A stretch of DNA of 32,000 bases from Nonlabens ponticola (GTDB taxonomy: Bacteria > Bacteroidota > Bacteroidia > Flavobacteriales > Flavobacteriaceae): the NCBI RefSeq assembly GCF_003966335.1, contig NZ_CP034549.1, positions 1,050,001-1,082,000 of the forward strand, written 5' to 3'. The position numbers and the translations under genes were made by a program. Positions 1-32,000 of this stretch are shown piece by piece (within the stretch, counting starts at the first letter, position 1; the number at the start of each line of letters is the position of its first letter). Below the pieces are notes generated by a model. The model had not been told where the DNA came from, did not search any database, and worked only from the letters and a program-made list of their open reading frames with translations.

Positions 1-1
1 G

Positions 2-565
2 GTGGCGATGCAGCCAGCTGGCTACAGTGTGCAGCTCAATTCTTATAAGGACAGCAGTTTACAGGGCGATCGTGCACTGGTTGAGATATATGAGAAATTG
101 GGTGTGCAAACCACCTTTAATTTGACAGGAATCGTGCTCACGTGCATGACCGATTTTGAACCGCCGCACTATCTGGAATTTGATCTCACGTCACAACCTG
201 ATCAAGCGCAAACAATCTTTGCTACTTGTTTGGGGCTTGGTATCAATTTGAAAATGAAAGGTTTGCATACTCTTAGAATCAAAGAAACAGACCGTATAAA
301 GGCAATGGATGTTGTTGGGTCACGCTTTCGCGAAAGCAAAATTCTAACAACCACCGATACCATAGAAATAACATTCTCTCCAGATTCTAGCATTACACAA
401 GAGTTCATCGTGGACACCTACCAAGATCACCGTATGGCACTAGCCTTTGCACCACTATGCTGCAAGACGACCGTGATAATTAACGATGCAGATGTGGTTA
501 CTAAAAGCTATGGCGAGTATTATAAGGATCTGGCTGCCGTAAAGGTCGATATAACAGAAATTTAA
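2..565 (+). CDS. aroA: 3-phosphoshikimate 1-carboxyvinyltransferase (EPSP synthase), C-terminal fragment; the 5' end lies outside the window
   Basis: The ORF is open to the window edge. It has the C-terminal EPSP-synthase motifs LRIKETDRI and QDHRMALAFAPL. It carries palindrome copy 1, translated SRFRESK. Confidence 0.8.
   Translation: MAMQPAGYSVQLNSYKDSSLQGDRALVEIYEKLGVQTTFNLTGIVLTCMTDFEPPHYLEFDLTSQPDQAQTIFATCLGLGINLKMKGLHTLRIKETDRIKAMDVVGSRFRESKILTTTDTIEITFSPDSSITQEFIVDTYQDHRMALAFAPLCCKTTVIINDADVVTKSYGEYYKDLAAVKVDITEI
324..337. repeat. Iterated palindrome copy 1, GCTTTCGCGAAAGC
   Basis: Exact 14-mer inside aroA, read as CGC-TTT-CGC-GAA-AGC (RFRES). Confidence 0.97.
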
Positions 566-601
566 GCAGCGATTTACTTGACAACCCCTATGTCCAGATT
601 G

Positions 602-609
602 TATATTTG
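602..609 (+). promoter_or_regulatory. Bacteroidota-type -7 promoter box (TAnnTTTG) for queA
   Basis: TATATTTG, 25 nt before the ATG. Confidence 0.45.
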
Positions 610-633
610 CAACTCAAAAATTAAACGTATTTA

Positions 634-1686
634 ATGAAATTATCACAATTCGGTTACAAGCTCCCGGAAGAGTTTATCGCAAAATATCCAGCTGAAAATA
701 GGGATGAGTCAAAGCTGATGGTACTGCACAAGTCCACTGGTAAAATCGAGCACAAAGTCTTTAAGGACGTCATCGATTATTTTGACGAGAAAGACGTTTT
801 TGTGATGAATGATACCAAGGTTTTTCCTGCCAGATTATACGGTAACAAGGAGAAGACAGGTGCGCGTATTGAGGTGTTCCTTTTACGTGAATTGAACCCT
901 ACTACTAAGCTTTGGGACGTCTTAGTCGACCCAGCTAGAAAAATACGTATAGGTAATAAACTATACTTTGGCGAGGATGAGAGTCTGGTGGCTGAGGTTA
1001 TTGACAACACAACTTCAAGAGGTAGAACTTTACGTTTTTTATATGACGGTACTTATGAGGAGTTTAGAAAAAAGCTTAAGGATCTAGGTGAGACTCCATT
1101 ACCACGTGAGCTAGAACGTGAGGTAGAAGAATCAGATACTGAAAGATACCAGACCATTTATGCAGCAAATGAAGGAGCTGTCGCAGCGCCAGTTGCTGGA
1201 TTACACTTTTCTCGTCACTTATTGAAGCGACTAGAAATCAAAGGTGTCAATGTTGCTACGGTAACTATGCACATAGGCTTAGGAACTTTTGCTCCAGTTG
1301 AGGTTGAAGATCTTTCTAAGCACAAGATGGACAGCGAGCAAGCTTTTATTACAGAGCCTACGGTCGCGATGGTCAACGAGGCGATAGACAATAAGCGCAA
1401 CATTTGTGCGGTAGGTACGACTACCATGAGATCGCTTGAAAGTGCCGTAAGTAGTGACGGTCACTTGAATACGTACGAAGGCTGGACCAATAAATTTATC
1501 TTTCCGCCGTATGATTTCTCTATAGCAAATAGCATGATTACAAACTTTCACCATCCTAAATCTACTTTGATGATGCAGGCAGCTGCGTTTGCAGGTTATG
1601 ATTTCTTGAAGGAAGCTTATGATGTAGCGATGAAAGAGGGCTATAAGTTCAGTACGTATGGCGATGCTATGTTGATTTTAGAATAA
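634..1686 (+). CDS. queA: S-adenosylmethionine:tRNA ribosyltransferase-isomerase
   Basis: 350-aa ORF with a QueA-type N-terminus ([19 protein letters not shown]) and the C-terminal [11 protein letters not shown] motif. A TAnnTTTG box lies 25 nt upstream. Confidence 0.93.
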
Positions 1687-1710
1687 TATTTTATATACAG
1701 TGATAGTTAG

Positions 1711-1740
1711 AACCCTTTATGCAATAGTATAAAGGGTTTT
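1711..1740 (+). terminator. Putative intrinsic terminator after queA
   Basis: 10-bp stem AACCCTTTAT / ATAAAGGGTT with an 8-nt loop, followed by a short T run. It lies 25 nt after the stop. Confidence 0.5.
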
Positions 1741-1784
1741 ACGATTGCTTATTGTACCTTAACGTTCCCTATCTTCCTATAATT

Positions 1785-3491
1785 ATGAAGTTTGTATCCC
1801 TAATATTTGTATTTGCTGTAATCGCAAGCCTACGCGTACAAGCACAGGTAACTAATGAGGTAACGCCACCTAGCTGGTCATTAACTGCAAAAAGTGAGGT
1901 TGCACCAATTGTTCTTCCTGCGATAGACGTGGATAAATTGTTGTTGGAAGATGAACAATCTTCAAATAATATCGCAAAGCCGTTACGTATAGGTGAGGCG
2001 ATAGAGGTGAATATTGATTTATACAATGCTGGTGCATGGACCGTTCTAGAAAATGGCGATCGCATCTGGAGACAATCCATAGTTTCTCGCGGTGCGAAGT
2101 TCATGAAGGCAACACTTGATTTATATAGCTTACCTCAAGGCGCAGAATTATTTTTATACAACGACAGTCGTACTGATAAAATAGGGCCTTATACAGCTAG
2201 AGAAAATCAAGAAAACGGCGTGCTGGGAACCTGGATCGTTGAAGGAGATCATCTATGGATTGAATATTATGAGCCTGCAGCGGTTAGTGGTTTTGGTAGG
2301 GTTTCCATTGACGCCATCACTCACGGCTATGTAGAATTGCCTAAGCAAGAAAATTTTGGTAAGCTTAATGAATCTGGTAATTGTAATGTCGATGTATTAT
2401 GTGACCCTAATGCTGGATCAACAGGTGATAAAGATTGGGATGACGCACGAGATAAGTATATTAATAGTGTAGCGCGTATCATCTATAATTTGAATGGTAG
2501 CACTTTTACCTGCACAGGTTCTATGATTGCCAATACCGGTGATGACACCACACCTTATTTCTTAACGGCAAATCACTGTCTTGGTGATGTAAACAATGGT
2601 GCAGGAAGCAGCTATGATGCTTCTGATTGGGCATTTGGTTTTCAATGGTTTACAAATACGCCCGATTGTGCGACCACGGCACCAACACAAGGACCGCAAC
2701 AACCTACTCGAGTGTTGACTGGTGCGGCACTCAAGGCAAACAATGACAATAGCGATATGGCTCTTTTTCTATTATCGCAAGAGCCAGAAGAAGATTGGAA
2801 TATTTTTTATGCCGGTTGGGACCACAGCGGTGATGTGCCACAAGAGCAATTGGGAATACATCATCCAGGATTTGACATTATGAAACTAGCGAGGAATGAT
2901 CAACCTGCTGAATCTGTTTTGCTCAACTTTAATGGAAACTCGAGAACACAAGTCTGGCAAATCGCCGATTGGGATTATGGAGTGACCGAAGGTGGCTCTT
3001 CTGGAAGTTTTATTCTCAATGAAAACGATCAAATAGTAGGTCAATTAGCAGGTGGGTTTGCGGCATGTTCAGGTACAAATGATAATAATGATGCAGACTT
3101 TTACGGTAAGTTTGATGTGAGTTGGGATTTTGGTAGTCGATCCTCTCAACGTCTTAGAGATTGGCTGGATCCAGAAGATACAGGAGTTGAGGCGCTAGAT
3201 GGTTCTTTCTTTAAGGATTTAGAGGACGAGATGCAACCACCGCCGCCGCCGCCACCAAATCCTGAATTTGACATTTTTGTATTTCCTAACCCTTCATCAG
3301 GTAGGTATTTTGTCGTGAGTGAAGAGCCTACTACCTACGAGATATTCAACCTCAATGGTCAACTTATCGTTGAAGGAAGTACCAATGATTTGAATGACGT
3401 CATCGACATCTCCTACGCGGCCAAAGGTATTTACATCGCAAGAGTAAAGAATGCTGGTAACACTATAGTTCGCAAATTAATCAAGCAGTAG
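1785..3491 (+). CDS. Secreted trypsin-fold (S1, lysyl/glutamyl-endopeptidase-like) serine protease with a T9SS C-terminal sorting domain
   Basis: The signal peptide MKFVSLIFVFAVIASLRVQAQ starts at ATG 1785; the track ORF starts at an upstream TTG at 1752. Catalytic His context is LTANHC and catalytic Ser context is GGSSGS. A PPPPPPPNP linker is followed by a C-terminal FVFPNPSSG...GIYIARV...KLIKQ tail typical of Por/T9SS sorting domains. Confidence 0.75.
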   Translation: MKFVSLIFVFAVIASLRVQAQVTNEVTPPSWSLTAKSEVAPIVLPAIDVDKLLLEDEQSSNNIAKPLRIGEAIEVNIDLYNAGAWTVLENGDRIWRQSIVSRGAKFMKATLDLYSLPQGAELFLYNDSRTDKIGPYTARENQENGVLGTWIVEGDHLWIEYYEPAAVSGFGRVSIDAITHGYVELPKQENFGKLNESGNCNVDVLCDPNAGSTGDKDWDDARDKYINSVARIIYNLNGSTFTCTGSMIANTGDDTTPYFLTANHCLGDVNNGAGSSYDASDWAFGFQWFTNTPDCATTAPTQGPQQPTRVLTGAALKANNDNSDMALFLLSQEPEEDWNIFYAGWDHSGDVPQEQLGIHHPGFDIMKLARNDQPAESVLLNFNGNSRTQVWQIADWDYGVTEGGSSGSFILNENDQIVGQLAGGFAACSGTNDNNDADFYGKFDVSWDFGSRSSQRLRDWLDPEDTGVEALDGSFFKDLEDEMQPPPPPPPNPEFDIFVFPNPSSGRYFVVSEEPTTYEIFNLNGQLIVEGSTNDLNDVIDISYAAKGIYIARVKNAGNTIVRKLIKQ

Positions 3492-3514
3492 TACGCTGCT
3501 TATTCCTTCAAGGA

Positions 3515-4570
3515 ATGACACCTATGACCAAAACGGATAAAAAGGACATACGAGCATTAACCCTTGAAGAGTTACGCGATTATTTCGTGTCAAATGGTGA
3601 GAAAGCCTTTCGTGGTAATCAGGTATATGAATGGTTGTGGAAAAAAGGTGCGCACACCTTTGATGACATGACTAACTTGTCCAAAAACACTCGAGCATTT
3701 CTCGATGAGCATTTTGTCATCAATCATATACGCGTTGATGACATGCAACGCAGTCAAGATGGTACGATAAAAAATGCCGTCAAGTTGCATGATGGTCTTA
3801 CGGTAGAATCTGTTCTTATTCCTACGGCAACTCGTACTACGGCATGTGTTTCCTCACAAGTGGGCTGTAGTCTCAATTGCGAATTTTGCGCTACGGCAAG
3901 ACTCAAACGCATGCGTAATCTCAATCCAGATGAAATCTACGATCAAGTGGTAGCTATTGATCAGCAAAGTAGGCTGTATCACAATATACCTTTATCCAAT
4001 ATCGTATTCATGGGAATGGGCGAGCCGCTCATGAATTACAAAAATGTGATCAAGTCAATTGACAAGATTACTGGTGATGACGGTCTTGCCATGTCGCCCA
4101 AACGCATCACCTTATCTACTAGTGGTGTGCCCAAGATGATAAAAAAACTAGCAGACGAGCGACCTAAATTTAATCTCGCTTTGAGCTTGCATAGTGCCAT
4201 TGATGAGAAACGAGTCAAGATCATGCCGTTCAATGAGCAGTTTCCGCTAGATGACATTAAGGATGCGCTCAAATATTGGTACGATAAAACAGGCACTAGA
4301 GTTACATATGAGTACGTAGTATGGAAAGGTATCAACGACACAAGAGAAGACGTGGATGCCTTAATCCAATTTTGCAAAGTGATTCCTTGTAAGGTGAACA
4401 TCATTGAGTACAATTCAATCGACGATGCACGATTTGAGCAAGCAGCGCCGCAGGCTATTGATATGTATCAAACAGCACTTGAAAATGCTCGTATAGTAGT
4501 CAATGTACGTCGCAGTCGCGGTAAGGATATTGATGCGGCATGTGGGCAGCTAGCCAATAAATCGTCCTAG
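3515..4570 (+). CDS. rlmN: 23S rRNA/tRNA (adenine-C2)-methyltransferase, radical SAM
   Basis: Radical-SAM cluster motif CSLNCEFC and C-terminal DIDAACGQL. The length (351 aa) and overall layout fit the RlmN/Cfr family. Confidence 0.93.
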   Translation: MTPMTKTDKKDIRALTLEELRDYFVSNGEKAFRGNQVYEWLWKKGAHTFDDMTNLSKNTRAFLDEHFVINHIRVDDMQRSQDGTIKNAVKLHDGLTVESVLIPTATRTTACVSSQVGCSLNCEFCATARLKRMRNLNPDEIYDQVVAIDQQSRLYHNIPLSNIVFMGMGEPLMNYKNVIKSIDKITGDDGLAMSPKRITLSTSGVPKMIKKLADERPKFNLALSLHSAIDEKRVKIMPFNEQFPLDDIKDALKYWYDKTGTRVTYEYVVWKGINDTREDVDALIQFCKVIPCKVNIIEYNSIDDARFEQAAPQAIDMYQTALENARIVVNVRRSRGKDIDAACGQLANKSS

Positions 4571-4586
4571 ATAGAGTTGGACGATA

Positions 4587-4604
4587 ACGCTTTCGCGAAA
4601 GCGT
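4587..4604. repeat. Iterated palindrome copy 2, extended to the 18-nt ACGCTTTCGCGAAAGCGT
   Basis: Exact palindrome in intergenic DNA, starting 17 nt after the rlmN stop. Confidence 0.97.
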
Positions 4605-4725
4605 GCAATCTGAACTCACCTTGACCTGTTAGAATATTCCCTAGGATATTCAAAAACATTTCAGGACGCTTATCTTTACCACTATCAAAGTAGTCGAGCA
4701 AATAAAACAGCCCATCGCTCACGAG

Positions 4726-5661
4726 ATGGAATTATTTGAAGAGAAATTCCGTCTCTCGATGGCATCTCGCATTGCACTACTTAATCGTATCACCTATTTC
4801 ATTGTCAACCGTAAGGGCAAGCAAATGCGTCCCATGTTCGTGTTTTTGGTGGCCAAAATGATAGGCGATGGACAGGTAAATGATCGCACCTATCGCGGCG
4901 CATCAGTCATTGAATTGATACACACCGCAACACTAGTTCATGACGACGTGGTAGATGATAGTTTAAAACGTCGTGGGTTTTTTAGTGTCAATTCACTTTG
5001 GAAAAACAAGATTGCCGTGCTTGTAGGTGACTACCTACTATCCAAGGGTTTATTGTTAAGTATTGATAACAAGGATTTTGATCTACTCCAGATTATCAGC
5101 GTCGCCGTGCGCGAGATGAGTGAAGGTGAATTGCTACAAATAGAAAAAGCACGACGCCTTGATATTACAGAGGATGTTTATTACGATATCATTCGCAAGA
5201 AAACAGCAACCCTTATCGCTGCCTGTTGCAGTCTAGGAGCCGCTGCGGTATCTCCAGAAAGTGATGATGTAGAGAAGATGCGAGAATTTGGCGAGCTCAT
5301 AGGCATTGCCTTCCAGATAAAGGATGATCTCTTTGATTATGGTAACCAGCGCATAGGTAAACCTACCGGTATCGACATCAAGGAACAAAAAATGACCTTG
5401 CCGCTAATTCATACACTCAACACGGTGAGCAATAAGGATAAACGCTGGTTGATCAATAGTGTCAAGCGCCACAATCGCGATAAAAAACGCGTGAGAGAAG
5501 TGATTGATTTTGTCAAGAATCATGGCGGCCTTGAATATGCCGTAGAGGTCATGATGGACTACAAGACTCGCGCTTTGGCTATTCTAGATACCTATCCAGA
5601 GTCAGAGTACAAGACCAGTCTTCATACGATGGTCGAGTATGTGATTGATCGTGATAAGTAG
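4726..5661 (+). CDS. Long-chain trans-polyprenyl diphosphate synthase (IspB-like)
   Basis: Aspartate-rich motifs LVHDDVVDD (FARM) and FQIKDDLFDY (SARM). The coordinates use the first ATG, but the conserved N-terminal helix continues in frame upstream with no canonical start codon (see finding). Confidence 0.85.
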   Translation: MELFEEKFRLSMASRIALLNRITYFIVNRKGKQMRPMFVFLVAKMIGDGQVNDRTYRGASVIELIHTATLVHDDVVDDSLKRRGFFSVNSLWKNKIAVLVGDYLLSKGLLLSIDNKDFDLLQIISVAVREMSEGELLQIEKARRLDITEDVYYDIIRKKTATLIAACCSLGAAAVSPESDDVEKMREFGELIGIAFQIKDDLFDYGNQRIGKPTGIDIKEQKMTLPLIHTLNTVSNKDKRWLINSVKRHNRDKKRVREVIDFVKNHGGLEYAVEVMMDYKTRALAILDTYPESEYKTSLHTMVEYVIDRDK

Positions 5662-5680
5662 AGAGGTTTGTTGGGTGTTA

Positions 5681-5694
5681 GCTTTCGCGAAAGC
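5681..5694. repeat. Iterated palindrome copy 3, GCTTTCGCGAAAGC
   Basis: Exact 14-mer in intergenic DNA, 20 nt after the polyprenyl synthase stop. Confidence 0.97.
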
Positions 5695-5775
5695 AAAATC
5701 ATAGCCATCCTATCAACAAATCACGAGCTTCATCATTTCTAACAAAATATAACAAAAGTTGCCCGCTTAAAAAAG

Positions 5776-5783
5776 TACCTTTG
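5776..5783 (+). promoter_or_regulatory. -7 box (TAnnTTTG) for der
   Basis: TACCTTTG, 20 nt before the ATG. Confidence 0.45.
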
Positions 5784-5802
5784 TGTACGCAAAACCAGCA
5801 GC

Positions 5803-7107
5803 ATGAGTATAGTAGCGATTGTAGGACGTCCCAATACGGGAAAATCAACCCTTTTTAATAGACTAATCAAACGTCGTGAGGCGATAACTGATGCTGTGAG
5901 CGGTGTGACGCGTGATCGCCATTATGGTAAGAGCGACTGGAACGGTCGTGATTTTTCAGTTATAGATACTGGTGGTTATGCAGTAGGTAGTGACGACGAG
6001 TTTGAAGAAGAAATCGACAAGCAAGTAGAGCTTGCCATCGATGAAGCAGATGTGATCATGTTCATGGTAGATGCTGCAGATGGTATCACGCTAGAGGATG
6101 AAACCGTCGCGCAATTATTGCGCAAGATTGAGAAGCCAGTGATGCTGGTAGTTAATAAGGTCGATAACAATGCGCGCGAGCAAGATGCTTATGAATTTTA
6201 TAACCTAGGACTAGGTGATTATTATTCCATATCCAGTATCAATGGTAGCGGCACAGGTGATCTTCTAGATGCGCTAGTTGAATTGTTACCGGAACCTCGC
6301 GAAGAGGTTGAGGTGGATCTACCCAGATTTGCAGTTGTAGGAAGACCTAACGCTGGTAAATCATCATTTATCAACGCACTCATAGGTGAAGAGCGATATA
6401 TCGTGACAGATATTGCTGGAACAACTCGCGATAGTATTGATACCAAGTACAACCGTTTTGGTTTTGAGTTCAATCTTGTGGATACCGCAGGAATACGCCG
6501 CAAGAAAAAAGTAAAAGAAGATCTAGAATTTTACAGTGTGATGCGCAGCGTTAGAGCTATTGAGCATTGTGATGTATGTCTTGTGGTGCTAGATGCTACT
6601 CGTGGATTTGATGGACAGGTGCAAAACATCTTTTGGCTAGCAGAGCGCAACCGAAAGGGAATCGTCATATTGGTCAACAAATGGGATCTCGTCGAGAACA
6701 AGGATACCAATACCGTGCGCGATTATGAACGCCGCATACGAGAAGAGATGCAGCCATTTACTGATGTGCCTATCGTCTTTATAAGCGTACTTAACAAGCA
6801 ACGTATTTTCAAGGCTATTGAAACGGCCGTTGAGGTTTATAAAAACCGCAGCAAACGCATCAAGACCAGCCAGCTCAATGAGACCTTGCTGCCTATCATA
6901 GAGAATACGCCGCCGCCATCATTGAAAGGTAAATTTGTCAAGATCAAGTTCATCACTCAATTACCTACACCACAACCACAATTTGCGTTCTTCTGTAACT
7001 TACCACAGTATGTGCGTGAGCCTTACAAGCGATTTTTAGAAAATAAACTGCGTGAGAAGTTTGATTTTACTGGTGTTCCCGTGAGTGTTTATATGAGAAA
7101 GAAATAA
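5803..7107 (+). CDS. der: Ribosome-associated GTPase Der/EngA
   Basis: Two tandem GTPase domains with P-loops GRPNTGKS and GRPNAGKS, plus NKVD/NKWD motifs and a C-terminal KH-like domain. A TACCTTTG box lies 20 nt upstream. Confidence 0.95.
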
Positions 7108-7150
7108 TACTTTCTTATTTTTAACGTTTCTTACACAGACCAACCAATCT

Positions 7151-9922
7151 ATGAGAAACGTTTTTTTATGCGTCGCTGTTCTTTGCAGCTTCATTTCCTA
7201 TGCACAGCAGTTTGATATTTATGGAACTGTTACTGACAGTCTTACAAAACAACCATTGGCAAGCGCAACTGTTTTTTTAGAAACTATTCAAGATAGTACT
7301 CTAATAACCTACAGCATCACAAATGCAGATGGCCAATTTAGTCTCAAAGGAAATACAGATAATCAACGACTTAATTTCTTTATCAATTATCAGGGATTTA
7401 AAGATGTTTCTCGCATCATTAATTTGAATGGCGATTCAAGAGAAATTGATCTAGGAAATATTCAGTTGGTAGCAGATTTACAATCACTAGACGATGTTGT
7501 CGTGACCGCTCGAGTCGCACCTATAAAAGTGATGTCCGATACGCTAGAATTCAATGCAAAGTCTTTCAATACAAAAGCTGATGCAACGTTAGAAGATGTG
7601 CTCAAAGAATTGCCTGGAGTCGAGATAGATTCTGAAGGAAAAATTACCGTCAACGGTAAGCCCGTAAATAAGCTGCTAGTAGATGGAAAGGAATTTTTTG
7701 GTGATGATCCACAAGTTGCTTTAAAGAATTTACCTAAAGAAATTATAGATAAAATCCAGGTAAGCAATTCAAAAAGTGAAGAAGACAAAATTACCGGCGA
7801 TTCTGGTGACGCCTCAAGCAGTGAGATTAATATTACTCTTGAAGAAGGAAAGAATAAAGGCTTTTTTTCACGTCTTACCGCAGGTGCAGGAACAGATGAT
7901 CGCTATTCCACAAGTGGTATCGCAAATTACTTTAAGGACGACTTCAGGTTGACCGTCTTGGGTAGTGCCAATAATATAAATAGTCCTGGATTCACGTATG
8001 ACGAGATATATGATGCGCTAGGATCTCAAGTCTATACGGCTACTAGAAGCTCTAATGGTAGCTTTGGGATCAATGGTATCAACTTTGGCTCAGGATCTGA
8101 TGGAATTACTGAGAGTAGCACAGGTGGTTTTAATGTAAGCAATGACTTTGGTGAGAATGTAGAAACATCTGGTAATTATTTATACGGCCGTACCAATAAC
8201 TTTAATGAGACCAGTAGCATACGCACGACGTTTTTACCAGACAGGACTTTTACCACGATTTCAAACTCTGATAGTAATAACGATAGCGACACTCACAACT
8301 ATTCTGCTAATGCCCGTATCAAACCAGATACATTGACCACGATCAGTATCAATACCAACGGTAGTTATGGATCGTCAGATAATAATAGGAATAGCTCTTC
8401 TATAAATCAGGATCAAAATGGAGAAGTGATCAATAGTGTCATCACAACAAGCAATGCTGATAGATTCAATGTCACTAATAATAGTTCTCTATACGCAGGT
8501 CGTGGTAGTATCAATAAAAAACATTTTTATAGTCTTAATTTGGATCTAGATTATAACGATCTAGAGGAGACAGATCTTTTCTTTTCTTCTCGTACTTCAG
8601 GTAACGATGCCTCAGATGTAGATATTCAAGATCAACGCATTGAAATTGACAACCTAAGCACCAACATTCGAGCTACACCAAGATATCGTTACAAATTTAG
8701 TGAGGCATGGAGCACCACGGTAGATTATCGCATAGGTTATGAAAGAGAGGAAAATGAAAGACAAGTCTTTGATCAGGAATCTGGCTCATCAATATCAAAT
8801 AATAGCTTGAGTAGTGACTTTAGAATAAATAGTCTTACCCAACGACCTACAATTAATCTTTCCTACCGTAAAGATGATAGAAGAATCTCTGCAGGAATAG
8901 GCTATTTCTTCACAAATTTAGACAGCGAAGAATTAGTTAACGACATAGAATTTGATCGTGATTTTAATGCAGTTTATACAGATATTACTTACTATGAAAA
9001 ACTAGGAGAGTTCGCAAGTATCTGGCTCAACGTTGATAACAACCTTCAAATACCTGGTATAAGACAGTTGCAGCCTGTAGAAGACAGGACCAATCCTTTA
9101 AATATCGTGACTGGTAATCCTAATCTAGAAGCCAGTCTGATCACCAATTTTAATCTCAATGTGAATAATTTCAATTGGCAGGAGCGTCAGGGCTGGTTTG
9201 CTGGTATTAATTTTTCAACCACACAGGACGCCGTTAGAGCCATCACGGTTACTGACGATGACTTGATACGCCGCACTACCTATACAAATGTGGATGGTAA
9301 TTTTAATGGTTATGCCTATTTTGACTACCGCAAGTCATGGAAAAAAGACGAGCGCACCTGGAAAGCTGGTGCAGGAATCAGTACATCTTTCAATCGCAAT
9401 AGATCGTTTACTAATGGAGTCTTGTTTACCAGTGACAGGACATCTTTTAGGCCTGATTTTCAATTAAGCTATGAGCTGGATGACTTCATAGATGTAGAGG
9501 TAGATTACAGTATTGGATTCAATAATACTAGATACGATCTTTCTTCTATTGAAGATATTGAGTTTATAAATCATCAAGCTGGTATCGACTTCAAGCTGTA
9601 CTATCCTAAGGATTGGACGCTGGCCATTCGCGGTGAGTACAATCTTTTTGGCAATGTAGATCCTAGTTTTGACAACGACAGTTTTGTGGTAATCGGTAGC
9701 TTGGGATACACCTTTGCAAAAGAGAAAGCAATCATCAGTCTCAAGGCCTATGACTTGTTCAATCAGGTTATAAATACGCGTCGAGTGGCGTCAGATGACT
9801 TTGTTCTAGACAGCAGCAATCTCGCTTTGCAGCAATATTTCCTACTCAGTTTTACTTACAAGCTGTCAAAGTTTGGCGGTAAAGGAAAAAGGGAGCAAGG
9901 TGGTGTTATTTTCCTTGATTAG
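7151..9922 (+). CDS. Outer-membrane beta-barrel protein with an N-terminal carboxypeptidase-regulatory-like domain (TonB-dependent-receptor-like)
   Basis: Signal peptide ending SYAQQ, a CarboxypepD_reg-like segment (YGTVTDSLTKQPLASATVFL) and a plug-like segment (LEDVLKELPGVEID..ITVNGK). A long Ser/Asn/Thr-rich region of alternating beta-strand character follows. 923 aa. Confidence 0.7.
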   Translation: MRNVFLCVAVLCSFISYAQQFDIYGTVTDSLTKQPLASATVFLETIQDSTLITYSITNADGQFSLKGNTDNQRLNFFINYQGFKDVSRIINLNGDSREIDLGNIQLVADLQSLDDVVVTARVAPIKVMSDTLEFNAKSFNTKADATLEDVLKELPGVEIDSEGKITVNGKPVNKLLVDGKEFFGDDPQVALKNLPKEIIDKIQVSNSKSEEDKITGDSGDASSSEINITLEEGKNKGFFSRLTAGAGTDDRYSTSGIANYFKDDFRLTVLGSANNINSPGFTYDEIYDALGSQVYTATRSSNGSFGINGINFGSGSDGITESSTGGFNVSNDFGENVETSGNYLYGRTNNFNETSSIRTTFLPDRTFTTISNSDSNNDSDTHNYSANARIKPDTLTTISINTNGSYGSSDNNRNSSSINQDQNGEVINSVITTSNADRFNVTNNSSLYAGRGSINKKHFYSLNLDLDYNDLEETDLFFSSRTSGNDASDVDIQDQRIEIDNLSTNIRATPRYRYKFSEAWSTTVDYRIGYEREENERQVFDQESGSSISNNSLSSDFRINSLTQRPTINLSYRKDDRRISAGIGYFFTNLDSEELVNDIEFDRDFNAVYTDITYYEKLGEFASIWLNVDNNLQIPGIRQLQPVEDRTNPLNIVTGNPNLEASLITNFNLNVNNFNWQERQGWFAGINFSTTQDAVRAITVTDDDLIRRTTYTNVDGNFNGYAYFDYRKSWKKDERTWKAGAGISTSFNRNRSFTNGVLFTSDRTSFRPDFQLSYELDDFIDVEVDYSIGFNNTRYDLSSIEDIEFINHQAGIDFKLYYPKDWTLAIRGEYNLFGNVDPSFDNDSFVVIGSLGYTFAKEKAIISLKAYDLFNQVINTRRVASDDFVLDSSNLALQQYFLLSFTYKLSKFGGKGKREQGGVIFLD

Positions 9923-9962
9923 TGAGATGTGATAGCTTTTCAACGGTGTTATGTTTGTGATA

Positions 9963-9986
9963 ATTACGCTTTCGCGAAAGCGTAAT
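9963..9986. repeat. Iterated palindrome copy 4, extended to the 24-nt ATTACGCTTTCGCGAAAGCGTAAT
   Basis: Exact 24-nt palindrome in intergenic DNA, 41 nt after the OM beta-barrel gene stop. Confidence 0.97.
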
Positions 9987-10141
9987 CCAGAATAGATCTA
10001 GTGCAAGCCAAAAGCGCGCTAGATCGTCATTGATCTGTTGCTTTTTTCCTTAGGTATGATACTTTATTCCTGACTTGAAGTGGTAAATCCTACGTTATCA
10101 AAGGATTAGTGTACATTGAATAAAATCCTTAATTCAATGAC

Positions 10142-10639
10142 ATGAAGGCATTTGGTTTACTGCTCATTTTATCGGCCAATTTACTCACTGCCAGCTCGAT
10201 TGAGATCGACAAAGAGTACGTGAAGAAATACACTGCAAGCGGTCAGCTGATTATGGAAGGCTGGACGGCTCAAGGACAAAAAGATGGCTACTGGAAATTC
10301 TATGACCGCAACGGTAAACTAGAATCCCGAGGTCATTTTTCGCGCAATCTGAAGACTGGATATTGGTATGAGTACAAGCAGGGTAAATTGATCCAAGAAG
10401 GACATTACCGAAATGGTAAAGCTACCAATTGGTGGACTTTCCATAACAAATCTGGATTTCAAAAAGTCAAAATGCAATACCGTCACGGCAAACCACATGG
10501 TTATGCGATGCATTATAAAAGATCGAGACTAAGTATGGTTTCAGAATATAAGGACGGCAAATTATTGGGACAATGGGACAGCGTGCGATCATTTAAAAAA
10601 GATCATCCTGATTTTTCCATGAGTGATTTAAGCCGTTGA
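10142..10639 (+). CDS. MORN-variant (YwqK-like) repeat protein, secreted
   Basis: Signal peptide followed by repeated G-W-x-x-Y-x-x-x-G-x-L-x-x-x-G units (GYWKFYDRNGKLESRGHF, GYWYEYKQGKLIQEGHY, NWWTFHNKSGFQK). Confidence 0.6.
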   Translation: MKAFGLLLILSANLLTASSIEIDKEYVKKYTASGQLIMEGWTAQGQKDGYWKFYDRNGKLESRGHFSRNLKTGYWYEYKQGKLIQEGHYRNGKATNWWTFHNKSGFQKVKMQYRHGKPHGYAMHYKRSRLSMVSEYKDGKLLGQWDSVRSFKKDHPDFSMSDLSR

Positions 10640-10668
10640 GGTTTCTGCTCAGTTCTTCTAGAAGCCCT

Positions 10669-10676
10669 TATTTTTG
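10669..10676 (+). promoter_or_regulatory. -7 box (TAnnTTTG) for the glycosyltransferase operon
   Basis: TATTTTTG, 20 nt before the TTG start at 10696. Confidence 0.45.
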
Positions 10677-10695
10677 CAAACTTTAAACCAACCAC

Positions 10696-11397
10696 TTGAA
10701 TTCCCAACTACTCATTAAAGTCATCATTCCTGCATACAACGAGGCAGATAGCATAGGCCTGGTTATTAAGGATATTCCAAACGTTGTTGATGAGGTTATT
10801 GTGGTTTCAAATAACAGCACAGATACTACCGAAGCTACAGCTACCCAAGCTGGCGCGACAGTACTCAAAGAGAATAGACGTGGTTATGGTTTTGCCTGTT
10901 TGAAAGGCATGGATTATATCAGCCAGCAGGAAAACAAACCAGATATCGTGGTATTTCTTGATGGTGACTACAGTGATTATCCAGAGCAGTTGACTCAGAT
11001 AGTCGCACCAATTATTAATCAAGATATTGACTTTGTCATAGGTGCCAGAGATAAGAAATTAAGAGAAGCTGGTAGCATGACTGGACCACAGGTTTTCGGG
11101 AACTGGCTAGCGACTTCGCTTATGAAAATCATGTTCAACAGTAGGTTTACAGATCTAGGCCCATTCCGCGCGATAAAGTATGAGAAACTACTAGCGCTAG
11201 AGATGGAAGATCAAACCTATGGCTGGACGGTAGAAATGCAACTCAAAGCATTGAAGACAGGCTATTCTTACAAGGAAATCCCAGTCAAGTACCGCAATAG
11301 AATAGGCGTTTCTAAAGTATCAGGAACAGTCAAAGGTGCTATATTTGCAGGTGTTAAAATTTTAACATGGATATTCAAATACGGTCTTAAAAAATGA
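10696..11397 (+). CDS. Family-2 glycosyltransferase, small soluble type (polyprenyl-phosphate sugar synthase / DPM1-GtrB-like)
   Basis: N-terminal VIIPAYNE and a FLDGDYSD acidic motif; about 230 aa with a GT-A layout. The TTG start at 10696 sits 20 nt after a TATTTTTG -7 box and there is no ATG alternative. Confidence 0.75.
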   Translation: MNSQLLIKVIIPAYNEADSIGLVIKDIPNVVDEVIVVSNNSTDTTEATATQAGATVLKENRRGYGFACLKGMDYISQQENKPDIVVFLDGDYSDYPEQLTQIVAPIINQDIDFVIGARDKKLREAGSMTGPQVFGNWLATSLMKIMFNSRFTDLGPFRAIKYEKLLALEMEDQTYGWTVEMQLKALKTGYSYKEIPVKYRNRIGVSKVSGTVKGAIFAGVKILTWIFKYGLKK

Positions 11398-12881
11398 TTC
11401 TCGAGTGGATATGTATCGTTGTGTATTCGGCATCATTGATCATGATTCTGTTTTACTCTTTTTCACAACTGAACTTGTTGATCAACTACCTACAGGCGCA
11501 GAAGAGATGTAAAAAGGCCAAAAAAGAAATTCTTTCTGCACCCGAGGATTTACCAATAGTTACCATCCAACTTCCTGTTTTTAATGAGCTGTATGTGATG
11601 GAGCGATTGCTGGAAAATATTGCCAAAATAGAGTATCCGCGAGAAAAACTAGAGATACAGGTCCTAGATGATTCCACAGATGAATCGCTTGCCATTACGG
11701 CAGCCCATGTTACAGAACTACAGGCAACTGGACTGGATATCAAACACATCACACGCACCGATAGATCTGGATTTAAGGCTGGTGCGCTCAAAGAAGGTCT
11801 CAAGATTGCACGAGGCGAGTTCATCGCCATTTTTGATGCAGACTTCCTACCAGAACCAGACTGGTTGCTTAAAACCATTCATCATTTCGATGATGCAGAA
11901 GTTGGCGTTGTCCAAACCAGATGGGCGCACTTAAATCGCGATTACAGTCTGCTTACCCAAGTACAGGCCTTTGCACTGGATGCGCATTTCACACTAGAGC
12001 AAGTAGGTCGCAATTCCAAAGGCCACTTCATCAACTTCAACGGTACCGCAGGAATCTGGCGCAAGGAAACTATCTATGACGCAGGAAATTGGGAAGGCGA
12101 CACACTTACCGAGGATCTTGACCTAAGCTACCGCGCACAACTCAACAAATGGAAGTTTGTCTATCTAGAAGACGTCACCACGCCAGCTGAGTTACCCATT
12201 GTAATCAGCGCGGCACGTTCACAGCAATTCCGCTGGAATAAAGGTGGTGCAGAGAATTTTCAAAAGATGTTTAAGCGTGTTTTGGGTAGCGATCAGTCGT
12301 TCAAAACAAAGTTTCACGGCATCCTGCATTTGTTGAACAGCACCATGTTTTTGAACGTGTTTATCGTGGCGATTTTGAGCATTCCCATGCTCTACATCAA
12401 GAACGAGTACGAGCACCTCAAGGTGTACTTCATTGTCATGAGTTTCTTTGTGATAAGTACCATCATCTTTTTTGTGTGCTACTGGTTCATGTACCGCAAC
12501 ACCTATGGTGGCGGTTTCAGAAATTTCATCACCTATATAGGTATGTTTTTTACCTTTTTCTCGGTCGCCATGGGCTTTTCCCTGCACAATTCTATTGCGG
12601 TGATTGAAGGCCACATAGGCAAGCGCAGTGAGTTTGTACGCACGCCTAAATTCAATTTGGCAGCTGTTGGTGGCAACTGGAAAGCCAATAAATACCTGCG
12701 AAAAAACATAAGCAGTCACGTGATTATTGAGGGCTTGCTCATGTTGTACTTCATTTTTGGGCTGGTTTCTGCCTTTTTGGTAGGCGATCAAGGCGGCGAT
12801 TTTGGACTGTTCCCATTTCACTTGATGTTGGTCATCGGCTTTGGTTTTGTGTTTTTCCGCAGTATAACTGACAAGTCCTAG
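11394..12881 (+). CDS. Membrane-embedded processive family-2 glycosyltransferase (CslA/BcsA/NodC-like beta-glycan synthase)
   Basis: N-terminal TM helix, then a GT-A domain with DDSTD, FDADF, TLTEDLDLS (TED) and SQQFRWNKG (QxxRW) motifs, then about 5 C-terminal TM helices. It overlaps the upstream gene by ATGA. Confidence 0.8.
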   Translation: MILEWICIVVYSASLIMILFYSFSQLNLLINYLQAQKRCKKAKKEILSAPEDLPIVTIQLPVFNELYVMERLLENIAKIEYPREKLEIQVLDDSTDESLAITAAHVTELQATGLDIKHITRTDRSGFKAGALKEGLKIARGEFIAIFDADFLPEPDWLLKTIHHFDDAEVGVVQTRWAHLNRDYSLLTQVQAFALDAHFTLEQVGRNSKGHFINFNGTAGIWRKETIYDAGNWEGDTLTEDLDLSYRAQLNKWKFVYLEDVTTPAELPIVISAARSQQFRWNKGGAENFQKMFKRVLGSDQSFKTKFHGILHLLNSTMFLNVFIVAILSIPMLYIKNEYEHLKVYFIVMSFFVISTIIFFVCYWFMYRNTYGGGFRNFITYIGMFFTFFSVAMGFSLHNSIAVIEGHIGKRSEFVRTPKFNLAAVGGNWKANKYLRKNISSHVIIEGLLMLYFIFGLVSAFLVGDQGGDFGLFPFHLMLVIGFGFVFFRSITDKS

Positions 12882-12882
12882 C

Positions 12883-14286
12883 ATGAAAGCCAGGCTGCAA
12901 AATGGCTTCGGCATTTTATTGATCCTTAGCTTTTTAGGGTACTCTTTCTTGAGCACGCTTTCGCGAAAGCAGTACTATCCAAGTCTTCTTACTTATATAG
13001 GTTTATTTGCGCTATTTCTAGCATTGTGCTGGATGGCCAAAACTGCTACCGAAAAAAGATGGGAACTATTTTCAGCCTGGTTAGGAAACTTTTTTAAGGC
13101 CAAATCATCCTTTGTGGCATGGCTGCTGGCTGGTGTTGTTTTGCGGTTAGTGCTCTTGTGGGTGACGCCATGGTTGTCGCAAGATTTTTTCAGGTTCATC
13201 TGGGATGGACACCTATCACTTAACGGCTTCAATCCCTATTTGTATTTACCCGACGATTTGATCGTATCAGGCGCAGATTTTATCCCAAATGCCGAGTTCC
13301 TGCACGCGTCCATGGGATCACTATCCAGCGGTCATTTTACTAACTATCCACCATTGAATCAATTTTTCTTTGCAGCAGCAGCCTATCTAGGCGGCGATAG
13401 TTTGCTGCATACGGTGATATGGATGCGCGTATTTATCATTTTGGCAGACGTCGTTACGTTTATCTACGGAATCAAACTCTTGCGATTATTGGGTAAACCA
13501 GACTGGTTGATCTTATTGTACTATTTGAATCCGTTTGTGATCGTAGAATTGACAGGAAACCTGCATTGGGAAGGCGTTATGGCTTGCTTCATGCTGATAG
13601 GTGTTTATCATTTTATATGCTATGATAAGTGGCGCAGCGGACTGTTTTTAGGTTTTGGCGTTTTGGTAAAATTGTTACCGGTGTTGGTTTTTCCTTTAGT
13701 GGTGCGGGCACGGAAATTCAAATGGATCGTACTGTTCTACATCACCGCTGCGGTAACGATCATCGCTGGATTTGCACCACTTGTTTCAGGTGAATTGATT
13801 GAAAAATACGCAGCATCGATTGGTTTGTGGTTTGGGACATTTGAGTTCAATGCGAGTATTTATTACGTCATTAGAGCGATTGGGTATGAGGTAACTGGTT
13901 ATAATATTATTGGTACGGTCGGTAAGATCTTGCCGCTAATTACTATTGCAGTAATAATCTTGTTATCGCTATTGCGTCAAAACAAGTATCCCGAAGTCCT
14001 GTTGACCAGTATTCTACTTGCTTTCACGACATATTTGTTGCTCTCGACCACTGTTCATCCATGGTATTTGACGATTCCGTTACTGTTTTCTTTGTTTACC
14101 CGGTATCGATTTATGGTGGTGTGGAGTTGTCTGGTTTTTGTGAGTTATTCTGCTTATGCAAACGCAGATTATAGTGAGAACTTCTGGTGGATTGGTCTGG
14201 AATATGGTGTGGTCCTTTTTATATGTATTTTAGAGCTGACAGGAAAGAGTATTTTTTCTGCCAGAACAAACCAACTAAACCGCTGA
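12883..14286 (+). CDS. Polytopic membrane protein, putative GT-C-fold (DUF2029/PMT-like) polyprenyl-phosphate-sugar-dependent glycosyltransferase
   Basis: 467 aa and highly hydrophobic, with 10 or more predicted helices. The first-loop motif SQDFFRFIWDGHLSLNGFNPY resembles the acidic loop of GT-C mannosyltransferases. There is a 1-nt gap to the upstream gene. It contains palindrome copy 5. Confidence 0.5.
   Translation: MKARLQNGFGILLILSFLGYSFLSTLSRKQYYPSLLTYIGLFALFLALCWMAKTATEKRWELFSAWLGNFFKAKSSFVAWLLAGVVLRLVLLWVTPWLSQDFFRFIWDGHLSLNGFNPYLYLPDDLIVSGADFIPNAEFLHASMGSLSSGHFTNYPPLNQFFFAAAAYLGGDSLLHTVIWMRVFIILADVVTFIYGIKLLRLLGKPDWLILLYYLNPFVIVELTGNLHWEGVMACFMLIGVYHFICYDKWRSGLFLGFGVLVKLLPVLVFPLVVRARKFKWIVLFYITAAVTIIAGFAPLVSGELIEKYAASIGLWFGTFEFNASIYYVIRAIGYEVTGYNIIGTVGKILPLITIAVIILLSLLRQNKYPEVLLTSILLAFTTYLLLSTTVHPWYLTIPLLFSLFTRYRFMVVWSCLVFVSYSAYANADYSENFWWIGLEYGVVLFICILELTGKSIFSARTNQLNR
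12957..12970. repeat. Iterated palindrome copy 5, GCTTTCGCGAAAGC
   Basis: Exact 14-mer inside the GT-C-like gene, read as CTT-TCG-CGA-AAG (LSRK). Confidence 0.97.
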
Positions 14287-14287
14287 T

Positions 14288-14944
14288 ATGAAGCAAATCA
14301 TCATTTTTCTATTGGTCATTATTCTAGGTTTTATCGCCTATGATTTTTATAAGGATTGGAATCGATTTCATGCGCCTAATTATGAATACCAAAAGCCTGA
14401 AAATATAGATCTACAGTATCACGACGCGAGTGTGGTTTGGGATTATGTGAACGCCATTCAAGACGTGAATACCTATGTCAAACTGCAATACACCGCAAAC
14501 GATATTGACGTGCGCGCACCAGAAGAAGATGATCTAGAAACACAAAACGCCATCGCAGAATATGCCAATAGACTCGCCAAGGTCAAATACTATGAAAATC
14601 TGCTAGTACAATCTGCTGCCTACAAACAGGACGGAATTGATAACGAAACAATCAAAGAAATAGAAGCCGGCCTGACGTCAAGAGAGACTCAAGAACAAGA
14701 GCGAGAACAACAACACTTGCAAGAACTTTATGATGCAGAGATAGCAACGAGTAAAAGTGTAGGTTCTCGCGGTGCATTGATTTATGAAGTCCAAAAAATC
14801 CTAGTCAATAAAGGATATGAAATTCCTGTCGATGGAGTTTTTGCCACAATCACCAGTAAAGCCCTAGCTGATTTTGAGTCAAACAACAATCTATATCCAG
14901 ATGGTAAATTGGATGTTTTGACTTTTGATGCTTTATTGAAGTAG
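14288..14944 (+). CDS. Membrane-anchored protein with a C-terminal peptidoglycan-binding (PG_binding_1-like) domain
   Basis: N-terminal TM helix (IIIFLLVIILGFIAY), an acidic/coiled middle, and a C-terminal GSRGALIYEVQKILVNKGYEIPVDGVF..T..ALADFE..NNLYPDGKLD..T pattern. There is a 1-nt gap to the upstream gene. Confidence 0.5.
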   Translation: MKQIIIFLLVIILGFIAYDFYKDWNRFHAPNYEYQKPENIDLQYHDASVVWDYVNAIQDVNTYVKLQYTANDIDVRAPEEDDLETQNAIAEYANRLAKVKYYENLLVQSAAYKQDGIDNETIKEIEAGLTSRETQEQEREQQHLQELYDAEIATSKSVGSRGALIYEVQKILVNKGYEIPVDGVFATITSKALADFESNNNLYPDGKLDVLTFDALLK

Positions 14945-15035
14945 TTTGTAACCACTTCCAGCGACAGTCGAGAAGCGGTGACTTACATTGTGAATTGAAA
15001 AACTAGATTTATTTCGAATGACATTCATGACTTAT

Positions 15036-15692
15036 TCAATAACAGCCCTCGTTATATTTTTCGATTAATCGCTTGATCTCTTCATCTTCAAAACGTTTCT
15101 TCATTTTAATTTCTTCGATAAGATTAGGGCAATCAGACATCAAGAGATTAGCATTTTTGTTCAGAAAAGATCCTTGATTACCGAATGCATTTACTTCTTG
15201 ACCTTCTAACGTGACATATAAATAATTACCAATTGAGAATTTGTAGCTATCAGGTTGAGGGCTAGGTATATCACCGTAAAATCTACTACGGTATCCTGCT
15301 TCCTTTTTTACAGCTCTTATATCATATCCGTAATACGATAGGTCACCAGCGACAATTTCCAAAGCATAAATCCACTTAGCCTTCTTCTCAGTTCCGATGT
15401 CCAAGGGAACTATGACGAGTCTCTCTTCATTGTACTCTGGTATAGAAAATAGTCCTTTCTTTTCAGGAATCATGATATCAAGTAAAATGTACTCAATATC
15501 TTGAGGATCGATAATCATCTCGGCCTTGGTATCGGTTTGAGTGAGTTTTATAGGCTTATTTCTACCTCTTGGTATTTTGGCAAAACCATACAATTCCTCA
15601 CCAGAATTTAAAACTATTACCAGTTCTGATCTATAGATCTGAGCCGTAGCAGCAGAGCACGCTAAAATGATTAGTAAAAGAAACGATCTCAC
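15036..15692 (-). CDS. Hypothetical secreted protein
   Basis: 218-aa ORF with the signal peptide MRSFLLLIILACSAATAQ and a GTG start. It lies 25 nt downstream of the GNAT/CN-hydrolase gene on the same strand. Confidence 0.45.
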   Translation of the reverse strand: MRSFLLLIILACSAATAQIYRSELVIVLNSGEELYGFAKIPRGRNKPIKLTQTDTKAEMIIDPQDIEYILLDIMIPEKKGLFSIPEYNEERLVIVPLDIGTEKKAKWIYALEIVAGDLSYYGYDIRAVKKEAGYRSRFYGDIPSPQPDSYKFSIGNYLYVTLEGQEVNAFGNQGSFLNKNANLLMSDCPNLIEEIKMKKRFEDEEIKRLIEKYNEGCY

Positions 15693-15717
15693 GTGGCAAA
15701 TGTACTTTGCCTACAAC

Positions 15718-17253
15718 CTATTTCCTAACCACACTATACAAGTCCGTACGGCGGTCCTTGAGGTTTTTTACTGCACCGTGGTTGTGTAGTTTTTTGAGTA
15801 AGTCCAGGTCAACATCTGCCACGAGAATCATCTCTGTGTTGGGTGTCGCTTCTGCTTTGACGCCGTTTGACGGGAATGCAAAATCACATGGTGTAAAAAC
15901 CGCGCTTTGTGCATAGGATATATCCATATTTTCTACCGCCGGCAGATTGCCCACGCTTCCAGCGATCGCCACATAACATTCATTCTCTACCGCTCGAGCT
16001 TGACAGCATAGGCGCACTCGTGCATAAGCGTTTTGAGTATCAGTCAAGAACGGTACAAATAGCATTTGCATGCCATCTTCTGCTAATAATCGGCTTAATT
16101 CTGGGAACTCACTATCATAACATATCAAGATGCCAATTTTACCACAATCGGTATCATAAGTCTGGATCTTACTACCATTGCTCAGACCCCAAACCTTTTG
16201 CTCATCAGGTGTCACGTGAATCTTTTCATACTGCTCAACACGACCATCACGATGGCATAGATTACCCACATTATAAAGCTGTCCATCGATAATCTCTGGC
16301 ATGGAGCCAGTGATGATATTGATATTATACTTGATGGAAAGCTCAGAGAAGCGATCCCGAATCATGCCGGTGTATTTTGCCAGCTCACGTATGGCATCAC
16401 TCACGCTATGATCATTATAGGCCGCCATTAGCGGTGCATTAAAATACTCTGGAAACAAAGCAAAATCAGATCTGTAGGCAGCGAGACTGTCCACAAAATA
16501 TTCTACCTGCTGCATGAGTTCTTCAATGCCTGAATAAGGACGCATCTGCCATTGAATCAAACCAAGTCTAACAGTACTTTTTAAAGCCACCGTGTCAGTG
16601 ACAGGCTGCGTGTAGTAGATGTTATCCCATTCCAATAGGACACCAAATTCCATGGACGCTTTATCGCCATCTAGGTAATTTTTGAGCACTCGAGAAACGT
16701 GAAAATCATTGCTCATCTGGAAGTTGAGCACAGGATCGTTGATCTCTTTCATGCGCACTTTCTCGATGTATTCTTTGGGTGACATCTCGCTAGCATAATT
16801 GTGATAACCAGGAATACGACCGCCAAAAGCGATGCCTCGCAAATTCAAATTCTCACAAAGTTCCTTGCGGTAATCATACAACCTGCGGCCTAGACGCATG
16901 CCACGATACTGCGGCTTGATAAACACTTCTATCCCATAAAGCACGTCGCCATCGTCATCGTGCGTGGTAAACTTATAGTTGCCAGTCACTTGCTCATAAG
17001 TGTACTGACCGCTAAAATCCTCATACTTTACAACAATCGACAGCGCACAGGCCACAATCTCATCATTGACCTTGAGCACCACCTGACCTTCAGGAAATTT
17101 GTCGATCAGGGTTTTGATCTGTTCCTTTTTCCAATAAGAATCAGGCAAGTTGGTATAAGAATCGATCATGGCATGTTTCAACTGGTCATAGTCTGCCAGC
17201 TCTAGAAATTCCAGTGATAGATTCTCGATTTTATCTTGAGATGTAGTGCTCAT
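15718..17253 (-). CDS. Bifunctional GNAT N-acetyltransferase / carbon-nitrogen hydrolase (nitrilase-superfamily amidase) fusion protein
   Basis: The N-terminal half has GNAT motif A (IKPQYRGMRLGRRLY). The C-terminal half has the CN-hydrolase Glu-Lys-Cys triad contexts (ALFPEYF, YEKIHVTP, ILICYDSEFPE). Confidence 0.8.
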   Translation of the reverse strand: MSTTSQDKIENLSLEFLELADYDQLKHAMIDSYTNLPDSYWKKEQIKTLIDKFPEGQVVLKVNDEIVACALSIVVKYEDFSGQYTYEQVTGNYKFTTHDDDGDVLYGIEVFIKPQYRGMRLGRRLYDYRKELCENLNLRGIAFGGRIPGYHNYASEMSPKEYIEKVRMKEINDPVLNFQMSNDFHVSRVLKNYLDGDKASMEFGVLLEWDNIYYTQPVTDTVALKSTVRLGLIQWQMRPYSGIEELMQQVEYFVDSLAAYRSDFALFPEYFNAPLMAAYNDHSVSDAIRELAKYTGMIRDRFSELSIKYNINIITGSMPEIIDGQLYNVGNLCHRDGRVEQYEKIHVTPDEQKVWGLSNGSKIQTYDTDCGKIGILICYDSEFPELSRLLAEDGMQMLFVPFLTDTQNAYARVRLCCQARAVENECYVAIAGSVGNLPAVENMDISYAQSAVFTPCDFAFPSNGVKAEATPNTEMILVADVDLDLLKKLHNHGAVKNLKDRRTDLYSVVRK

Positions 17254-17257
17254 ATTC

Positions 17258-17665
17258 TTAGTTACTGCTCACGCCATTAAAATCTACCGTATGAATACAG
17301 TAATCGGTTCCTTCACTGCAATTAAAACTCAATTTTGTCCATGCGGTACCGCGCTTGCTTTCCAGCGCTATGCCATTGTCGGTGCGTTCTAGATTGAATA
17401 GGAAATCCGGCAGTTGATCCGTTGTATTTACTGGTGCCGTGGCTATTGACATACCGTAGGCGTCAATGGCCTGTGGCTGGAATTTGGCTTTGGTAAATGA
17501 CAATTTTGTCCAGGCACAACCTTCTTCACATTCTAATTCTATAGTATTGTCCTCGACAGATATAATGTTTATCTGGAAATCCTGTGAAACTTGTTTCTTG
17601 CTTTTCTTGGAGCCGCAACTTGCCATCAAGACTGCTGCAAGGACTACTAATATTATCTTTTTCAT
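17258..17665 (-). CDS. Small lipoprotein with an internal two-fold repeat (AWTKLSF motif)
   Basis: Lipobox MKKIILVVLAAVLMASCGS. Two units of about 45 aa each contain G-x-AWTKLSF. There is a 4-nt gap to the downstream GNAT/CN-hydrolase gene. Confidence 0.6.
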   Translation of the reverse strand: MKKIILVVLAAVLMASCGSKKSKKQVSQDFQINIISVEDNTIELECEEGCAWTKLSFTKAKFQPQAIDAYGMSIATAPVNTTDQLPDFLFNLERTDNGIALESKRGTAWTKLSFNCSEGTDYCIHTVDFNGVSSN

Positions 17666-17697
17666 GTTATTTTGTTTTTATGTTTTTTGGATGTTAC

Positions 17698-17711
17698 GCT
17701 TTCGCGAAAGC
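17698..17711. repeat. Iterated palindrome copy 6, GCTTTCGCGAAAGC
   Basis: Exact 14-mer in intergenic DNA, about 110 nt after the DHS-like stop and about 30 nt upstream of the lipoprotein start. Confidence 0.97.
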
Positions 17712-17819
17712 TGAATCCTCATCATCGCTTAAGCAAATCAATAAATCCTTATACCATCAAAATATTTTACTGCAAGTTGGCATCGTCTAATAATACCAAG
17801 TGTAGGAATACTTGAAAAT

Positions 17820-18803
17820 CTACATATCCAGCAGATATGCAAAGATCAAGGGTGCGACTATCGTTGCATCACTCTCTATGATAAATTTAGGAGTGTTGAT
17901 GTCCAGTTTTCCCCAGGTAATTTTCTCGTTGGGCACCGCACCAGAGTAGCTACCATAACTTGTGGTAGAGTCAGAAATCTGGCAGAAGTAGCTCCAGAAA
18001 GGCGTGTCCGTGCGTTCCATATCCTGGTAGAGCATAGGCACCACGCAAATAGGAAAATCGCCAGCAATACCACCACCTATCTGGAAAAATCCAATGCCGT
18101 CCTTGCTATTATCTGTGTACCAGTCTGCCAGAAAGGTCATGTATTCAATACCGCTTTTGACAGTACTGGCCTTGAGCTCGCCCTTAAGAACGTAGCTCGC
18201 AAAAATGTTACCCATGGTGCTGTCTTCCCAACCAGGAACAACAATAGGCAGGTTTGCTTTGGCTGCTGCATACATCCATGAGTTCTCAATTGGGATCTCA
18301 TAGTGTTCTTCCAGCACGCCACTCAATAGTAATTTGTACATGTATTCATGCGGGAAATAGCGCTCACCTTTGGCCTCTGCATCTTTCCAGATTTTCACGA
18401 TGTGTTCTTGCAGTCTCCTAAATGCCTCTTCTTCTGGAATACAGGTATCGGTCACTCGGTTCAATCCTTTTTCAAGTAAATCCCATTCATCTTGAGGTGT
18501 GAGATCGCGATAATTAGGCACACGTTTATAATGTGAGTGAGCCACTAGATTCATAAGATCTTCTTCAAGGTTTGCACCAGTACAGGAAACGATCTGCACC
18601 TTATCGCGGCGTATCATCTCTGCAAAGATTTTTCCAATCTCAGCCGTGCTCATCGCACCAGCTAGGGAAACCAGCATTTTGGATCCTTGGTTAAGTTGGT
18701 CTTCATATCCTTTGGCAGCGTCAACCAGTGCGGCGCTGTTAAAGTGCAGGAAGTATTTTTCTATGAATTCTGTTATGGGTTTACTCATGGTGTGTTTTTG
18801 CAT
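17820..18803 (-). CDS. Deoxyhypusine synthase family protein (probable DHS-like homospermidine synthase)
   Basis: Full-length DHS-family pattern (LAGAMSTAE, SCTGANLEEDL, GGGIAGDF). An alternative start at 18788 (MSKPITEF) is plausible. It is the last gene of the speA-speB operon. Confidence 0.85.
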   Translation of the reverse strand: MQKHTMSKPITEFIEKYFLHFNSAALVDAAKGYEDQLNQGSKMLVSLAGAMSTAEIGKIFAEMIRRDKVQIVSCTGANLEEDLMNLVAHSHYKRVPNYRDLTPQDEWDLLEKGLNRVTDTCIPEEEAFRRLQEHIVKIWKDAEAKGERYFPHEYMYKLLLSGVLEEHYEIPIENSWMYAAAKANLPIVVPGWEDSTMGNIFASYVLKGELKASTVKSGIEYMTFLADWYTDNSKDGIGFFQIGGGIAGDFPICVVPMLYQDMERTDTPFWSYFCQISDSTTSYGSYSGAVPNEKITWGKLDINTPKFIIESDATIVAPLIFAYLLDM

Positions 18804-18836
18804 TTTTGCAAACGTGTTTATATTTTATATGAGAGG

Positions 18837-19775
18837 TTAATCCTCGTCAATATTTTTCATCTTTTTCAAGCCTTCTTTCGCGAAAGCGTTATCTGCATCA
18901 TAGCCATCTTCACCTTCTAGCGCGATGTCCTTAAATTTATAGCTGAGCATTTTGTAGTACAGTTTGGCCGCTAGAAAATCTGACGATTTCTCGTTAGGAT
19001 TGGGGCACAATTCAACAATGTCAAATCCTACCACATTTTTCTCCTCAAAAACGGATTTCAAGAAATCCAGCGTCTCATACCAGAACAAGCCGCCTGGCTC
19101 TGGTGTGCCAGTTGACGGCAAGATGGATGGATCAAACGCATCTAGATCGATGGTGATGAATACATTTTCAGTCAAGGCCTCGACTACCTTTTCTTGCCAG
19201 TAGTCATCCTGAGCCATATCGTGAGCATAGAATGTTTTTTCATCTTCATTGACGCCTAGCTCAATGCTATCCATGGAACGTATGCCTACCTGAACAAGAT
19301 TGGTGTTCTGGCTAGCTTCATAAACGGCACAAGCATGATTGCAGGTGCTGCCATCATATTCTTTGCGCAGGTCTGCATGTGCGTCAAGTTGCAAAACGCT
19401 CAAATTTTCAAACATCTCGCTAAAAGCTCTAATGCTCCCTATGGAAATGGAATGCTCGCCACCAAATAATGTTACAAACTTGTTGCGTTTGATGTATTTT
19501 TTGGTGGTTTGATGGACCGCATCGACCATGGCTTCTGGTGACGAATTCTCAGTTACAGCATCGGCAAGAAAAACGCCGTGTCTATAAACCTCGCTGTCGG
19601 TTTCAATATCATACAATTCCATATTGCGACTTGCATTCAGAAATGCTTCTGGACCTTTGTCAGCACCTTTTTGCCAGGTGCTGGTACCATCATAAGGTAC
19701 CGGAATTAAAACAATGGATGCGCTATCAAGTGCGGCAAATTCATCCTCAATGCCTGCATAATTGTTATTGCTCAT
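18837..19775 (-). CDS. speB: Agmatinase (ureohydrolase family)
   Basis: Mn-binding ureohydrolase motifs FGGEHSIS, LDAHADLR and TIDLDAFDPS. The acidic C-terminal tail carries palindrome copy 7 (NAFAKE). Confidence 0.9.
   Translation of the reverse strand: MSNNNYAGIEDEFAALDSASIVLIPVPYDGTSTWQKGADKGPEAFLNASRNMELYDIETDSEVYRHGVFLADAVTENSSPEAMVDAVHQTTKKYIKRNKFVTLFGGEHSISIGSIRAFSEMFENLSVLQLDAHADLRKEYDGSTCNHACAVYEASQNTNLVQVGIRSMDSIELGVNEDEKTFYAHDMAQDDYWQEKVVEALTENVFITIDLDAFDPSILPSTGTPEPGGLFWYETLDFLKSVFEEKNVVGFDIVELCPNPNEKSSDFLAAKLYYKMLSYKFKDIALEGEDGYDADNAFAKEGLKKMKNIDED
18875..18887. repeat. Iterated palindrome copy 7, 12-nt core CTTTCGCGAAAG plus C
   Basis: Exact 12-nt core; the left flank is T rather than G. 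It lies inside the speB tail, read on the minus strand as GCT-TTC-GCG-AAA (AFAK). Confidence 0.95.
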
Positions 19776-19825
19776 GGTAATAAATTATAAATCAGAGTAT
19801 TAAATATAATAAATGAGATTCAGGA

Positions 19826-21220
19826 TTATTGATATCCTAGGATTTCCAGCATTTGCTCAGAGCTTTGTTGCTCTTTAAAAACACGCGTGGTGATCGCTCC
19901 ATCGTCATCGCGGTCGATCAAGACATGTTTAGGTGCTGGTATCAAACAGTGCTGCAAGCCACCATAACCACCTATGGTTTCTTGATAGGCACCTGTGTTG
20001 AAAAAGCCCACATATAATGGCTTGTCCTTATGATATTTAGGTAAATAGATGGCGTTGATGTTCTGCTCGCTATTGTAATAATCATCGCTATCGCAGGTCA
20101 AACCGCCTAAAAGCACACGCTCGTATTCATCATTCCATCTGTTCAAGGGTAGCATGATAAAACGCTTTGAAATCGCCCAGGAATCGGGTAATGTGGTAAT
20201 AAATGAGCTATTGATCATGGACCATTTCTCACGGTCGTTTTGCTGTTTTTGATACAGGATTTTGTAGATCGCACCACCAGATTCTCCTACGGTAAAAGAT
20301 CCAAATTCCGTAAATAGATGTGGTACATCGACGCCAGCTTCATCGCAGACTTGCTTGATCTGGCTCACGATTTCTTCTACCATGTATGCATAGTCAAACT
20401 CAAATGCAAGGCTATTCTTGATAGGGAAACCACCACCAATATTAAGACTGTCTAGAGTAGGGCAAATCTTTTTCAATTGAATGTATACCTTCAAACACTT
20501 ATGCAGCTCATTCCAGTAATAAGCATTGTCGCGTATTCCTGTGTTGATAAAAAAGTGTAACATCTTGAGATTAACCTGATTATTTGGCTCAATCTGATTC
20601 TTGAAAAAGGTCAAAATGTTTTTATAACCTATGCCTAGACGACTGGTGTAGAATTCAAACTTGGGCTCTTCCTCGCTAGCGATGCGTATACCTACATTGA
20701 AATTGCTATCAGTTGCTTCAGTAAGTAGCGATAACTCTTCATAATTATCAATTACAGGAATACAGTTTTTCTGGCCGCTATCAATTAGGCTCGCAATGTT
20801 TTGAATGTAAAGATCACGTTTAAAGCCATTACAAATGACAAAGGTTTCATCGTTGATCTTTCCTTCTTTTTTGAGGCTTTGCACAATATTGATGTCAAAA
20901 GCACTGCTGGTCTCAATATGGATATCATTCTTGAGCGCCGTGTCTAGCACATGCTTGAAATGGGAACTTTTGGTGCAATAGCAGTAGTTGTAGGTGGCTT
21001 TGTAGTCCGCTTTCGCGAAAGCGGAATCAAACCAACCTTTTGCACGTTGAATATTGTCAGAAATTTTAGGCAAATAACTGAATTTCAATGGTGTGCCATA
21101 TTCCTCGACCAATTTCATGAGGTCTATGCCATGAAATTGTAGGTGCTTGTTTTGTAATTCAAATTCTTCTGTAGGAAAGTGATAGGTCTGATCTATGAGA
21201 TCTATGTATTTAGTATTCAA
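19826..21220 (-). CDS. speA: Arginine decarboxylase, type-III PLP (alanine-racemase-fold) enzyme, Bacteroidota type
   Basis: 464 aa with the PLP-Lys context YCYCTKSS and the glycine-rich NIGGGFP loop. TTG start (MNTKYIDL), with a TACATTTG box 46 nt upstream. It contains palindrome copy 8. Confidence 0.85.
   Translation of the reverse strand: MNTKYIDLIDQTYHFPTEEFELQNKHLQFHGIDLMKLVEEYGTPLKFSYLPKISDNIQRAKGWFDSAFAKADYKATYNYCYCTKSSHFKHVLDTALKNDIHIETSSAFDINIVQSLKKEGKINDETFVICNGFKRDLYIQNIASLIDSGQKNCIPVIDNYEELSLLTEATDSNFNVGIRIASEEEPKFEFYTSRLGIGYKNILTFFKNQIEPNNQVNLKMLHFFINTGIRDNAYYWNELHKCLKVYIQLKKICPTLDSLNIGGGFPIKNSLAFEFDYAYMVEEIVSQIKQVCDEAGVDVPHLFTEFGSFTVGESGGAIYKILYQKQQNDREKWSMINSSFITTLPDSWAISKRFIMLPLNRWNDEYERVLLGGLTCDSDDYYNSEQNINAIYLPKYHKDKPLYVGFFNTGAYQETIGGYGGLQHCLIPAPKHVLIDRDDDGAITTRVFKEQQSSEQMLEILGYQ
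21007..21024. repeat. Iterated palindrome copy 8, extended to the 18-nt CCGCTTTCGCGAAAGCGG
   Basis: Exact 18-nt palindrome inside speA, read as AFAK (SAFAKA). Confidence 0.97.
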
Positions 21221-21265
21221 TATATTGAGTCTGTGAGATTAAAAGTCGATTTCTCTAAAGATGCC

Positions 21266-21273
21266 CAAATGTA
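21266..21273 (-). promoter_or_regulatory. -7 box (TAnnTTTG) for the speA operon
   Basis: The minus strand reads TACATTTG, 46 nt before the TTG start. Confidence 0.4.
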
Positions 21274-21305
21274 TTGCAACCTATGTTAGCAAAATATTAA
21301 AAATG

Positions 21306-22283
21306 CTATATCATCTTAAGATTGATGATCTCTTGTGGCGTGAGGTATCGGTAATTGCCGCGAGGTAGATCTTTTTTGGTCAGCCCGCCTATGACCACAC
21401 GATCCAAAACCTTGACTTCATAACCTACAGCATCAAATAGTCGTTGTACCAGATTGTCCTTGCCGCTGTGTACCTCAAGTCCTATCTCATTATTTTTACC
21501 GCCATCCACATAGCTTATTTCTTCTACCTTGAATACCTCGCCGTCAATGTTGATACCATTGCGTATTTTCATCAAGTCCTCATGCTTGAAGCTGCGATCC
21601 AGCGCGACGTGATAGATTTTGCGCAGTTTTTGATTAGGGTTATTGAGCTTATTGGATAAATTGATATCGCTGGTAAAAACCATTAAACCAACGCTTTGTC
21701 TACCGAGACGTCCTATATAATGTAATTTTGACTCACTGGCATTTGCCATAAGGTCATGTACGGTCTTACTGGCTTTCTCGCCAGATCTAGGCGTGATAAA
21801 ACCTTTGGGTTTGTTGAGTAGTAAATATTCTTTCTTGCGAGGCTCGATAGATCTGCCATCAAACTTTACTTCATCGCTAGGCTGGACTTTGTAACCCATC
21901 TCAACCACAGGCTTGCCGTTTACGGTCACGCTTCCAGCTGCGATGTAAATATCAGCATCGCGACGGCTGCAAATTCCCGAGTTTGCTATGTATTTATTCA
22001 GGCGTATTCCTTTGGCATCACTTTTTGAGCTAGGCTTACTTTCTTTTTTCTTACGGTCTATGTATTCCTTCTTCGTTACTGGATTACCAGATCTTGAGGT
22101 GCCGATTACTTGATTCTTGCCGCCACGAGTATTTTTGGTGGGCGCAGCCTTGCGTCCAGAATTTGATCCTTTATGATCCTGAGATCCTGCATTGCGTCTG
22201 TTGCCGCCTTTTCCTGCAGCACCTTTGCTACCACCTTGACGTCCACTGGATTTTCCTCTGCTGCCTTCGTTACCTCTACTCAT
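21306..22283 (-). CDS. RsuA/RluB-family pseudouridine synthase homologue with an N-terminal Arg/Gly/Lys/Ser-rich tail; the catalytic Asp is replaced by Gly
   Basis: S4 domain (IRLNKYIANSGICSRRDADIYIAAGSVTVNGK) plus a catalytic domain. The universal GRLD motif reads GRLG here (GGT codon at 21702-21704). The first 90 aa or so are low-complexity RGG/K-rich. Confidence 0.8.
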   Translation of the reverse strand: MSRGNEGSRGKSSGRQGGSKGAAGKGGNRRNAGSQDHKGSNSGRKAAPTKNTRGGKNQVIGTSRSGNPVTKKEYIDRKKKESKPSSKSDAKGIRLNKYIANSGICSRRDADIYIAAGSVTVNGKPVVEMGYKVQPSDEVKFDGRSIEPRKKEYLLLNKPKGFITPRSGEKASKTVHDLMANASESKLHYIGRLGRQSVGLMVFTSDINLSNKLNNPNQKLRKIYHVALDRSFKHEDLMKIRNGINIDGEVFKVEEISYVDGGKNNEIGLEVHSGKDNLVQRLFDAVGYEVKVLDRVVIGGLTKKDLPRGNYRYLTPQEIINLKMI

Positions 22284-22299
22284 GACTCGTTATTTTTTG

Positions 22300-22307
22300 C
22301 AAAGGTA
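22300..22307 (-). promoter_or_regulatory. -7 box (TAnnTTTG) for the RluB-like gene
   Basis: The minus strand reads TACCTTTG, 17 nt before the ATG. Confidence 0.4.
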
Positions 22308-22356
22308 CAATTTTGGGAAATGCGTGATTAAACTTAAATCTAAGTTTAAAATAAAT

Positions 22357-22428
22357 CTGAACTTGAAACTGAAATTAAATTTGAACTTGAATTTGAACTG
22401 GAAACTAAAATGAAATGAAAACAAAATT
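22357..22428. repeat. Degenerate A/T-rich tandem repeat with a 6-nt (YTGAAM) / 12-nt (YTGAAYTKGAAW) period
   Basis: ctgaacttgaaa / ctgaaattaaat / ttgaacttgaat / ttgaactggaaa / ctaaaatgaaat / gaaaacaaaatt. It is intergenic, 74-145 nt upstream of the RluB-like gene start. Confidence 0.8.
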
Positions 22429-22492
22429 TTAATCCAAGTCAGTATTTAGAAAAGCAAACATTTCAAATAAGGTCAGTTTCAACTTTTTTCAA

Positions 22493-23092
22493 TCAATGAT
22501 CGTGTAAATGTTCACCATTCTCACTATTCATTTCTGCAAGTTGTTGGCGTTGCTCTGCTAGCGTTTCTACGTTAAATTGTTTGCGCACTTCATCTGTGAT
22601 CACAGTGGTATCCATGGGTTCCATAGTCCACGGTTCGTCACCCATTTTAAAATATTGAGTACCATAGATTTGTGGTTTGTTGACGCTTTGTAGGTATCTA
22701 TCTGTCGCTGCAGCAAGCAACCATTTATTAGCTGTGCTGTCTAATTCAACACTGCGCTCCATCAAATTCATAGCCATCTTGTAGGCGGTAGAATCGCCGC
22801 CATGCTGAAATACCATCGCAGCATGATAATGATCTTTGCTGGTAACTACCAGATTAGAATCTAACATTTCATAAACTCTAACTTCTCTCAGGCTATCACG
22901 TCTCGTCACTTCTGGCCAATTGATATTATCAGTCATACGATCTGATTGGTCATTTTCATAGATTTTGGCAAGTTCGACATTGTCATTAACCAGTTCTTCT
23001 TGTTCAGGTTCAGTTTTTTCCTGTTCGCTTTTACAGCTTGCGAACAGTGTGATACTTAAAAAAGTTAGTATGATGATTCTGGTGGATTTCAT
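22493..23092 (-). CDS. Hypothetical lipoprotein
   Basis: 199-aa ORF with the lipobox MKSTRIIILTFLSITLFASCKS. I recognise no family. Confidence 0.5.
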   Translation of the reverse strand: MKSTRIIILTFLSITLFASCKSEQEKTEPEQEELVNDNVELAKIYENDQSDRMTDNINWPEVTRRDSLREVRVYEMLDSNLVVTSKDHYHAAMVFQHGGDSTAYKMAMNLMERSVELDSTANKWLLAAATDRYLQSVNKPQIYGTQYFKMGDEPWTMEPMDTTVITDEVRKQFNVETLAEQRQQLAEMNSENGEHLHDH

Positions 23093-23225
23093 GGCTTGGG
23101 TTTTAAATGGCTTTTGTGACGCGCAAATAATTTGCTAGTCAAATCGTAAGTTAAAAGGAATTGTAGATTAAAGCTAGCAATGCTAGTATTTGAGCAAACC
23201 AATCTTAGTATGTACTACTAAATTA

Positions 23226-23720
23226 TCACTTTTTCTTTCTGAAAATACTTTTGAGGCCATTCCAAACCCTTTTATGAAATGGCGCCCTTTCAATAACGGT
23301 AAATGCAATTATTTCGCCGTGATTAAATTCAACATTAATAATTCTATTCTTCTTGTTTTGAAGAAGCTCATCATCGATGTTCAATTCCGTTGTTTCATAT
23401 CCTATATTAGAATAAACTAGTGTTATATTTTTCAGTGAGTCTAGTTCTTTGGTCACATTCAATCTGTAATTGCCGTCAAAGTCTGACGTAGTTCCAGTTC
23501 TAGTTCCTTTAATAAATACGTTAGCATAAGGTAAAGGGTAAGCTTCCATATCGGTCAGCTTTCCCGAAATGTAAATACTATCTTTTTTAACAGCATTTTT
23601 ATTGGTGATCGTTTCTTTCAATTTTATGAACTCTAGATCAAATTTTCTTTCCGTTTGTTCAGTTTTGATAGGCTCCGATTTCTCTTGTCCATAACTATTT
23701 AACGACAAGAAATTAAACAA
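23226..23720 (-). CDS. Carboxypeptidase-regulatory-like domain protein (C-terminal part of a gene split by an in-frame TAG)
   Basis: CarboxypepD_reg pattern (ISGKLTDMEAYPLPYANVFIKGTRTGTTSDFDGNYRL). It has only a TTG start and no proper signal peptide. It is in the same frame as the upstream ORF 23739..23990. Confidence 0.5.
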   Translation of the reverse strand: MFNFLSLNSYGQEKSEPIKTEQTERKFDLEFIKLKETITNKNAVKKDSIYISGKLTDMEAYPLPYANVFIKGTRTGTTSDFDGNYRLNVTKELDSLKNITLVYSNIGYETTELNIDDELLQNKKNRIINVEFNHGEIIAFTVIERAPFHKRVWNGLKSIFRKKK

Positions 23721-23738
23721 GCCAAAATAGAAAGAATT

Positions 23739-23990
23739 CTAAAAGTTCAGTTTTAATTGTTTCTGTTCTTGTGACGGTTTAGCGAGTTGTTCTTTATTAT
23801 AAAGTCCACAGACTTTTTGCTCTGAAAACAGATGCGTTTCTGCAACTTCAGAATCTGTCATTTTTCTGAAATCAACAATGGTATTGCTACACTTTAAACA
23901 AAGTCGTCCCATTTCATTTTTAGGCATGTCTGTCCAAACCTGATCGCATTGTTTTAAATTAGAAAGATTGATCTTAGTTACTCTGTACAT
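23739..23990 (-). CDS. Cys-containing (zinc-ribbon-like) N-terminal module (N-terminal part of the TAG-split gene)
   Basis: 83-aa ORF with a C-x15-C-x2-C pattern (QCDQVW..GRLCLKCSNTIVDF). It ends at the TAG at 23739-23741, immediately before a hydrophobic stretch that continues in frame. Confidence 0.45.
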   Translation of the reverse strand: MYRVTKINLSNLKQCDQVWTDMPKNEMGRLCLKCSNTIVDFRKMTDSEVAETHLFSEQKVCGLYNKEQLAKPSQEQKQLKLNF

Positions 23991-24016
23991 TATGTCTAAG
24001 TTACAATTACTCCTAT

Positions 24017-24967
24017 CTAATCCTCAAACCTCACCGTACTCTGTCGCTCGCGATTCACGTGCAACTGGGTCACGTCAGGTCTTGAATAGTGTCCAACAGC
24101 GTCAAAATTCTGTCGTTCTTCATAGATCCTATTGAAATCCAGGGTTGCCGTTATGATTTCTTCTTTGCCTATTTGCGGTTCAATGATCCACTCGCCATCG
24201 GGTCCAGCGATACAACTACCGCCATTGGCTAGCACATCAGGACAATTTTGTAGAATTTCTTCCAGATGCAAAGTGTCTGATGGCAAATCGGATCGAGTCA
24301 TCATACTGCTTACTGACAGTACAAACGTGCGACCTTCACGAGCGATGAAACGTGTGATATCTCTCGTATTATGATCACTACCAGGCCAGCACGCCACGTG
24401 CAGATTGGTGCCTTGAGCATACATCGCAGCTCGTGGCAACGGCATCCAGTTTTCCCAGCAATTGAGTCCGCTCATGGTAAAGTCTTTCAACTTGTGCGTT
24501 ACCAGACCATGACCGTCACCTGGCGCCCAAGTTAATCGCTCGTCATAGGTAGGTTGCAATTTTCTGTGGCTGCTCTTGATTTCACCGTTCTGGTTGATGT
24601 ACACCATGCTCGCATAGATGCTGTGACCACCTCGATCTTGTGGTCGTTCGATCAGTCCTAAGTAGATGGCTATTTTGTTAGCTTTCGCGAAAGCACAAAC
24701 AGCATCCAGATCTCCTGCTTCTAGATCGACCGAGTTTAATACATACTGACGGTGCAACTCTTTGACCACGGTTTTATTCCAAGCAGCGCCATCAGTCAAG
24801 GCTAGCCAAAATGGATAACCAGGTAACAATGCCTCACCAAAAACCACGAGTTCCGCGCCCTTATTTTTTGCTTGTTGCAGGCTGTCCAAAATCTTTTCTA
24901 GAGTTGCTTTCTTGTTAAGCCATACAGGCGAAATCTGGGCTAGGGCAACGTTGATCTGTGAGTTCAT
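24017..24967 (-). CDS. Nitrilase (nitrilase-superfamily branch 1)
   Basis: Glu-Lys-Cys triad contexts VFGEALLPGYP, HRKLQPT and LNCWENWMP. Its start shares one nucleotide with the upstream UbiA stop (TAATG). It contains palindrome copy 9. Confidence 0.85.
   Translation of the reverse strand: MNSQINVALAQISPVWLNKKATLEKILDSLQQAKNKGAELVVFGEALLPGYPFWLALTDGAAWNKTVVKELHRQYVLNSVDLEAGDLDAVCAFAKANKIAIYLGLIERPQDRGGHSIYASMVYINQNGEIKSSHRKLQPTYDERLTWAPGDGHGLVTHKLKDFTMSGLNCWENWMPLPRAAMYAQGTNLHVACWPGSDHNTRDITRFIAREGRTFVLSVSSMMTRSDLPSDTLHLEEILQNCPDVLANGGSCIAGPDGEWIIEPQIGKEEIITATLDFNRIYEERQNFDAVGHYSRPDVTQLHVNRERQSTVRFED
24681..24694. repeat. Iterated palindrome copy 9, GCTTTCGCGAAAGC
   Basis: Exact 14-mer inside the nitrilase gene, read as AFAK (CAFAKA). 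Confidence 0.97.
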
Positions 24968-25908
24968 TACAGGTTGTTTAGTCGTTCTAAAATGGCTGGT
25001 AGGTCGATCAAAAGAATTGAGAAGACTCCAGCGACGATGATGATTTTTAATATAAAATGGATGAGTAGATACTCACGTTTGCGCCTTGATGACCACAGTA
25101 ACGGCAGGCATACCAGCAGCGCACCGGTGATAAAAGTAAAATAGTAGCTCATGTAGCCAGTCTCAAAAAATAGAATTAGGACGGCGACTGGCACCATGGT
25201 TACCAATGTTATCAAGGTGTAGAACTGTTTGGCTTTGCGCTCGCCAAGAACAACAGGTACTGTACGATAATCTTGCGCTAGATCGCCTCTCAGGTTTTCT
25301 AGATCCTTGATAAGCTCGCGCATGCTGAGAATGAGAAACAAGAATAATCCGTGAACCAATATGACTGGATAGAAGTTGCGGTAGTACATGAACAGAACAA
25401 AGAATGGCGTGATGGAAAGCGCCGCTGCCATCAAATTACCTAAGAATAGCACTTTACTGAGCTTGTGAGAATAAAACCACATCGCAAAAATGTAGCCCAT
25501 GTAAAACAGGCCAGCACGCCAGGAAACGATAAATCCTAAGGTTACCGAAATGGCATTAAGCGAGAAATAAACAGACCATAATGTGGAACGACTTACCTGA
25601 TTTTCCAACAAAGTCTTTTGCGGTCTATTGATTAAGTCTTTCTCCTGATCGTAAAAGTTATTGATGATATATCCTGCAGATATCGCCGCAGCAGTAGCCA
25701 CGATAATGAGCCAAAGGTTGTAATCTGCAACAACTTCCATTACTGGTCTATCGGTGGCCATAATGAATACGGCGGCTAGCAATTGTGCTATGGCAATGAG
25801 CGCAATGTTGTACAATCGCACAGAAGAAAACAGGCTGAGAACCTTTAAAGAAAGCTCTTTAAATCCAGAAGATGGTCGTGATGTAGCAGCCTCGTGATTC
25901 ATGTTCAA
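24967..25908 (-). CDS. UbiA-family membrane prenyltransferase (homologues are often annotated as DGGGP-synthase-like)
   Basis: About 8-9 TM helices and the first Asp-rich motif NNFYDQEKDLINRP. The start is either TTG 25908 or ATG 25902. Confidence 0.8.
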   Translation of the reverse strand: MNMNHEAATSRPSSGFKELSLKVLSLFSSVRLYNIALIAIAQLLAAVFIMATDRPVMEVVADYNLWLIIVATAAAISAGYIINNFYDQEKDLINRPQKTLLENQVSRSTLWSVYFSLNAISVTLGFIVSWRAGLFYMGYIFAMWFYSHKLSKVLFLGNLMAAALSITPFFVLFMYYRNFYPVILVHGLFLFLILSMRELIKDLENLRGDLAQDYRTVPVVLGERKAKQFYTLITLVTMVPVAVLILFFETGYMSYYFTFITGALLVCLPLLWSSRRKREYLLIHFILKIIIVAGVFSILLIDLPAILERLNNL

Positions 25909-25981
25909 ATGTAAGTATTCTAGTTACTTTCTTTAATTTAAAAGCAGCCCGCTTGAATTGATTTTATTGATAGCAGGTCAT

Positions 25982-26007
25982 AAAAAAACCTTGCCGAGGC
26001 AAGGTTT
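25982..26007 (-). terminator. Rho-independent terminator after the mevalonate operon
   Basis: The minus strand reads AAACCTTGC-CTCG-GCAAGGTTT followed by TTTT. It lies 20 nt after the GHMP-kinase stop. Confidence 0.7.
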
Positions 26008-26026
26008 GAATATTATAGTTTGATTT

Positions 26027-26965
26027 CTAAAAATTATAAACTACTTCCAGCTTATAATCCTTTAGAGCTTTTTCTGCTTTCTCTAGATCTTCGGTAAAAC
26101 CTAGGATGTAGCCACCACCACCAGAGCCGCAAAGCTTCAGGTAGTAATCACCTGTGTCCAGTCCTTTTTTCCACAGTGCGTGGAATTGCGTAGGTATCAT
26201 AGGTTTGAAATTGTCAAGAACAGTACGAGAAAGATGTTTTACATTACCAAATAATCCTTTGACATCACCGCTCAAGAAGTCATCTACACACAAGTCTGTG
26301 TACTTCACAAACTGATCTTTCAACATTTTACGGAATCCTTCTTTCTTCATGTTTTCCATGAAAATATTGACCATAGGTGCTGTTTCACCTGTCATTCCAG
26401 AATCCAACAGAAACACAGCGCCTTTACCAGTCGCCAATTGCGATGGGATGCCAGCTGGTTCAATATTGTCTTTACTATTTATAAGGATAGGCAAGCTCAA
26501 GTAACTGTTCAATGGATCCAATCCAGAGCTCTTGCCGTGGAAGAAACTTTCAATCTTGCCAAAAATCTCTTTAAGTGTCAATAGTCGCTCCCGAGTCAAA
26601 TTTTCAAGAACGGTGATTTTTTCTAGGGCGTATTTATCATAGATAGAGGCTACCAGCGCACCACTACTACCTACACCATAACCTTGTGGTATGCTGCTGT
26701 CAAAGTACATTCCTGCGTCAATATCTGCGCGCATGGATTGTACATTAAATGCTGGAAAATCAGGATCGCTGGCAGCTAGTTCTTCAATATGACCAGCCAG
26801 TCTTGCCAGGCTGCGATTAGAAGCTGCAGCGGTCTCGTCGAGCTCATCAGTAATCTTGAGAGCGCCGTTGTAAAAGTTATAAGGGATGGAAAGTCCTTTT
26901 GAGTCCTTAATTATCCCATACTCGCCGAACAACAAGATCTTTGAGTAAAAAAGTGGTCCTTTCAT
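26027..26965 (-). CDS. GHMP-family kinase of the mevalonate pathway (mevalonate kinase or phosphomevalonate kinase)
   Basis: GHMP ATP motif PQGYGVGSSGALVASI and N-terminal KILLFGEYGII. I prefer ATG 26965 (MKGPLFYSK), because the track start at 26998 would overlap the upstream gene by 20 nt. A rho-independent terminator follows. Confidence 0.8.
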   Translation of the reverse strand: MKGPLFYSKILLFGEYGIIKDSKGLSIPYNFYNGALKITDELDETAAASNRSLARLAGHIEELAASDPDFPAFNVQSMRADIDAGMYFDSSIPQGYGVGSSGALVASIYDKYALEKITVLENLTRERLLTLKEIFGKIESFFHGKSSGLDPLNSYLSLPILINSKDNIEPAGIPSQLATGKGAVFLLDSGMTGETAPMVNIFMENMKKEGFRKMLKDQFVKYTDLCVDDFLSGDVKGLFGNVKHLSRTVLDNFKPMIPTQFHALWKKGLDTGDYYLKLCGSGGGGYILGFTEDLEKAEKALKDYKLEVVYNF

Positions 26966-26978
26966 AGTAAAAATTCCT

Positions 26979-28037
26979 CTAGAGACGCGAAGCGCCATGA
27001 CCTAGTTGGTCACAAATATAATGTTCCTTCTGACAATAGGACGCTAATTTACTCTTAATCAATTCATCAACCTGATCTGCATACTCATCTGGATATAGCA
27101 TGTGTACGTTGGCACCTGCATCCAGTGTAAAACAAACAGGAACGCCGGTCTCCTTTCGGTAGGCCCAAATTTCCTCGATGATTGACAAGGTGTTAGGTTT
27201 CATCAGTATAAAGTAAGGATGAGAGGTCATCATCATGCTGTGCAAAGTCAAAGCTTCACTTTCCGTGATTTTAATAAAACTGTCATAGTCACCATCTTTC
27301 AAGGCTTTCTTAATACTGGTCAAGTTGTCGTGGGCTTGATGGAATCTCGCTTTCGCGAAAGCGTGCCCGTTCATCAGCTCATGACCTACCGTTGAGCTTA
27401 CCGTCTTCTCGCCCTTGTCCACTAACAAGATGGTATCACGGTAGTTCTCAAAATTCTCGTGTAGCAAATTCTCAACGTTCACCCCATAAAGATTGCTGCT
27501 GTCTGGCGTTTGCTCATGCTCGCCCCAAACCACCAACTGACCATCCAGACTGCGGCACGCACTACCAGAGCCTAACCTTGCTAGAAAGCTGGCTTTGGCT
27601 TTATCATGTTTTCCTCCTGTAAGCTGCTGCTCAAAGTCCATCAAGCAACTTGCCATCGCCGCCATGCTGCTCGCACTGCTGGCAATACCACTACTGTGTG
27701 GGAACGTATTTAATGTATCAATCTCAAACTTATAATTCTTGATCCATGGGCAATAAGGCGTAATGCGCTCAAAAAATTCGGCGATTTTAGGTTCAAAACT
27801 GGGCTTAGGCTCACCTTCATAAGAAATATGGAAACCATGCTGATCTGCTAGAGTTGCTTTGATACTCGTTTCTGTATGACAATTGTTAAGCGTGAAACTA
27901 ATCGACGGATTTGCTGGCAATTGCATACCATGCTTGCCCCAATATTTGACCAGCGCAATATTGGATGGCGCCTGCCATTTGGTCTTTAGTTTGTCTGCTA
28001 GTTGGATATCAGCTGTTAGGTGAAATTGTTGAGCCAC
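26979..28037 (-). CDS. mvaD: Diphosphomevalonate decarboxylase
   Basis: N-terminal APSNIALVKYWGK and GHMP motif FPHSSGIASSASS. The GTG start is 18 nt downstream of a TATCTTTG box. It contains palindrome copy 10. Confidence 0.9.
   Translation of the reverse strand: MAQQFHLTADIQLADKLKTKWQAPSNIALVKYWGKHGMQLPANPSISFTLNNCHTETSIKATLADQHGFHISYEGEPKPSFEPKIAEFFERITPYCPWIKNYKFEIDTLNTFPHSSGIASSASSMAAMASCLMDFEQQLTGGKHDKAKASFLARLGSGSACRSLDGQLVVWGEHEQTPDSSNLYGVNVENLLHENFENYRDTILLVDKGEKTVSSTVGHELMNGHAFAKARFHQAHDNLTSIKKALKDGDYDSFIKITESEALTLHSMMMTSHPYFILMKPNTLSIIEEIWAYRKETGVPVCFTLDAGANVHMLYPDEYADQVDELIKSKLASYCQKEHYICDQLGHGASRL
27348..27363. repeat. Iterated palindrome copy 10, 16-nt CGCTTTCGCGAAAGCG
   Basis: Exact 16-mer inside the diphosphomevalonate decarboxylase gene, read as AFAK (HAFAKA). 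Confidence 0.97.
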
Positions 28038-28054
28038 TCATCAAGATTTGTGAG

Positions 28055-28062
28055 CAAAGATA
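28055..28062 (-). promoter_or_regulatory. -7 box (TAnnTTTG) for the mevalonate operon
   Basis: The minus strand reads TATCTTTG, 18 nt before the GTG start at 28037. Confidence 0.45.
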
Positions 28063-28112
28063 AAGGATTGCCGTATGCTGATATAAAGTTTTTGCGTGAG
28101 CACAAAGCATGC

Positions 28113-29366
28113 TTACATACCTGTACGTATCGCCTCAACAGGATCCAGTCGAGATGCAGAAATAGCAGGAATAATACCGGCGATCAAACCAATGATTGCA
28201 CTAATACTTGTTCCTAGAACAATGTTATCCCACGATAGGATAAATTCAAAATCTTCAGTAAACGAGGAAGCGATCACCGTTCCTAACCAGACAAACAGTA
28301 ATCCAAATAGTCCACCAAACAGTGCTAGAATGATAGCCTCAAATAAAAATTGAGATAGGATAAATTTGTTTTTGGCGCCTAATGATTTTTGTATGCCTAT
28401 GAGATTTGTTCTTTCCTTTACACTCACAAACATGATGTTGGCAATTCCAAAACCACCAACAAGCATCGAGAAACCAGAAATAATAATACCGATAAATGTC
28501 AATGTCGATGTGATCTGATCGATGAAGTCTGCAAATCCTTTTAATGGATTTGTAAAAAACGTGTTGATATCATCACCTTTGAGTCCACGTGCAGTGCGCA
28601 ATCGCTGTTCCATAGCTGCGATAAATTGATCTTGATCTGCGCCGGGCTTAGGCTTCATGATCAAGGCACTTGTCGTAAAACTATTATTTGTATTGTAAAT
28701 CCTGCGGACAAAATTCACCGGAACGTACGCAGACTCATCTTTATTAGGTCCAATAGTGCTAGCTCCAGCCTTTTCTAATACGCCAATGACGGTAAAACGA
28801 TTGCCAAACAATCTCACACGTTTACCTATAGGATCAATGCCTTCAAATAAACTTTGTGCTACTTCATATCCTATGACTACGACTGGTGCACCGCTGGCGT
28901 CTTCATTTTCATTAAAGAAGCGACCACTACTTAGTTTGAGTTTTTCTAATTCATAATAGTCAGTAGTTCCAGGTATGATATTGATACCTACCGCTGTTTT
29001 GTCATCATACTTGATGTTTTCTGGAGCAGTAAATATCGTGTAGGTAATCGCTCCCAGATCAGGTAAGGATCGTTTGAGCATCTCATACTCTTCATAGCTT
29101 ACATTAGGGAAATTCTGGTATTGGTAAGGTTCTAGTTCTGTAGGGCCAAAGGAAATCTTTAAAACATAGATCGTAGAAATATCTAAAGAACTAAGGCCAT
29201 CTTTAATCTCACTTTCTAGACTATCAATTGCAGCGAGTACACCAATAATGGCAAAGATACCTATGGTGACACCTAGTAAGGATAAAAAAGTACGCAGCAA
29301 GTTATTGCGCAAGGCATTCACTGCAAAAAAGAAGCTTTCTTTAAGTACTCTTAGATATATGAGCAT
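28113..29366 (-). CDS. ABC transporter permease, MacB/FtsX family
   Basis: N-terminal TM helix, a large periplasmic MacB_PCD-like domain and a C-terminal FtsX 3-helix bundle. 417 aa. Confidence 0.85.
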   Translation of the reverse strand: MLIYLRVLKESFFFAVNALRNNLLRTFLSLLGVTIGIFAIIGVLAAIDSLESEIKDGLSSLDISTIYVLKISFGPTELEPYQYQNFPNVSYEEYEMLKRSLPDLGAITYTIFTAPENIKYDDKTAVGINIIPGTTDYYELEKLKLSSGRFFNENEDASGAPVVVIGYEVAQSLFEGIDPIGKRVRLFGNRFTVIGVLEKAGASTIGPNKDESAYVPVNFVRRIYNTNNSFTTSALIMKPKPGADQDQFIAAMEQRLRTARGLKGDDINTFFTNPLKGFADFIDQITSTLTFIGIIISGFSMLVGGFGIANIMFVSVKERTNLIGIQKSLGAKNKFILSQFLFEAIILALFGGLFGLLFVWLGTVIASSFTEDFEFILSWDNIVLGTSISAIIGLIAGIIPAISASRLDPVEAIRTGM

Positions 29367-29431
29367 GAATTGATGCTTACTTAAGATTGGTTTTCATAAG
29401 GTTTGACTCTTATGAGCTTATAACGTTACAC

Positions 29432-29439
29432 CAAATATA
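29432..29439 (-). promoter_or_regulatory. -7 box (TAnnTTTG) for the MacB/FtsX permease gene
   Basis: The minus strand reads TATATTTG, 66 nt before the ATG. Confidence 0.35.
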
Positions 29440-29486
29440 GATTTTTTGAATTCGCGTTTGTGTGTTGGCATATTTTTTGGAAAACA

Positions 29487-29494
29487 TACCTTTG
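29487..29494 (+). promoter_or_regulatory. -7 box (TAnnTTTG) for the lipoprotein gene
   Basis: TACCTTTG, 15 nt before ATG 29509. Confidence 0.45.
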
Positions 29495-29508
29495 AAAAAA
29501 GCTACAAA

Positions 29509-30078
29509 ATGAAAAGATTTAAAATATTAGGACTTCTATTACTAACAATAGGAGCAGTATCATGTGAGTCAGATGACGATTTGCCAGAAGTTCAAGAAAT
29601 TGATCCTATCGTGATCACTTCAGATTCTAAGTTCAATGCTGGTGATGATGAATATGAAATTACAGGTGGTGTCGTGTCAAATGTTGCAACAAATGAAGGT
29701 GACCGATTTACACAACTCATATTTTTAGGCGATGGTCTGGAGTTCAATAGATTTGGGATTCAAGGTCGCGGTCCATTGGCACAGTTAGTGATTTATAATG
29801 ATATCAACGTGAGCAACATTGCCGGTACTTATGAATTAAGTTCTACTGCGGCAACTGGAACTGCGGTGATCGTGTATTCTGAGGATTTCAATGTAAACGG
29901 TAGTCAAGATGCAGACGGTCGTGCTACATCAGGAACTGTAATCATTGAACGAGTTGGTGAAAACCAGTACATCGTTAATGTTGAGGATGGAGAGACTGAA
30001 GGTGAGGACGCAGATGATGACGATGACAATGAAAGTTTTGATCTATTCTTTGATGGTGAAGTTTACGTGGTGAACTAA
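29509..30078 (+). CDS. Hypothetical lipoprotein with an acidic C-terminal region
   Basis: Lipobox MKRFKILGLLLLTIGAVSCES from ATG 29509. A TACCTTTG box at 29487-29494 lies inside the longer track ORF, so the 29446 start is rejected. A strong terminator follows. Confidence 0.6.
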   Translation: MKRFKILGLLLLTIGAVSCESDDDLPEVQEIDPIVITSDSKFNAGDDEYEITGGVVSNVATNEGDRFTQLIFLGDGLEFNRFGIQGRGPLAQLVIYNDINVSNIAGTYELSSTAATGTAVIVYSEDFNVNGSQDADGRATSGTVIIERVGENQYIVNVEDGETEGEDADDDDDNESFDLFFDGEVYVVN

Positions 30079-30100
30079 TCTATCTTCTTTAAGACTTATA

Positions 30101-30132
30101 AAAAATCCCGATCACTAGATCGGGATTTTTTT
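30101..30132 (+). terminator. Rho-independent terminator after the lipoprotein gene
   Basis: AAAAATCCCGATC-acta-GATCGGGATTTTT followed by a T run. It lies 23 nt after the stop. Confidence 0.8.
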
Positions 30133-30236
30133 ATGTTCAAACATGGTGTAAAAGATCATTTATAAGGTAGGTAGTTGTGCAAGGATAACGTTGCACATGA
30201 GTTATTTTTAAATCTTTAAAAATCTACCCGATATCC

Positions 30237-31784
30237 ATGAGCAATATCAAAGCAAAATCCGCATTAATTTCAGTATTTCACAAAGATGGTCTAGAGCCTA
30301 TTGTTAAGAAAATGAATGATTTAGGAATCACTATTTACTCTACTGGTGGTACTGAAAAGTTTATCACAGATCTAGGAATTCCCGTAACTCCTGTTGAAGA
30401 CGTGACCTCTTATCCATCCATTTTAGGCGGCCGAGTGAAGACATTGCACCCTAAAGTTTTTGGCGGTATTCTTAATCGTCGCGATCATGATGGAGACAAA
30501 GAACAGCTAACGGAATATGATATACCACAAATTGATATCGTCATCGTTGATTTGTATCCATTTGAAGATACCGTTGCGAGCGGTGCTAGTGAGCAAGATA
30601 TTATTGAGAAAATTGACATAGGTGGTATTTCGCTCATAAGAGCAGCCGCCAAAAATTTTAAGGACACACTCTGCGTAGCTACCATGCAGGACTATGGCAA
30701 ATTGCTGGATGTGCTAGAAAAAGGTTCTGGATCAACAACGCTGGATCAGCGCAAGGAATTTGCAACCACTGCCTTCAATGTGAGCTCCCATTATGACAGC
30801 GCGATTTATGAATACTACGCTGGTGACGCATTGGACAAATCTCTCAAGATAAGCGAGACCCATGTCATGCCACTGCGCTATGGTGAGAATCCGCATCAGA
30901 AAGGCTGGTTCTACGGTGATTTTGATCAGATGTTTATCAAGCATCATGGTAAAGCACTTTCTTATAACAACCTGCTAGATGTTGATGCTGCAGTAAATCT
31001 CATGAGCGAGTTTGTAAATGAGGCGCCAACTTTCGCCATATTTAAGCACAACAATGCTTGCGGCATAGCTCAACGTGAAACTATTGAACAGGCCTACGTA
31101 GATGCTTTGGCTGGTGATCCGGTGTCTGCTTTTGGCGGGATTTTGATAGCTAATACGGCTATAGATGCTGCGACTGCTAGCAAGATTCATGAGTTATTTT
31201 GCGAGGTTGTCATTGCGCCATCCTTCAACCCAGATGCATTGGAGATTTTAAAGGGCAAGAAAAATAGAATTATGCTGGAGCTTGTTGATGGTGCGCTTTC
31301 GCGAAAGCGTAACAACCCAACACCAGAGGTGCGATCATCGCTTAACGGCTATCTAGTTCAAGATCCTAACTTAAAAACAGACACCGTTGCAGATTTATCT
31401 ACCGCTACTGACTTAGAGCCGACTGCTGAGCAAGTAGAAGATTTATTATTTGCTTCTAAAATTTGTAAGCATACTAAATCAAATACTATCGTGCTGGTCA
31501 AGGATAAGCAATTGTGCGCCAGTGGTACTGGACAAACTTCTAGGGTTGATGCCTTGAATCAAGCGATTCATAAGGCAGAATCTTTTAAGTTTGATTTGCA
31601 AGGTGCTGTCATGGCAAGTGATGCATTTTTCCCATTTCCAGACTGTGTAGAGATAGCTGATAATGCAGGAATAAAAGCCGTAATCCAGCCAGGTGGATCT
31701 ATTAAAGATCAACTTTCTATTGATTATTGTAATAAAAACGGTCTAGCGATGGTTTTTACAGGTACAAGACACTTTAAACACTAG
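30237..31784 (+). CDS. purH: Bifunctional AICAR transformylase / IMP cyclohydrolase
   Basis: N-terminal MGS-like IMPCH domain (ALISVFHKDGL, STGGT) and a C-terminal AICARFT domain ending GTRHFKH. 515 aa. It contains palindrome copy 11. Confidence 0.95.
   Translation: MSNIKAKSALISVFHKDGLEPIVKKMNDLGITIYSTGGTEKFITDLGIPVTPVEDVTSYPSILGGRVKTLHPKVFGGILNRRDHDGDKEQLTEYDIPQIDIVIVDLYPFEDTVASGASEQDIIEKIDIGGISLIRAAAKNFKDTLCVATMQDYGKLLDVLEKGSGSTTLDQRKEFATTAFNVSSHYDSAIYEYYAGDALDKSLKISETHVMPLRYGENPHQKGWFYGDFDQMFIKHHGKALSYNNLLDVDAAVNLMSEFVNEAPTFAIFKHNNACGIAQRETIEQAYVDALAGDPVSAFGGILIANTAIDAATASKIHELFCEVVIAPSFNPDALEILKGKKNRIMLELVDGALSRKRNNPTPEVRSSLNGYLVQDPNLKTDTVADLSTATDLEPTAEQVEDLLFASKICKHTKSNTIVLVKDKQLCASGTGQTSRVDALNQAIHKAESFKFDLQGAVMASDAFFPFPDCVEIADNAGIKAVIQPGGSIKDQLSIDYCNKNGLAMVFTGTRHFKH
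31294..31309. repeat. Iterated palindrome copy 11, 16-nt CGCTTTCGCGAAAGCG
   Basis: Exact 16-mer inside purH, read as LSRK (ALSRKR). Confidence 0.97.
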
Positions 31785-31791
31785 AATTGTT

Positions 31792-31799
31792 TAGTTTTG
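31792..31799 (+). promoter_or_regulatory. -7 box (TAnnTTTG) for mreB
   Basis: TAGTTTTG, 38 nt before the ATG. Confidence 0.4.
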
Positions 31800-31836
31800 C
31801 AATACCCTAATTACTAACGTTTTTCCGCTCAATTTT

Positions 31837-32000
31837 ATGGGATTTTTTGATTTCCTCACAGAAGATATTGCCATCGACCTAGGTACGGCAAATACACTTA
31901 TCGTGCATAATGGCAAGGTCGTCGTTGACAGTCCATCCATTGTTGCTCGCGATCGTACCACAGGCAAGATTATCGCTGTCGGGACTGAAGCGGCGATGAT
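31837..32000 (+). CDS. mreB: Rod shape-determining protein MreB, N-terminal fragment (runs off the window)
   Basis: ATG 31837 gives [37 protein letters not shown], the canonical MreB N-terminus. A TAGTTTTG box lies 38 nt upstream. Confidence 0.9.

Follow-up and report, generated by a model that had tools for sequence, protein, structure and literature searches.

The window, a 32,000-nucleotide stretch of Nonlabens ponticola DNA, contains 11 exact copies of the 12-nucleotide palindrome CTTTCGCGAAAG, starting at positions 325, 4590, 5682, 9969, 12958, 17699, 18875, 21010, 24682, 27350, and 31296. All of these starts, listed in an initial annotation of this DNA, were reproduced, and its exclusion of chance is borne out by dinucleotide-preserving shuffles, which predict 0.00 copies in the window. 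Likewise in agreement with that annotation, 10 of the 11 copies reach the 14-mer GCTTTCGCGAAAGC, for which shuffles predict none, and five (4590, 9969, 21010, 27350, and 31296) reach the 16-mer CGC...GCG; the copy at 18874 is the only one in the window with an outer mismatch (T at the outer base). The longest palindromes measure 18 nt (4587-4604), 20 nt (21006-21025), and 24 nt (9963-9986); the first and last had been described correctly, but the copy at 21010 had been given as 18 nt. Each of the 11 TTCGCGAA octamers in the window is contained in a 12-mer copy, and the remaining 10 TCGCGA hexamers lack the arms. No additional one-mismatch version of the 12-mer core occurs within the window, and the single two-mismatch version, at 23559, is probably due to chance.

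Seven of the 11 copies are located in housekeeping genes, where they occupy all three reading frames and translate to RFRES, LSRK, or AFAK(A); Pfam confirmed the host genes as aroA, GT87, agmatinase, speA, CN_hydrolase, MVD, and purH. In aroA (Pfam EPSP_synthase), GCTTTCGCGAAAGC at 324..337 falls in the C-terminal part of EPSP synthase in frame R-F-R-E-S and is exact also in N. agnitus, N. marinus, and N. tegetincola. A 14-nt palindrome (12957..12970, frame L-S-R-K) in the N-terminal portion of a GT87/MptA-family membrane glycosyltransferase is exact in N. agnitus, differs by one mismatch in N. marinus, and is exact in N. tegetincola at the identical 75-nt offset from the gene start, outside the aligned segments; N. 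ulvanivorans and BBFL7 have CTTGCGCGAAAA at this site. The 12-nt core in the agmatinase C-terminal tail (18874..18887, 13/14 bases, frame A-F-A-K-E) is found in N. ponticola only, and other Nonlabens show GCTTTTACCAAA (AFTK) there. In the arginine decarboxylase gene speA, the 20-nt palindrome at 21006..21025 (frame A-F-A-K-A) is exact in all five Nonlabens compared and is present in a metagenomic locus (L248) as well, with AIAKH or AFAKH in different codons in outgroups. The 14-nt palindrome in the CN_hydrolase (nitrilase-family) gene (24681..24694, frame A-F-A-K-A) is exact in BBFL7, N. tegetincola, and one N. ulvanivorans strain and shows C>T in the other N. ulvanivorans strain. Diphosphomevalonate decarboxylase (MVD) contains a 16-nt palindrome (27348..27363, frame A-F-A-K-A) that N. 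ulvanivorans and BBFL7 share exactly; at this site, N. dokdonensis and outgroups encode AYASR, AYAAS, or AYAEQ, a difference of eight base changes without an indel. A further 16-nt palindrome lies in purH (AICARFT/IMPCHase) at 31294..31309, in frame L-S-R-K.

The other four copies are intergenic according to open reading frames and, for three of them, Pfam assignments of the neighbouring genes. The 18-nt palindrome at 4587..4604 begins 16 nt past the rlmN (Pfam RlmN) stop codon, and a copy lies 14 nt beyond this stop in both N. agnitus and N. marinus. At 5681..5694, a 14-nt palindrome is located 19 nt past the stop of a polyprenyl synthetase gene and upstream of der; at the corresponding aligned position, N. 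agnitus, N. marinus, and N. tegetincola all have an exact copy. The 24-nt palindrome at 9963..9986 is 40 nt past the stop of a gene for an OMP_b-brl_3 outer-membrane protein, whose orthologues are followed by copies 9-20 nt beyond the stop in N. agnitus, N. marinus, and N. ulvanivorans, with CTTTCGAGAAAG instead in BBFL7. Finally, two minus-strand genes flank a 14-nt palindrome (17698..17711), which lies 108 nt downstream of a deoxyhypusine-synthase-like gene and precedes the next start codon by 32 nt. A copy that may be its orthologue is present in other Nonlabens, 14-28 nt past the stop of the deoxyhypusine-synthase-like gene.

Since at least eight species, in independent assemblies, have the word in frame at orthologous positions, an assembly or adapter artefact is rejected and the word is real. 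That it is maintained exactly, as proposed earlier, is evident from its conservation: between species that are ~73% identical, 16 of 22 sites are exact, versus ~2% for random 14-mers. Throughout the Nonlabens radiation, copies that are perfect stay so, even at synonymous positions, and two of three sites are kept between Dokdonia species. Such conservation is equally expected if the copies are selected binding sites with another function, for example, nucleoid organisation. One-mismatch copies are about ten times rarer than perfect ones (16 versus 162 in 706 kb of clade DNA), and two-mismatch copies are likewise rare. The initial annotation's claim that decayed copies are absent thus holds for the window but not for relatives, where rare ones are found at orthologous sites; among these, a C>T at the first CpG is the most frequent single change (3 of 16) and also appears as a strain polymorphism. 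Codon alignments show that near-cognate sites become copies through base substitutions, with no indels, the sites being word-like beforehand and having the flank composition in place. These gains hit conserved genes in any frame and replace amino acids, including AYASR to AFAKA in MVD, H to A in speA, and V to A in Dokdonia gcvP. Between two conspecific strains, two of five sites border on dense patches of mismatches (a post hoc observation in one strain pair, P about 0.01).

Sampled loci of Nonlabens and Dokdonia carry about one copy per 2.5-5 kb of chromosomal DNA. Loci chosen via protein, independently of the word, contain 31 copies in 128 kb of syntenic DNA from six other Nonlabens genomes (~1 per 4 kb) and 7 copies in 16.6 kb of Dokdonia; therefore, ~700-1000 copies are predicted for the 2.87-Mb genome, in line with the initial estimate of around a thousand. 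The 706-kb clade set, most loci of which were selected for containing a copy, holds 162 perfect 14-mers versus 0.0008 expected under an order-3 Markov model. Syntenic loci of Leeuwenhoekiella, Winogradskyella, and Patiriisocius contain no copies, as do 78 metagenomic syntenic loci (987 kb), and the total for related Flavobacteriaceae is essentially zero in ~1 Mb of syntenic DNA. The word is restricted to Nonlabens, Dokdonia, and some uncultured Flavobacteriaceae and is no general Bacteroidota trait. Two lytic Nonlabens phages have neither a copy nor a near-copy (P about 2.5e-4 at host density). Prophage-like contigs have a copy density similar to the host, from which it follows only that copies are gained by resident DNA. 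The host does not avoid TCGCGA.

The element extends beyond the word itself. Its consensus is T(A/C)CG-CTTTCGCGAAAG-CG(T/G)A, in simpler form TACG-CTTTCGCGAAAG-CGTA, giving a palindrome of 16-20 bp and a recognition unit of at least 14-16 bp. For ~20 nt per side, the sequence 5ʹ of the dyad on each strand is C-poor and G/T-rich (p = 2e-62), a polarity carried by strands that have their 3ʹ ends toward the dyad. Consensus and flanks are identical in Nonlabens and Dokdonia, and TCGCGA sites outside the word, across clade loci, lack the flank skew. The flank sequence itself is unconserved, with nothing common between copies. As RecA prefers G/T-rich sequence of this kind (PMC3763553), the flank polarity may hint toward recombination.

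The initial annotation had noted toleration of the word inside ORFs, and this extends beyond the window: of 164 copies, 65% fall within genes, with both strands and all three frames represented. Intergenic copies are enriched 2.8-fold, mostly 4-30 nt past stop codons, with 20 of 35 no more than 30 nt downstream of one. Because copies occupy three frames as well as intergenic DNA, and no Rfam family was found at copy sites, the word probably exerts its effect as DNA rather than through peptide or RNA, and a peptide motif is rejected. A hairpin serving as terminator, 3ʹ-end stabiliser, or pause signal, with coding copies incidental, would fit the enrichment past stop codons, the 20-nt palindrome of the intergenic consensus, and the good folding of some copies (z-scores -3.9 and -4.2). 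This explanation is nonetheless improbable given the genic majority, the lack of an Rfam match, and a 3ʹ flank that is A-rich without a T-tract, the reverse of an intrinsic terminator. Moreover, real copies fold no better than flank chimeras from different copies (p = 0.46), and copy-specific hairpin extension is rejected; an RNA role could at most be a secondary use of the intergenic subset. Spread by transposition, as for miniature mobile elements such as REP/RAYT, BIME, or MITE, is very improbable indeed. These elements are likewise short, palindromic, dispersed, and frequent just downstream of genes, but they are strictly extragenic insertions with length polymorphism, whereas the Nonlabens word swaps bases in frame, is mostly genic, and bears no insertion signature. 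Its copies show no length change or target-site duplication in codon alignments, share no flank sequence, sit in frame inside conserved genes, and are stable across species. REP, MITE, and terminator are thus rejected, and the early view of the word as HIP1-like rather than REP/BIME/MITE-like is upheld by the unconserved flanks and base replacement without indels.

Two further explanations carry more weight. Somewhat unlikely, though the more serious of the two, is that the copies are sites of a putative chromosome-organising or nucleoid-associated dimeric helix-turn-helix protein (of ParB/Noc, SlmA, or MatP type, or the factor of the HIP1 nucleoid model), with purifying selection preserving each copy, since the protein would have to be bound along the entire chromosome. 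Homodimers classically bind perfect palindromes such as this one of 16 bp, a total footprint of ~55 bp suits a DNA-wrapping protein, individual sites are conserved, and presence on the chromosome with absence from lytic phages suits a chromosome-specific mark; a nucleoid role is also favoured for HIP1 by Xu et al. (PMC5861425). The TTTC...GAAA arms resemble those of parS (TGTTTCACGTGAAACA) and the Noc site (ATTTCCCGGGAAAT), ParB-family palindromes of 16 and 14 bp that share with the word a 14-16-bp perfect symmetry and toleration in genes. However, the centre between the arms is 2 bp shorter in the Nonlabens word, known systems have 4 to about 70 sites versus the predicted ~700-1000, a copy number 10-100 times higher, and strand-polar flanks are unexpected for a plain duplex-binding dimer. 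Less credible is a mutational ratchet of the kind that Elhai modelled for HIP1, driven by DNA methylation and repair, in which a putative orphan methyltransferase would act on TCGCGA or CGCG and biased short-patch or mismatch repair would complete near-matches, so that no individual site would need a function. Restriction-type, CpG-rich sites do occur in the core (CGCG, and TCGCGA as the NruI site), the first-CpG C>T change leads among decayed copies and recurs between strains, a mobile methyltransferase gene could yield the disjoint distribution, and HIP1 abundance correlates with CGATCG methyltransferases (PMC4390886). Against this, a specificity of 14-16 bp plus flanks far exceeds methyltransferase recognition sites, armless TCGCGA sites occur in the window and such sites lack flank skew across the clade loci, and TCGCGA is not avoided. 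Continual regeneration also predicts many intermediates, which are rare, and predicts neither same-site conservation across species nor lytic phages that replicate in the host without a copy or near-copy.

Among known systems, HIP1 (GCGATCGC) and HIP1-like octamers of cyanobacteria are likewise perfect CG-containing palindromes, dispersed and hyper-abundant, located inside and between ORFs in all frames, and spread via substitution. Unlike HIP1, the Nonlabens word spans 14-16 bp rather than 8, is unrelated in sequence and ~3-10 times sparser, belongs to another phylum, where it is confined to two genera instead of spanning most of it, and rarely has one-off variants, which are common and conserved for HIP1. 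We know of no report of polar G/T-rich flanks for HIP1. In both cases, sites are conserved between genomes above background (PMC5861425 for HIP1, where selection is held responsible), and the consensus may reach past the core (PMC4390886 for HIP1). The uptake sequences USS (Pasteurellaceae) and DUS (Neisseriaceae) are reportedly 10-16-bp words with hundreds to thousands of copies, genic ones in frames giving tolerable peptides and others enriched past genes; they are said to be common to related genera, with perfect copies exceeding one-mismatch copies, an extended flanking consensus, and population behaviour that fits molecular drive, all of which the Nonlabens word resembles. The uptake sequences known so far are 9-12 nt long, asymmetric, and present about once per kb, and they form terminators only as inverted pairs, whereas the Nonlabens word is itself palindromic and less dense (about 1 per 3-5 kb). 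Chi, at about 1 per 4.5 kb in E. coli, has a similar density and also occurs inside genes, but it is 5-8 nt long, asymmetric, read on one strand, and strongly biased in orientation relative to replication, whereas the 16-bp Nonlabens palindrome is orientation-free. Its G/T-rich context of RecA-preferred kind (PMC3763553) and absence from lytic phage would suit a Chi-like self-DNA mark.

Nonlabens and Dokdonia share a clade-specific element, a genomic signature that has GCTTTCGCGAAAGC as its core. Our tentative reading, to which we assign a probability of roughly 0.4, is that it serves as a HIP1/USS-like DNA recognition tag, likeliest a "self-DNA" tag for uptake and/or homologous recombination. 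The element would be read as double-stranded DNA by a sequence-specific, probably dimeric, putative factor of both genera, and fragments bearing the word would be preferentially taken up or recombined; as a proposed consequence, the word would spread and receive recombination repair, accumulating as USS/DUS do and as newly proposed for HIP1. Selection may contribute alongside recombination, and intergenic copies may lie just past stop codons because they do least harm there. The polar G/T-rich flanks, copy-free lytic phages, and mismatch patches at sites hint at links to recombination. For HIP1, a function in uptake or recombination is now suspected, and it improves transformation efficiency, described as uptake- or Chi-like (bioRxiv 10.1101/2024.09.10.611283; 10.64898/2026.06.24.733823); Flavobacteriales include natural competence that prefers own DNA (PMC7965970).

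As the initial annotation had supposed for Bacteroidota, no earlier description of the word in the Nonlabens/Dokdonia group was found in the collection of papers searched. To our knowledge, behaviour of this type was known before only from cyanobacterial HIP1 and DNA-uptake sequences. The word extends such behaviour to two marine flavobacterial genera, where it sits even within essential genes.

The 12-mer core CTTTCGCGAAAG occurs 11 times in the window, against 0.00 expected (0 in 100 dinucleotide-preserving shuffles), and each copy starts exactly where the initial annotation had placed it (325, 4590, 5682, 9969, 12958, 17699, 18875, 21010, 24682, 27350 and 31296). Ten of the 11 extend to the 14-mer GCTTTCGCGAAAGC, the exception, at 18874, differing in the outer base only, and five reach the 16-mer CGCTTTCGCGAAAGCG. 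Longer perfect palindromes of 18 nt (4587-4604) and 24 nt (9963-9986) agree with the original description, whereas the copy at 21007, put there at 18 nt, measures 20 nt (21006-21025). Comparison of the window copies revealed no sequence common to them outside the palindrome. Every instance of the octamer TTCGCGAA in the window falls inside the word, and the remaining TCGCGA hexamers, described initially as armless, prove to be so in 10 of 10 cases.

Seven of the 11 copies lie in Pfam-confirmed genes and four are intergenic, which bears out the proposed tolerance within open reading frames. The coding copies read RFRES in aroA, LSRK in purH and in a GT87/MptA glycosyltransferase, and AFAK(A) in agmatinase, speA, a CN_hydrolase gene and diphosphomevalonate decarboxylase (MVD). 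All three reading frames are thus used, indicating that the constraint is on the DNA and not on the peptide; with non-coding copies also present, a peptide motif was rejected. The intergenic copies are found 16 nt past the rlmN stop codon, 19 nt past that of a polyprenyl synthetase gene, 40 nt past that of an outer-membrane protein gene, and between two minus-strand genes. No methyltransferase gene was found among the Pfam-annotated genes of the window. Two of its encoded proteins, arginine decarboxylase and Der, match N. ponticola database entries at 100% identity.

Several other features of the window were recorded. A conserved polyamine cluster of speA, agmatinase and a deoxyhypusine-synthase-like gene occupies 17820-21220 on the minus strand, and downstream of it, beyond a small ORF, lies a GNAT/CN_hydrolase fusion (15718-17253). 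The mevalonate-pathway genes MK and MVD span 26027-28037; a UbiA prenyltransferase is encoded at 24967-25908. An RluB-type pseudouridine synthase (21306-22283) carries a Gly-, Lys-, Arg- and Ser-rich N-terminal extension of ~90 aa, and a T9SS-tailed protease (1752-3491) has a PPPPPPPNP linker ahead of its Por_Secre_tail domain. In the spacer upstream of purH (29971-30141), weak Rfam matches to the enterobacterial sRNAs STnc180 and MicC, far below gathering thresholds, are almost certainly spurious.

Beyond the window, 706 kb of clade DNA contains 162 perfect 14-mers, against 0.0008 expected under a Markov model. About 85 of these are the copies for which their loci were fetched, and most pooled copies come from such word-selected loci. 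The flank and frame analyses are unaffected by this selection, but perfect copies are over-represented relative to mismatched ones. Density can be read from loci chosen by their proteins, where N. ulvanivorans has 4 copies, the Nonlabens genome BBFL7 has 5 and N. dokdonensis has 6 in 21.4 kb each, and N. agnitus has 7, N. marinus 4 and N. tegetincola 5 in 21.3 kb each. The six Nonlabens genomes together hold 31 copies in 128 kb, leaving out a second N. ulvanivorans strain with 5 copies at the same locus. This density, ~1 per 4 kb, predicts ~700-1000 copies per genome, in line with the order of a thousand estimated initially. A Dokdonia MED134-type contig has 7 copies in 16.6 kb of its protein-chosen locus. 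When a genome collection with one genome per species was scanned for the 14-mer, the matches listed were mostly stretches of Dokdonia (at least 33), Nonlabens (at least 24) and uncultured Flavobacteriaceae (at least 28), frequently carrying 2-3 copies per 8 kb; other taxa among the matches listed had single copies, as expected by chance at that collection size.

The recount in sister species and genera that the initial annotation proposed, made at selected loci, found other Nonlabens and Dokdonia rich in the word and neighbouring genera free of it, with 0 copies in the syntenic loci of Leeuwenhoekiella, Winogradskyella and Patiriisocius marinus. Eighty metagenomic speA-syntenic loci (74-84% protein identity, 1.0 Mb) hold 2 copies in total, the first at the speA site of a Nonlabens-like contig, and 987 kb of metagenomic speA-syntenic DNA holds 0. 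The sole non-Nonlabens-like contig bearing a copy among the 80 is the locus L249 (CEQG01153880.1, GC 0.44; copy at 9786, 215 nt upstream of a speA that is 79% identical), which may represent either a third, sparsely populated lineage or a chance occurrence of the word. For Nonlabens SpeA and Der, Winogradskyella, Leeuwenhoekiella, Lacinutrix and Mesonia rank above any Dokdonia, and the best 120 matches to Nonlabens speA or der include no Dokdonia orthologue. Dokdonia was therefore compared through a Dokdonia gcvP query; here Patiriisocius, Rasiella, Aureisphaera and Altibacter rank above any Nonlabens. Since the two genera are apparently not nearest relatives, the distribution of the word across them looks disjoint, as judged from similarity ranking rather than phylogeny. 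Among the loci analysed, Dokdonia and Nonlabens give only five weak tblastx overlaps, and no site is common to both genera within these.

Pooled copies are mostly coding (106/164, 65%), reading AFAKA in 62 cases, LSRK in 23 and RFRES in 21. The intergenic share is 35%, versus ~12.5% of the DNA. Of the 35 intergenic copies whose closest feature is the end of an upstream gene, 20 are no more than 30 nt from that gene's stop codon. Codon alignments reveal that copies are gained by substitution, with no indel, at word-like sites and with amino-acid replacement. In MVD, N. dokdonensis and the outgroups read AYASR, AYAAS or AYAEQ where three Nonlabens read AFAKA (GCT TTC GCG AAA GCG), a difference of eight base changes; in speA, AFAKH or AIAKH has become AFAKA; and in Dokdonia gcvP, a local alignment gives (A)VFAKA to (S)AFAKA in one subclade.

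Once gained, copies are kept. Of the 22 window sites in DNA that can be aligned with another Nonlabens species, at 71-73% nucleotide identity, 16 are exact, versus ~2% of random 14-mers from the same alignments, and 0 of 4 aligned word sites are exact in outgroups. The intergenic copies after the rlmN, polyprenyl synthetase and outer-membrane protein genes recur in the same places in other Nonlabens, and two Dokdonia species that are 77% identical have 2 of 3 sites in common. Alongside its 162 perfect copies, the 706 kb of clade DNA contains 16, 14 and 22 copies that differ at one, two and three positions, respectively. The initial view of an exactly maintained word thus holds across species. 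Decayed copies, of which the initial annotation saw none in the window, are rare but do occur in relatives: one N. ulvanivorans strain has CTTTTGCGAAAG, BBFL7 has CTTTCGAGAAAG and N. marinus has CTTCCGCGAAAG. These results show a word at the level of DNA, a long dyad-symmetric recognition unit that is confined to a clade, gained by substitution despite protein conservation, and retained site by site.

The surroundings of the word are also distinctive. For the flank analysis, 159-187 copies were combined across Nonlabens, Dokdonia and uncultured relatives; in these, positions -2/+2 are C/G in 82-89% of copies and positions -4 and -3 prefer T and A/C. These preferences yield an element consensus of T(A/C)CG-CTTTCGCGAAAG-CG(T/G)A, identical for Nonlabens and Dokdonia. 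The flanks are strongly polar over ~20 nt on each side (Mann-Whitney p = 2e-62). C content in the 5ʹ flank is 7.5%, versus 18.5% at random positions and at non-word TCGCGA sites; G and T are enriched there, with TGTG, GTGG, TTGT and GTTG ~3-fold over-represented, and the 3ʹ flank mirrors this composition, being A-rich and G-poor. The skew is equally present around coding (n = 107) and intergenic (n = 38) copies, and in both the T frequency of the 5ʹ flank follows a 3-nt rhythm, with maxima at -4/-5, -8, -11 and -14, which may be a phased contact pattern or leftover codon structure. No second conserved word was found in the flanks, where enrichment is limited to generic G/T-rich k-mers. At the few orthologous sites that are without the word in relatives, flank composition is already similar, suggesting that the word settles where the context fits; on this small sample of sequences, the skew as a mutational footprint is disfavoured.

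Several established classes of element can be set aside. Chance and an assembly or adapter artefact were both rejected because independent assemblies share occupied orthologous in-frame sites, an outcome that disposes of the artefact the initial annotation had allowed for. REP and BIME elements, which are RAYT-associated, are strictly extragenic imperfect palindromes of 20-40 bp, whereas this word is mostly intragenic, its gain changes no length and its flanks are unshared. MITEs have terminal inverted repeats, a target-site duplication and empty sites in relatives, unlike the indel-free gain sites seen here. The word is therefore correctly kept apart from these classes, as originally proposed, and the same evidence makes a mobile element scarcely credible. 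An intrinsic terminator, in which a GC-rich hairpin precedes a T-tract, does not fit the A-rich 3ʹ flank, which has no T-tract, or the mostly intragenic copies, and avoidance of TCGCGA by restriction was rejected, as the hexamer is not avoided in the host. Mirror-position pairing beyond ±3 nt equals a cross-copy control and real copies have no folding advantage over left/right chimeras (p = 0.46), which excludes a copy-specific extended hairpin or cruciform. A known RNA family was rejected, as an Rfam E-value scan of the whole window gave no match at the sites. An RNA hairpin role, conceivable for the intergenic copies only, is very improbable.

In behaviour, the word is grouped with HIP1 and uptake sequences, and it matches neither in sequence, length, host or flank architecture. 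Like HIP1, it is a short perfect palindrome orders of magnitude above Markov expectation, lies both inside and between ORFs, and occupies sites conserved between genomes above background, so the HIP1-like character first suggested for it is well founded. The cyanobacterial HIP1 is GCGATCGC or differs from it by one or two bases, whereas the present word is CGCTTTCGCGAAAGCG in Nonlabens (Flavobacteriaceae); the HIP1 core is the target of orphan DNA methyltransferases, and its chromosomal spacing is quasi-periodic, at 10-90 kb. Uptake sequences (USS/DUS) cause competent cells to take up word-bearing DNA preferentially via a specific receptor. The word resembles them in its predicted hundreds to thousands of copies, its excess of perfect over one-mismatch forms, its location in or after genes and its sharing by related genera. 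However, USS and DUS are asymmetric, occur in either orientation and form terminators as intergenic inverted pairs, whereas the word is its own reverse complement and follows stop codons as single copies without a T-tract. Chi is likewise short, asymmetric, biased in orientation relative to replication and read by RecBCD or AddAB, an orientation impossible for a palindrome. The literature searched contained no description of the 12-mer or its 10-mer core, and the genome papers of Nonlabens dokdonensis and Dokdonia donghaensis do not mention it; the initial impression that Bacteroidota have no described equivalent therefore stands.

Phages and a strain pair offer further comparisons. The lytic Nonlabens phages P12024S and P12024L (L330 and L331; JQ823122 and JQ823123; ~35.7 kb each) have 0 copies, even at ≤2 mismatches, for which the probability at host density is ~2.5e-4. 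Each encodes a DNA methyltransferase, and TCGCGA is absent from both (0 versus 2.5 expected, not significant). Host-like density is found in some prophage-like IMG/VR viral contigs: L215, with portal, head protease, major head (PHROGs) and HNH genes, has 3 copies in 12 kb (192, 6706 and 11186), one within the HNH gene, and L179 has copies at 4211, 7852 and 10956. Two N. ulvanivorans strain loci, L121 and L122, are 98.9% identical with 9 dense mismatch clusters in 21 kb, patches of the kind that short recombination imports would leave, and 2 of 5 word sites adjoin such clusters (L121 7907-8026 and 20748-20771 versus L122; permutation P ~0.01, post hoc). The copy at site 7998 is perfect in L122, the strain with the patch, and reads CTTTTGCGAAAG in L121, decayed by C>T; in the flanks of this site, BBFL7 matches L121. 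By-eye inspection found no consistent association of copies with synteny breakpoints. Compared with N. ponticola, the N. dokdonensis locus L124 has the MK-MVD pair flipped with respect to the FtsX-family permease gene next to it, and a word copy (7455) lies in the divergent intergenic junction.

The word is probably the target of a specific, likely dimeric, factor in Nonlabens and Dokdonia. In its behaviour it resembles established self-DNA words, namely USS/DUS, HIP1 and Chi. The favoured role, at a probability of roughly 40%, is in DNA uptake and/or homologous recombination, the word accumulating through recombination-linked drive and selection. This reading draws on the population behaviour shared with uptake sequences and HIP1, on the absence of the word from lytic phage, on the N. 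ulvanivorans sites adjoining mismatch patches, and on the G/T-rich sequence of the strands whose 3ʹ ends point toward the dyad. Such strands are the ones that resection of a break at the site, or Chi-type processing toward it, would leave, and RecA prefers G/T-rich sequence (PMC3763553). Precedents also favour it: methylated HIP1 is reported to raise transformation in an uptake- or Chi-like manner (10.1101/2024.09.10.611283; 10.64898/2026.06.24.733823), and competence with preference for own DNA is known in Flavobacteriales, namely Riemerella (PMC7965970).

Sites for a chromosome-organising protein are a rather unlikely alternative. ParB-parS and Noc sites are 14-16-bp palindromes with similar arms, bound by ParB-family proteins, and the centre of the word is 2 bp shorter; ParB-family sites number from few to ~70, and the word is far more numerous. 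The ParB and Noc sites, TGTTTCACGTGAAACA and ATTTCCCGGGAAAT, have arms recalling its TTTC...GAAA. A ratchet of methylation and repair that makes the word is improbable: specificity extends over 14-16 bp plus context, and other TCGCGA sites lack both arms and skew, which also eliminates a simple methyltransferase-site bias. A fuller form of the uptake and recombination reading, in which the word would be the recognition signal of a horizontally mobile specificity system, a palindromic self-DNA tag whose polar flanks would serve as loading zones for recombination proteins, is put forward only tentatively.

To our knowledge, HIP1 has gone 30 years without explanation and uptake sequences are known only from two proteobacterial families. 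The Nonlabens word provides an independent, longer and sharper case in cultivable, sequenced marine models (Dokdonia MED134 and Nonlabens), in which DNA-sequence pressure overriding protein sequence in essential genes is directly seen. A new clue toward recombination or uptake comes from the polar flanks and from the difference between lytic phages and prophage-like contigs, and gene-content contrasts between motif-rich and motif-free sister genera can point to the responsible factor. As a k-mer the word is also nearly diagnostic, and so of use in binning DNA of Nonlabens and Dokdonia; if the tag, like methylated HIP1 in Synechococcus, boosts uptake or recombination, tagged constructs could ease flavobacterial engineering. 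Should the mobile-specificity reading be true, this would be the first uptake-sequence or Chi-like signal beyond Proteobacteria and cyanobacteria, and a 16-mer common to two genera that do not rank nearest each other would mean that the specificity determinant passed from one lineage to another, rewriting some thousand sites per genome.

Follow-up and report, generated by a model that had tools for sequence, protein, structure and literature searches.

A palindromic word in Nonlabens genomes, held letter-perfect in unrelated genes and spacers, as a candidate clade-specific signal

A 14-16 bp palindrome recurs in genes and spacers of a 32,000-nt stretch of Nonlabens DNA (the window), and its established copies have kept every letter between species already saturated at silent sites. 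The word is very probably a DNA-level signal that arose by substitution and is kept by selection or drive.

Copies of the word in the window

The exact 14-mer GCTTTCGCGAAAGC was found ten times in the window, and its 12-mer core CTTTCGCGAAAG gave an eleventh copy at 18875 (Table 1). In 100 dinucleotide-preserving shuffles of the window GCTTTCGCGAAAGC did not occur; ten exact copies and one core were thus observed against none expected. A weak consensus extended the palindrome to 22 bp (TTAC-GCTTTCGCGAAAGC-GTAA). Seven of the 11 copies lay within open reading frames (ORFs), none of which was broken, and four were intergenic. All three frames were used by the genic copies, with AFAK encoded four times (agmatinase, SpeA, CN-hydrolase and diphosphomevalonate decarboxylase, MVD), LSRK twice (GT87 membrane protein and PurH) and FRES once (AroA). 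The 11 copies, the seven unbroken ORFs in three frames and the codon strings agreed with a sequence-only reading of this DNA. The host proteins that it named also held, as supported by Pfam domains (Arginase, Orn_Arg_deC_N, CN_hydrolase, MVD-like_N plus MDD_C, and GT87) and by PDB sequence matches for PurH and EPSP synthase. The ORFs of the window total 9,842 residues, in which none of the three peptides appeared away from the word. Because 92.3% of the window is coding, the intergenic copies represented an enrichment (P = 0.0075 for at least four of 11 at 7.7%).

Table 1. Location and context of the word in the 32,000-nt window
Host or site	Coordinates	Match	Gene and strand	Codons, peptide or context
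aroA	324..337	exact 14-mer	ORF 2-565 +	TTT CGC GAA AGC = FRES (..GSRFRESK..)
Intergenic	4589..4602	exact 14-mer; 18-bp palindrome ACGCTTTCGCGAAAGCGT		18 nt past stop of rlmN-like gene (3515-4570)
Intergenic	5681..5694	exact 14-mer		19 nt past stop of polyprenyl synthetase-like gene (4726-5661)
Intergenic	9962..9985	perfect 24-bp palindrome ATTACGCTTTCGCGAAAGCGTAAT; exact 14-mer at 9968-9981		45 nt past stop of 923-aa outer-membrane protein gene
GT87 (GT-C fold) membrane protein	12957..12970	exact 14-mer	12883-14286 +	CTT TCG CGA AAG = LSRK
Intergenic	17698..17711	exact 14-mer		between deoxyhypusine-synthase-like stop (17820-18803 -) and 135-aa lipoprotein start (17258-17665 -)
Agmatinase	18874..18887	one-off TCTTTCGCGAAAGC; 12-mer core exact	18837-19775 -	GCT TTC GCG AAA = AFAK
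speA (arginine decarboxylase)	21009..21022	exact 14-mer; 16-mer with flanks	19826-21220 -	AFAK-A
CN-hydrolase (nitrilase family)	24681..24694	exact 14-mer	24017-24967 -	C-AFAK-A
Diphosphomevalonate decarboxylase (MVD)	27349..27362	exact 14-mer (16-mer)	26979-28037 -	H-AFAK-A
purH	31295..31308	exact 14-mer (16-mer)	30237-31784 +	GCG CTT TCG CGA AAG CGT = ALSRKR

Pressure on the DNA word and its origin

The proposal of a pressure acting on the DNA word instead of the peptides was strongly supported by codons and orthologues. The word is spelled with minority codons (TTC 29%, GCG 19%, TCG 7%, CGA 15% and CTT 14%), and motif-free orthologues with part of the peptide used other codons (GCC TTT GCA AAG in DAFAKH, TTT GCA AAA in PFAKE). 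All four coding sites shared between two Nonlabens species, those in SpeA, the nitrilase, MVD and PurH, were identical at all 14 nt. In these genes the third-position identity was 0.46-0.51, giving P ~5e-7 for four exact sites of four, and 2.6% of 14-nt windows were fully conserved. The SpeA, nitrilase and MVD sites were exact in Nonlabens sp. Hel1_33_55, the GT87 site was exact in a metagenome contig (L107, 72% nucleotide identity), and the PurH site occupied the same place in six Nonlabens-clade genomes, five with an exact copy and one with a one-off copy. The sites in PurH and RodA were common to the clade, with variable neighboring codons. This letter-perfect retention while surrounding silent sites were scrambled argues for a DNA-level signal. 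Maintenance is not universal, because in the relative L001 the AFAK imprint was retained in SpeA and MVD and the DNA word had decayed, being one-off in SpeA (TTC to TTT) and two-off in MVD, where both changes were synonymous CpG transitions. The pooled sequences gave 90 exact, 12 one-off and 6 two-off copies, a set in which both the density and the exact-to-one-off ratio are biased upward because the metagenome and viral loci were picked for at least two copies. CpG transitions accounted for nine of the 12 one-off copies.

Selection on the peptides AFAK, LSRK and FRES, or on an mRNA hairpin or terminator, has a probability close to nil. The word can form a hairpin of 5-6 bp, and spacer copies lie closer to gene ends than to gene starts (median 67 vs 137 nt), both of which would suit a role in RNA. 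However, three unrelated peptides in unrelated proteins were always written with the same minority codons and were absent elsewhere, and motif-free orthologues carried other residues as well as other codons. Genic copies occurred in both orientations, copies were also present in divergent promoter regions, and the flanks added no predicted fold stability. A search of the window against Rfam gave no match, and the word is not an intrinsic terminator because its downstream flank is A-rich, not T-rich. Peptide- or RNA-level selection was rejected, being contradicted by the codon and orthologue data.

The sequence-only reading had left open whether the word came by insertion or by substitution, and the alignments largely settled this. 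No indel was found at SpeA, the nitrilase, MVD, GT87 or RodA, where the word replaced a segment of the same length (A-I/F-x-K-H in SpeA, C-K-L-A-K-E in the nitrilase, H-P-F-A-K-E in MVD, and the D-L-E-R-T-D of 34 orthologues in GT87). The motif-free peptides at substitution sites (DAFAKH, HPFAKE, CKLAKE and LIKRKK) resembled translations of the word. The comparison showed that the word is written into genes by same-length nucleotide substitution, in places where the existing peptide was already similar to one of the word's three translations. It likewise showed that the word overrides codon preference and conserved residues; nearly all orthologues in the alignments shown retain the residues overwritten in SpeA (H after K) and MVD (P in HPF/HPY). 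The PurH loop and the agmatinase tail did not decide the question, being length-variable segments, and insertion may have occurred at both. The suggested placement at surface or linker positions fitted the PurH loop, the RodA tail and the C-terminal, length-variable tail of agmatinase, where the site is at aa 297-300 and the Arginase domain ends at aa 277. It did not fit SpeA and MVD with their conserved residues, nor the nitrilase, whose copy lies inside the catalytic domain.

A miniature mobile or inserted element (REP/REPIN-, MITE- or Rickettsia-palindromic-element-like) that spreads as an in-frame unit of 12-18 nt is very improbable. Such an element would explain the spacer enrichment, the agmatinase copy in its variable tail and the PurH site, where the loop of the nearest motif-free orthologues (Maribacter, Flagellimonas and Cellulophaga) has six fewer residues (18 nt) and the segment encoding ALSRKR is exactly 18 nt with the whole 16-mer inside. 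The PurH difference may, however, be an outgroup deletion, because the loop in non-flavobacterial PurH homologues is of about the Nonlabens length. At the same-length sites, moreover, part of the word was already present in the ancestral sequence, and the AroA site differed by at most one residue in length from its EPSP synthase match. The flanks of different copies were alike in composition only, not in sequence or specific complementarity, and 64-66% of copies were genic, which sets the word apart from REP and MITE elements. An inserted element as the general mechanism was refuted.

Distribution, spacing and flanks

The window's PurH matched an NCBI Nonlabens protein at 100% identity. Five further Nonlabens-clade genome regions, from N. 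dokdonensis, Nonlabens sp. Hel1_33_55 and three related assemblies, carried the word at 0.14-0.28 per kb (3-6 copies per 21.5 kb), and 139.7 kb of unbiased clade sequence held 32 copies (0.23 per kb). In the same 139.7 kb, 32 of 34 TTCGCGAA octamers extended to the full 14-mer, and TCGCGA alone was not avoided in Nonlabens-clade sequence. Of 80 other Flavobacteriaceae loci 78 lacked the word, as did two outgroup purH regions. Prophage-like contigs carried three copies per ~12 kb, and the lytic Nonlabens phage P12024S had none in 35.7 kb. Of the pooled copies 29 of 86 were intergenic (P = 2e-9 against an assumed intergenic fraction of 10%), and the L001 spacer corresponding to 17698..17711 also contained a copy.

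The copies were over-evenly spread, at about one per 3-4 kb and none closer than ~0.9 kb. Among 46 pooled spacings the minimum was 868 bp, and the coefficient of variation was 0.51 compared to 0.90 for random placement, with none of 5,000 simulations being as even. The window alone gave P = 0.003.

The whole unit was larger than the sequence-only reading had it and measured ~75 bp, with ~30 bp of strand-asymmetric composition on each side of the palindrome. On each strand the ~30 nt 5' of the word were C-poor and G/T-rich, with a deficit of C and A and an excess of T and G; the aroA copy at 324, for example, has a G/T-rich 5' flank and an A/C-rich 3' flank. The skew recurred in 76 independent copies, was limited to ~30 nt and positive at 93% of sites, and was equal for genes of either strand, all three frames and spacers. 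It was not found around high-GC chance matches. Flank scores were 6-12 in the window, whereas the corresponding positions of motif-free orthologues gave 1.3-3.5 and random positions 0 +/- 4.5. The G/C skew was weaker in prophage copies, which are presumably younger (3.6 vs 7.8). The skew could reflect selection for a flank preference and not a mutational footprint, because it includes G gain and A loss besides C loss.

Candidate roles and known systems

A perfect 16-22 bp palindrome used all-or-none is what a dimeric protein that binds or modifies DNA at a specific sequence would typically target. We give just under an even chance to the word being the core of a clade-specific Nonlabens genomic signal, a self mark for uptake or recombination included; uptake or recombination specifically is the most likely role, and we propose it at slightly lower odds. 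Such a mark would label resident 'self' DNA and promote uptake and/or recombination of conspecific DNA. One copy would then be required in every fragment of a few kb, and selection, or the molecular drive that results, would maintain the word. The flank geometry could arise if the motif were nicked or cut and the 5'-ended strand then lost ~30 nt, leaving the complementary strand open to deamination, or alternatively if a protein preferred G/T-rich single strands that end at the motif. Decay was mostly C-to-T at the inner CpG, which suggests that this cytosine is methylated. To our knowledge, competence is undocumented in Nonlabens, and known uptake sequences are asymmetric 9-12-mers, whereas the Nonlabens word is a palindrome of 14-16 bp; both count against an uptake role. 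Even spacing, conservation and absence from the lytic phage would be expected equally for the binding sites of a chromosome-organizing protein.

That the word is such a binding site (ParB/Noc-, SlmA- or MatP-like, or of a new nucleoid protein) is unlikely. A dimer would bind the palindrome and wrap or spread over ~75 bp, and selection would keep the sites even to structure the nucleoid. The perfect palindrome with its all-or-none use, the over-even spacing, the long-term conservation of orthologous sites, the sharp, footprint-like flank limit and the word-free lytic phage are consistent with this. However, known site-specific nucleoid and partition systems rely on anything between a few sites and roughly a hundred in a genome, and ~650-900 are extrapolated here (0.23 per kb; contigs of 2.9-3.9 Mb). 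At TTTC-N|N-GAAA the half-sites appear to sit 2 bp closer together than in parS or NBS. The near-host density in prophage structural genes has no obvious reason under chromosome organization, and duplex-binding footprints do not usually have a strand-polar flank of this kind, with C scarce on the 5' side of both strands. For HIP1, a nucleoid-structuring role was favored by Xu et al. (PMC5861425).

The word could also be the functionless product of a mutational ratchet, which we consider improbable, in which an orphan methyltransferase and a Vsr-like short-patch repair nuclease turn near-matches exact and restore damaged copies. This is Elhai's model for HIP1, proposed in PMC4390886 and discussed in PMC5861425. 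Repeated nicking with ~30 nt of resynthesis would expose the template strand and produce the flank skew, whose geometry and range resemble those of a short patch excised from the 5'-ended strand. The very few 2-3-off intermediates, the restored or kept synonymous positions, the decay at CpG and the weaker prophage skew point the same way. In contrast, chance near-matches predict random placement, leaving the over-even spacing and the 868 bp minimum unexplained, and the commonest variants are deamination products, which this kind of repair ought to eliminate. The repair nuclease would need to recognize a context of 14-16 bp, for which we know of no precedent. Starting from ~9/14 matches (hand count, MVD site), several non-synonymous changes at conserved residues would also be required.

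For the self-DNA signal, the closest analogues are cyanobacterial HIP1 and the DUS/USS uptake sequences, for which such a role is now proposed. Riemerella columbina, placed in Flavobacteriaceae by the paper, preferred its own DNA in transformation with no uptake word identified (PMC7965970). Counting against an uptake role, Flavobacterium johnsoniae was non-transformable in the same study (PMC7965970). HIP1 sites are selectively conserved and non-randomly spaced (PMC5861425), and HIP1 made transformation more efficient, in a manner that depended on methylation and was Chi-like or uptake-like (10.1101/2024.09.10.611283).

The palindrome in the window and in the Nonlabens clade

The exact 14-mer GCTTTCGCGAAAGC was found in 10 copies in the 32-kb window and was missing from 100 dinucleotide-preserving shuffles, and the 12-mer core CTTTCGCGAAAG gave an 11th copy (see the table). 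Coding sequence makes up 92.3% of the window, yet four copies were intergenic (P = 0.0075), and seven were inside ORFs with the reading frame intact in all seven. The sequence-only reading had named the seven genes and the codons that each of them uses for the word. Pfam and PDB sequence matches confirmed the gene identities, and the ORFs contained the predicted codons, namely GCT TTC GCG AAA in agmatinase, SpeA, the CN-hydrolase (nitrilase) and diphosphomevalonate decarboxylase (MVD), CTT TCG CGA AAG in the GT87 (GT-C fold) membrane protein and PurH, and TTT CGC GAA AGC in AroA. The corresponding peptide imprints AFAK, LSRK and FRES had no further occurrence among the 9,842 residues of the window ORFs. 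No Rfam family was matched within the window.

Coordinates of the word and of other features, with copy counts for the purH regions
Sequence	Feature	Position	Detail
Window	Exact copies of GCTTTCGCGAAAGC	324, 4589, 5681, 9968, 12957, 17698, 21009, 24681, 27349, 31295	
Window	Core CTTTCGCGAAAG	18875	One-off when read as the 14-mer
Window	Polyamine gene cluster	15718-21220	Holds three copies of the word; members are arginine decarboxylase, agmatinase and the next two entries
Window	Deoxyhypusine-synthase-like gene	17820-18803	
Window	511-aa ORF	15718-17253	Carbon-nitrogen hydrolase fusion, judged by eye from the translation alone
Window	495-aa gene	11394-12881	
Window	245-aa antisense ORF	12219-12956 (-)	Probably spurious; lies across the 3' part of the 495-aa gene and the opening 74 nt of GT87
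Window	Mevalonate kinase-like ORF	26027-26998	
Window	MVD ORF	26979-28037	20-nt overlap with the preceding ORF (26979-26998)
L001 (uncultured Flavobacteriaceae MAG)	Decayed copies of the word	6475, 10199, 17520	
L003 (Leeuwenhoekiella MAG)	Lone exact copy	11610-11623	Membrane protein, ..YSLSRKRLG..
L319 (N. dokdonensis DSW-6)	purH region		5 exact copies
L320 (Nonlabens sp. Hel1_33_55)	purH region		6 exact copies
L321 (related assembly)	purH region		5 exact copies
L322 (related assembly)	purH region		3 exact copies
L323 (related assembly)	purH region		3 exact copies
L326 (phage P12024S)	Hexamer counts	1-35700	TCGCGA 0 (about 3.7 expected), TTCGAA once (about 12 expected); expectations estimated from base composition
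L326 (phage P12024S)	DNA methyltransferase gene	32699-33376	
L054 (Arenibacter MAG)	Repeat of about 70 nt with CCCGATAGCTATCGGG	4422, 13136	Unrelated to the word
L074 (Flavobacteriaceae locus)	Repeat with TCGCAATGACGTCATTGCGA	11464, 14840, 18866	Unrelated to the word
L062 (Flavobacteriaceae locus)	Hairpins AGACCTCACAGGT..ACCTGTGAGGTCT	15655-20182	Unrelated to the word
L039 (Aquimarina locus)	41-nt tandem array	16704-16909	Unrelated to the word

The PurH of the window had a 100% identical match in an NCBI Nonlabens protein. Among 80 Flavobacteriaceae loci around speA, 78 were without the word, and several copies were present only in the closest relative, L001 (4 exact copies); the Leeuwenhoekiella MAG had one. 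For copy counts, purH regions of 21.5 kb each were fetched from related genomes, including three assemblies (L321-L323) whose PurH is 78-81% identical to that of the window. All five clade regions contained the word, and two outgroup regions, one from Maribacter and one on a contig with a Muricauda/Flagellimonas-type PurH, had 0 copies. The window and L319-L323 together form an unbiased clade sample of 139.7 kb with 32 copies (0.23 per kb), about 1e5-fold above the base-composition expectation, and in this sample 32 of the 34 occurrences of the octamer TTCGCGAA extended to the full 14-mer. Over-representation was measured in sampled regions of Nonlabens-clade genomes, where the density ranged from 0.23 to 0.34 per kb, with the purH regions counting as non-independent density samples, given their orthology to one another and, in part, to the window. 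Extrapolation from 0.23 per kb to genomes of 2.9-3.9 Mb gives roughly 650-900 copies. A metagenome scan and a viral scan added about 30 multi-copy marine loci (GC 0.33-0.47), a pool that is biased toward multi-copy stretches. Full-text literature searches returned no account of the word, of iterated palindromes in Flavobacteria/Bacteroidetes, or of Nonlabens palindromes or methylomes.

The copies were spread more evenly than expected. Forty-six spacings had a minimum of 868 bp and a coefficient of variation of 0.51, compared to 0.90 for random placement, and this evenness was matched in 0 of 5,000 simulations (P = 0.003 for the window alone). Of 86 pooled copies, 29 were intergenic, an excess over an assumed 10% intergenic fraction (P = 2e-9), and the 57 coding copies were divided 26, 16 and 15 among the three frames. 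The intergenic copies occurred in tandem, convergent and divergent contexts and were somewhat closer to gene ends than to gene starts.

Other words and repeats were also recorded in these sequences. The idea that other Flavobacteriaceae each have an iterated palindrome of their own was rejected, because the repeated words in L054, L074, L062, L038, L039 and L075 are parts of longer repeats of an ordinary kind, of hairpins or of tandem arrays. Leeuwenhoekiella is otherwise without the word, and near-matches (GCTTTCGCGGAAGC and GCTTTCGCAAAAAC) were found at the aligned position in two other genomes of the genus (L002 and L006); the lone exact copy may be a relic, a near-match by chance or the result of a transfer. 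An account based on NruI-type restriction (TCGCGA) was ruled out, as TCGCGA outside the word was seen 35 times in the host sample against 21 expected, i.e. without avoidance. TTCGAA was nearly missing from the clade sample (2 seen, 44.7 expected), which looks like restriction-site avoidance (an AsuII/BstBI-type site), and GGGCCC, GTCGAC, TCCGGA and CCCGGG were 5-10-fold low in hosts. The word can be written as TTCG-CG-AA, that is TTCGAA with an inserted CG.

Origin by substitution and maintenance of the DNA word

Whether the word arose by insertion or by substitution had been left undecided from the sequence alone. Protein and codon alignments at the word were made for four window genes, plus RodA compared to two outgroups. 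There was zero length change in SpeA (80 orthologues; ancestral A-I/F-x-K-H to AFAKA), nitrilase (12 orthologues; C-K-L-A-K-E to CAFAKA), MVD (35 orthologues; H-P-F-A-K-E to HAFAKA), GT87 (35 orthologues; D-L-E-R-T-D to TLSRKQ) and RodA (L-I-K-R-K-K to LLSRKR). At all five sites the ancestral segment resembled one translation of the word beforehand, and several non-synonymous changes were required to form the word. SpeA lost a His that nearly all of the aligned orthologues shown have and MVD lost a widely conserved Pro; therefore, the sites are not uniformly the tolerant or linker positions that had been proposed, a description that does suit the agmatinase copy, in a length-variable C-terminal tail past the Arginase domain, and the PurH loop. 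In Maribacter, Flagellimonas and Cellulophaga this loop is shorter by exactly six residues, and the stretch GCG CTT TCG CGA AAG CGT (ALSRKR, 18 nt) within it includes the entire 16-mer. However, the loop in distant PurH structures is about as long as in Nonlabens, so an outgroup deletion is equally possible. AroA differed at its site by at most one residue in length from solved EPSP synthases. The question is thus settled as same-length change at five sites and is ambiguous at PurH and agmatinase. Judged from these alignments, substitution is the general route by which the word originated, with insertion possible at one or two sites.

A mobile element inserting the word would be expected to leave a length gain, and two ambiguous cases can be put on its side, PurH with six codons more than in the outgroup, and the tail of agmatinase. 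Against this, such a gain was absent at the five aligned sites, 66% of the copies are genic, and the flanks of different copies are alike in composition only, without specific complementarity, which makes mobile insertion a very improbable source. Selection on peptides or on RNA is harder still to reconcile with the codons. The word is written in minority codons of the window genome (TTC 29%, GCG 19%, TCG 7%, CGA 15% and CTT 14%), and motif-free orthologues that have part of the peptide use codons that differ from those of the word, as in Winogradskyella SpeA (DAFAKH, with GCC TTT GCA AAG) and many motif-free MVDs (HPFAKE, CAT CCN TTT GCA AAA GAA). Between the window and Hel1_33_55, third-codon identity was 0.40-0.51 and 2.6% of the 14-nt windows in eight shared genes were fully conserved, whereas all four shared coding sites, in SpeA, nitrilase, MVD and PurH, were identical at 14 of 14 nt (P about 5e-7). 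Of the six clade genomes, five had an exact PurH site and one a one-off copy there, the RodA site was common to all five fetched clade regions, and the codons adjoining the word at both sites vary freely across the clade. Site conservation was scored outside the metagenome and viral loci, because in those loci the word itself was the means by which the two members of every pair had been found. Taken together, the minority codons, the differing orthologue codons and the conserved sites bear out the sequence-only reading in its main inference, that the pressure acts on the DNA word and not on the peptides, and peptide or RNA selection is barely conceivable as the cause. The word is a clade-specific DNA-level signal that arose mostly by substitution, has been kept exact over long times and is evenly spread.

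Decay of the word was seen mainly at its CpGs. In a set ascertained for at least two exact copies, 90 copies were exact, 12 were one-off and 6 were two-off. Among the one-offs, nine were C-to-T or G-to-A changes at the CpGs, mostly at C6 and G9, and the symmetric double variant GCTTTTGCAAAAGC was seen twice. This decay by CpG transitions is a hint that the word is methylated. The clade sample held five variants within two mismatches and 32 exact copies. L001, the closest MAG outside Nonlabens, had three decayed copies beside its exact ones in 21 kb, all decayed by CpG transitions. In its SpeA and MVD the AFAKA imprint was kept while the DNA had decayed via synonymous CpG transitions. Thus, maintenance of the word appears to be relaxed in the L001 lineage and the imprint outlives the word, which makes L001 a natural contrast for tracing the cognate gene.

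The flanks and the extent of the unit

An alignment of 76 independent copies from other loci showed C at -1 in 88% and G at +15 in 82%, giving the 16-mer CGCTTTCGCGAAAGCG, and a weaker consensus reached out to TTAC...GTAA, 22 bp in total (duplex TTACGCTTTCGCGAAAGCGTAA); in one window copy the perfect palindrome spans 24 bp. Beyond the palindrome, the 5' flank of each strand was C-poor and G/T-rich, with C at 0.03-0.12 at many positions, and by symmetry the 3' flank was G-poor and A/C-rich. The GC skew was +0.49 at 11-20 nt and +0.21 at 21-30 nt and fell to about zero past 30 nt. The flank score was positive at 93% of 86 sites, with a mean of 7.0 compared to -0.02 +/- 4.5 at random positions, and the skew was alike for genes of either strand, all three frames and spacers; it was absent around chance occurrences in high-GC contigs. 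Because the skew flips at the motif and also occurs in spacers, it is not due to codon usage. T at -4, -7, -10 and -13, a 3-nt period, is most simply read, on inspection by hand, as marking third codon positions in the frame that occurs most often. The window scored 12 for SpeA, 12 for MVD, 8 for nitrilase and 6 for GT87, whereas the aligned positions of motif-free orthologues had means of 1.3-3.5, and the window value was reached by 0 of 79 SpeA and 0 of 34 MVD orthologues; this contrast was seen with the skew score, while a plain comparison of flank C and G content looked negative. Word and flanks have thus evolved jointly and form a strand-polar unit of about 75 bp.

Specific inverted repeats in the flanks were rejected, since true pairs had -13.75 and mismatched pairs -13.44 kcal/mol (P = 0.55). 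True flank pairs folded no better than random genomic flanks and a hairpin was not stabilised; the skew did place the core at the predicted fold apex more often (10.2 compared to 6.9 enclosing pairs). An intrinsic (bidirectional) terminator was also rejected, as the downstream flank is A/C-rich (T 0.23-0.32) where a terminator would have a T-run, most copies are genic, and spacer copies occur in every gene configuration, divergent included.

IMG/VR contigs that look like prophages, with genes for portal, capsid, protease, tape-measure and endolysin proteins, had 3 copies per about 12 kb, also within structural genes, and a G/C flank skew of 3.6 compared to 7.8 for cellular copies. The portal protein of one locus (L289) matched no close cultured phage. 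The cultured Nonlabens phage P12024S, which we take to be lytic, has no integrase listed in its annotation. Its genome (JQ823122, 35.7 kb) held 0 copies, exact or within two mismatches, against 8-12 expected at host density. The copies in prophages and their absence from P12024S indicate that the word accumulates in resident DNA and not in all replicating DNA. The weaker prophage skew would fit a footprint that grows with residence time.

The word would be the target of a dimeric sequence-specific protein. In the mechanism that we propose for the flanks, a nick or cleavage at the palindrome followed by short removal of the 5' strand would repeatedly expose the strand with its 3' end toward the motif as single-stranded DNA over about 30 nt, and deamination of the exposed strand would change C to T and A to G in the flank. 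A protein that prefers G/T-rich single strands could give the same flank geometry. We put forward as a tentative proposal, more doubtful than not, that this is an undescribed genome-wide Nonlabens signal, the first HIP1/DUS-like word reported in Bacteroidota and unlike both analogues in its 16-22-bp palindrome and about 75-bp unit, whose strand-polar flanks (C-/A-poor 5') are the footprint of nicking or cleavage and removal of about 30 nt of the 5' strand. If so, the flanks record the reading mechanism and would offer a direct way to study the reading and propagation of iterated palindromes, a question that for HIP1 has been open for about 30 years.

Possible roles and comparison with known systems

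A binding site of a nucleoid-organising protein is a possible but somewhat unlikely role for the word. The parS/NBS sites of ParB/Noc are palindromes of 14-16 bp, a length that the word fits, and number from a few to about 100 per genome, far below the extrapolated copy number. A functionless product of a methylation-linked repair ratchet seems slightly less likely again. By analogy, the role that we favour, and still tentatively, is a self-DNA signal that may act in uptake or recombination. HIP1 is conserved by selection and spaced non-randomly (PMC5861425), is reported to increase transformation in a way that depends on methylation and resembles uptake sequences or Chi (10.1101/2024.09.10.611283), and is proposed in a 2026 preprint to be an uptake sequence (10.64898/2026.06.24.733823); Riemerella columbina, placed in Flavobacteriaceae by the paper that studied it, prefers self-DNA in transformation, with the uptake word not identified (PMC7965970). 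These reports lead us to rank a self-DNA signal above a nucleoid site, followed by the ratchet, insertion and peptide or RNA selection.

Few genomic words reach the hyper-abundance of HIP1 or DUS/USS, and such words show DNA-level forces overriding protein and codon constraints; what HIP1 does is still under debate. With a second independent system, found in another phylum, comparative tests become possible. Its word is unambiguous because it is much longer, the cultured hosts N. dokdonensis DSW-6 and Hel1_33_55 have complete genomes, phages are in culture as well, and the flank signature may record a molecular mechanism. The word also marks DNA of the Nonlabens clade and its prophages in metagenomes, and it would aid the genetics of marine flavobacteria should it, like methylated HIP1, promote transformation. 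To our knowledge, competence is not documented for Nonlabens.

REP/REPIN-RAYT and Rickettsia palindromic elements are also repeated palindromes, and the Rickettsia elements can be in frame in genes. However, they are insertions of 20-150 nt that add length, with REP mostly extragenic, whereas the Nonlabens word is a same-length substitution at five compared sites and its copies share only 14-22 nt. In Campylobacter jejuni the motif is RAATTY and the enzyme is CtsM. That motif is palindromic as well and marks self DNA for uptake in transformation (cited in PMC7965970), but it is a 6-mer that is not hyper-abundant, and discrimination is by methylation and not by word frequency. Chi (RecBCD/AddAB) is likewise over-represented at about one per few kb, also within genes, marks resident DNA, and has G/T-rich sequence 5' of the site on the would-be 3'-tail strand; GT-rich islands around Chi were claimed and later put down to codon usage (references in PMC3763553). 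In contrast to the long palindrome without orientation found here, Chi is 5-8 nt, asymmetric, co-oriented with replication and read as single-stranded DNA.

The closest known phenomena are Neisseria DUS/Pasteurellaceae USS and cyanobacterial HIP1. DUS/USS (background in part in PMC7965970) are genus- or family-specific words that occur within and between genes about once every few kb, leave peptide imprints at tolerant or pre-adapted protein positions, accumulate by point substitution in resident DNA, are enriched just downstream of genes, and have a core with a weaker flank requirement. The Nonlabens word resembles them in all of this, with a clade-specific density and copies more even than random. 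However, DUS/USS are asymmetric 9-12-mers with a demonstrated uptake bias and receptor, whereas the Nonlabens word is a perfect palindrome (consensus to 22 bp). HIP1 (GCGATCGC) and the alternate cyanobacterial HIPs are lineage-specific palindromes (PMC5861425, PMC4390886, 10.1101/2024.09.10.611283 and 10.64898/2026.06.24.733823), hyper-abundant beyond expectation in genes in all frames and in spacers, that propagate by nucleotide substitution, have orthologous sites conserved above background and a non-random chromosomal distribution, and contain a CpG as a possible methylation target, with function unsettled between nucleoid structure, uptake and recombination. The Nonlabens word shares the over-representation, the restriction to one lineage, the occurrence by substitution in all frames and spacers, the conserved orthologous sites, the non-random placement along the chromosome and the CpG as a possible target of methylation. 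Being GCTTTCGCGAAAGC in a member of Flavobacteriaceae and not GCGATCGC in a cyanobacterium, it therefore shows HIP-like behaviour without being a HIP1 member. It is 14-16 bp (consensus to 22) and not 8, sparser (about 0.23-0.34 per kb) and far more over-represented; the spacing signal of HIP1 is a 10-90 kb periodicity, where here it is short-range evenness, and a counterpart to the 30-nt strand-polar flank is unmentioned in the portions of the HIP1 literature available to us. Thus, the HIP/DUS-like behaviour is known already, and what appears to be new here is its occurrence in Bacteroidota, the much longer palindromic core and the flank asymmetry.
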